Below, piece by piece: positions 1 through 64,000 of a DNA stretch of 64,000 nucleotides. This stretch comes from Thalia democratica. Lineage: Eukaryota. The notes beneath the pieces were generated by a model, which was not told the DNA's origin, did no database searches, and saw only the letters and a list, made by a program, of their open reading frames with translations. Numbering within the stretch: the stretch's first letter is position 1; every line of letters begins with the position of its first letter. The stretch covers positions 7,378,001 through 7,442,000 of the forward strand of contig OZ241829.1 in assembly GCA_965202585.1 (NCBI GenBank), in the 5' to 3' direction. The translations under genes and the position numbers were made by a program.

Positions 1-1129
1 GTTTGTGATATAAAACTAGAAACGATCATGTAAATCATATAAAAATTAGATTCATTTATATACAGCAGTAAAATATTTAAGAGCTAATTGCCATATATAT
101 TTGTATCTGTTAGTTTAATTAAGATGCACATTATCCAATACATGGACATATAGTTAGTGTTATTCATTACTATATAAGTTGCTTTATTCAACTTAAAAAT
201 ATAGAGCAATTAAATAATTTATAAAACATACCATACACATACAACTAAAGTGTAAGTGAAATTTATGCTAAACTAAGTTTAAACTGTATAAGACTACAAA
301 GTGATGACGTAATAATAGTAAAAAGGTAAAAATGAAAAATATCACATAATTACTTGAAAAATCGTGGACAAAAACAGTCTGATTTATTAGAGTCTAATTT
401 AAAAAATGCCTAAACTGTTTTATACAAGTTAAGACGTAAATACTTACTTGTGTAAATGGAAAACTTTAGCGTAGATTTTCCAAAATTTAAGTTGTTGTGG
501 AGTGACAACGATACTAATTAAAACGAGAAGTTAATGTACTCACTTACTTTGTATAGTTTATCAAGTAACCAACAAAAGATGTTATCAGACCTGCTGATCA
601 ACAAAGTAATAATAAATATAATCAAAACAGTGGTCAAACTTGAAATAGACATATACCAAATGTTAAATGTAATATAAATTAATTCAATGTACCTACTACA
701 GAATGTTACTTAACATATAAGTTTTAGTAGATAATTATAAATGCCATAACAACTAAACAAATGATTAGCTTTGATGTATTACAAACTTGCCATAACTAAC
801 TTTCAATTGACCTTTATAATTAAACAAACTAAGATGTAATTTATTTACTAGACATACTAGGTATTTAATACTGTGTAACAATGTAATTAGCTAAATGACG
901 ACAATAAAATGATCCTGATAAATAAAATTACAAAGTAAGTTGAAGTGTTTATTATAGAATAATACCAGGCTGTCTACTACAAATCTGTAGCGTTTGTAGT
1001 ACGACACCAAAGATACATACTATAAAACATAAAACTTTACTTGTAATTTATATATGTTAATATTGAGTTTAAAAGAAAAATAACATACCAAAAAATTGTG
1101 CGTAACTACTCGTACATCAAACAAAAAAC

Positions 1130-1374
1130 TAATTAGGTGCCGACCAGCATAAGGACGCGGCCTAAAGGACGGCTTTCGTTATTTGTGCAAAAGTCCCGGG
1201 AGCAAGAGCTGCTCCGATAGGAGCAGCTCGCAGCGGGAGGGACTTAAAAACAAATAACGAAAGCTGTCCGCTACCACTTTAACCCAAAACCGAACTACTT
1301 CTTAGAGCTCAGTACCACACTTTTATCTGGTTTGGCTGTCAGGCTTACTAACTGGGCTCAAAGCGTAATTAGGT
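1130..1374. other. GC-rich structured island: ~103-nt long hairpin (1167-1269) flanked by a 9-bp direct repeat taattaggt (1130-1138 and 1366-1374); copies at 15877-16121, ~30995-31240, ~46120-46365 and 63915-64000
   Basis: Arm ggacggctttcgttatttgtgcaaaagtccc pairs with gggactt(aaaa/atgc)acaaataacgaaagctgtcc. The inner stem gagctgctcc-gata-ggagcagctc is perfect. Confidence 0.85.
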
Positions 1375-1412
1375 TTTTAAGAAAAAATGGTTGGGAGAAA
1401 AAGTGAAAAATT

Positions 1413-1435
1413 TTTCGCCGGCAGAGCCGGCGAAA
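1413..1435. other. Perfect GC-rich palindrome tttcgccggc-aga-gccggcgaaa (one per core block)
   Basis: 10-bp perfect stem with a 3-nt loop, seen directly; repeated at ~16160, ~31277 and ~46403. Confidence 0.85.
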
Positions 1436-1985
1436 TGACTTAAAAATGATTTTTTAAATAATCTACCCAAAAATTTTCCAAAAAAACTTTTGATTTGGGG
1501 AAATCCCCATTTTGAAAAAAATTTGTGCGGCTTGGCTTAAAAATTAAGTGACTACCTTATAGCGTACTCCTTAAACATAACCCTAACTTACTACCATATA
1601 GTTGTTAACTAAAAAATGAATGTCTTTTTAGGTGGTAATAGTAGGATTAATCTTAATTTGGAATATTATTAATTTTTCGAAGGTGTTATCATTGTAATAA
1701 TAAATACCTATAACCATAAAATTCGTGTGAGACATGTTAAATAGTCTTTTCTTTTTGGAATGTTTGTTGTGACACAGTCTAATAACAGTATCCAAAACTT
1801 ATAACTTAAATTTGAGTACTGCTAACATTTTGATTTGATGTTATGTTAACACAATATCAATCGAAAACTTTTAATAAAATAAATACTTATTGTAGTTATT
1901 AGGCTGATTTACAACAAATATTCAAAAAAAAGCCATTTTCACATGTCATTCTATAAAGCCACTGCAAATCATACTTGATCTAGTC

Positions 1986-2124
1986 AGATAAGAGTCTGGC
2001 TTTTGTCAGCTAGTCACAGTTGCTTATAATAACTCTATAAAACATTAAATGGTTATCAAAGATTTGCTAGCTTTTAAATACACTTCATAAACACTACAAG
2101 TAACAAACAACCAGACTCTTATCT
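1986..2124. mobile_element. MITE-like element with 14-bp perfect terminal inverted repeats (agataagagtctgg / ccagactcttatct); copies in the other core blocks, e.g. 16734-16872
   Basis: TIRs seen directly, no internal ORF, and a second family member lies at 2566-2733. No clear TSD. Confidence 0.6.
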
Positions 2125-2565
2125 AATTTAGTTATATTAGCACTATCAATTATTACACTATGCTACATAATTCTAAAATATTTAACTGGAAAAACAGTGG
2201 TTAATCATTTCTTGTTATGTTTTGAACAGTTCAGAGACATAGACATGCTTGTATATTTTTTCAAAGACTAACTATTACTAAATGTTCAAATACTCTTTGA
2301 TAAGAATTTCTATGGTGACACTGTCTAATAGTATATCATAAGTTTTTGTTCTACATCATCAAACAGCATTGGTATAATGAAATCAACAAAATAATATTTG
2401 ATTTAATGCTACACATAGTATCAAGCTGAAGATTAAACAAATACTTATTTTATAATATCACTATTAAAATTCCAAACAAAGACTATTTTTGAGTACTATT
2501 AATACTCCAAAAATTAAGTTTAATACATCAGTACAACATAGCCTTTTTATAAAGATCATACATAG

Positions 2566-2733
2566 TTAGATAAAGGTCTGGTTTTTGTCAGCTAGTTACA
2601 TTTAACTTATCATAACTCCATCAACTATAATAACCACTAAATGGTAATCAAAGTAATAATACACTTAAACTTTGAATTTTACTGTTAACTATAAACACTA
2701 AAAGTGACTGAAACAAACCAGACTCTTATCTAA
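2566..2733. mobile_element. Second MITE-like element of the same family (19-bp TIR with 2 mismatches)
   Basis: ttagataaaggtctggttt ... aaaccagactcttatctaa; the internal sequence is related to 1986-2124. Confidence 0.55.
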
Positions 2734-4186
2734 ATTAGTAATATGAACATACAAAAACACTCAACATAAGTCAGTTGATCAAGCTGCCTTAATGTTGCTT
2801 GTGTTCCTACATGTTCACATGTAATAAAGTATATCACTTATACACAAACATTTTGCACTATAGTTTTAATTGCTTAGTGGATAAAAACATGGTATTAAAA
2901 CATTTACTTTAACCATTAATAACAATGTGTCTCTAAAAGTGTGTCTCTTAAAGCTTGTAGCATTCAGAGTTACAACAAACAAAAGAACAGCTTGATTTTT
3001 AGCTCTAAAATTGTAATTGAACATTTTACATTGTAATCTTATTACAGAGATTCATAACACATAAGTTTTGACATATAGAAAAGCTAATGAAGTTTAATAG
3101 TAACAGCTTTTAGTTAATTTTGCACACTTTAGAAACTCTATAGGATATTTCTTAATCTAAAATTTTCATTGTAATTAATTCATAATTTTATGACTAGCAT
3201 TTATGAATACCAGGGCTGCCACTCTTCAATTCGAAAACTGTACTCTTTTAACCAAATTTCAGCTTAATTTGAATAAAATTAGAAACTAAGCAGCAAAAGC
3301 TGTTAATGTACTTTACTTGATATCAATTGAGTTTGAGCACTAATTTACACTAATGATATTCTATATTTACAAAAAAATGACAATATTTAATGAAACAATT
3401 AATTTTCAAGTATTTAAAATTGAGAAAGCACTACTAAAAAAATAAGTTTTGGCAGCCCTGAAAAATAATCTTATATGACATTTATTATCTCAACATTAAC
3501 TATTTTGTATAACATATAAAGCACTTACCTCAGTAAGAGCAGTAAACCAAGAATAGACCTGATATTCAAATTGCCACAAGAAGGGTTGATAAAGATGACT
3601 GCTGTAGAAATAGAGATGCCCAATTTGTTTGTGCTTAATAAAAACTTTTCAGTGCAACTATGATTAAATAGAAACACATGATAACTCATGTAGCAGACTG
3701 CTGATTTGAGACACTTTTTCACCATAAAGGTAAAGAATTTTCTCTGAAACCATGAAATAAAAAGATAATCAATCATATGGTTAGAGTAGAAGACTGTTGG
3801 TTTGAGATACTTTTTCAACATAAAGAAAAAGACTTTCCTCTGAAATCATGAAAAAATAGATAATTAATCATATGGTTAGAGTAAAAGACTGTTGATTCAA
3901 GATACTTTCAAAACATACAGACATTATGTTTATTTACATTTTTTACTTGCATAAACAGTTTAAGTTTCAACTGTTAAAGACAATGCTGATTTTTTTTTCA
4001 AACCAAGTAATTGATTTTATGTGTCTGCTTTTAGTACCTTTTATTACTTACAAAAACATACAACAAGGTAAACTCTAAAATGATTTATGAAAGTAAAGTT
4101 AAAAATGACAAGAGCTGCTACCAGTAACAAAACATTTTACTAATGAATGCAATTTCATAAAAATTTCTGCAAACAGAATTGAACAT

Positions 4187-4548
4187 GATTATCACAATAA
4201 AGTAGAAGTCTGTTGATTTAAGACAATTTTTCAACATACAGGTAACGACTTTTCTGTGAAGTTGTCAACAAAAAGAAAGTAAAACACAAGGTTATCACAA
4301 CAAAGTAGAAGTCTGCTGATTTAAGACAGTTTTTCAACATACAGGTAAAGACTTTTCTGTGAAGTTGTCAACAAAAAGAAAGTAAAACACAAGATCATCA
4401 CTATAAAGTAGAAATCTGTTGACTTAAGACAATTTTTTCACATACAGGTAAAGACTTTTCTTTGAAGTTGTAAACAAAAAGATAATTAAACACAAGATCA
4501 TCACTATAAAGTAGAAGTCTGTTGATTTAAATCACTTTGGCAACATGC
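4187..4548. repeat. 103-bp tandem repeat (~3.5 units), with diverged ~95-bp relatives at ~3680-3920; copies at ~18943-19304, ~34056-34417 and ~49160-49418 (one unit fewer)
   Basis: The motif gtagaa(g/a)tctg(t/c)tga(t/c)ttaa recurs with ctg starting at 4210, 4313, 4416 and 4519. Confidence 0.9.
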
Positions 4549-5002
4549 AGATGATGTAGATTTGTTTTGTGATCTTTTTTTTCAACCATAAACAGTTCAA
4601 GTTTCAACTTTTTAAGACAACTTTGATTTTTTTCATACTAAGTGATTCATACTAAGTGATTGGTTTTGAATTGTATGTGCTTGTACTTAAAGTACCTTTT
4701 ATAACTTATAAAAACTTATAAAAGGAAAACTCTAAAAATACTTACGTAAAGAAAGTTTAAGTAAAAATTTGATGACCTACCACTCCTATGAAAACTTTCC
4801 TAAAATGAATTGCAATTTCTTAAAAAAATTCTGCAAACAGAATTTTTGTATAATTACGTAACAAATAAATCTTGTGCAAAAAATTCACTTGGTGACATTC
4901 ACGAGTTCTCTCTTCTCTCGCTTTGATAATTTTAAGCTAATTTTAAAATTTTAGCTATACTTTTTTTAAACCTTGGTTTTTTCAAAAATAAACTTTACCA
5001 TC

Positions 5003-5065
5003 ATGTCGAGCACCGAATTCTGCTTCAAAAAACACCAAAAACTTTATAAAAAGGATGAAAAATAA
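5003..5065 (+). other. 20-codon sORF (MSSTEFCFKKHQKLYKKDEK) within a ~140-bp repeated module; 8 copies: 5003, 19758, 21437, 34870, 36558, 49873, 50450, 51206
   Basis: ATG-to-stop length is exactly 63 nt in all 8 copies, and the ATG context is acc(a)(t/c)cATG. Coding status is unproven. Confidence 0.35.
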
Positions 5066-5998
5066 GCAAAATAGAACTTAAAAACTTCAAAGCTTTGAAT
5101 TTAAATTTACTACATACTTTGACATTAACACTCGTAAAAATGTTGTGTTTAGTTTTTATTACAGTGTTTTCTTAGTTTTCATTGACAATTATTTTTTCAA
5201 CAAAATTTGAAATTCCTTTTTTACTGTTGTTATTAAACATAATTATCTTATTTTTTCTGTTTAATGATTATTATAAATTTGTCTACAAAAATACAAAGAG
5301 CTATTATAAAACAAAACAAAATCTAGCTTTATTTTGTAATTGATTTGAAAACTTTTTTTACTTTCAAGTACGGCTTTTGTAATAAACAAGTTTTGAAAAT
5401 AAAAAAGTGATTAAATTAAAGACTTTAAACGCTTTCAGGAAACATTTTTAAAAATAAATTTAAGAACGACTATAGTATATCAGTATATTTGTATATTTTA
5501 TGCCAACAAGTTATATGAGAAAAATTTTTAGAGGGTAATGAATGTTAAGTTCGGAATAAGTTTACTTGTAGCTTCATTTAAGTAAGCTTTAAAGTGTATC
5601 TGCAGTTGTATCTTGAAAGCAACTGAATGCCAAAGTATGTCAAAAAAGAGTTTAATTATATTTTAAGACAGCTTACTGTTTAAATCTAATTACTTTCGTT
5701 AGTCAAAGACAAATATTTTTAGCATAAAATCTGTAATATAACTCAACTGAAATACTTTTTAGTACTACATATAACTGTTATACACAGCAATACTACAACA
5801 CTTCGTTATCTTAATAACAAGTAAATTAAATTCTAATGAGTTGCAGTATTTATAGAATTTTTTATTACCAACAGTTATTAATTTTCACTACTAAACATTG
5901 GCTATATTATCACTTAAAACTTTTCAAAAATACTTATTAGCTTGTATGAAGTAAGTGTAACAAAGTAATAAAATATTAGAACTTTACATAAAAAAAAG

Positions 5999-7370
5999 AT
6001 GTCTAAATCAAGTCAAGTAAATAAAAACAATTTAATTGGAAGCAATCTGGGATCCCAATACAATGTTCTCAGCAAACTTGGAGAGGGAACTTTCGGAACT
6101 GTATATAAGTGCCTTAATATCACAACAAATCAATACGTTGCTATCAAGGCAATGAACCCAAAACATGCAAAAGACGAGTTGGATGCTTTAAAGAGTCTGA
6201 AAGACGCTGATGGAAAGTGTAACTACTTGATTGAATTACTTGAATGGTTTAAGGAAGATAGTTTAGCTTTCCTCGTTAACCCACTCTACGGACCTAATAC
6301 AGAAGTAGCAATAAGAATGCATAATCAACCGTTTAAATTGCAAGATGTACAAATCATGGCTAAACAGCTGATAGAAACTACAAATTTTCTCCATAAAAAT
6401 AAAATGTTGCATACCGATATCAAGACAGCAAATATTTTACTAAACAGGTTAATTGTTTTATGCAATTTTTTTACTATTAAAATTACCTTTGTATAACACA
6501 GATAACAACTTCTTTTTTTTTTGCAATTATACGTCTTACTAAAAATATTTGTTTTTCTTTTATACACTATACAGATATTTATTAATAATTAAATATTATC
6601 AATTAAAAGGTATGTGATTAATTTATGTTTTTATTAAACAGATATTACTACGACAAGTCGAAAAATGATTTTTACATGAAGCCTGACATCAAATCGTGCG
6701 ACCTTGGCTCCATGTACTTTCAGGAAGAATTCGACTATGACGTCATAACAACACTTCAGTACCGTGCCCCTAACGTCATAATGGGTCACAAGGTTGTTTG
6801 AGTATATTACTAAGTAAGTAAACCACTTTATTTTTTTAGGGAAATAATTATAACTAAATATCTTTAACAGAGTAAGCCATTATCTTCAAAAGAAATATAA
6901 TTTTAAAAACAAAGTACTTGTATATTTTGCCTTGTAATTAAACTATAATTTACACACTTAACATAAATTTTATTTCAACAGATCGGGTATCCATGCGACG
7001 TTTGGTCGATCGGTTGCACTTCGTTCGAAATTTTTACAGGAAAATTACTTTTCGAGGTGAAGACTGTTCAGGAACTGTTCAGGATGATCCACTTGATGAT
7101 TGATCTTTTTACTGAACAAGAAGTTCAAAGGATTAACTTAAAAATTGACCGAAGATGATAAAAAGAAGAGGGTTGGTCTAAAGTTGTCAAAGGACGAGAA
7201 AAATGTAGATTTTTTGAAAGAGCCAGAGTTTGTATACATAAAAGGCGAAGTTAAGAAGATGAAGTCTTATTTTTATAAGAACAACAGTGGAGAAAAAAAT
7301 TTGTTGGAAATGATTTTGCATGCTAAATACGGATCCAGTAACAAGAATAAAACTGGAAGACATTATCTAA
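5999..7370 (+). pseudogene. CLK/LAMMER-like CMGC protein kinase, type A; exons 5999-6447, 6642-6792, 6982-7370; two frameshifts in exon 3
   Basis: Motifs LGEGTFG, VAIK, LHTDIKTANILL, CDLGS, TTLQYRAPNV, CDVWSIGC and ELFRMIHLMI (aligned to the CLK EHLAMMERIL). GT-AG introns keep the frame. There is a +1 A at 7141-7144 and a 2-nt deletion near 7315-7320 relative to the paralog at 12500-12889. Confidence 0.88.
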
Positions 7371-9393
7371 ATAATTGTTAATTAATTAATCTATTTTAGA
7401 TATTAAATATGGTAAAATAGTAGAATGTTTAGAATTTTTATTAGTTTAAAAACTACCTTAAAAAAAACTAACTTGTATATATTTTTTTTTTCAATATCAT
7501 AACAGTACGATTTATTTTCAATTAAACGTCTTATAATTTTTTAATTTATACTTATATTTTTTTAGACAATATAACGGCTACTAATAAATTTGTAGATTTT
7601 TTTGTTAAATAAAAATAACTTTTTTATTTAAAACGATCGATAAAGGCAAAAAAATCACAAAGAACTTCACACAACCAAGGGAAGATTTGAGACACTTAAA
7701 ACTAAAATATTCTTACTGTAATTTATTCTTAGATATAAAACATTGAAGTGATAATAATAAGTACAATTTAGTGAGTTGTAATATTTTACGGTAAACTTCA
7801 AATTGTCAACTAATAAACCAGGTGTTTAGTTGTAACAAGTTATGACTTTCGATATAAGTCATGATTTTTGCTGATATTGTAATAAAGTCCAAGTTTTTAA
7901 AAATTCTAAATTTGTTTTATTTCATTTCTATCTTGTAACATTTTGTTGATCAAAAAGGTTTTAAAATAATCATTTTAATAAAATTGTTGCTTCAGCAATT
8001 TCATTAATAAATTAATAAATTTTCTAAATTTTCTAATAGAAATACTATCTATTGTTTAAGCTTGTAGGCAATTTAATTCATTGCAAAAATGTTTTGTTGT
8101 TTATACATTTGATTTGCTAATACAAGATTAATACTTTAAAATACTAACATTCTAAAATTTATACTTTCCTTATTTTAATTTTTTTTTTCACAGTCCCAAA
8201 CACTTCATCGAAATTACAATAAATCTTCCATAGAAAGTAGTTTGTAAAGTTTAATTACATTTATAAATAATTATAACTATTACTTTTTTTTTTACTTGAT
8301 TCTCAGTAAAATCTATCAATAACTTCAAATATAATGAAACACTGTTTTCAAAGATGCTGTAAAATAGTGACTAATTACGCAAAATGTACCCTGGACAAAA
8401 GTTACCTGTTCTTGTTTAAGAAATAATTACAAATGTCACCATGAAAAGCAAAAAGTATTTTCTATATAAAAAACTATTTGTATTATAAGTTTTAGCATAC
8501 ACAAATACACCCAACACTATGTAACTAACTCTATAATGTACTATCTTTACTACTGTATATAAAAATGTTCTTAATAGTAAAACGGTTGACTTACTTTTTA
8601 CTGATCATAGACTTAAGATTTTCTAAATATATTTCCTATTGTTATAAGTATCTAAAATATACATATCTATAAATTATATTTTTTGTAAGCGTTTTTTTTT
8701 TTGATTTATAACCTGTCTATTTTCAAAGCTACTTTATAAACTTCAATCAATAATAAATATTAAAACTTTTTTATACATATTTTGCGTCATTTTTACAACT
8801 TAGCTTAAGTTTTTATAAACTTCAAAATATATACTTAATAAACAGATTATTCTACCTATAATTACGTATTAAAGTTGTATAAAGTATGTAAGAATACCCT
8901 TTTGCTTTACAATTAAGAATAACTTTTTAATCTAAAAGAGTTAATATTATTTCAATGATTTCTAGCTATATAAGATGTTAGTTTTGATAGCTCTATCTAC
9001 ATATATTGAATGATAATAAAGACTAGTATTCTTTTGCTAATACATTTATTAATTTAACTGCTGATAACAGCTAACAGACCGAAAATCAGCTACTCAACAC
9101 CCGTACTTAACCCTCAATTATTAAATTAACTTTAATAAAAACATAAATTAGTTGTGGTTTATAGTCTTAGAAGGATTTTAAAATTTCAAGTTTGAATCAA
9201 CTCAAAAACTAACGCTGTCGAATGCTATATAAATAAAGTTTTAATGCTAATCTATCAAAACCATCTTTAACTATCTGTTTGTTTTCCAATTATTTTTAAA
9301 CTCTATAGTGTACACAATTTCGTTAAACAAAACTGTAAATAGAAAATGAAAACAAATGTTATTTTAAAAACCATTTATCCGTTTTAAATACAG

Positions 9394-10300
9394 TGTCACA
9401 GCCAGTTGACGAAGTTGATCTACTTGCCCAGGAGACTTGGTGAGAGTTGGTAAAAGAGAATTGTCTGGTTTGACTTGAAAAATCACTAAAATTGACGTCA
9501 CAATGCTGCCAAGTCACCTAGAGTTTAAGGTTAGCCAACATTAGCTTGTAAACTCAAAAAAATATTAAAATGAAGTATATTTCGTCAAACTTTCATAAGT
9601 TAAGTTTAAGTTTGATTAAGTTTATTGACTTTATCAAACAATAAGTTTTATATATAGTAATTGTAAACTAAGCTAACTAGTTGAAAGCTGAAATAAGATT
9701 TATTTTTGTCCGAGGAGTCTCTGGAATTTTAAGCGCAACGAGGTCAGGAAACAGTTTAATGTTGGTAACCATGTTAAATTTATCAATGGAAAGCATATGG
9801 TTCATACAGGTAACAATAAACGCTAATGTAAACTTTCAGCGATTATTATTACTTGTTCAGCTAAAGTTTTAGATAATGTTCAAGCTAATATGGATTTTAC
9901 CTCGTTATAGTTTTAAGTTAATAGTATAAGTAGCTTTAAAGTTATATTTTTATAAAATTATTTTGAACTTTTGTTATAGTTTTCTGTGTTTTAGAATTAG
10001 TGAATGTTGTTATTATAATAAGTTAAATTTTTTAATCAACTTTACGGTTACTGTGTATATAAAAATAGTAGTAAAAAAATACAATACGTTTTTTTCGTAC
10101 TATGAATAATAAATACAAATATTTTTTTATTTTAAAGCCGAAACACATATACTTATTATATTTATTTAAACAGGTCTAGTATTGACAGTTAAACCGAATA
10201 ATTTTGTCATCATAGCATACCTGACACTAGGAAAGCTGGAAGTCTTGCCTCGAGACCTGCACCTATTCGATAGGAGGTTTCAAATACAGCAACTGTTAAA
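9394..10300 (+). pseudogene. SUPT5H: Decayed fragment of transcription elongation factor Spt5 (KOW domains); exon remnants 9394-9529, ~9698-9809, 10174-~10300
   Basis: Manual translation gives PGDLVRVGKRELSGLT*KITKIDVTMLPSHLEFK | FKRNEVRKQFNVGNHVKFINGKHMVHTG | LVLTVKPNNFVIIAYLTLGKLEVLPRDLHL. This matches, from memory, Spt5 [87 protein letters not shown]. The phase-1 intron 9810-10173 is consistent. There is an in-frame TGA plus frameshifts. Confidence 0.85.
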
Positions 10301-12149
10301 ATGTTGTCTAATACAATGTGATGCATGATTGAATAAAAAAAAATCAATTATAAAAATATGTTGTAGTGCGAAGTACATATAAACAAGTCGAACGAAAATT
10401 AAATATTATATTGATTGTTTGTATTGACAAACAGTTGTTAAAATTTTAATTTTATCATTAATTAATTTTCAATTTTAAAGTGACAAAATAAGTCTTTACC
10501 ACTTTGTCTACAAAATGTCTAAAAATCAGCCCTATCGACTTTAAATGATTAGGCCTTTCTTGAAATTAACATTGAGAAAAACTACAAAAAAATTAAAATG
10601 AAATAACATTAAGTATATTTGTGAAGACTTTGAAGTATATTTGTAAAGACTTTAAACTTATTTATAAAGGGTTGCCAACCTCTACCTTAGATTTTTGAAA
10701 AACTTTTATGTAGCTATAAAATAATTTCAAGTATGAAACAATCGAAATTTACTTTATTTAATATAGCAATTTACTTTATTTTTAAGTATTTTTAATAATT
10801 TAAGTAAACTTAGTAGGGTTATATGTTTCCGGGCAGTTATATTTCCTCTATTGTGTACAGTTTGGTTTGACAGGTGCTAAAGCAGAATGCGTGTTTTAAA
10901 TAGAAGTGTTTTATATCTTACATGATTTACCGATTTAAGTAATTTTAACTCAAATCAATAATATAAATCTTATTTAAAAGTTAACCAAGTACAGTTGGTT
11001 TTCGCTTAAGTACGTATCTAATACGTAACTAATTACAAGTAATTTTGAATACAGACCTTAACGTTAACTCTACCAATATGAAGTTATAAATTTGTAGTTT
11101 TTTATGTTTGCTTTTTTTGAAATAGAATATCTTAAACAAAAATTCTTTAGAGCAAGTCTTCTACTTTATTGGGTATTGTGAATATAAAACTAGTGCACTG
11201 CTAAGCTTTAAAACTTTTGTACGCTAGCTATTACATTATGCATATAATTCATATTTTTGTTGAACAGTATTAATAAATTGTCTAATATTGTTTCATTTCG
11301 TAAATTTAGAGAAAACATTTAAGAATTGATGTTAATGAAAAATACGCAAGAAATAAACAATTTAACAGCGGTCATAAAGTTTTCGGAAAAAATTATTACG
11401 GCACAGAATCTGAAGTAATACGAGATTTTGTATTACTTCATTCAGATTATAAAACATTACTAAACTTAGTTCAAAATATTTATTATTATATGATAATATA
11501 ACATAAAGAACTTATTATTTATTTTTGAGTGAATAATAAAACATGTTAGCAAAAGGTGTTTTATAAACTGATAAGCTTTAAAAGCTATCAATACAATGAA
11601 CCTTTTCATATTAAAAGCAAATAAAAAATAAATGATAACTATTGAAAAGTATATTTTTTAATATGTTTCTGACTAATATGACATCATACTAATTCAATAA
11701 TGCTGTGAATTCGGACTGTTTACGTGTTTTGAACTAAACTCTTTTGATAACCTTTATGTGAGTTGACGTTTGTTTATCAGGTTCACTAATAGTATGTATT
11801 GGGTATGATAATGCAATTTCTTATAACTAAAGTTTTGACATTTATTCTCGTAATATAAACAAACTACTGAGTTAATTTTTTTAGTTTGTTATAGAGTTGT
11901 TTTTTTATTAAAGATAGTTTATTGAGATAGATTAACAATATTATAATGCTATTAGCTGTTAAAAATTATTTATTTATAAAATAAGTTTAACTTTATTTTT
12001 AACATTCTGTTAAGTTAACAATATTTTTATAAAAAGATTTTTTTAATAGACAATTTATGTTTCAATCCTTTTTGACAAGTATCATAAAAAGGAAATAACT
12101 GGGATATTTTACTGTTTGTCAGTTCAGACCCTTCAATTAAATTTTGAAT

Positions 12150-12499
12150 AACTTGAACTTTATTACAATATCAGCAAAAATTATGACTTTTTCAAAAGTC
12201 TTAATTAGTTACTACAAACCATCTGTTTTATTAGTTGAAAAAATGAAGTTTACCGTAAAATATTACAACTCACTTTATTGTTCTTATTATTATTATATCA
12301 AGGTTTTATATATAAGTAAATGATAAAAATTTTAGGAAGTCAAAGCGCAAAAAAATAGTAGTGTTAAGATATTGAAAAAAAAATATGCAAATGAATTACT
12401 ATTTTTATTGAGGTTATTTTTAAAGTAGTTAAAAATCCAAACATTCTACTTTTTTAACAGCTTTAAAAATTTAGATCAGATAAAATAACTAATAATTAT
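12150..12499 (-). repeat. Inverted, diverged copy of the kinase A 3' flank (matches ~7370-7900)
   Basis: The reverse complement contains gtgagttgtaatattttacggtaaacttca and tttttgctgatattgtaataaagt, both present at 7770-7895. Confidence 0.8.
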
Positions 12500-12889
12500 T
12501 TAGATAAGTTCTTCCAGTTTCACTCTTGTTACTGGATCCGGATTTAGCATGCGAACAATCAATTCAAACAAATCCTTTTCTCCAGCGTCGTTCTTATCAA
12601 AATAAGACTCTATCTTCTTAACTTCGCCTTTTATGTATACAAACTCTGGCTCTTTCAAAAAATCTATTTCATTTTCATCCTTTGACAACTTTTGACCAAC
12701 CTTCTCCTTTTTATCACCTTCGGACAATTTCAAGTTAATCCTTTGAACTTCTTGTTCAGTAAATGGACCAATCATCAAGTGGATCATCCTGAACAGTTCC
12801 TGAACAGTATCCACCTTGAAAAGTAATTTTCCTGTGAAAAGTTCGAATAAAGTGCAGCCGATCGACCAAACATCGCATGGATACCCGAT
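12500..12889 (-). pseudogene. Isolated, intact last exon (C-lobe, 129 aa) of a type-A CLK-like kinase, inverted; upstream exons replaced by the core block
   Basis: IGYPCDVWSIGCTLFELFTGKLLF...ELFRMIHLMIGP...LIVRMLNPDPVTRVKLEELI*. Acceptor cag at 12890-12892, beyond which the sequence is core-block DNA. Confidence 0.88.
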
Positions 12890-12892
12890 CTG

Positions 12893-15800
12893 TTTCAACA
12901 TGTTCACAATCTGTTTGTGTGTAGCCACATTTAAAATAAATCAGCTTAAAACTCCAAGGTCGCTTTTTTTTGATCCCATTTTGCATTGGCGTGGAAATTA
13001 GAAAATCGGTTTGAGGTAAGGTGAAAGTTTCTTCAAATCATTTAAGTCAACACAGAAAAATTAACACCAAAGCATAACTTTTTTAACAACTTTTCTAACC
13101 ATATTTTAGTTCTTTGTGTTTGTTTTTAATGAAATTAGAACTATTCTATTCAATTTATGTTTTTTGAACTAAGTTTATTCTATTCGTTGATATTTGTAAA
13201 TACCTTCTGTTACGGAATTATTGTTTTGAAAACGGAATACTTTTGTACATAGTAAAGTTAAAGAATAATTTAAGATGCTGACTAATTAAACCTAAAATAT
13301 TGATAAAATTTTATCAACAAAACTGATTACCACCGGACTCGATCTCGCGACCTTCTGCTCACGCATCGGGTCGGCGATCGCTGAACCACACAACCACTTG
13401 CTTGTTGACTTCAATGCTGGTATATAAAGTTTAAAAACTTTAGATTTAAATAAGTTCATTTAGTACTTATTAGTTTACCTTTCTGTAAATTGCTATTATT
13501 TTTTTATTTGAAACATATTTACAAAGATAAGACTGTTTTTTTTTACACATAACGTTTACGTGAATTTTAATACTTGAAAGTTTTCCATTCAAAAGCTGCA
13601 TAAGCAGAGCAAGTGTACTTATTAAAGGCAGTTTTGATTTTTGTTGCTTAAATCTAATTTAAAAGAACAAAACTGATTAAATGCTTTGATAATAAGAAAA
13701 CAGCGTGCAAAAACTTTTTTTTGTACATTTAAAGTATTAAAACTTTATAAATTAAACAAACTTATCCAGCTTTAATTAGCTATTATGGCAAAACAGATGC
13801 AAATATAACCTAACAGTTTATATATTATCGAAAATCAGAACTAAAGCAAAGGAGATATATTTCAAAATTAAAATCAACATTATAACAGCATTTATATCAC
13901 AAAGCAAAGTTTTAGAAACATCACAAGCATTTACGTTGTCGTTTTGATATTTTGTTGAACCAGCCAGTAATGAAAATTATATGGGTATGAATAAAATGTG
14001 GTAGAATATCTAAATTTTTAAATCATCAATGCCAGGAATTCTAATTTACCTGCCTGGACTTTTATGTCAAATAAATTCACGTGGTTGCTTATAATGCTGA
14101 TAAATTTAAGATTATTGATTGTAATGTCTAATTAAGCAGAAGTATAATAAAGAATGTAAGGCTGAACTACATTAATCCCAGGCGTTTCTACAGTTAAAAG
14201 ACCAAGTTTACCCTTCATTTTACACAGACGAAATGATTTGATTTTTTAAAATAATGAAAAGTGTTAAGGTTAACCGAGAAAAAAAAGATACTTTAAAAAA
14301 CTTAAACTTAGTAGATGTACTTCAAAACATAGGTAAGTAAGGATATTAATGTCTTTCAAACTAATTAACAGCAAATTTATGCTTAGATATAAGACATTAG
14401 AAAGCATTGTATATGATACACATAAAAAACCCTGTAGACCGAAACCTTGGCTTAGATGGCACTAAATAATTGTTATTAAAATATAACTAAAAATAAAAAC
14501 TTAAAATTATAATGGTACTTAGTCGGTGTAACGGTATTTGATTTATTTTATCAAAAGTACAGAGCTGGTACCTACCATTGTTTATTTATTTTAACACATA
14601 CGGTGGTAAATAAAGTTATATATAATGGTTAAATCTAATAGAGACCTTTAAACTCATAAAGGCTCTAAATGGAATTTTATTTGAACTGTAACTATTACTT
14701 AAAAGAAACAGTTTAATGTTTTAAATTTATAGCTAAATAAATATGTTGTTTGTGATATAAAACTAGAAACGATCATGTAAATCATATAAAAATTAGATTC
14801 ATTTATATACAGCAGTAAAATATTTAAGAGCTAATTGCCATATATATTTGTATCTGTTAGTTTAATTAAGATGCACATTATCCAATACATGGACATATAG
14901 TTAGTGTTATTCATTACTATATAAGTTGCTTTATTCAACTTAAAAATATAGAGCAATTAAATAATTTATAAAACATACCATACACATACAACTAAAGTGT
15001 AAGTGAAATTTATGCTAAACTAAGTTTAAACTGTATAAGACTACAAAGTGATGACGTAATAATAGTAAAAAGGTAAAAATGAAAAATATCACATAATTAC
15101 TTGAAAAATCGTGGACAAAAACAGTCTGATTTATTAGAGTCTAATTTAAAAAATGCCTAAACTGTTTTATACAAGTTAAGACGTAAATACTTACTTGTGT
15201 AAATGGAAAACTTTAGCGTAGATTTTCCAAAATTTAAGTTGTTGTGGAGTGACAACGATACTAATTAAAACGAGAAGTTAATGTACTCACTTACTTTGTA
15301 TAGTTTATCAAGTAACCAACAAAAGATGTTATCAGACCTGCTGATCAACAAAGTAATAATAAATATAATCAAAACAGTGGTCAAACTTGAAATAGACATA
15401 TACCAAATGTTAAATGTAATATAAATTAATTCAATGTACCTACTACAGAATGTTACTTAACATATAAGTTTTAGTAGATAATTATAAATGCCATAACAAC
15501 TAAACAAATGATTAGCTTTGATGTATTACAAACTTGCCATAACTAACTTTCAATTGACCTTTATAATTAAACAAACTAAGATGTAATTTATTTACTAGAC
15601 ATACTAGGTATTTAATACTGTGTAACAATGTAATTAGCTAAATGACGACAATAAAATGATCCTGATAAATAAAATTACAAAGTAAGTTGAAGTGTTTATT
15701 ATAGAATAATACCAGGCTGTCTACTACAAATCTGTAGCGTTTGTAGTACGACACCAAAGATACATACTATAAAACATAAAACTTTACTTGTAATTTATAT

Positions 15801-18800
15801 GTGTTAATATTGAGTTTAAAAGAAAAATAACTTACCAAAAAATTGTGCGTAACTACTCGTACATCAAACAAAAAACTAATTAGGTGCCGACCAGCATAAG
15901 GACGCGGCCTAAAGGACGGCTTTCGTTATTTGTGCAAAAGTCCCGGGAGCAAGAGCTGCTCCGATAGGAGCAGCTCGCAGCGGGAGGGACTTAAAAACAA
16001 ATAACGAAAGCTGTCCGCTACCACTTTAACCCAAAACCGAACTACTTCTTAGAGCTCAGTACCACACTTTTATCTGGTTTGGCTGTCAGGCTTACTAACT
16101 GGGCTCAAAGCGTAATTAGGTTTTTAAGAAAAAATGGTTGGGAGAAAAAGTGAAAAATTTTTCGCCGGCAGAGCCGGCGAAATGACTTAAAAATGATTTT
16201 TTAAATAATCTACCCAAAAATTTTCCAAAAAAACTTTTGATTTGGGGAAATCCCCATTTTGAAAAAAATTTGTGCGGCTTGGCTTAAAAATTAAGTGACT
16301 ACCTTATAGCGTACTCCTTAAACATAACCCTAACTTACTACCATATAGTTGTTAACTAAAAAATGAATGTCTTTTTAGGTGGTAATAGTAGGATTAATCT
16401 TAATTTGGAATATTATTAATTTTTCGAAGGTGTTATCATTGTAATAATAAATACCTATAACCATAAAATTCGTGTGAGACATGTTAAATAGTCTTTTCTT
16501 TTTGGAATGTTTGTTGTGACACAGTCTAATAACAGTATCCAAAACTTATAACTTAAATTTGAGTACTGCTAACATTTTGATTTGATGTTATGTTAACACA
16601 ATATCAATCGAAAACTTTAATAAAACAAATGCTTACTGTTGTTATTAGGCTGATTTACAACAAATATTCAAAAAAAAAAGCCATTTTCACATGTCATTCT
16701 ATAAAGCCACTGCAAGTCATACTTGATCTAGTCAGATAAGAGTCTGGCTTTTGTCAGCTAGTCACAGTTGCTTATAATAACTCTATAAAACATTAAATGG
16801 TTATCAAAGATTTTTTAGCTTTTAAATACACTTCATAAACACTACAAGTAACAAACAACCAGACTCTTATCTAATTTAGTTATATTAGCATTATCAATTA
16901 TTACACTATGCTACATAATTCTAAAATATTTAACAGGAAAAACAGTGGTTAATCATTTCTTGTTATGTTTTGAACAGTTCAGAGACATAGACATGCTTGT
17001 ATATTTTTTCAAAGACTAACTATTACTAAATGTTCAAATACTCTTTGATAAGAATTTCTATGGTGACACTGTCTAATAGTATATCTTAAGTTTTTGTTCT
17101 ACATCATCAAACAGCATTGGTATAATGAAACCAACAAAATAATATCTGATTTAATGCTACACATAGTATCAAGCTGAAGATTAAACAAATACTTATTTTA
17201 TAATATCACTATTAAAATTCCAAACAAAGACTGTTTTTTAGTACTATTAATACTCCAAAAATTAAGTTTAACACATCAGTACAACATAGTCTTTTTATAA
17301 AGATCATACATAGTCAGATAAAGGTCTGGTTTTTGTCAGCTAGTTACATTTAACTTATCATAACTCCATCAACTATAATAACCACTAAATGGTAATCAAA
17401 GTAATAATACACTTAAACTTTGAATTTTACTGTTAACTATAAACACTAAAAGTGACTGAAACAAACCAGACTCTTATCTAAATTAGTAATATGAACATAC
17501 AAAAACACTCAACATAAGTCAGTTGATCAAGCTGCCTTAATGTTGCTTGTGTTCCTACATGTTCACATGTAATAAAGTATATCACTTATACACAAACATT
17601 TTACACTATAGTTTTAATTGCTTAGTGGATAAAAACATAATAATAAAACATTTACTTTAACCGTTAATAACAATGTGTCTCTAAAAGTGTGCAAAGATTT
17701 AAAATTAACTGCTTAATTTTAAAGCTTGTAGCATTCAGAGTTACAACAAACAAAAGAACAGCTTGATTTTTAGCTCTAAAATTGTAATTGAACATTTTAC
17801 ATTGTAATCTTATTACAGAGATTCATAACACATAAGTTTTGACATATAGAAAAGCTAATGAAGTTTAATAGTAACAGCTTTTAGTTAATTTTGCACACTT
17901 TAGAAACTCTGTAGGATATTTTATAATCTAAAATTTTCATTGTAATTAATTCATAATTTTATGACTAGCATTTATGAATACCAGGGCTGCCACTCTTCAA
18001 TTCGAAAACTGTACTCTTTTAACCAAATTTCAGCTTAACTTGAATAAAATTAGAAACTAAGCAGCAAAAGCTGTTAATGTACTTTACTTGATATCAATTG
18101 AGTTTGAGCACTAATTTACACTAATGATATTCTATATTTACAAATAAATGACAATATTTAATGAAACAATTAATTTTCAAGTATTTAAAATTGAGAAAGC
18201 ACTACTAAAAAAATAAGTTTTGGCAGCCCTGAAAAATAATCATTTATTATCTCAACATTAACTATTTTGTATATAAAGCACTTACCTCAGTAAGAGCAGT
18301 AAACCAAGAACAGACCTGATATTCAAATTGCCACAAGAAGGGTTGATATAGATGACTGCTGTAGAAATAGAGATGCCCAATTTGTTTGTGCTTAATAAAA
18401 ACTTTTCAGTGCAACTATGATTAAATAGAAACACATGATAACTCATGTAGCAGACTGCTGATTTGAGACACTTTTTCACCATAAAGGTAAAGAATTTTCT
18501 CTGAAACCATGAAATAAAAAGATAATCAATCATATGGTTAGAGTAGAAGACTGTTGGTTGAGATACTTTTTCAACATAAAGAAAAAGACTTTCCTCTGAA
18601 ATCATGAAAAAATAGATAATTAATCATATGGTTAGAGTAAAAGACTGTTGATTCAAGATACTTTCAAAACATACAGACATTATGTTTATTTACATTTTTT
18701 ACTTGCATAAACAGTTTAAGTTTCAACTGTTAAAGACAATGCTGATTTTTTTTTCAAACCAAGTAATTGATTTTATGTGTCTGCTTTTAGTACCTTTTAT

Positions 18801-19864
18801 TACTTACAAAAACATACAACAAGGTAAACTCTAAAATGATTTATGAAAGTAAAGTTAAAAATGACAAGAGCTGCTACCAGTAACAAAACATTTTACTAAT
18901 GAATGCAATTTCATAAAAATTTCTGCAAACAGAATTTAACATGATTATCACAATAAAGTAGAAGTCTGTTGATTTAAGACAATTTTTCAACATACAGGTA
19001 ACGACTTTTCTGTGAAGTTGTCAACAAAAAGAAAGTAAAACACAAGGTTATCACAACAAAGTAGAAGTCTGCTGATTTAAGACAGTTTTTCAACATACAG
19101 GTAAAGACTTTTCTGTGAAGTTGTCAACAAAAAGAAAGTAAAACACAAGATCATCACTATAAAGTAGAAATCTGTTAACTTAAGACAATTTTTTAACATA
19201 CAGGTAAAGACTTTTCTTTGAAGTTGTAAACAAAAAGATAATTAAACACAAGATCATCACTATAAAGTAGAAGTCTGTTGATTTAAATCACTTTGGCAAC
19301 ATGCAGATGATGTAGATTTGTTTTGTGTTCTTTTTTTTCAACCATAAACAGTTCAAGTTTCAACTTTTTAAGACAACTTTGATTTTTTTCATACTAAGTG
19401 ATTCATACTAAGTGATTGGTTTTGAATTGTATGTGCTTGTAATTAAGCACCTTTTATTACTTATAAAAACTTATAAAAGGAAAACTCTAAAAATACTTAT
19501 GTAAAGAAAGTTTAAGTAAAAATTTGATGACCTACCACTCCTATGAAAACTTTCCTAATATGAATTGCAATTTCTTAAAAAATTTCTGCAAACAGAATTT
19601 TTGTATAATTACGTAACAAATAAAACTTGTGCAAAAAATTCACTTGGTGACATTCACGAGTTCTCTCTTCTCTCGCTTTGATAATTTTAAGCTAATTTTA
19701 AACTTATAGCTATACTTTTTTTAAACCTTGGTTTTTTCAAAAATAAATTTTACCATCATGTCGAGCACCGAATTCTGCTTCAAAAAACACCAAACACTTT
19801 ATAAAAAGGATGAAAAATAAGCAAAATAGAACTTAAAAACTTCAAAGCTTTAAATTTAAATTTA
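12893..19864. repeat. Shared core block, copy 2
   Basis: Starts at gtttcaa(c/a)atgttcacaatc and matches 28011-, 43141- and ~60926- onward. Here it is joined directly to an inverted kinase exon. Confidence 0.95.
13331..13397 (-). mobile_element. tRNA-derived (SINE-head-like) element with Pol III A/B-box-like motifs; copies at 28449-28515, 43580-43646, 61365-61431
   Basis: The minus strand reads gtggttgtgTGGTTCAGCGAtcgcc...gaaggtcgcgAGATCGAGTCCggtg. The T-stem and acceptor stem do not pair, so it is not a functional tRNA. Confidence 0.55.
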
Positions 19865-22300
19865 AAGTTTTGTCAAACTTGTATCTCTTGTATGAAAAGA
19901 TTTAGAAACAATTAGCAGATACTAGTATTCAAACTATGTTCGTAACAAATATCTCTTCTATGTTTTTAAAATTCATTTTTAAACTTTTGTTTTACTTAAA
20001 GATTTACACTTGTATGTATTCATTAACTGCTTAAACAAAACATTACTTACATGTAATATAAATGATTAAAATAGAGGTGCGATTTTAATACAGTTACAGT
20101 AAACTTTTGATTGATTAGTAAATTTTTTTCTAAACTACTTTTTATAGAAACTTGTTGGTTTTTGTACTTATTTATCAACGTTTACTTCAATCTAGTAGAT
20201 ACTCTCAGTTGTGATAAGTATGTGGTTAAAAATTTATGCACACATTAAAGCTTAGCTTAATCTCAAAAACTCTGTACTTTTAATTTTGTCGTTTTTATTT
20301 GTACAACAGTTTATTTTTACATGACTTAAGTTTAGCATTATTTCTTAATTAAAATGTAAATATAATGTTAGTATAATGTAAGTTACAATAAAAAAAATTT
20401 CATCAAGTTTATAGACAACTGTTGAGTCTTTATTTGATGTGTACACTGACAAACTTATCTATATGATTTGACTGTATTTCTATGTATAGTCAAATAAATT
20501 GATAATGTAAACTTTTGGTACTTGTAAATACTGTTGTTTACTTAATTGACCTTTTCAAAATATTATTACATTCAAGTTGTTTGAATAAATACTTGTGAGC
20601 TGCAGAACAGTTGAACTAATTTAGCTCCAATAGAATCTTAAAATTGTAACACAAGTATTCACAGTATTGTGTTTTTAAACTACATACTGTTCCTGATGGA
20701 AAAACCAGCAAATTTTACCTATCATGTAACTTACATATAAACTGAGCTAAAACTTATCATGATACTTGAACAGGTATCATTCAAAAGTAAATACATGTGC
20801 ACTTATTGCTAAATATAGTTTTTAACAAAAGGTGTTTCACTTTATCATAAATATTTCAGTATTATCAAGTTTCACTAAAGTAAAGATTTAACTTTTTTTA
20901 TACTAAAACTATTTTATGTTTTTCATTTAAAACATAGTGATAAAAATGACCAATAATCTAACACTTAAACTAACAGCTACCACTTACATTGAAAGTTACT
21001 GAAATGTAGTTGATGAAACTTATTATAAAAACTTATTGATTAGTGTAATGCTTATTTATAAATTAATGCTTAACTCTAGAATTAAAGAGAACATTTAGTT
21101 GCAATAAGTATGAGAATAAACACTTATACAAACACCAATGTTTAGCTTAACTTTACAAACTATATTAATACGTATCAAAACACTAACAATACTGTTAAGC
21201 GAAGTAAAAAATCTTTAATAAACTGTTAAAGAACAAATTACATTAATTAACTCTATAAAAAAGTGATACAAACAAGCTAAAGTACTTTTTTATCTGAAAA
21301 CTAGACAGAACTGTAAATATGAAAATTTATGCAAATTTTTGAGCAACAAAATTCAATGAAAATGAACAAGTAAGTTTTATTTTTGATTTTAATTTTTTTT
21401 TAAACCTTGTTTTTCTCAAAAATAAACTTTACCATCATGTCGAGCACCAAATTCTGCTTAAAAAAACACCAAACACTTTACAAAAAAGATGAAAAATAAG
21501 CATAATAGAGCTAAAAAACTTCAAAGCTTTGAATTTAGACTATTTTGTAGCTTTGAGTATCTTTCAAACTTGCATGATATGAGTTAGAAACAATTAGCAG
21601 GTGTTAGTACTCGAACTATGTTCATAGCCAATACCTCTGCTATGTTTTTAATTTCAGCTTTGAATATTTGTTATATTTGTAATTTTTCATTAACTGCTTA
21701 AAAAATCGTTATAAGTAAATTTAAATGTTTCAATTCAAACTTTAATTTAATATTATAACCATAAATTTGAGATTAATAGTTTAGTTGGTGTAACTTACTA
21801 TACAAACTTATTGATTAGTTTATTTATTTTTAAAGAGTGCTTCACTCTTATTTTTATGAGTTCATTAGTATTAAACACCTTAATAAAGACGTTGAGGCTT
21901 AGCTTAACTTTACAAACTATGTTTAACACATAACAAATAACTAATGGATATATTAGATTAAAAAAACTGTTAAAGAACAAATTATATCAATATACTCACA
22001 CAAACTAAAGTAGCTTTTATCTAAAATCAATCCAATAACATTAGATGAGTTTATAAAACAAACTAAATTTTAATAACAAAACGTTAAAAAGAACTTTTAT
22101 AAAATAGCAATTACAATTTAACAGCTAAATTAAACTTTAAATATTTTTAAGCTGCTTCAGACTTTTTAATTAGTAAAATGATGTCTTTATAATATTACCT
22201 ATCTTTTTTTTAATTAATAAGATCCTTTTATTTTGAAAAATAAGTAACTAACAAAAAAAAACATGTACACAGCAATACTACTATTTAAAATACAATTATA

Positions 22301-23522
22301 ATGTCCAATTCAAGTCCAGTGAACTCATTGAAAAAATTGAAAGACATACTTACTGTCGTTGGAAATTTGCATGGAAATGGTTTCACATACGAAGTTTTCA
22401 AGGAAATCGGCAGGGGAGCCTACGGTGTCGTCTATGAATGCCTTGACGTTTCAACATACCGGAACGTTGCTATTAAAGCCGTCGAACACAAGTATGGAAA
22501 TAATGAGCGGGAAGCTTTCGACAGTCTGCACGACGCTGATGGGAAGTGTAACCACTTGGTCGAGGTTCTCAATGGTTTTACTAATCACACTTTGGCTTGC
22601 CTGGTGTACCCGGTTTACGGCCCCAATCTGAGCAAGGCAATGGAGATTAATAAACATCCGTTTAAAGCGCAAGAGGTTAGAATAATGGCGAAACAGCTGA
22701 TTGAAGCGGTGAACTTTCTTCATAAAAACGGAATGTTGCATTGCGATATTAACCAAGAAAATATTTTATTAAACAGGTTAATAGGACATAAAGACTTTAC
22801 TTAATTATAATTTTTACTAATTAGGTGCATTTTTTACTGATCTTTATGATGTTTGTTTAAAACAACTTATAGCCGAGTTAAATGACTTTTTTTTGTTTTT
22901 TTAACAATTTATTATACTAAAAATTTATATATATAATAATAAATTTTAAAATAATATCTAAAGTGTAACATTAAAAAAACTTTTACTAAACAGTTTCTAC
23001 TACGACCAGACTAAAATGTTTTCTTACTTTATGCCCGATATCAAACTCTGCGACCTTCGTTCTGTGCGTTGGGAAAGAGATTTCAACTATGACGTCATAA
23101 CAACACTTCAGTACCGCGCTCCTGACGTCATAATGGGCCATAAAATTGGGTATCCATGTGACGTTTGGTCGATCGGCTGCACTTTATACGAACTCTTCAT
23201 AGGAGAAGTTCTCTTCGATGCATCGACGGTTCAGGAACTGCTCCGGATGATCCATTTTATGATAGAGAATTTTACTGGCGATGAAGTTGAAACGATAAAC
23301 AGAAAACTCTCTGAAGACGGTGAAATTGTTGATGTTTTGAATGAGCAAGAGTTGGGACCCATAAAGGGCAAAACCTTGCTTTACGAATCAAAGAAGATGC
23401 GTTCTTACACTAATAACCAAAATAGAGTTAAGTTATTGTGGAAACTAATAAATAGGATGATTGACCGAAATCCAGTATCAAGAGTTAAACTGAAAAACTT
23501 AAATGAAGAAGAAGAAAATTAA
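22301..23522 (+). CDS. Divergent CLK/LAMMER-like CMGC kinase, type B, 334 aa; exons 22301-22776 and 22994-23522; possible pseudokinase
   Basis: Continuous spliced ORF (476+529 nt) with GRGAYG, VAIK, LHCDINQENILL, CDLRS, TTLQYRAPDV and CDVWSIGC. The intron is at the same position as intron 1 of type A. Confidence 0.9.
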
Positions 23523-24614
23523 ATGGTATTTTTTCTGTGTGACCGTAATATCAACAAAAGAAACTTAACTTTTTGTGTTTGTTTTATGGACTACTTTATT
23601 TTTACTTTGTTGCACTTATTTTGACTTTAACTCAGTAGCTTTTTGTTTTCGTTACTGAGATGGAAAACCTTGTGTTATTTATAAAATAAAAAAAGTGGTT
23701 TTGTACGACTTGAAAACAAACTTTAGAAAGTTTATGTTTTTATCCTGCTTTTATATTTTTGTTTTCAGTAGTTTAACCCTTATAGACAAAATTTGGTAAT
23801 TAAATTTGCTCGATTTGTAAAAATGTGTAGCCTACATTTATAAATCGTGTTCTTTAGATATTAAACGTAAATTTTTAACTTCTTAAAAATTGATAAATAA
23901 TTTTATATAGGACCTCAAAACAAAACAAAGCTACAAAACAGTGGAATTAAATTATAAATAAATTTTGTTTAAACCGTTTTCCGGAGTTTAATGAAGTAAG
24001 ACAAAAATTATTTTAAATATTAGTATTTTAAAGTATGTCGCATCATAACTTTTTTGAAGGTCTTTTTGTTTTTAAATGTGCATTTATGGCAACTTCTAAA
24101 ATTAGTTGTAGACCATAAGTTGCAAACTTGTTTTTCCTAGACGCTAAAATGTAAATGTTTTTCATAACTTCGAACAAGAAATAAAAACAGACAATTATCT
24201 GATATAAATTTAAAAAAGAGATATAGTATTAGAGCTAACGTTTAAAAAAAGTAAAATTCAGTAGTACACTGGTGAGTTAAAAATAGAAACATATGCTATA
24301 TATAATATAAAGTATATATATAAACATATTAACATATTTTTAACGGTCTATATTTCTTTTACTCCTTGGTTTCAGACGAGCGGTCGTTTATCAAAACAAA
24401 GTTATACAAACAAAGTTAAAAAAAAACAAGTTAGTGAAGAATAAAATAAATTGGCAATTGGTGTTTTTATAGCTAAAAAAACTAATTAGAGCTTTTGTTT
24501 TACTTTGTACAATTTTTGTATACGTTCTACAAACAAACAAAATGTTTCAAGAATAACATTTATATCTTAAACACTACACTCTAAATTGCTGGGGACATAT
24601 GGCACTAACTAAGT

Positions 24615-24860
24615 CTAATTAATAAACATTGAAAAAGGACCGTTCGAAGCCCTTTGTTCATCAGAAGGTGTTATACTGTAGGTTGATCCGGGAAACTTGG
24701 TCAGTGTCGAATAGTTGGCACTATGGATTCCAGGATTTTGATTAGTCGTAGAACTGTTAGATACTGGAACATACTGGTAAATGGATTGAAATACTTTCTC
24801 ACTGTTTTTCTTCGTTTCTGAATGCATGACAGGTGTTTGTTTTTCAATCAAGTACAAAAG
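24615..24860 (-). pseudogene. Inverted 5' fragment of the family-X gene (MHSETKKNSEKVFQS...), truncated after ~65 codons; 48-nt upstream intron 24861-24908
   Basis: Homologous to 54454- and 58856-. Acceptor tttctacag and donor gtaag are present, and the stop codon comes from unrelated flank. Confidence 0.8.
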
Positions 24861-27331
24861 CTGTAGAAATAATCATCGTTATAAAATAATTAAAAAAAAT
24901 GTTCTTACAATTGTTATAATTCTTTATTATGTTTTTTATCTTCTCATCACCACAGTATATACTCAATGTACCGCTTAAAAAAACCAGACATTAAAAAGTA
25001 TACAGTAATATCTTTGAATAATTTACAACCTTAAAACAGTTTTAAAAAGTATGGCGTGGTTATCAAGAAAAACAAAACTACTTATTGAGATTTAATACAA
25101 AATAGTACTGTAGAACAAATTAAAAATATCTGAATTAATATTTGAATATTGACTACTTATTTAACAAATGTCTTTCAGAAAAAATTATAAAGCTGTGTTA
25201 CTTAGATTTGTTTTGTATATGTTACGTTAATACTAAATTTGGAAAAAAAAACTTTTATTTACTTTATATCCAAGCTTCATTTATTTATATATTTAATAAT
25301 TTTTATTACACTTACAGTTAAAAAAAATTATACGTAAATTTTATCTTAAAAACTATAATAATTAAGTTGTCAGTATTTTCAGTATGGTAATAATAAACAC
25401 CTTTATTTAAATTGAGTTTTTTATTTTTGATTTATGCTAGTATTTATGTCTACTGGTGATATCTACAGCTTTTAACTGTCTTACTACTGATTACATAATA
25501 CAATTCAAAATAACTTAATCATTGATTAAAATTACAACTTAGCAGTATATTTTTTATTTAAGAGACCATTAATACCATTAATGTAATTCTGTTATTACTT
25601 TTCTAAACTTAACTTAAAAACTTTAAAGATGCTCATAAATATTAGAAAATAAAACTAAATTTTTCATTAAATTATTAAAACCACCGTTGATAAAGAAACT
25701 AAAGTTTTAGCTAAATTTAAACTAAACCAGAAAATATTCTTAACATTTAAACTAGTTTGTAATTTTTTTTAAATTTAAACCGAACTTATGCCTTTAAAAC
25801 TTAGTTCTGTTTCGTAAAGCAGCAATGGAACCAGTTTATAATTAGAAATCTTTTACGTACAACGATTAATTACAATTTAATAACCTCTACAACAACATGT
25901 TTAAACAATTTTATTTCAAAGTTAAAAATTACGTAAAGTGTGTAATGAATTAAAACTCAAAAACGGAAGCAATTTACACACAGGCAAAAAGATAATAAGT
26001 TGAAATTTTTGTAAACAGAAAACAGTTTTTATCTTGCTCCTACTGCGTTAGCTGTTTTTTTAATTAATAAAAACCAGTCTAACCATAAACGCTTCTTTGA
26101 GTTGAAGTTTGCCGACTTCAAGGTAGTATATATAATTTATTGTTAGTCAAAGTTAATATAACTTTGAAAAATTTTTGTATTAGAAAAAAAAATACTGTTA
26201 GTCTGTGATAATTTTTTTTAGCTTATTTTTTGATTTAATCTTGATTAAAAAAATTAAAAATAAATATTTTAGTACAAAAATGAATTGAATTAATTAAATG
26301 ATAATAGAATGTATGGAAAAACATGCCTGTATATTTTTTTTTGGTGAAAATACTGAATACAGCGAATTTATAAATTAAAGTTGTTTGTATAATCGGTTTT
26401 TTAATACTATTGCTTAATGTGCCTACAATGTTGTACTTACTTTATCACTTGTGTTTAGCTGGGGATTTTCATATAAACAAATAAAAAAATTGGTTTAAAT
26501 TATTCTTTTTAAATTAAAATAATTCGTTTAAACCCTAATTAAAGGTTATTAAATTGTAGACTTTGTTTATATCAAGTTATAACATAACTTGTTTTATATT
26601 CTTTTTTTTGTTAATTGAAACTTTATTTAACAATATATTATGAAGTTATGTAAATATTTTATGCATCACTTATTCTATGAATAGTAATCATCGCTATTAA
26701 AAACTAATAAATTTTAAACTTCTTCACACGATTATTTTGGACATCATTAGTTATTATTGTTTGCAAAAAACCTAGTTGATTACATTAACAATTAATATTA
26801 CTTAGTTTAAACTACGAAAAGTTTTGTTAGATTAAAGTTTTAGTGAAAATGAATAGGAATTTTTTTGTAATACTTTTATTTTATTTACTTTTATATTACT
26901 TTTATAGTTATTACGGATCTTACAGATATTGTGAACTATAATTTAAGTTTAATGTATAAGTTCATAATAACTTAAAGTTGAAACACATCATAAAATGCAA
27001 AACTGTTGTCGTTTATTACTTCTGTAAAGACAATAGCTTAATTTTTATATGTTAAATACATAACTACTTTTATGCAAATATCTCTAATTCAAGTAATACA
27101 GTATAATTTTTTATATTTTTTTTACTTTTTACTAACACAATAAATTTTTATTCGTTTTCTTATTAGTCATAGACATACTACTCGTTTTTTTTTATATTTT
27201 ATATTTTTATTTTTTTTTATACTCTTGTGATTTATTGTTAATTTTTACCGCCTTAGCTGTTAATTCAGTTATTCGTTTTTAATAAATATTTATAAAATTA
27301 ACTTTGTTATATTATTTAATGTTATTAGTTT

Positions 27332-30300
27332 AAAAGATAAATAGTATCAGCATTATATATACTAACTATAAAACAAGAAAATAATTCACAAAAAAAATAG
27401 AAATGAAGAAAAGTAACCTACCTTTTAGGAGCTGTAACATAGATGCTAATTAAAGTAAAAATTCTTAGTTATTGAAAATAGTTAAACTAAAAAAATAAGA
27501 TTTAAAAAGTCAACGAAATTTTGTTAGTTACAAAGTTTTGCAGTGCGGACTCGAACTCGGGTCTCTGCATTGGAAGGCACCGGTGGTGACCTCTCCGCCA
27601 TGATTCCACTTGGATGCTATTACATTTTCGAGTATACATAACAAAATTATTTTCATAATCGATCTTTTGGCAACTATCAATGAAACTCGAACCCAAAATA
27701 TTTTATTGGAATAAGCACAATGGAGTTAATTTGAAGCTGTATCAAAAAGTAGTGTATAAAATTAAACAATTTTTGATGATTTTTATACCTTTCAAAGACA
27801 GTTCACTTGTTAACACACTTTTGCACAGTCAGTTAGACTATTAATCTAATCGCAACCCTTACCGTTGGTCAGTAATTTTTTTTCTTAACATATTCAAAGA
27901 AAGCTTTTTGGTATCATTGCTCATTTTCCGAAAAAAAACTGGAAAACTTACAAAAAGTCATAAAAATAACATAAAATCAAAAATTCCACAACAAAACTTC
28001 ATTTGAGTCGTTTCAAAATGTTCACAATCTGTTTGTGTGTAGCCACATTTAAAATAAATCAGCTTAAAACTCCAAGGTCGCTTTTTTTTGATCCCATTTT
28101 GCATTGGCGTGGAAATTAGAAAAACGGTTAGAGGTAAGGTGAAAGTTTCTTCAAATCATTTAAGTCAACACAGAAAAATTAACACCAAAGCATAACTTTA
28201 TTAACAACTTTTCTAACCAAATTTTAGTTTTTTGTGTTTGTTTTTAATGAAATTAAAACTATTCTATTCAATTTATGTTTTTTGAACTAAGTTTATTCTA
28301 TTCGTTGATATTTGTAAATACCTTCTGTTACGGAATTATTGTTTTGAAAACGGAATACTTTTGTACATAGTAAAGTTAAAGAATAATTTAAGGTGCTGAC
28401 TAATTAAACCTAAAATATTGATAAAATTTTATCAACAAAACTGATTACCACCGGACTCGATCTCGCGACCTTCTGCTCACGCATCGGTTCGGCGATCGCT
28501 GAACCACTGAACCACTTGCTTGTTGACTTCAATGCTGGTATATAAAGTTTAAAAACTTTAGATTTAAATAAGTTCATTTAGTACTTATTAGTTTACCTTT
28601 CTGTAAATTGCTATTATTTTTTTATTTGAAACATATTTACAAAGATAAGACTGTTTTTTTTTACACATAACGTTTACGTGAATTTTAATACTTGAAAGTT
28701 TTCCATTCAAAAGCTGCATAAGCAGAGCAAGTGTACTTATCAAAGGCAGTTTTGATTTTTGTTGCTTAAATCTAATTTAAAAGAACAAAACTGATTAAAT
28801 GCTTTGATAATAAGAAAAATTCAGCGTGCAAAAACTTTTTTTTGTACATTTAAAGTATTAAAACTTTATAAATTAAACAACTTATCCAGCTTTAATTAGC
28901 TATTATGGCAAAACAGATGCAAATATAACCTAACAGTTTATATATTATCGAAAATCAGAACTAAAGCAAAGGAGATATATTTCAAAATTAAAATCAACAT
29001 TATAACAGTATTTATATCACAAAGCAAAGTTTTAGAAACATCACAAGCATTTACGTTGTCGTTTTGATATTTTGTTGAACCAGCCAGTAATGAAAATTAT
29101 ATGGGTATGAATAAAATGTGGTAGAATATCTAAATTTTTAAATCATCAATGCCAGGAATTCTAATTTACCTGCCTGGACTTTTATGTCAAATAAATTCAC
29201 GTGGTTGCTTATAATGCTGATAAATTTAAGATTATTGATTGTAATGTCTAATTAAGCAGAAGTATAATAAAGAATGTAAGGCTGAACTACATTAATCTCA
29301 GGCGTTTCTACAGTTAAAAGACCAAGTTTACCCTTCATTTTACATAGACGAAATAATTTGATTTTTTAAAATAATGAAAAGTGTTAAGGTTAACCGAGAA
29401 AAAAAAGATACTTTAAAAAACTTAAACTTATTAGATGTACTTCAAAACATAGGTAAGTAAGGATATTAATGTCTTTCAAACTAATTAACAGCAAATTTAT
29501 GCTTAGATATAAGACATTAGAAAGCATTGTATATGATACACATAAAAAACCCTGTAGACCGAAACCTTGGCTTAGATGGCACTAAATAATTGTTATTAAA
29601 ATATAACTAAAAATAAAAACTTAAAATTATAATGATACTTAGTCGGTTTAACGGTACTTAGTTGGTATCAAAAGTACAGAGCTGGTACCTACCATTGTTT
29701 ATTTATTTTAACACATACGGTGGTAAATAAAGTTATATATAATGGTTAAATCTAATAGAGACCTTTAAACTCATAAAGGCTCTAAATGGAATTTTATTTG
29801 AACTGTAATTATTACTTAAAAGAAACAGTTTAATGTTTTAAATTTATAGCTAAATAAATATGTTGTTTGTGATATAAAACTAGAAACGATCATGTAAATC
29901 ATATAAAAATTAGATTCATTTATATACAGCAGTAAAATATTTAAGAGCTAATTGCCATATATATTTGTATCTGTTAGTTTAATTAAGATGCACATTATCC
30001 AATACATGGACATATAGTTAGTGTTATTCATTACTATATAAGTTGCTTTATTCAACTTAAAAATATAGAGCAATTAAATAATTTATAAAACATACCATAC
30101 ACATACAACTAAAGTGTAAGTGAAATTTATGCTAAACTAAGTTTAAACTGTATAAGACTACAAAGTGATGACGTAATAATAGTAAAAAGGTAAAAATGAA
30201 AAATATCACATAATTACTTGAAAAATCGTGGACAAAAACAGTCTGATTTATTAGAGTCTAATTTAAAAAATGCCTAAACTGTTTTATACAAGTTAAGACG

Positions 30301-33300
30301 TAAATACTTACTTGTGTAAATGGAAAACTTTAGCGTAGATTTTCCAAAATTTAAGTTGTTGTGGAGTGACAACGATACTAATTAAAACGAGAAGTTAATG
30401 TACTCACTTACTTTGTATAGTTTATCAAGTAACCAACAAAAGATGTTATCAGACCTGCTGATCAACAAAGTAATAATAAATATAATCAAAACAGTGGTCA
30501 AACTTGAAATAGACATATACCAAATGTTAAATGTAATATAAATTAATTCAATGTACCTACTACAGAATGTTACTTAACATATAAGTTTTAGTAGATAATT
30601 ATAAATGCCATAACAACTAAACAAATGATTAGCTTTGATGTATTACAAACTTGCCATAACTAACTTTCAATTGACCTTTATAATTAAACAAACTAAGATG
30701 TAATTTATTTACTAGACATACTAGGTATTTAATACTGTGTAACAATGTAATTAGCTAAATGACGACAATAAAATGATCCTGATAAATAAAATTACAAAGT
30801 AAGTTGAAGTGTTTATTATAGAATAATACCAGGCTGTCTACTACAAATCTGTAGCGTTTGTAGTACGACACCAAAGATACATACTATAAAACATAAAACT
30901 TTACTTGTAATTTATATGTGTTAATATTGAGTTTAAAAGAAAAATAACATACCAAAAAATTGTGCGTAACTACTCGTACATCAAACAAAAAACTAATTAG
31001 GTGCCGACCAGCATAAGGACGCGGCCTAAAGGACGGCTTTCGTTATTTGTGCAAAAGTCCCGGGAGCAAGAGCTGCTCCGATAGGAGCAGCTCGCAGCGG
31101 GAGGGACTTATGCACAAATAACGAAAGCTGTCCGCTACCACTTTAACCCAAAACCGAACTACTTCTTAGAGCTCAGTACCACACTTTTATCTGGTTTGGC
31201 TGTCAGGCTTACTAACTGGGCTCAAAGCGTAATTAGGTTTTTAAGAAAAAATGGTTGGGAGAAAAAGTGAAAAATTTTTCGCCGGCAGAGCCGGCGAAAT
31301 GACTAAAAAATGATTTTTTAAATAATCTACCCAAAAATTTTCCAAAAAAAGTTTTGATTTGGGGAAATCCCCATTTTGAAAAAAATTTGTGCGGCTTGGC
31401 TTAAAAATTAAGTGACTACCTTATAGCGTACTCCTTAAACATAACCCTAACTTACTACCATATAGTTGTTAACTAAAAAATGAATGTCTTTTTAGGTGGT
31501 AATAGTAGGATTAATCTTAATTTGGAATATTATTAATTTTTCGAAGGTGTTATCATTGTAATAATAAATACCTATAACCATAAAATTCGTGTGAGACATG
31601 TTAAATAGTCTTTTCTTTTTGGAATGTTTGTTGTGACACAGTCTAATAACAGTATCCAAAACTTATAACTTAAATTTGAGTACTGCTAACATTTTGATTT
31701 GATGTTAACACAATATCAATCGAAAACTTTAATAAAACAAATGCTTACTGTTGTTATTAGGCTGATTTACAACAAATATTCAAATAAAAAAGCCATTTTC
31801 ACATGTCATTCTATAAAGCCACTGCAAGTCATACTTGATCTAGTCAGATAAGAGTCTGGCTTTTGTCAGCTAGTCACAGTTGCTCATAATAACTCTATAA
31901 AACATTAAATGGTTATCAAAGATTTTTTAGCTTTTAAATACACTTCATAAACACTACAAGTAACAAACAACCAGACTCTTATCTAATTTAGTTATATTAG
32001 CATTATCAATTATTACACTATGCTACATAATTCTAAAATATTTAACAGGAAAAACAGTGGTTAATCATTTCTTGTTATGTTTTGAACAGTTCAGAGACAT
32101 AGACATGCTTGTATATTTTTTCAAAGACTAACTATTACTAAATGTTCAAATACTCTTTGATAAGAATTTCTATGGTGACACTGTCTAATAGTATATCTTA
32201 AGTTTTTGTTCTACATCATCAAACAGCATTGGTATAATGAAACCAACAAAATAATATCTGATTTAATGCTACACATAGTATCAAGCTGAAGATTAAACAA
32301 ATACTTATTTTATAATATCACTATTAAAATTCCAAACAAAGACTGTTTTTTAGTACTATTAATACTCCAAAAATTAAGTTTAACACATCAGTACAACATA
32401 GTCTTTTTATAAAGATCATACATAGTCAGATAAAGGTCTGGTTTTTGTCAGCTAGTTACATTTAACTTATCATAACTCCATCAACTATAATAACCACTAA
32501 ATGGTAATCAAAGTAATAATACACTTAAACTTTGAATTTTACTGTTAACTATAAACACTAAAAGTGACTGAAACAAACCAGACTCTTATCTAAATTAGTA
32601 ATATGAACATACAAAAACACTCAACATAAGTCAGTTGATCAAGCTGCCTTAATGTTGCTTGTGTTCCTACATGTTCACATGTAATAAAGTATATCACTTA
32701 TACACAAACATTTTACACTATAGTTTTAATTGCTTAGTGGATAAAAACATAATAATAAAACATTTACTTTAACCGTTAATAACAATGTGTCTCTAAAAGT
32801 GTGCAAAGATTTAAAATTAACTGCTTAATTTTAAAGCTTGTAGCATTCAGAGTTACAACAAACAAAAGAACAGCTTGATTTTTAGCTCTAAAATTGTAAT
32901 TGAACATTTTACATTGTAATCTTATTACAGAGATTCATAACACATAAGTTTTGACATATAGAAAAGCTAATGAAGTTTAATAGTAACAGCTTTTAGTTAA
33001 TTTTGCACACTTTAGAAACTCTGTAGGATATTTTATAATCTAAAATTTTCATTGTAATTAATTCATAATTTTATGACTAGCATTTATGAATACCAGGGCT
33101 GCCACTCTTCAATTCGAAAACTGTACTCTTTTAACCAAATTTCAGCTTAACTTGAATAAAATTAGAAACTAAGCAGCAAAAGCTGTTAATGTACTTTACT
33201 TGATATCAATTGAGTTTGAGCACTAATTTACACTAATGATATTCTATATTTACAAATAAATGACAATATTTAATGAAACAATTAATTTTCAAGTATTTAA

Positions 33301-34985
33301 AATTGAGAAAGCACTACTAAAAAAATAAGTTTTGGCAGCCCTGAAAAATAATCATTTATTATCTCAACATTAACTATTTTGTATATAAAGCACTTACCTC
33401 AGTAAGAGCAGTAAACCAAGAACAGACCTGATATTCAAATTGCCACAAGAAGGGTTGATATAGATGACTGCTGTAGAAATAGAGATGCCCAATTTGTTTG
33501 TGCTTAATAAAAACTTTTCAGTGCAACTATGATTAAATAGAAACACATGATAACTCATGTAGCAGACTGCTGATTTGAGACACTTTTTCACCATAAAGGT
33601 AAAGAATTTTCTCTGAAACCATGAAATAAAAAGATAATCAATCATATGGTTAGAGTAGAAGACTGTTGGTTGAGATACTTTTTCAACATAAAGAAAAAGA
33701 CTTTCCTCTGAAATCATGAAAAAATAGATAATTAATCATATGGTTAGAGTAAAAGACTGTTGATTCAAGATACTTTCAAAACATACAGACATTATGTTTA
33801 TTTACATTTTTTACTTGCATAAACAGTTTAAGTTTCAACTGTTAAAGACAATGCTGATTTTTTTTTCAAACCAAGTAATTGATTTTATGTGTCTGCTTTT
33901 AGTACCTTTTATTACTTACAAAAACATACAACAAGGTAAACTCTAAAATGATTTATGAAAGTAAAGTTAAAAATGACAAGAGCTGCTACCAGTAACAAAA
34001 CATTTTACTAATGAATGCAATTTCATAAAAATTTCTGCAAACAGAATTGAACATGATTATCACAATAAAGTAGAAGTCTGTTGATTTAAGACAATTTTTC
34101 AACATACAGGTAACGACTTTTCTGTGAAGTTGTCAACAAAAAGAAAGTAAAACACAAGGTTATCACAACAAAGTAGAAGTCTGCTGATTTAAGACAGTTT
34201 TTCAACATACAGGTAAAGACTTTTCTGTGAAGTTGTCAACAAAAAGAAAGTAAAACACAAGATCATCACTATAAAGTAGAAATCTGTTAACTTAAGACAA
34301 TTTTTTAACATACAGGTAAAGACTTTTCTTTGAAGTTGTAAACAAAAAGATAATTAAACACAAGATCATCACTATAAAGTAGAAGTCTGTTGATTTAAAT
34401 CACTTTGGCAACATGCAGATGATGTAGATTTGTTTTGTGTTCTTTTTTTTCAACCATAAACAGTTCAAGTTTCAACTTTTTAAGACAACTTTGATTTTTT
34501 TCATACTAAGTGATTCATACTAAGTGATTGGTTTTGAATTGTATGTGCTTGTAATTAAGTACCTTTTATTACTTATAAAAACTTATAAAAGGAAAACTCT
34601 AAAAATACTTATGTAAAGAAAGTTTAAGTAAAAATTTGATGACCTACCACTCCTATGAAAACTTTCCTAATATGAATTGCAATTTCTTAAAAAATTTCTG
34701 CAAACAGAATTTTTGTATAATTACGTAACAAATAAAACTTGTGCAAAAAATTCACTTGGTGACATTCACGAGTTCTCTCTTCTCTCGCTTTGATAATTTT
34801 AAGCTAATTTTAAACTTATAGCTATACTTTTTTTAAACCTTGGTTTTTTCAAAAATAAATTTTACCATCATGTCGAGCACCGAATTCTGCTTCAAAAAAC
34901 ACCAAACACTTTATAAAAAGGATGAAAAATAAGCAAAATAGAACTTAAAAACTTCAAAGCTTTAAATTTAAATTTAAAGTTTTGT
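27332..34985. repeat. Shared core block, copy 3 (includes the extra ~680 bp left segment with a tRNA-Gly-like element)
   Basis: aaaagataaatagtatcagcattatatatac at 27332 recurs at 42453 and ~60237, then runs collinear with the other copies. Confidence 0.95.
27541..27607 (-). mobile_element. tRNA-Gly(TCC)-derived pseudogene / SINE head; copies at 42662-42728 and 60447-60513
   Basis: The minus strand has an A box TGGCGGAGAGG, the anticodon loop tgcCTTCCAA and gacccgAGTTCGAGTCCg, resembling tRNA-Gly GCCTTCCAA...GACCCGGGTTCGATTCC. Acceptor and T stems do not pair. Confidence 0.65.
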
Positions 34986-37420
34986 CAAACTTGTATCTCT
35001 TGTATGAAAAGATTTAGAAACAATTAGCAGATACTAGTATTCAAACTATGTTCGTAACAAATATCTCTTCTATGTTTTTAAAATTCATTTTTAAACTTTT
35101 GTTTTACTTAAAGATTTACACTTGTATGTATTCATTAACTGCTTAAACAAAACATTACTTACATGTGTAAATATAAATGATTAAAATAGAGGTGCGATTT
35201 TAATACAGTTACAGTAAACTTTTGATTGATTAGTAAATTTTTTTCTAAACTACTTTTTATAGAAACTTGTTGGTTTTTGTACTTATTTATCAACGTTTAC
35301 TTCAATCTAGTAGATACTCTCAGTTGTGATAAGTATGTGGTTAAAAATTTATGCACACATTAAAGCTTAGCTTAATCTCAAAAACTCTGTACTTTTAATT
35401 TTGTCGTTTTTATTTGTACAACAGTTTATTTTTACATGACTTAAGTTTAGCATTATTTCTTAATTAAAATGTAAATGTAATGTTAGTATAATGTAAGTTA
35501 CAATAAAAAAAATTTCATCAAGTTTATAGACAACTGTTGAGTCTTTATTTGATGTGTACACTGACAAACTTATCTATATGATTTGACTGTATTTCTATGT
35601 ATAGTCAAATAAATTGATAATGTAAACTTTTGGTACTTGTAAATACTGTTGTTTACTTAATTGACCTTTTCAAAATATTATTACATTCAAGTTGTTTGAA
35701 TAAATACTTGTGAGCTGCAGAACAGTTGAACTAATTTAGCTCCAATAGAATCTTAAAATTGTAACACAAGTATTCACAGTATTGTGTTTTTAAACTACAT
35801 ACTGTTCCTGATGGAAAAACCAGCAAATTTTACCTATCATGTAACTTACATATAAACTGAGCTAAAACTTATCATGATACTTGAACAGGTATCATTCAAA
35901 AGTAAATACATGTGCACTTATTGCTAAATATAGTTTTTAACAAAAGGTGTTTCACTTTATCATAAATATTTCAGTATTATCAAGTTTCACTAAAGTAAAG
36001 ATTTAACTTTTTTTATACTAAAACTATTTTATGTTTTTCATTTAAAACATAGTGATAAAAATGACCAATAATCTAACACTTAAACTAACAGCTACCACTT
36101 ACATTGAAAGTTACTGAAATGTAGTTGATGAAACTTATTATAAAAACTTATTGATTAGTGTAATGCTTATTTATAAATTAATGCTTAACTCTAGAATTAA
36201 AGAGAACATTTAGTTGCAATAAGTATGAGAATAAACACTTATACAAACACCAATGTTTAGCTTAACTTTACAAACTATATTAATACGTATCAAAACACTA
36301 ACAATACTGTTAAGCGAAGTAAAAAATCTTTAATAAACTGTTAAAGAACAAATTACATTAATTAACTCTATAAAAAAGTGATACAAACAAGCTAAAGTAC
36401 TTTTTTATCTGAAAACTAGACAGAACTGTAAATATGAAAATTTATGCAAATTTTTGAGCAACAAAATTCAATGAAAATGAACAAGTAAGTTTTATTTTTG
36501 AAATTTTATTTAATTTTTTTTTAAACCTTGTTTTTCTCAAAAATAAACTTTACCATCATGTCGAGCACCAAATTCTGCTTAAAAAAACACCAAACACTTT
36601 ACAAAAAAGATGAAAAATAAGCATAATAGAGCCAAAAAACCTCAAAGCTTTGAATTTAGACTATTTTGTAGCTTTGAGTATCTTTCAAACTTGCATGATA
36701 TGAGTTAGAAACAATTAGCAGGTGTTAGTACTCGAACTATGTTCATAGCCAATACCTCTGCTATGTTTTTAATTTCAGCTTTGAATATTTGTTATATTTG
36801 TAATTTTTCATTAACTGCTTAAAAAATCGTTATAAGTAAATTTAAATGTTTCAATTCAAACTTTAATTTAATATTATAACCATAAATTTGAGATTAATAG
36901 TTTAGTTGGTGTAACTTACTATACAAACTTATTGATTAGTTTATTTATTTTTAAAGAGTGCTTCACTCTTATTTTTATGAGTTCATTAGTATTAAACACC
37001 TTAATAAAGACGTTGAGGCTTAGCTTAACTTTACAAACTATGTTTAACACATAACAAATAACTAATGGATATATTAGATTAAAAAAACTGTTAAAGAACA
37101 AATTATATCAATATACTCACACAAACTAAAGTAGCTTTTATCTAAAATCAATCCAATAACATTAGATGAGTTTATAAAACAAACTAAATTTTAATAACAA
37201 AACGTTAAAAAGAACTTTTATAAAATAGCAATTACAATTTAACAGCTAAATTAAACTTTAAATATTTTTAAGCTGCTTCAGACTTTTTAATTAGTAAAAT
37301 GATGTCTTTATAATATTACCTAACTTTTTTTAATTAATAAGATCCTTTTATTTTGAAAAATAAGTAACTAACAAAAAAAAACATGTACACAGCAATACTA
37401 CTATTTAAAATACAATTATA

Positions 37421-38642
37421 ATGTCCAATTCAAGTCCAGTGAACTCACTGAAAAAATTGAAAGACATACTTACTGTCGTTGGAAACTTGCATGGAAATGG
37501 TTTTACGTACGAAGTTCTCAAGGAAATCGGCAGGGGAGCCTACGGTGTCGTCTATGAATGCCGGGACGTTTCAACGAACCGGAACGTTGCTATTAAAGCC
37601 GTCGAACACAAGTATGGAAATAATGAGCGGGAAGCTTTCGACAGTCTGCACGACGCTGATGGGAAGTGTAACCACTTAGTCGAGGTTCTCAATGGTTTTA
37701 CTAATCACACTTTGGCTTGCCTGGTGTACCCGGTTTACGGCCCCAATCTGAGCAAGGCAATGGAGATTAATAAACATCCGTTTAAAGCGCAAGAGGTTAG
37801 AATAATGGCGAAACAGCTGATTGAAGCGGTGAACTTTCTTCATAAAAACGGAATGTTGCATTGCGATATTAACCAAGAAAATATTTTATTAAACAGGTTA
37901 ATAGGACATAAAGACTTTACTTAATTATAATTTTTACTAATTAGGTGCATTTTTTACTGATCTTTATGATGTTTGTTTAAAACAACTTATAGCCGAGTTA
38001 AATGACTTTTTTTTGTTTTTTTAACAATTTATTATACTAAAAATTTATATATATAATAATAAATTTTAAAATAATATCTAAAGTGTAACATTAAAAAAAC
38101 TTTTACTAAACAGTTTCTACTACGACCAGACTAAAATGTTTTCTTACTTTATGCCCGATATCAAACTCTGCGACCTTCGTTCTGTGCGTTGGGAAAGAGA
38201 TTTCAACTATGACGTCATAACAACACTTCAGTACCGCGCTCCTGACGTCATAATGGGCCATAAAATTGGGTATCCATGTGACGTTTGGTCGATCGGCTGC
38301 ACTTTATACGAACTCTTCATAGGAGAAGTTCTCTTCGATGCATCGACGGTTCAGGAACTGCTCCGGATGATCCATTTTATGATAGAGAATTTTACTGGCG
38401 ATGAAGTTGAAACGATAAACAGAAAACTCTCTGAAGACGGTGAAATTGTTGATGTTTTGAATGAGCAAGAGTTGGGACCCATAAAGGGCAAAACCTTGCT
38501 TTACGAATCAAAGAAGATGCGTTCTTACACTAATAACCAAAATAGAGTTAAGTTATTGTGGAAACTAATAAATAGGATGATTGACCGAAATCCAGTATCA
38601 AGAGTTAAACTGAAAAACTTAAATGAAGAAGAAGAAAATTAA
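37421..38642 (+). CDS. Divergent CLK/LAMMER-like CMGC kinase, type B (copy B'), 334 aa; exons 37421-37896 and 38114-38642
   Basis: Same structure as 22301-23522, with three amino-acid differences, all in the N-lobe. Confidence 0.9.
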
Positions 38643-39735
38643 ATGGTATTTTTTCTGTGTGACCGTAATATCAACAAAAGAAACTTAACTTTTTGTGTTT
38701 GTTTTATGGACTACTTTTTTTTTTACTTTGTTGCACTTATTTTGACTTTAACTCAGTAGCTTTTTGTTTTCGTTACTGAGATGGAAAACCTTGTGTTATT
38801 TATAAAATAAAAAAAGTGGTTTTGTACGACTTGAAAACAAACTTTAGAAAGTTTATGTTTTTATCCTGCTTTTATATTTTTGTTTTCAGTAGTTTAACCC
38901 TTATAGACAAAATTTGGTAATTAAATTTGCTCGATTTGTAAAAATGTGTAGCCTACATTTATAAATCGTGTTCTTTAGATATTAAACGTAAATTTTTAAC
39001 TTCTTAAAAATTGATAAATAATTTTATATAGGACCTCAAAACAAAACAAAGCTACAAAACAGTGGAATTAAATTATAAATAAATTTTGTTTAAACCGTTT
39101 TCCGGAGTTTAATGAAGTAAGACAAAAATTATTTTAAATATTAGTATTTTAAAGTATGTCGCATCATAACTTTTTTGAAGGTCTTTTTGTTTTTAAATGT
39201 GCATTTATGGCAACTTCTAAAATTACTTGTAGACCATAAGTTGCAAACTTGTTTTTCCTAGACGCTAAAATGTAAATGTTTTTCATAACTTCGAACAAGA
39301 AATAAAAACAGACAATTATCTGATATAAATTTAAAAAAGAGATATAGTATTAGAGCTAACGTTTAAAAAAAGTAAAATTCAGTAGTACACTGGTGAGTTA
39401 AAAATAGAAACATATGCTATATATAATATAAAGTATATATATAAACATATTAACATATTTTTAACGGTCTATATTTCTTATACTCCTTGGTTTCAGACGA
39501 GCGGTCGTTTATCAAAACAAAGTTATACAAACAAAGTTAAAAAAAAACAAGTTAGTGAAGAATAAAATAAATTGGCAATTGGTGTTTTTATAGCTAAAAA
39601 AACTAATTAGAGCTTTTGTTTTACTTTGTACAATTTTTGTATACGTTCTACAAACAAACAAAATGTTTCAAGAATAACATTTATATCTTAAACACTACAC
39701 TCTAAATTGCTGGGGACATATGGCACTAACTAAGT

Positions 39736-39981
39736 CTAATTAATAAACATTGAAAAAGGACCGTTCGAAGCCCTTTGTTCATCAGAAGGTGTTATACTGT
39801 AGGTTGATCCGGGAAACTTGGTCAGTGTCGAATAGTTGGCACTATGGGTTTCAGGATTTTGATTAGTCGTAGAACTATTAGATACTGGAACATACTGGTA
39901 ACTGGATTGAAATACTTTCTCACTGTTTTTCTTCGGCTCTGAATGCATGACAGGTGTTTGTTTTTCAACCAAGTACAAAAG
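39736..39981 (-). pseudogene. Inverted 5' fragment of the family-X gene (copy B')
   Basis: Duplicate of 24615-24860 with ~7 clustered substitutions. Confidence 0.8.
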
Positions 39982-42452
39982 CTGTAGAAATAATCATCGT
40001 TATAAAATAATTAAAAAAAATGTTCTTACAATTGTTATAGTTCTTTATTATGTTTTTTATCTTCTCATCACCACAGTATATACTCAATGTACCGCTTAAA
40101 AAAACCAGACATTAAAAAGTATACAGTAATATCTTTGAATAATTTACAACCTTAAAACAGTTTTAAAAAGTATGGCGTGGTTATCAAGAAAAACAAAACT
40201 ACTTATTGAGATTTAATACAAAATAGTACTGTAGAACAAATTAAAAATATCTGAATTAATATTTGAATATTGACTACTTATTTAACAAATGTCTTTCAGA
40301 AAAAATTATAAAGCTGTGTTACTTAGATTTGTTTTGTATATGTTACGTTAATACTAAATTTGGAAAAAAAAACTTTTATTTACTTTATATCCAAGCTTCA
40401 TTTATTTATATATTTAATAATTTTTATTACACTTACAGTTAAAAAAAATTATACGTAAATTTTATCTTAAAAACTATAATAATTAAGTTGTCAGTATTTT
40501 CAGTATGGTAATAATAAACACCTTTATTTAAATTGAGTTTTTTATTTTTGATTTATGCTAGTATATATGTCTACTGGTGATATCTACAGCTTTTAACTGT
40601 CTTACTACTGATTACATAATACAATTCAAAATAACTTAATCATTGATTAAAATTACAACTTAGCAGTATATTTTTTATTTAAGAGACCATTAATACCATT
40701 AATGTAATTCTGTTATTACTTTTCTAAACTTAACTTAAAAACTTTAAAGATGCTCATAAATATTAGAAAATAAAACTAAATTTTTCATTAAATTATTAAA
40801 ACCACCGTTGATAAAGAAACTAAAGTTTTAGCTAAATTTAAACTAAACCAGAAAATATTCTTAACATTTAAACTAGTTTGTAATTTTTTTTAAATTTAAA
40901 CCGAACTTATGCCTTTAAAACTTAGTTCTGTTTCGTAAAGCAGCAATGGAACCAGTTTATAATTAGAAATCTTTTACGTACAACGATTAATTACAATTTA
41001 ATAACCTCTACAACAACATGTTTAAACAATTTTATTTCAAAGTTAAAAATTACGTAAAGTGTGTAATGAATTAAAACTCAAAAACGGAAGCAATTTACAC
41101 ACAGGCAAAAAGATAATAAGTTGAAATTTTTGTAAACAGAAAACAGTTTTTATCTTGCTCCTACTGCGTTAGCTGTTTTTTTAATTAATAAAAACCAGTC
41201 TAACCATAAACGCTTCTTTGAGTTGAAGTTTGCCGACTTCAAGGTAGTATATATAATTTATTGTTAGTCAAAGTTAATATAACTTTGAAAAATTTTTGTA
41301 TTAGAAAAAAAAATACTGTTAGTCTGTGATAATTTTTTTTAGCTTATTTTTTGATTTAATCTTGATTAAAAAAATTAAAAATAAATATTTTAGTACAAAA
41401 ATGAATTGAATTAATTAAATGATAATAGAATGTATGGAAAAACATGCCTGTATATTTTTTTTTGGTGAAAATACTGAATACAGCGAATTTATAAATTAAA
41501 GTTGTTTGTATAATCGGTTTTTTAATACTATTGCTTAATGTGCCTACAATGTTGTACTTACTTTATCACTTGTGTTTAGCTGGGGATTTTCATATAAACA
41601 AATAAAAAAATTGGTTTAAATTATTCTTTTTAAATTAAAATAATTCGTTTAAACCCTAATTAAAGGTTATTAAATTGTAGACTTTGTTTATATCAAGTTA
41701 TAACATAACTTGTTTTATATTCTTTTTTTTGTTAATTGAAACTTTATTTAACAATATATTATGAAGTTATGTAAATATTTTATGCATCACTTATTCTATG
41801 AATAGTAATCATCGCTATTAAAAACTAATAAATTTTAAACTTCTTCACACGATTATTTTGGACATCATTAGTTATTATTGTTTGCAAAAAACCTAGTTGA
41901 TTACATTAACAATTAATATTACTTAGTTTAAACTACGAAAAGTTTTGTTAGATTAAAGTTTTAGTGAAAATGAATAGGAATTTTTTTGTAATACTTTTAT
42001 TTTATTTACTTTTATATTACTTTTATAGTTATTACGGATCTTACAGATATTGTGAACTATAATTTAAGTTTAATGTATAAGTTCATAATAACTTAAAGTT
42101 GAAACACATCATAAAATGCAAAACTGTTGTCGTTTATTACTTCTGTAAAGACAATAGCTTAATTTTTATATGTTAAATACATAACTACTTTTATGCAAAT
42201 ATCTCTAATTCAAGTAATACAGTATAATTTTTTATATTTTTTTTACTTTTTACTAACACAATAAATTTTTATTCGTTTTCTTATTAGTCATAGACATACT
42301 ACTCGTTTTTTTTTATATTTTATATTTTTATTTTTTTTTATACTCTTGTGATTTATTGTTAATTTTTACCGCCTTAGCTGTTAATTCAGTTATTCGTTTT
42401 TAATAAATATTTATAAAATTAACTTTGTTATATTATTTAATGTTATTAGTTT

Positions 42453-45400
42453 AAAAGATAAATAGTATCAGCATTATATATACTAACTATAAAACAAGAA
42501 AATAATTCACAAAAAAAATAGAAATGAAGAAAAGTAACCTACCTTTTATGAGCTGTAACATAGATGCTAATTAAAGTAAAAATTCTTAGTTATTGAAAAT
42601 AGTTAAACTAAAAAAATAAGATTAAAAAAGTCAACGAAATTTTGTTAGTTAAAAAGTTTTGCAGTGCGGACTCGAACTCGGGTCTCTGGATTGGAAGGCA
42701 ACGGTGGTGACCTCTCCGCCAGGATTCCACTTGCATGCTATTACATTTTCCAGTATAGATAACAAAATTATTTTCATAATCGATGTTTTGGCAACTATCA
42801 ATGAAACTCGAACCCAAAATATTTTATTGGAATAAGCACAATGGAGTTAATTTGAAGCTGTATCAAAAAGTAGTGTATAAATACAACATTAAACAATTTT
42901 TGATGATTTTTATACCTTTCAAAGACAGTTCACTTGTTAACACACTATTGCACAGTCAGTTAGTTTTACTATTAATCTAATCGCAACCCTTACCGTTGGT
43001 CAGTAATTTTTTTTCTTAACATATTCAAAGAAAGCTTTTTGGTATCATTGCTCATTTTCCGAAAAAAAACTGGAAAACTTACAAAAAGTCATAAAAATAA
43101 CATAAAATCAAAAATTCCTCAACAAAACTTCATTTGAGTCGTTTCAAAATGTTCACAATCGGTTTGTGTGTAGCCACATTTAAAATAAATCAGCTTAAAA
43201 CTCCAAGGTCGCTTTTTTTTGATCCCATTTTGCATTGGCGTGGAAATTAGAAAATCGGTTAGAGGTAAGGTGAAAGTTTCTTCAAATCATTTAAGTCAAC
43301 ACAGAAAAATTAACACCAAAGCATAACTTTTTTAACAACTTTTCTAAACATATTTTAGTTCTTTGTGTTTGTTTTTAATGAAATTAGAACTATTCTATTC
43401 AGTTTATGTTTTTTGAACTAAGTTTATTCTATTCGTTGATATTTGTAAATACCTTCTGTTACGGAATTATTGTTTTGAAAACGGAATACTTTTGTACATA
43501 GTAAAGTTAAAGAATAATTTAAGATGCTGACTAATTAAACCTAAAATATTGATAAAATTTTATCAACAAAACTGATTACCACCGGACTCGATCTCGCGAC
43601 CTTCTGCTCACGCATCGGGTCGGCGATCGCTGAACCACACGACCACTTGCTTGTTGACTTCAATGCTGGTATATAAAGTTTAAAAACTTTAGATTTATAT
43701 AAGTTCATTTAGTACTTATTAGTTTACCTTTCTGTAAATTGCTATTATTTTTTTATTTGAAACATATTTACAAAGATAAGACTGTTTTTTTTTACACATA
43801 ACGTTTACGTGAATTTTAATACTTGAAAGTTTTCCATTCAAAAGCTGCATAAGCAGAGCAAGTGTACTTATTAAAGGCAGTTTTGATTTTTGTTGCTTAA
43901 ATCTAATTTAAAAGAACAAAACTGATTAAATGCTTTGATAATAAGAAAACAGCGTGCAAAAACTTTTTTTTGTACATTTAAAGTATTAAAACTTTATAAA
44001 TTAAACAAACTTATCCAGCTTTAATTAGCTATTATGGCAAAACAGATGCAAATATAACCTAACAGTTTATATATTATCGAAAATCAGAACTAAAGCAAAG
44101 GAGATATATTTCAAAATTAAAATCAACATTATAACAGCATTTATATCACAAAGCAAAGTTTTAGAAACATCACAAGCATTTACGTTGTCGTTTTGATATT
44201 TTGTTGAACCAGCCAGTAATGAAAATTATATGGGTATGAATAAAATGTGGTAGAATATCTAAATTTTTAAATCATCAATGCCAGGAATTCTAATTTACCT
44301 GCCTGGACTTTTATGTCAAATAAATTCACGTGGTTGCTTATAATGCTGATAAATTTAAGATTATTGATTGTAATGTCTAATTAAGCAGAAGTATAATAAA
44401 GAATGTAAGGCTGAACTACATTAATCCCAGGCGTTTCTACAGTTAAAAGACCAAGTTTACCCTTCATTTTACATAGACGAAATGATTTGATTTTTTTAAA
44501 TAATGAAAAGTGTTAAGGTTAACCGAGAAAAAAAAGATACTTTAAAAAACTTAAACTTAGTAGATGTACTTCAAAACATAGGTAAGTAAGGATATTAATG
44601 TCTTTCAAACTAACTAACAGCAAATTTATGCTTAGATATAAGACATTAGAAAGCATTGTATATGATACACATAAAAAACCCTGTAGACCGAAACCTTGGC
44701 TTAGATGGCACTAAATAATTGTTATTAAAATATAACTAAAAATAAAAACTTAAAATTATAATGGTACTTAGTCGGTGTAACGGTATTTGATTTATTTTAT
44801 CAAAAGTACAGAGCTGGTACCTACCATTGTTTATTTATTTTAACACATACGGTGGTAAATAAAGTTATATATAATGGTTAAATCTAATAGAGACCTTTAA
44901 ACTCATAAAGGCTCTAAATGGAATTTTATTTGAACTGTAATTATTACTTAAAAGAAACAGTTTAATGTTTTAAATTTATAGCTAAATACATATGTTGTTT
45001 GTGATATAAAACTAGAAACGATCATGTAAGTCATATAAAAATTAGATTCATTTAGATACAGCAGTAAAATATTTAAGAGCTAATTGCCATATATATTTGT
45101 ATCTGTTAGTTTAATTAAGATGCACATTATCCAATACATGGACATATAGTTAGTGTTATTCATTACTATATAAGTTGCTTTATTCAACTTAAAAATATAG
45201 AGCAATTAAATAATTTATAAAACATACCATATAACTAAAGTGTAAGTGAAATTTATGCTAAACTAAGTTTAAACTGTATAAGACTACAAAGTGATGACGT
45301 AATAATAGTAAAAAGGTAAAAATGAAAAATATTACATAATTACTTGAAAAATCGTGGACAAAAACAGTCTGATTTATTAGAGTCTAATTTAAAAAATGCC

Positions 45401-48400
45401 TAAACTGTTTTATACAAGTTAAGACGTAAATACTTACTTGTGTAAATGGAAAACTTTAGCGTAGATTTTCCAAAATTTAAGTTGTTGTGGAGTGACAACG
45501 ATACTAATTAAAACGAGAAGTTAATGTACTCACTTACTTTGTATAGTTTATCAAGTAACCAACAAAAGATGTTATCAGACCTGCTGATCAACAAAGTAAT
45601 AATAAATATAATCAAAACAGTGGTCAAACTTGAAATAGACATATACCAAATGTTAAATGTAATATAAATTAATTCAATGTACCTACTACAGAATGTTACT
45701 TAACATATAAGTTTTAGTAGATAATTATAAATGCCATAACAACTAAACAAATGATTAGCTTTGATGTATTACAAACTTGCCATAACTAACTTTCAATTGA
45801 CCTTTATACACAAACAAACTAAGATGTAATTTATTTACTAGACATACTAGGTATTTAATACTGTGTAACAATGTAATTAGTTAAATGACGACAATAAAAT
45901 GATCCTGATAAATAAAATTACAAAGTAAGTTGAAGTGTTTATTATAGAATAATACCAGGCTGTCTACTACAAATCTGTAGCGTTTGTAGTACGACACCAA
46001 AGATACATACTATAAAACATAAAACTTTACTTGTAATTTATATATGTTAATATTGAGTTTAAAAGAAAAATAACATACCAAAAAATTGTGCGTAACTACT
46101 CGTACATCAAACAAAAAACTAATTAGGTGCCGACCAGCATAAGGACGCGGCCTAAAGGACGGCTTTCGTTATTTGTGCAAAAGTCCCGGGAGCAAGAGCT
46201 GCTCCGATAGGAGCAGCTCGCAGCGGGAGGGACTTATGCACAAATAACGAAAGCTGTCCGCTACCACTTTAACTCAAAACCGAACTACTTCTTAGAGCTC
46301 AGTACCACACTTTTATCTGGTTTGGCTGTCAGGCTTACTAACTGGGCTCAAAGCGTAATTAGGTTTTTAAGTAAAAATGGTTGGGAGAAAAAGTGAAAAA
46401 TTTTTCGCCGGCAGAGCCGGCGAAATGACTAAAAAATGATTTTTTAAATAATCTACCCAAAAATTTTCCAAAAAAGTTTTGATTTGGGGAAATCCCCATT
46501 TTGAAAAAAATTTGTGCGGCTTGACTTAAAAATTAAGTGACTACCTTATAGCGTACTCCTTAAACATAACCCTAACTTACTACCATATAGTTGTTAACTA
46601 AAAAATGAATGTCTTTTTAGGTGGTAATAGTAGGATTAATCTTAATTTGGAATATTATTAATTTTTCGAAGGTGTTATCATTGTAATAATAAATACCTAT
46701 AACCATAAAATTCGTGTGAGACATGTTAAATAGTCTTTTCTTTTTTGTTTGTTGTGACACAGTCTAATAACAGTATCCAAAACTTATAACTTAAATTTGA
46801 GTACTGCTAACTTAAACATTTTGATTTGATGTTATGTTAACACAATATCAATCAAAAACTTTTAATAAAATAAATGCTTACTGTTGTTATTAGGCTGATT
46901 TACAACATATATTCAAAAAAAAAAAGCCATTTTCACATGTCATTCTATAAAGCCACTGCAAATCATACTTGATCTAGTCAGATAAGAGTCTGGCTTTTGT
47001 CAGCTAGTCACAGTTGCTTATAATAACTCTATAAAACATTAAATGGTTATCAAAGATTTGCTAGCTTTTAAATACACTTCATAAACACTACAAGTAACAA
47101 ACAACCAGACTCTTATCTAATTTAGTTATATTAGCATTATCAATTATTACACTATGCTACATAATTCTAAAATATTTAACAGGAAAAACAGTGGTTAATC
47201 ATTTCTTGTTATGTTTTGAACAGTTCAGAGACATAGACATGCTTGTATATTTTTTCAAAGACTAACTATTACTAAATGTTCAAATACTCTTTGATAAGAA
47301 TTTCTATGGTGACACTGTCTAATAGTATATCATAAGTTTTTGTTCTACATCATCAAACAGCATTGGTATAATGAAACCAACAAAATAATATTTGATTTAA
47401 TGCTACACATAGTATCAAGCTGAAGATTAAACAAATACTTATTTTATAATATCACTATTAAAATTCCAAACAAAGACTATTTTTGAGTACTATTAATACT
47501 CCAAAAATTAAGTTTAACACATCAGTACAACATAGCCTTTTTATAAAGATCATACATAGTCAGATAAAGGTCTGGTTTTTGTCAGCTAGTTACATTTAAC
47601 TTATCATAACTCCATCAACTATAATAACCACTAAATGGTAATCAAAGTAATATTACACTTAAACTTTGAATTTTACTGTTAACTATAAACACTAAAAATG
47701 ACTGAAACAAACCAGACTCTTATCTAAACTAGTAATATGAACATACAAAAACACTCAACATAAGTCAGTTGATCAAGCTGCCTTAATGTTGCTTGTGTTC
47801 CTACATGTTCACATGTAATAAAGTATATCACTTATACACAAACATTTTACACTATAGTTTTAATTGCTTAGTGGATAAAAACATAATAATAAAACATTTA
47901 CTTTACATTAACTGCTTAATTTTAAAGCTTGTAGCATTCAGAGTTACAACAAACAAAAGAACAGCTTGATTTTTAGCTCTAAAATTGTAATTGAACATTT
48001 TACATTGTAATCTTATTACAGAGATTCATAACACATAAGTTTTGACATATAGAAAAGCTAATGAAGTTTAATAGTAACAGCTTTTAGTTAATTTTGCACA
48101 CTTTAGAAACTCTATAGGATATTTTATAATCTAAAATTTTCATTGTAATTAATTCATAATTTTATGACTAGCATTTATGAATACCAGGGCTGCCACTTTC
48201 AATTCGAAAACTGTACTCTTTTAACCAAATTTCAGCTTATTTTGAATAAAATTAGAAACTAAGCAGCAAAAGCTGTTAATGTACTTTACTTGATATCAAT
48301 TGAGTTTGAGCACTAATTTACACTAATGATATTCTATATTTACAAAAAAATGACAATATTTAATGAAACAATTAATTTTCAAGTATTTAAAATTGAGAAA

Positions 48401-49997
48401 GCACTACTAAAAAAATAAATTTTGGCAGCCCTGAAAAATAATCTTATATGACATTTATTATCTCAACATTAACTATTTTGTATAACATATAAAGCACTTA
48501 CCTCAGTAAGAGCAGTAAACCAAGAACAGACCTGATATTCAAATTGCCACAAGAAGGTTAGTGGCTACAAGGGTTGATATAGATGACTGCTGTAGAAATA
48601 GAAATGTCCAATTTGTTTGTGCTTAAAAAAAAACTTTTCAGTGCAACTATGATTAAATAGAAACACATGATAACTCATGTAGCAGACTGCTGATTTGAGA
48701 CACTTTTTCACCATAAAGGTAAAGAATTTTCTCTGAAACCATGAAAAAAAAAGATAATTAATCATATGGTAAGAGTAGGAGACTGTTGGTTTGAGATACT
48801 TTTTCAACATAAAGAAAAGACTTTTCTCTGGAATCATAAAATATTAGATAATTAATCATATGATCAGAGTAGAATACTGTTGATTCAAGATACTTTCAAA
48901 ACATACAGACATTATTTACATTTCTTTTCTAGCATAAACAGTTTAAGTTTCAACTGTTAAAGACAATGCTAATATTTTTTTCAAACCAAGTAATTGATTT
49001 TATGTGTCTGCTTTTAGTACCTTTTATTACTTACAAAAAGGTAAACTCTAAAATGATTTATGAAAGTAAAGTAAAAAATGACAAGAGCTGCTACCAGTAA
49101 CACAACATTTTACTAATGAATGCAATTTCATAAAAATTTTTGCAAACAGAATTGAACATGATTATCACAATAAAGTAGAAGTCTGTTGAATTAAGACAAT
49201 TTTTCAACATACAGGTAAAGACTTTTCTGTGAAGTTGTCAACAAAAAGAAAGTAAAACACAAGGTTATCACAACAAAGTAGAAGTCTGCTGATTTAAGAC
49301 AGTTTTTCAACATACAGTTAAAGACTTTTCTGTGAAGTTGTAAACAAAAAGATAATTAAACACAAGATCATCACTATAAAGTAGAAGTCTGTTGATTTAA
49401 ATCACTTTGGCAACATGCAGATGATGTAGATTTGTTTTGTGTTCTTTTTTTTCAACCATAAACAGTTCATGTTTCAACTTTTAAAGACAACTTTGATTTT
49501 TTTCATACTAAGTGATTCATACTAAGTGATTGGTTTTGAATTGTATGTGCTTGTACTTTAAGTACCTTTTATTACTTATAAAAACTTATAAAAGGAAAAC
49601 TCTAAAAATACTTATGTAAAGAAAGTTTAAGTAAAAATTTGATGACCTACCACTCCTATGAAAACTTTCCTAAAATGAATTGCAATTTCTTAAAAAATTT
49701 CTGCAAACAGAATTTTTGTATAATTACGTAACAAATAAATCTTGTGCAAAAAATTCACTTGGTGACATTCACGAGTTCTCTCTTCTCTCGCTTTGATAAT
49801 TTTAAGCTAATTTTAAACTTTTAGCTATACTTTTTTTAAACCTTGGTTTTTTCAAAAAAAAAATTTACCATCATGTCGAGCGCCGAATTCTGCTTCAAAA
49901 AACACCAAACACTTTATAAAAAGGATGAAAAATAAGCAAAATAGAACTTAAAAACTTCAAAGCTTTGAATTTAAATTTTAAGTTTTGTCAAACTTGT
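42453..49997. repeat. Shared core block, copy 4
   Basis: Collinear with copies 2 and 3. It has one fewer 103-bp tandem unit and small indels. Confidence 0.95.
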
Positions 49998-52145
49998 AAA
50001 AGGTGTTTCACTTTATCATAATTATTTCAGTATTATTTGTCAAGTTTCACTAAAGTAAAGATTTAACTTTTTTTTATACTAAAACTTTTTTATGTTTTTC
50101 ATTTAAAACATAGTGATAAAAATGACCAATAATCTAACACTTTAAGCTAACAGCTAACATTTACATTGAAAGCTACTGAAATCTAGTTGATAAAACTTAT
50201 TGATTAGTGTAGTACTTATTTATAAATTAATGCTTAACTCTAGAATTAAAGAGAACATTTAGTTGCAATAAGTATGAGAATACACACTTATACAAACACC
50301 AATGTTTAGCTTAACTTTACAAACTATAATGGGACGTATCAAAACACTAACAATGCTGTTAAGCAAAGTAAAAAAACGTTAACCTGTTTTTAAACTTTTG
50401 TCTATGTTTTTTTAAAACCTTGTTTTACTTTTAAATAAATTTTACCACCATGTCGAGCACCAAATCCTGCTTCAAAAAACACCAAACAGTTTATAAAAAG
50501 GATGAAAAATGAGCAAAATAGAACTTTTAAAACTTATAAATACATTTTTTGCTTGTTTTAGAGAATATTTAAAAAATACATTTTTCAATAACATATGAGT
50601 TAAAAGTTAAAACTAATAGCAGATACTAATATATGAACTATGTTGATAACAAACATCTGTGCTACATTTTTAACTTCAGTTTTAAACTTCTGTTTAAATT
50701 TAAAAGTTTTGTATAAATAATTAAACGTACAAAAATAAAACAAACATTAAATGTAAAACTATACAACTTGTTCACAATAATAAATGTATAACACAAGAGT
50801 ATACGAACGAAAAAATTTATTAAAACAATATAAACCTTTTTACTTTATTTATTCAACAAACAAAACTCAATTAAGTTGATTATTTTAGCACAACAATCAA
50901 AAACAAATGTTGATTGAAAATATTTTTTTATAGGTTTATTTTTGTTAACTTCCATTAGTATAAACATTCAACTGCATAAGCACTTTAGTCAAATATTTTT
51001 ATAATAAGAACAGCAAGTCTACCTAAGTGATAAAAACAAGCTAAAATCTTTTTTATCTGAAAACTAGACATAACTGTAAATATGGAAATTTATGCAAACT
51101 TTTGAGCAACAAAATTCAATGAAAATGAACAAGTAAGTTTTACTTTTGAAATTTTATTTAACTTTTTTTTAAACCTTGTTTTTCTCAAAAATAAACTTTA
51201 CCATCATGTCGAGCACCAAATTCTGCTTAAAAAAACACCAAACACTTTATAAAAAAGATAAAAAATAAGCATAATAGAGCTAAAAAACTTCAAAGCTTTG
51301 AATTTAGACTATTTTGTAGCTTTGAGTATCTTTCAAACTTGCATGATATGAGTTAGAAACAATTAGCAGGTGTTAGTACTCGAACTATGTTCATAGCCAA
51401 TACCTCTGCTATGTTTTTAATTTCAGCTTTAAATCTTTGTTATATTTGTAATTATTAATTAACTACTTAAAAAATCTTTATATGTAAATTTAAATGTTTC
51501 AAACCAAACTTTAATTTAATATTATAACCATAAATTTGAGATTGATAGTTTAGTTGGTGTAACTTACTATACAAATTTATTGATTCGTTTATTTATTTTT
51601 AAAGAGTGCTTCACTCTTATTTTTATGAGTTCATTAGTATTAAACACCTTAATAAAGACGTTGAGGCTTAGCTTAACTTTACAAACTATGTTTAACACAT
51701 AACAAAAAACTAATGGATATATTAGATTAAAAAAACTGTTAAAGAACAAATTATATCAATATACTCACACAAACTAAAGTAGCTTTTATCTAAAAACCAT
51801 ACCAAGTGTAGTCATTAAAACTATAAAATGTTTTATATAAACTATTTTGACACTTCTACTTCATACTTCACAGTTAAAATTAATGCACTTATAGTAACAA
51901 ACTTTAGTTTCAAACATAAGTTTGTTAAACCACAAGTGCTTTTTTCTTTTTGTTTTACTTGTTACATTTTCTATATATTTTCATTTATTTGCTCTAAAAC
52001 GGTTTTTGAACTAATTTTAACAACTGAAGGTTTCTTATAATATTATTAATGGTTTTTTTATGAGTATTTGAAGAATGTTGGTTGAAAAATAAAGGATAGG
52101 ATTGATTTTTATGAAATAGCCCATTTTGGAGTGCTTGGTTTTCAC

Positions 52146-53199
52146 CTATTAAAGCCGTCGAACACGAGTATGGAAATAATGAGCGGGAAGCTTTCGACAG
52201 TCTGCACGACGCTGATGGGAAGTGTAACCACTTGGTCGAGGTACTTAATGGTTTTACTAATCACACTTTGGCTTGCCTGGTGTACCCGGTTTACGGCCCC
52301 AATCTGAGCAAGGCAATGGAGATTAATAAGCAGCCGTTTAAAGCGCAAGAGGTTAGAATAATGGCGAAACAGCTGATTGAAGCGGTGAATTTTCTTCACA
52401 AAAACGGAATGTTGCATTGCGATATCAAGCAAAAAAATATTTTATTAAACAGGTTAATAGGACATAAGGACTTTACTTAATTATAATTTTTACTAATTAG
52501 GTGCATTTTTTACTGATCTTTATGATGTTTGTTTAAAACAACTTATAGCCGAGTTAAATGACTTTTTTTTGTTTTTTTAACAATTTATTATACTAAAAAT
52601 TTATATATATAATAATAAATCTTAAAATAGTATCTAAAGTATAACATTAAAAAAAACTTTTACTAAACAGGTTCTACTACGACCAGACTAAAATGTTTTC
52701 TTACTTTATGCCCGATATCAAACTCTGCGACCTTGGTTCTGTACGTTGGGAAAGAGATTTCAACTATGACGTCATAACAAAACTTCAGTACCGCGCTCCT
52801 GACGTCATAATGGGCCATAAAATTGGGTATCCATGTGACGTTTGGTCGATCGGCTGCACTTTATACGAACTCTTCATAGGAGAAGTTCTCTTCGATGCAT
52901 CGACGGTTCAGGAACTGCTCCGGATGATCCATTTTATGATAAAGAATTTTACTGGCGATGAAGTTGAAATGATAAACAGAAAACTCTCTGAAGACGGTGA
53001 AATTGTTGATGTTTTGAATGAGCAAGAGTTGGGACCCATAAAGGGCAAAACCTTGCTTTACGAATCAAAGAAGATGCGTTCTTACACTAATAACCAAAAT
53101 AGAGTTAAGTTATTGTGGAAACTAATAAATAGGATGATTGACCGAAATCCAGTATCAAGAGCAAACCTGAAAGACTTAGTTGAAGAAGAAGAAAATTAA
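52146..53199 (+). pseudogene. 5'-truncated type-B kinase (copy C); exon remnant 52146-52452 and exon 52671-53199; start codon and Gly-rich loop missing
   Basis: Homology starts at ctattaaagcc (the AIK codons). The upstream ~445 bp of the B-type sequence is replaced by 350 bp of unrelated DNA, and there is an in-frame stop at 52112-52114 with no ATG between. It retains HCDIK and DLG. Confidence 0.85.
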
Positions 53200-54420
53200 A
53201 TGGTATTTTTTCTATGTTAACTAAATATCAACAAAGGAAACTTAACTTTTTGTGTTTGTTTTCTGGACTACTCTTTTTTTTACTTTGTTGCACTTATTTT
53301 CACTTTAACTCAGTAGCTTTTTGTTTTCGTTACTGAGATGGAAAACCTTGTGTTATTTATAAAATAAAAAAAAGTGGTTTTGTACGACTTGAAAACAAAC
53401 TTTAGAAAGTTTATTTTTTTATCCTGCTTTTATATTTTTGTTTTCAGTAGTTTAACCCTTATAGACAAAATTTGTAATTAAATTTGCTCGATTTGTAAAA
53501 ATGTGTAGCCTACATTTATAAAACGTGTTCTTTAGATATTAAACGTATATTTTTAACTTCTTAAAAATTGATTAATAATTTTATATAGGACCTCAAAACA
53601 AAACAAAGCTACAAAACAGTGGAATTAAATTATAAATAAATTTTTTTAAAAACGTTTTCCGGAGTTTAATGAAGTAAGACAAAAATTATTTTAAATATTA
53701 GTATTTTAAAGTATGTCGCATCATAACTTTTTTGAAGGTCTTTTTGTTTTTAAATATGCATTTATGGCAGCTTCTAAAATTACTTGTAGACCATAAGTTG
53801 CAAACTTGTTTTTCTTAGACGCTAAAATGTAAATGTTTTTCATAACTTCGAACTAGAAATAAAAACAGACAATTATCTGATATAAATTTAAAAAAGAGAT
53901 ATAGTATTAAAGCTAACGTTTAAAAAATGTAAAATTCAGTAGTACACTGGTTAGTTAAAAATAGAAACATATACTTTATATAATATAAAGTATATACATA
54001 AACATATTAACATATTTTTAACGGTCTATATTTCTTTTACTCCTTGGTTTCAGACGAGCGGTCGTTTATCGAAACAAAGTTATACAAACAAAGTTTAAAA
54101 AAAACAAGTTAGTGAAGAATAAAATAAATTGGCAATTGGTGTTTTTATAGCTAAAAAAATTAATTAGAGCTTTTGTTTTACTTTGTACAATTTTTGTATA
54201 CGTTCTACAAACAAACAAAATGTTTCAAGAATAACATTTATATCTTAAACACTACACTCTAAATTGCTGGGGACATATGGCACTAACTAAGTCTAATTAT
54301 GAAAATGATTAATAGAATATAAACTATGTTGATGAGTAGATAGAAAGTATAATAGACAATTATAATATCTATAAAAAATATTTTTTTTAAAACATTTTAT
54401 GACGATTGTTTTTTCTACAG

Positions 54421-55456
54421 CTTTTGTAATCAATTAAGTTAAAAACACCTGTCATGCATTCAGAGCCGAAGAAAAACAGTGAGAAAGGTTTTCAATCCAG
54501 TTACCAGTATGTTCCAGTATCTAGCAGTTCTATGGCTAATCAAAATTCTGTAATCCAGCAAAACAGTGCCAACTTTCCTACACTGAATGAACAAACAAGC
54601 AGTATAATACGCTCTTATGAACGAAGTGATCATCGAATATTATTGATGTCCGATATACTACTCGAAATGCTGGATATGGTAATAATATGATCCCTTCTGA
54701 TCAACAAAGGGCTTACGAACAATATCGTATACAAAATTTAACAAATAACATGAACGGCGGATTACCCCAACCAGCCAATAGCGGAATGAGGATATCGAGT
54801 GGTGTTGAAAATTACCCACATTTTACAGTTTCTTCTGACACTCCAAAAGACATTCTTTAAGTAGTTCTGCTCAGCTATTTTCTCCAAAATTTAATGGTAT
54901 GAGACCTTATAAGACCAACCAAGCACCTTCTACGACAAATATCGCTCCTACAAAGTACTTGACTAATACTGATTTAACTGCTTCTAGAAAAAATAGTACT
55001 TCAAACGTTTTTGGTCCTACACGCAGTTATGATCCACCTGTATCGAGATTTTTCGGAAGTTACCTTCAAAAAGAACCTAACACCAGTAATTACAACTTGC
55101 TTATGCTCGATTTCAATCGTGTAAACTTCACTTTAAGCAGGGTCATAAGAAACCAGCAGTCAGATCACAGGCTATTGGAAGGACTCGAGCAGCAAGTAGA
55201 CAGTAACCACAAAACGTATGAAAGTCGCTTTGATTTGCTTGATCAGAGTGCAGCTGATAGTCAAAACTGTTTTGGTAACATTGTCAAGCGCTTTGACTAT
55301 TTTGATAAACTTCATGATGATGCAAAAGGCGAAAGAACGCAAAGGTGCTCAACCATTGCAAGTGTGTTACAAGTCGTTTTTCTAATTGCTATAATTGTGT
55401 TATTGTCTGTACAGTTGTACTACATTAATCAGCTCTTTTCTAGTTTCTCTGAATAA
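54421..55456 (+). pseudogene. Family-X gene copy X1 (Ser/Thr/Asn-rich, coiled-coil, C-terminal TM), with two frameshifts
   Basis: Three reading frames (54454-~54628, ~54630-54848, ~54849-55456) together align with the intact 58856-59734 protein. The upstream intron donor reads AT instead of GT. Confidence 0.8.
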
Positions 55457-58400
55457 TCTTTATAAACTAGTTACAGACTTTTCTCTGAGCTCTTCTTTTT
55501 ACTGTGTTACTTTTATAAATTAATTTGAGTATTTTTTTCACACGCTTTAAATTTATATATGTGTACATATTTTACTTTTTAAGTTGTTTATTCAGCGGTT
55601 CAAGTTTAATAAGTATTTATAAAATTGAAAAGTTAGTATACTATATTACTTTTGAGTTTATAAAAATTAATTGGTATCAGCATTAAACTGAAAAAAAAAA
55701 CTAACAATAGCGTAAATAAATAAACTAGAAAAAATAACTCTTTTTAAAATCGACATTTGAACATTTTTTGTGCCCTCATAACCTTTTGAAAACTGTTTTT
55801 AGGTTGGTGGACTAATATTCTAATTATGCACAATTTAGTTTTAACGTCTCATTTTATATTAGTAGTTAAGTATAAATTAATTAATTACCGTGTTTATAAG
55901 TATTAACTATATACCAAACGTCAAAAATAAATTTTAAGTGTACTGTTTGCGGTTTTTGAAAATTATTAAGGTATTCTTATTGTGTACATATAGTTAATTC
56001 GTGATTTTTAAATTGTTATGTTTTTTCCTTTTAATTTAGCTTTTCATAGTTTTCATAGTAGAATTGATTCGTATAAAATTTTTCCAATATTAACAATGTA
56101 ATATAATGATTGTAGGACTAGTTATCTTTTTTCACCAAAGTCTAAAGCTATAGCAAAATGTTTTTGTAAATACCGAACGAAATAACGAGAGCTTTAACAA
56201 CTTAACATTTAATTAGCTAAAGAGTAAAAATTTCTAAAAAAAAACTCTCAAATCATTTTGTTCAAACAATTTTGAAAAATTTAATAACACAAAATAGATT
56301 ATTCATGTTTTTATTGGTTTTTAAAAACTTTGTTAAAATGTTATATATAAAAAGCATTTAATTTCATCAATACGAGTTAATTTAAGTTAAACTGATAGGA
56401 TTAAAGCATTTAACGAGTTAAAAATTTTTTAAGTACAATGAAAATAACGCATAAAAAATGTAGTCAAAAAACTTCATGTGTTGAAAGACTTTTTTATCAT
56501 CTAGTTACGCACCAAGTAATTACTTTATCATTATTGTTTTATAAAAGTACTATTAAACATGTAATTTTGTATTAAAAAATAATTAGAATACATAACTATA
56601 TATCATAAGAAAAACAATGTACAAAACGATATTTAGTTTTGATTAAATTTACATGAAAATTTAAGTGGTTTGATAACTAGTAAAGTTAGCTTAGCTTAAA
56701 CTAATTACTTATGCCTAGTAAATTGTTTTGAGTTGTAAATATTTATCTTAACCTATAACAAAAAAATACACTTACGTAAGTTAACAAGAAAAACGCAATA
56801 AAATTGCTTATTAGAACACTTTTAAAAAAGACAATAAATACATAATGTCCCATAAAAAAGAACAACCAAAGCTACCAGTAATTATTTAACAGAACCATTT
56901 TAAGTAAACAAACCACCAATGTGTATTAAATTTTACACTTTAATTTTAAATATTTTTCACTAATATTGTTATATGACTTTTCAAATTTGGACAATTAAAA
57001 TTCTGCCTATTAAAAATCCAAAAAAAAAGTAAAGGGCCACAGCTCAAAAAGTTATATATGGTACAAAAGCGTTTGTAGGTATAACTGCAATTTATAAAAA
57101 AAAACATCTTCATTTTCAATAAAAATGCTGATGGAAAATATCATAAAATTACTAAAGAACACTATTTTTTAATCCTTGTTGTAGCAATATAAACAAAATA
57201 TTAATATTTTTACAGTTTTTTAGGTAATAATTACAGATATATACACATATATTTTTCAAATATATTTAACGTTTGAGTTGTCGACTTTTTTAACGTTAAA
57301 TTCAAAACGAATGCTTAACACTTTTTATTAATGATTTACAGTAGTTTCTCTACAAATAAAAGTTAATTTTCATTATCATTTAATTTTAACAAACAATAAA
57401 ATTAATATACTTCAGTACGGAGTTTGGCGAATTTCGACCCGCATAACCTTTAGGTATTTAGTTATATCTATATTGTGCATTTTACTTTTAAACCGCTTAT
57501 GCAGTAGACTCCCGCTTGAACTGCTCACATCAAAAGCTTTAACAGTTTTCTTGTTCGATTGTGTATAAACTTCTGCTTATTTTGATCTTTTATTTCAATC
57601 GATGATCAATATCAAGCATGAAATTTTTATTTAAATGAAAAAAAACACCGTGGCATGGGTTTTTAGTAAAAGTAACTCGTTCTACGCAAAAGGCTGTTGA
57701 TTAGGCTGCTGATAAATGCGGCGACCATTGAGTTTTCTGCTAAAATTTTTTAACTACCACACAACCATCTTGTACAAAAATTTAGCTGATTTTTAAAAGT
57801 TTTTATAGACGTGACAAAAAGTGGTAAAAGTTACGTAAAATCAAAAAGCTCCTCAAGCCACCGAAGCCACCCCACTGTTTATTGTTTTTTATTTTCTTAC
57901 GAATCAATATTACGATAGGAAGGCATAATGAGGTATTAAATATTGAAAAATCAATAAGTATTTTTTGTTGTAAAATTATTTTTTTGTTTGAAAACTAAAA
58001 TACTTCGAATTATGCTTAAAGTAAAACCTGGTATTAATGTAAGATACAATTTTAATTAGTTAAGTAACAATTGATTTTTTATCAGACGATTATTAACAGC
58101 TATACAGTTTATAAAAAAAAAGTATAAATATTTGATAACATAAATGCACATCTGTTCTCTTTATTAAAAAAGCGCTTCTAAGTTTATTAATTTCAGTCAG
58201 TATAAAAGAAAATTAATTTTGTGCTTTGTAATCAGTTGTAAGTTACTTTCAAGACTGTAGAAATCAACAGTAAGTATAGATTGCAGCATAAGTTAACATT
58301 ATAGACCTCAAACATTGTTAAAATAAGATTGTTCTATAACATATTTAATTCTAAGAGCTTAGTCAATTAAACTTTTTCGACCATATTCAGGAGTTAAGAC

Positions 58401-58855
58401 AAAAGTTTCTTCAAACTTTAATTTATACTTATGTTGAAAAAAGTTAGATTTTAAATTAACAAAATTATATAAATTATAATATTAAGTTAACAGATACACA
58501 ACAAAATTCAGTAAAAATTAATCATAACTTTTACTCATAAATATTTTACCAATTAATAGTATTTAGTCAAAGATAAATCACGCGTTTTATAATACAGTGC
58601 TTATTAGTTGATCTTCAGTACAACTTTTTTATTAAATACCTAACAAATTTTGAAAAATTACTTTTTATAAATAAACCATACCGTACTTGTGTAGTTATAA
58701 AGGTCTGTTAATTATAGTATAATAAGTAGAAATATTTTATAAGTAAAAAAAATACAGTTTACAATCATAATAATTGTAAGTGTTTTCTTTGAATATTTTC
58801 AAAATAATGTTTGTTCTTGCAGCTTTTGTATTTGATTAAATTTAAAACACCTGTC

Positions 58856-59734
58856 ATGCATTCACACCCGGAGAAAAACAGGGAGAAAGGTTTTCAATCC
58901 AGTTACCAGTATGTTCCAGTATCTAACAGTTCTACGACTAATCAAAATCCTGGAATCCAGCAAAATAGTGTGATTGTTCCTACACTGAAGCAGTTTTCTG
59001 AACCAACAAGCAGTATAATACGCTTTGATGCATTAAGTGCTTCAACATCCTCAAATGTTGTTCACTCTAGTGGACAATATTCTACTCAAAATAATGGATC
59101 TGGAAACAGTATGATGAAGGGCGGAGTGCCTCAACCAACAAACTGTGTGATGAAAACGTCTTTACCGAGTGGTGTTAAAAGTTATCCAGCTTCTACAGTT
59201 TCTTCTGACGCAAGTAGCATAGCTCCATTACTTGCTGCCAGTTCTAGTAATTCGCGGTCAATAAACACGGTTACAAATCAAGTACTTTCTACAACAAATT
59301 TAGTTCCTATGAACTATTCGGCTAACAATGACTTATCAAATTATGGAAGTTTTATACAAAGAGGTTATCAACCGATCCAATCCCACCCTATCGATGATGA
59401 TGACACCTCTAACCGTGTATCAATATTTCGTTTCAACTTCATAAACCACACATTGAACGAAGTTGTAAGAAACGAGCAAGCAGTTATCAATCGACTAAAT
59501 GGTATTGAACGGCAAATCAAAGACAACCAAGAAGCGTCTGTGAGATGTTTTAATTTGTTGAATCAGAGTGCAGATAGTATACAGAAGTGTTTTGATAGAC
59601 GTTTTGATGATCTTTATAAAAAGTTTAAGAAATTTATAACGGTTGCATTTATTGTTGGTATAATCTTGAATATTTTCTCTTTTGTATTAATTATAATGTC
59701 GGCTGCACAGTTGTACTATATAAACCAGCTGTAA
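58856..59734 (+). CDS. Family-X protein X2, 292 aa from MHS: low-complexity N-terminus, heptad-like region, C-terminal hydrophobic helix (predicted tail-anchored membrane protein)
   Basis: Uninterrupted ORF whose C-terminus is FITVAFIVGIILNIFSFVLIIMSAAQLYYINQL*. A 47-nt GT-AG intron (58776-58822) upstream is conserved in paralogs. The track's TTG start at 58811 lies inside that intron. Confidence 0.8.
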   Translation: MHSHPEKNREKGFQSSYQYVPVSNSSTTNQNPGIQQNSVIVPTLKQFSEPTSSIIRFDALSASTSSNVVHSSGQYSTQNNGSGNSMMKGGVPQPTNCVMKTSLPSGVKSYPASTVSSDASSIAPLLAASSSNSRSINTVTNQVLSTTNLVPMNYSANNDLSNYGSFIQRGYQPIQSHPIDDDDTSNRVSIFRFNFINHTLNEVVRNEQAVINRLNGIERQIKDNQEASVRCFNLLNQSADSIQKCFDRRFDDLYKKFKKFITVAFIVGIILNIFSFVLIIMSAAQLYYINQL

Positions 59735-60236
59735 TAATATTTCTCTAAATTATTTTATACATCACTTTTGGTGTTAAATTTATTTTCAAATGCTTTTTTA
59801 TGCATACAATTCCGCACGTTTTTTATTCTTTTCTTATTGGATGATAACTTATAATTTTGATAACTAGTGATCCAGAATTTAATGCTTAATAAAGCCTTCA
59901 TAGTTCTAATGTTAGTTTGTCATACTTTTAGTGTATAAAGCATAGTTATATTATTATTTTTCGGATTAAATGCTTTGAAAAACTAGAATAATTTTTTATT
60001 TAAGAATAATATATGAATAACATTATTGAAAAATAATTTGATACTTGTTGAAAAAAACAATTATTTGTTTTTTATTTGACAAAATTTCCTCACTACGTTT
60101 TATTTTATTGGTATGTAGTTGATATTAGTTTTAATTGCTATAAACGAAAAGTTTTTGATTTCTTGGTACTTCAAATCATTTTAAATAGTTACAGAAAGCA
60201 ATAAACGAAAAGAAAGATAAATATTGATTAAATAAT

Positions 60237-63200
60237 AAAAAGATAAATAGTATCAGCATTATATATACTAACTATAAAACAAGAAAATAATTCACAAAAA
60301 AAATAGAAATGAAGAAAAGCAACCTACCTTTAAGGAGCTGTAACATAGATGCTAATTAAAGTAAAAATTCTTAGTTATTGAAAATAGTTAAACTAAAAAA
60401 ATAAGATTAAAAAAGTCAACGAAATTTTGTTAGTTAAAAAGATTTGCAGTGCGGACTCGAACTCGGGTCTCTGGATTGGAAGGCACCGGTGGTGACCTCT
60501 CCGCCATGATTCCACTTGGATACTATTACATTTTCGAGTATACATAACAAAATTATTTTCATAATCGATGTTTTGGCAACTATCAATGAAACTCGAACCC
60601 AAAATATTTTATTGGAATAAGCACAATGGAGTTAATTTGAAACTGTATCAAAAAGTAGTGTATAAATACAACATTAAACAATTTTTGATGATTTTTATAC
60701 CTTTCAAAGACAGTTCACTTGTTATCACACTATTTCACAGTCAGTTAGTTTTACTAATAATCTAATCGCAACCCTTACCGTTGGTCAGTAATTTTTTTTC
60801 TTAACATATTCAAAGAAAGCTTTTTTGTATCATTGCTCATTTTTCGAAAAAAAACTGGAAAACTTACAAAAAGTCATAAAAATAACATAAAATCAAAAAT
60901 TCCACAACAAAACTTCATTTGAGTCGTTTCAAAATGTTCACAATCTGTTTGTGTGTAGCCACATTTAAAATAAATCAGCTTAAAACTCCAAGGTCGCTTT
61001 TTTTTGATCCCATTTTGCATTGGCGTGGAAATTAGAAAATCGGTTAGAGGTAAGGTGAAAGTTTCTTCAAATCATTTAAGTCAACACAGAAAAATTAACA
61101 CCAAAGCATAACTTTTTTAACAACTTTTCTAACCATATTTTAGTTCTTTGTGTTTTTTTTTAATAAAATTAGAACTATTCTATTCAATTTATGTTTTTTG
61201 AATTAAGTTTATACTATTCGTTGATATTTGTAAATACCTTCTGTTACGGAATTATTGTTTTGAAAACGAAATACTTTTGTACATAGTAAAGTTAAAGAAT
61301 AATTTAAGATGCTGACTAGTTAAACCTAAAATATTGATAAAATTTTATCAATAAAAGTGTGTACCACCGGACTCGATCTCGCGACCTTCTACTCACGCAT
61401 CGGGTCGGCGATCGCTGAACCACACAACCACTTGCTTGTTGACTTCAATGCTGGTATATAAACTTTAAAAACTTTAGATTTAAATAAGTTCATTTAGTAC
61501 TTATTAGTTTACCTTTCTGTAAATTGCTATTATTTTTTTATTTGAAACATATTTACAAAGATAAGACTGTTTTTTTTTTGCACATAACGTTTACGTGAAT
61601 TTTAATACTTGAAAGTTTTCCATTCAAAAGCTGCATAAGCAGAGCAAGTGTACTTATTAAAGGCAGTTTTGATTTTTGTTGCTTAAATCTAATTTAAAAG
61701 AACAAAACTGATTAAATGCTTTGATAATAAGAAAAATTCAGCGTGCAAAAACTTTTTTTTGTACATTTAAAGTATTAAAACTTTATAAATTAAACAAACT
61801 TATCCAGCTTTAATTAGCTATTATGGCAAAACAGATGCAAATATAACCTAACAGTTTATATATTATCGAAAATCAGAACTAAAGCAAAGGAGATATATTT
61901 CAAAATTAAAATCAACATTATAACAGCATTTATATCACAAAGCAAAGTTTTAGAAACATCACAAGCATTTACGTTGTCGTTTTGATATTTTGTTGAACCA
62001 GCCAGTAATGAAAATTATATGGGTATGAATAAAATGTGGTAGAATATCTAAACTTTTAAATCATCAATGCCAGGAATTCTAATTTACCTGCCTGGACTTT
62101 TATGTCAAATAAATTCACGTGGTTGCTTATAATGCTGATAAATTTAAGATTATTGATTGTAATGTCTAATTAAGCAGAAGTATAATAAAGAATGTAAGGC
62201 TGAACTACATTAATCCCAGGCGTTTCTACAGTTAAAAGACCAAGTTTACCCTTCATTTTACATAGACGAAATGATTTGATTTTTTAAAATAATGAAAAGT
62301 GTTAAGGTTAACCGAGAAAAAAAAGATACTTTAAAAAACTTAAACTTAGTAGATGTACTTCAAAACATAGGTAAGTAAGGATATTAATGTCTTTCAAACT
62401 AATTAACAGCAAATTTATGCTTAGATATAAGACATTAGAAAACATTGTATATGATACACATAAAAAACCCTGTAGACCAAAACCTTGGCTTAGATGGCAC
62501 TAAATAATTGTTATTAAAATATAACTAAAAATAAAAACTTAAAATTATAATGGTACTTAGTCGGTGTAACGGTATTTGATTTATTTTATCAAAAGTACAG
62601 AGCTGGTACCTACCATTGTTTATTTATTTTAACACATACGGTGGTAAATAAAGTTATATATAATGGTTAAATCTAATAGAGACCTTTAAACTCATAAAGG
62701 CTCTAAATGGAATTTTATTTGAACTGTAATTATTACTTAAAAGAAACAGTTTAATGTTTTAAATTTATAGCTAAATACATATGTTGTTTGTGATATAAAA
62801 CTAGAAACGATCATGTAAATCATATAAAAATTAGATTCATTTATATACAGCATTAAAATATTTAAGAGCTAATTGCCATATATATTTGTATCTGTTAGTT
62901 TAATTAAGATGCACATTATCCAATACATGGACATATAGTTAGTGTTATTCATTACTATATAAGTTGCTTTATTCAACTTAAAAATATAGAGCAATTAAAT
63001 AATTTATAAAACATACCATACACATACAACTTTAGTGTAAGTGAAATTTATGCTAAACTAAGTTTAAACTGTATAAGACTACAAAGTGATGACGTAATAA
63101 TAGTAAAAAGGTAAAAATGAAAAATATTACATAATTACTTGAAAAATCGTGGACAAAAACAGTCTGATTTATTAAAGTCTAACTTAAAAGACGCCTAAAC

Positions 63201-64000
63201 TGTTTTATACAAGTTAAGACGTAAATACTTACTTGTGTAAATGGAAAACTTTAGCGTAGATTTTCCAAAATTTAAGTTGTTGTGGAGTGACAACGATACT
63301 AATTAAAACGAGAAGTTAATGTACTCACTTACTTTGTATAGTTTATCAAGTAACCAACAAAAGATGTTATCAGACCTGCTGATCAACAAAGTAATAATAC
63401 ATATAATCAAAACAGTGGTCAAACTTGAAATAGACATATACCAAATGTTAAATGTAATATAAATTAAATCAATGTACCTACTACAGAATGTTACTTAACA
63501 TATAAGTTTTAGTAGATAATTATAAATGCCATAACAACTAAACAAATGATTAGCTTTGATGTATTACAAACTTGCCATAACTAACTTTCAATAGACCTTT
63601 ATACACAAACAAACTAAGATGTAATTTATTTACTAGACATACTAGGTATTTAATACTGTGTAACAATGTAATTAGTTAAATGACGACAATAAAATGATCC
63701 TGATAAATAAAATTACAAAGTAAGTTGAAGTGTTTATTATAGAATAATACCAGGCTGTCTACTACAAATCTGTAGCGTTTGTAGTACGACACCAAAGATA
63801 CATACTATAAAACATAAAACTTTACTTGTAATTTATATATGTTAATATTGAGTTTAAAAGAAAAATAACATACCGAAAAATTGTGCGTAACTACTCGTAC
63901 ATCAAGCAAAAAACTAATTAGGTGCCGACCAGCATAAGGACGCGGCCTAAAGGACGGCTTTCGTTATTTGTGCAAAAGTCCCGGGAGCAAGAGCTGCTCC
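60237..64000. repeat. Shared core block, copy 5 (right-truncated by window edge)
   Basis: Collinear with 27332-31080. Confidence 0.95.

Follow-up and report, generated by a model that had tools for sequence, protein, structure and literature searches.

A near-megabase tandem array of CLK-like kinase genes and putatively tail-anchored family X genes in Thalia democratica

Ampliconic arrays such as mouse Slx/Sly, those of the primate X/Y and Drosophila Stellate/Su(Ste) consist of units of at least 10 kb that contain both coding and truncated copies and are homogenized by unequal exchange and gene conversion. Two further germline systems involve kinase-related genes or tightly linked gene pairs. 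Smok is a MARK-like kinase whose multi-copy family includes an altered member with a germline role, and Tcr is a single fusion gene in an inversion-protected haplotype; in systems of the peel-1/zeel-1 type, two tightly linked genes lie on one presence/absence haplotype and cause parent-of-origin lethality. Stellate itself is no kinase but a regulatory subunit of the CK2-beta-like type. Outside the germline, Toxoplasma ROP5 is a tandem pseudokinase cluster of variable copy number that encodes secreted parasite effectors with signal peptides.

The array that we describe on contig C5 of Thalia democratica shares with ampliconic germline arrays its large, near-identical tandem units in which genes are mixed with truncated copies, but it co-amplifies two unrelated genes, a kinase and a member of a family termed X. 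Smok/Tcr and the C5 array both comprise multi-copy kinase families; they differ in that Smok is MARK-like and Tcr is a fusion gene in a protected haplotype, whereas the C5 kinase is CLK-like. As in ROP5, tandem genes of the kinase fold have altered catalytic residues, but the C5 proteins look cytosolic, belong to a free-living animal, and are each paired with a second gene. Of the traits that define pairs of the peel-1/zeel-1 type, the analysis covered linkage, and kinase and X are tightly linked. An earlier note on this DNA had drawn an analogy to germline conflict systems. The general trait, tandem amplification of near-identical copies accompanied by truncated or antisense ones, is present here, but the specific parallels to Smok/Tcr and Stellate are loose. 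We consider it likely that the locus is a lineage-specific array of ~0.84 Mb derived from a co-duplicated two-gene block, most copies of which have decayed while an intact minority shows purifying selection.

Anatomy and authenticity of the array

The tandem array observed earlier in the window (the whole 64-kb stretch of DNA analyzed) is real. The window contains at least four tandem units of ~15 kb each, in which kinase and family X copies form the cargo between 7-kb spacers (Table 1). In a self-blastn comparison, positions 12892-32771 matched 28010-47905 at 99.0% identity over 19.9 kb (unit B against B′). Spacer copies were 96-99% identical between units, so that the spacers, previously called identical and ~7 kb long, have that length but are near-identical. 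The 103-bp minisatellite that each contains has 3.4 copies, and 2.4 in the spacer preceding unit C. Mobile elements and hidden genes were rejected as explanations of the spacer: the ORF lists contained no ORF of at least 120 aa, Rfam and tRNA searches were empty, a search for terminal or inverted repeats found none, and all genome matches that were scored (22 of 2331 candidates) lay within the C5 array. The cargo largely matched its first description. Unit A carries two kinase copies, K-A1 and K-A2; the distance from kinase to X, given as ~1.1 kb, measured 1.1-1.25 kb; and copies that are intact lie beside others that are catalytically altered, truncated, or antisense. Units B, B′, and C had each been said to carry a kinase followed by an X copy; the kinases are present, but X is represented in B and B′ by short fragments only.

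Table 1. Features of the window, in window coordinates, and stray copies beyond the array.
Feature	Position	Strand	Remarks
Spacer, complete copy	12892-19864	.	~7 kb; self-blastn
Spacer, other copies	1-5109 (cut by window start); 28010-34976; 43141-49998; 60926-64000 (cut by window end)		
103-bp minisatellite	18939-19286	.	One per spacer; Tandem Repeats Finder and repeat search
103-bp minisatellite, further sites	4183-4530; 34051-34398; 49156-49400		
95-bp repeat	18447-18664		Adjoins the 103-bp minisatellite
K-A1	5999-7381	+	Three-exon type; Pfam, tblastn
K-A2	12503-12928	-	Third exon only; open frame 36 nt into spacer edge
K-B	22301-22776 + 22994-23522	+	Two exons; open frame, ~334 aa
K-B′	37421-37896 + 38114-38642		Twin of K-B
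K-C	~52139-52452 + 52671-53199	+	97% DNA identity to K-B
X-beta N-terminal fragment	24618-24872	-	Antisense; ~70-85 aa
X-beta N-terminal fragment, twin	39736-39978		Antisense; ~70-85 aa
X pseudogene	54454-55456	+	Alpha-like N terminus, beta-like C terminus
X-alpha	58856-59734	+	Intact; single exon; 292 aa
Kinase, outside array	C4		Degenerate; HSY in place of HxD, in-frame stop
X, outside array	C8		N-terminally short
X-like fragment, outside array	C4		

The region first described makes up just ~7% of an array that extends over ~840 kb of C5 (6.889-7.729 Mb). The map of this array, and the model of its ancestral unit, were built from hit coordinates rather than from aligned sequence. A genome-wide count with a check of linkage, as the earlier note had proposed, placed at least 57 kinase loci and at least 60 X loci (assembly counts) in the C5 array. 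The unplaced contigs C281, C600, and C787 are array-like and carry the same units; elsewhere, copies of either family are few, single, degenerate, and unlinked, and no partner gene was present within the DNA fetched around each of the stray copies on C4 and C8. Four unit subtypes, arranged in local runs, were distinguished: ~20 A units, six B units of 15.1 kb, at least five C units of 19 kb, and three D units of 22 kb, in which a K-B-like kinase, a K-A-like kinase, X-beta, and X-alpha occur together and both X genes are intact. Identical units occur in runs of three to six. Duplication has been recent, to judge by the 99.0% identity of B and B′ and by B-unit spacers that lie ~300 kb away and are 100% identical. 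Decay is widespread, with 18 of the 57 kinase loci matching the second half of the gene only and many X loci reduced to C-terminal ORFs of 140-185 aa or fragments of 70 aa.

Runs of units with 100% identity across 6.8 kb are of the type that assemblers miscount, and the same units recur on three unplaced contigs, both of which would suit a repeat with few real copies that had been collapsed or mis-expanded. Such over-expansion is nevertheless extremely improbable. Contigs from three short-read runs of two independent studies contained 67-73% of the sampled words, and these contigs were broken into pieces of 180-450 bp with high word depth, the pattern that a large number of near-identical copies would cause. 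The junction 22026 -> 22470, which separates B from C and defines the truncated C-type kinase, was present in read-derived contigs from two studies, and the subtypes differ by real structural changes in addition to 1-4% substitutions. Since read-derived contigs contain both the sampled words and the C junction, the array and its variants are not purely a product of assembly. A search for RNA runs containing the locus returned none; the three runs that do contain it cover introns and spacers evenly and are therefore DNA. The one joint near the kinase intron, 22782 -> 22975, was considered as splicing and rejected because it mismatches the GT..AG intron. The depth of the B-only segment 22002-22403 relative to a shared segment was ~0.2 in run X1 and ~0.5 in X2 and X3, which is a hint only, as contig depth is not copy number.

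The kinase and family X genes

All kinase pieces in the window scored above the curated Pfam Pkinase cut-off (PF00069, 31.7 bits), the two K-B exons at 73.7 and 54.4 bits and exon 1 of K-A1 at 82.8 bits. When the exons were queried separately rather than as a joined protein, CLK1 was the best solved-structure match for both halves of the kinase (E ~1e-15 and 1e-14), with DYRK2 and PRP4 within a few bits; the CLK1 alignment runs through the CMGC insert up to the end of the domain at ~30-35% similarity. The CLK/LAMMER signature EHLAMMERILG, however, is degenerate (ELLRMIHFMIENF or ELFRMIHLMIGPF), the aligned segment being QELLRMIHFMIENF in K-B and QELFRMIHLMIGPF in K-A. The N-terminal Arg/Ser-rich (RS) domain of CLKs is also absent, as the domain begins at ORF residue 21-30 and the upstream frame is closed. 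K-B further departs from CLK/LAMMER kinases in having neither the catalytic-loop Lys nor the DFG Gly. The protein appears to be a kinase-domain-only, CLK-like member of the CMGC group, represented by two paralog types, K-A and K-B, that are ~50% identical.

We evaluated each copy for GxGxxG, the VAIK Lys, HxD, the catalytic-loop Lys and Asn, DFG, and APE, and no kinase in the window combined an intact frame with canonical catalytic residues. In K-A1, exon 1 is intact (GEGTFG, VAIK, HTDIKTAN) and exon 2 lies at ~6673-6792, but tblastn matches fall in two frames with stops within the match; exon 3 is frameshifted and K-A1 is therefore a pseudogene. Its 3′ part forms an inverted repeat with K-A2 (589 bp, 85%; 6977-7557 against 12894-12310). 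K-B and K-B′ have open frames, and the K-B intron is a 217-nt, phase-2 GT..AG intron; in both copies the catalytic loop reads HCDINQEN, with Asn for Lys, and DFG is replaced by DLR; K-B is probably a pseudokinase. K-C retains HCDIKQKN and DLG, but its start codon and first 57 codons have been replaced, which removes the Gly-rich loop together with the greater part of the VAIK strand. Outside the window, complete K-A copies (L048 and L049) carry GEGTFG, AIK, HGDIKTAN, DLG, and APD, and in the K-A copy on C281 the introns are GT-AG, the frames are compatible, and no catalytic motif is missing; an intact kinase thus exists. Ten K-B copies across the array are 98-100% identical and retain the open frame, and K-B differs from K-B′ by six synonymous and four nonsynonymous changes (P = 0.01 against neutrality). 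These open frames and the synonymous skew could reflect a selected pseudokinase function instead of decay.

The X-alpha gene in Table 1 is the sole intact X in the window, with further intact X genes elsewhere in the array. Residues 1-184 of its product are Ser/Asn/Thr-rich and disordered, with AlphaFold2 pLDDT below 50, and are followed by a helix (residues 185-291; pLDDT 73-91) that carries RFDxLD-type repeats. The top 19-residue hydrophobic window (mean Kyte-Doolittle 2.87) spans residues 263-281 of 292 and is followed by the tail QLYYINQL. With a single C-terminal membrane segment and a polar N terminus without signal, X-alpha is predicted to be tail-anchored. X-alpha and X-beta are ~43% identical. 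The mixed alpha/beta pseudogene is split into three frames by insertions of 74 and 5 nt, with a 185-aa C-terminal ORF still open (54899-55456), and the antisense fragment at 24618-24872 is the remnant of an inverted, full X-beta gene that is intact at C5:7242765-7243676 and on C281.

Like SNAREs, X lacks a signal peptide, and its long helix leads straight into the one membrane segment, which lies near the C terminus and is followed by a short tail. Unlike SNAREs, it bears RFDxLD-type repeats, is preceded by ~185 low-complexity residues, and matches no SNARE or Pfam family: with X-alpha no profile was found at E up to 0.01, and the best that X-beta gave was E = 0.15 or worse. X had been described as an orphan, which is not strictly so, since relatives of 51-72% identity are present in marine metagenome assemblies. 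X is known only from the T. democratica genome and marine metagenome contigs. Searches by words, in the Atlas, in Pfam, and with a profile against 1.84 billion representatives returned short X-like fragments and weak bacterial matches only. Bacterial coiled-coil proteins with KRFDxIDKRF repeats (DUF7310 and DUF16 types; E 1e-8 to 1e-3) were rejected as homologs, the resemblance being at the level of the motif.

Within the array, kinase and X genes form 28 head-to-head, 14 tandem, and 13 convergent pairs. Gaps of 1.1-1.7 kb and the head-to-head pairs speak against a kinase-X operon, and X genes were not significantly closer to kinases than under random placement (median 2.4 against 3.2 kb, P ~0.07). 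Co-duplication of one ancestral block explains why the two genes are adjacent. For linkage in other species, two scans of metagenome contigs, one with a profile, yielded no relatives; the contigs that carry kinase relatives in ENA assemblies do not exceed 2.8 kb, and none coincides in length with an X-bearing contig. The pair might instead have been amplified for dosage, as partners in one pathway in which, for example, the kinase acts on or docks to X at an organelle membrane and product is needed in a burst, as in gametes. The presence of both families at one locus in these stereotyped orientations, the purifying selection on intact copies of both, and the retention of two kinases and two intact X genes in D units would accord with such a role. 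This reading is unlikely, however, as most copies are broken, amplification has gone furthest in the defective kinase types (B, C, and truncated A), and X-alpha is devoid of S/T-P and R-x-x-S/T sites, on which CMGC/CLK kinases normally act.

Selection, turnover, and proposed origin

The comparison of intact copies by dN/dS that the earlier note had suggested gave evidence of purifying selection in both families. Values were 0.2-0.5 for the kinase, mostly 0.1-0.5 for the X-beta helix and membrane segment (one pair reached 0.84 in the membrane segment), and 0.6-1.1 for the disordered part of X; no partition gave dN/dS above 1, except for ~1 in this disordered region, and positive selection left no sign. 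Because dN/dS is below 1 in the kinase and in the X helix and membrane segment, these are real genes now or were so recently. The splits between K-A and K-B and between X-alpha and X-beta are old (dS ~0.8-1.2), whereas B and C units have diverged by 2.6% in exons and 1.8-2.7% in noncoding DNA. Cargo and spacer are about equally diverged within a type, which supports copying of whole units after the paralog splits. The differences between B and B′ fall into three patches, two of them over kinase exon 1 and the X fragment, and between X-alpha and X-beta dS is 0.10 over the first 35 codons, compared with 0.9-2.1 for the remainder. Such patchy differences between sister units fit gene conversion. 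The birth-and-death turnover proposed at first sight is borne out by the unit runs, the deletion and inversion subtypes, these patchy differences, and the occurrence of broken beside intact copies.

The earlier note had suggested a drive/suppressor, toxin-antidote, or gamete-signaling module. Very high copy number and recent turnover are also what an intragenomic conflict would produce, in which the intact kinase would be driver or toxin and intact X its target or antidote, truncated, antisense, and inverted copies would serve as suppressors (decoys or sources of small RNA), and an arms race would drive amplification. Each K-B has an antisense X fragment 1.1 kb downstream, such that read-through would yield antisense X RNA; the 589-bp inverted kinase repeat of unit A could fold as a hairpin; the ten K-B copies combine open frames and altered catalytic residues with synonymous-skewed differences; and both families evolve fast (dN/dS 0.2-0.75). 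We nonetheless regard this explanation as quite improbable, since dN/dS gave no value above 1 except for ~1 in the disordered region, and co-duplication explains the pairing. Very unlikely, too, is a more specific proposal, that the ten K-B copies are selected pseudokinases that, with X and the antisense or inverted fragments, constitute a germline driver/decoy or gamete-compatibility pair whose arms race amplified the locus to 840 kb.

Decay of a co-duplicated block thus remains our preferred account. The starting block would have held old paralogs of two neighboring genes, K-A and K-B for the kinase and alpha and beta for X. We infer that the 7-kb spacers allowed the array to grow, through unequal crossing-over and segmental duplication between them that recurred many times, and that deletions, inversion of X-beta, and local re-amplification gave rise to the four unit subtypes. 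Gene conversion would still swap patches among copies. Most copies would by now be dead through 5′ truncation, frameshift, or fragmentation, leaving an intact minority made up of several X genes of both types and of K-A copies whose catalytic motifs are canonical. Expression in sperm or the germline is common among lineage-specific kinase expansions; by analogy, we speculate that expression of the C5 genes may be germline-biased, with high copy number tolerated or mildly favored for dosage. Alternatively, the array may be silent throughout, or its fragments may function as RNA.

The C5 array is a well-resolved case of a two-gene block that grew into a near-megabase array and then decayed, and it displays unit subtypes, conversion between paralogs, and graded stages of gene death. 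Annotators should flag most gene models in the array as pseudogenes. Family X adds a protein family of which we found no earlier description, with members in at least one other marine organism. Were the conflict reading true, the C5 array would to our knowledge be the first such system reported from a tunicate, and one made of a kinase and a membrane anchor. If germline small RNAs or biased transmission came to light, the array would make conflict experimentally accessible in a relative of the chordates.

Extent and composition of the array

Self-comparison resolved the window (GC ~27% throughout) into head-to-tail units of ~15 kb, with 12892-32771 and 28010-47905 sharing 99.0% identity over 19.9 kb. 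An own-genome search of the 802-Mb genome located at least 57 kinase and at least 60 family X loci at 6.889-7.729 Mb of contig C5 (OZ241829.1) in the assembly, so that the window covers ~7% of the whole array; unplaced contigs C281, C600 and C787 hold the same units. The unit subtypes are grouped in local runs. Pfam identified the window kinase pieces as true Pkinase matches. In unit A, 6977-7557 and 12310-12894 form an inverted repeat. These analyses bear out the earlier note's description of the array, apart from corrections concerning the X fragments, the absence of a canonical kinase and the spacer.

Kinase (K) and family X copies in the window, and unit subtypes of the array
Feature	Position or unit length	Strand	Copies	Description
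K-A1	5999-7381			three-exon type, distinct from K-B; frameshift in third exon
K-A2	12503-12928	-		third exon only, inverted
Spacer	12892-19864			complete copy
K-B	22301-22776 + 22994-23522	+		~334-aa open frame, 217-nt GT..AG intron; HCDINQEN catalytic loop, DLR instead of DFG
X N-terminal fragment	24618-24872	antisense
K-B'	37421-37896 + 38114-38642			twin of K-B, altered motifs as in K-B
X N-terminal fragment	39736-39978	antisense
K-C	~52139-53199			97% DNA identity to K-B; HCDIKQKN and DLG kept; start codon and first 57 codons replaced
Broken X (unit C)	54454-55456			74-nt and 5-nt insertions spread the frame over three frames
Intact X	58856-59734			single exon
Type A unit	11-15 kb		about 20	K-A (-), mostly without exon 1, facing 140-185-aa C-terminal X ORF
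Type B unit	15.1 kb		10	K-B and antisense X-beta fragment
Type C unit	about 19 kb		about 10	truncated K, broken X-beta, X-alpha
Type D unit	22 kb		3	K-B-like and K-A-like kinases (-), facing intact X-beta (306 aa) and intact X-alpha (291 aa)

Between 67 and 73% of sampled words were present in three sequencing runs from two studies. These runs are DNA, given contigs that span intron and flanks as well as exons, and the 22026-to-22470 junction of the truncated kinase type is present in the same contigs. The depth of 22002-22403 (full-length K-B only) relative to 22404-23073 (shared with truncated K-C) was ~0.2 in run X1 but ~0.5 in both X2 and X3, a hint that samples vary in their proportions of unit types, word depth from contigs being no measure of copy number.

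The ~7-kb spacer between cargo segments occurs five times in the window at 96-99% identity, near-identical rather than identical as had been claimed. It contains two minisatellites (103 bp and 95 bp); ORF, Rfam and tRNA searches found in it no notable ORF, Rfam family or tRNA, and a repeat search found no terminal repeats. All scored spacer matches in the genome (22 scored of 2331 candidates) lie within the C5 array. The spacer looks non-coding and unremarkable. The 103-bp minisatellite has 2.4 copies in the spacer before unit C (49156-49400) versus 3.4 elsewhere (e.g., 18939-19286), and in C-type spacers elsewhere in the array the query end (5940-6801) is matched twice, the second match overlapping the first.

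A divergent CLK-like kinase

With the kinase exons searched separately, never as a joined spliced sequence, CLK1 was the best solved-structure match for each half (E about 1e-15 and 1e-14); DYRK2 and PRP4 scored only slightly lower. In the kinase alignment, ELLRMIHFMIENF stands at the position of CLK EHLAMMERILGPL, and an RS domain is lacking in the array kinase. The label "divergent CLK-like CMGC kinase" is therefore fair: the resemblance to CLK proposed earlier holds for both halves, but of three LAMMER-defining features tested, two are absent. A complete K-A gene on C281 has GT-AG introns and all catalytic motifs, and a similar gene lies at C5:7.625 Mb. A second intron, placed between GHK and IGYPCDVW, interrupts K-A (loci L049, C281:1777-5175, and L048) but not K-B (22301-23522); a single intron gain or loss separates the two types. 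C6 and other parts of the genome also hold more distant CLK-like paralogues without introns in the coding region (single-exon, 30-41% identity); such genes, with 300-420-aa ORFs, were seen at 13.44-13.68, 18.89, 19.38 and 30.97 Mb of C6 and on C181, C1, C8 and C9, several of them clustered.

No kinase copy of the window combines an intact frame with canonical catalytic residues. B and B' differ by 10 coding changes, six synonymous and four nonsynonymous (P = 0.01 against neutrality), and this pattern allows two readings of K-B: it may be a selected pseudokinase, or its sequence may reflect conversion from a constrained donor.

Family X, a lineage-restricted membrane protein

X copies had been reported in units B, B' and C; they are present in all three, but those of B and B' are mere fragments. 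AlphaFold2, with ten aligned diverged copies as input, predicted residues 1-184 of X to be disordered and 185-291 to form one confident helix, which terminates in a hydrophobic segment (263-281). The prediction and hydropathy support the tail-anchored, helical topology suggested previously. A 184-185-aa ORF (MRPYKTNQ...), present at 54899-55456 and in many A-type units (e.g., C5:7004477 and 7304340), comprises only the X-beta helix and membrane segment; initiated by Met, it is open in many units that have lost or disrupted the sequence upstream of it, and could be a short isoform or simply recent decay.

X matched no Pfam family. A word search returned only one protein, 99% identical, and an Atlas search no match. 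Among 1.84 billion representatives, a profile search returned eleven short X-like proteins, together with weak, motif-level matches to bacterial KRFDxID coiled-coil-repeat proteins. The X-like proteins derive from ENA assemblies; among those checked, P0010 is 51% and P0004 at most 72% identical to any copy in this genome. An X-like gene lying at the edge of the array (C5:6899654-6900541) is 51% identical to P0010. X is thus lineage-restricted and not the orphan of a single species: relatives 51-72% identical exist in marine assemblies. Kinase relatives (57-72% identity) are also present in ENA marine assemblies, and therefore at least one other organism has both families. The X relatives (P0004-P0014) and kinase relatives (P0062-P0088) sit on short marine metagenome contigs, the former including alpha-like (P0005) and beta-like (P0004, P0007 and P0008) types, the two paralogous types of X; further metagenome-contig scans (protein P0009; profile A1) found no relative.

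The bacterial matches (P0015-P0061; DUF7310/DUF16), proteins with KRFDxIDKRF 11-residue repeats, fall at X profile positions ~200-300 and arise from RFDxLD-type repeats in the membrane-proximal helix of X. Several of these proteins also have a terminal membrane segment. The resemblance is probably convergent.

Pairing, selection and turnover

Both families are confined to ~0.1% of the genome. Outside the array, we found only an X copy on C8 shortened at its N terminus, an X-like fragment on C4 and one kinase copy (L036, C4:47327000-47333000), which carries an in-frame stop and HSY at the HxD position. L036 retains the intron position and hence derives from DNA copying rather than retrocopying. 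No partner gene lies within the DNA fetched around each of these copies (6 kb for L036). The genome-wide count thus upholds the linkage of kinase and X in that both are concentrated in one array, but not for the dispersed copies. Within the array, the median X-to-kinase distance is 2.4 kb versus 3.2 kb under random placement, which is not significant (P about 0.07). Co-duplication is sufficient to explain the pairing, and all arrangements could be derived from a D-like block via deletion or inversion. A sequence scan of X-alpha found no S/T-P or R-x-x-S/T site, which argues mildly against X-alpha as a standard CMGC substrate.

dN/dS is 0.2-0.5 in all kinase comparisons and 0.4-0.98 for the whole X gene; within X, the disordered part gives 0.6-1.1 and the X-beta helix plus membrane segment mostly 0.1-0.5 (one pair, 0.84). 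These comparisons, which the earlier note had proposed, show no sign of positive selection in either family. Both kinase and X are, or recently were, real genes.

The K-A/K-B and alpha/beta splits are old (dS about 0.8-1.2), whereas units of the same type diverge by only 0-4%, in cargo and spacer alike; the old paralogues were therefore amplified together recently. Differences between B and B' fall in three patches, two of which cover exon 1 of the kinase and the X fragment. Over their first 35 codons (58856-58960 in the window), X-alpha and X-beta differ at a dS of 0.10 versus 0.9-2.1 for the remainder, suggesting conversion between the old paralogues or a 5' module that they share, and the broken X of unit C is an alpha/beta mosaic. 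Ongoing gene conversion fits all three observations.

The subtypes, low within-type divergence, patchy differences and broken copies agree with the active turnover proposed earlier; the conflict or toxin-antidote part of that proposal is unsupported. The literature searched contained no account of this locus. The sequence is best read as a young ampliconic array, for the most part decaying, that started from a kinase-plus-X block and in which a few copies may still work.
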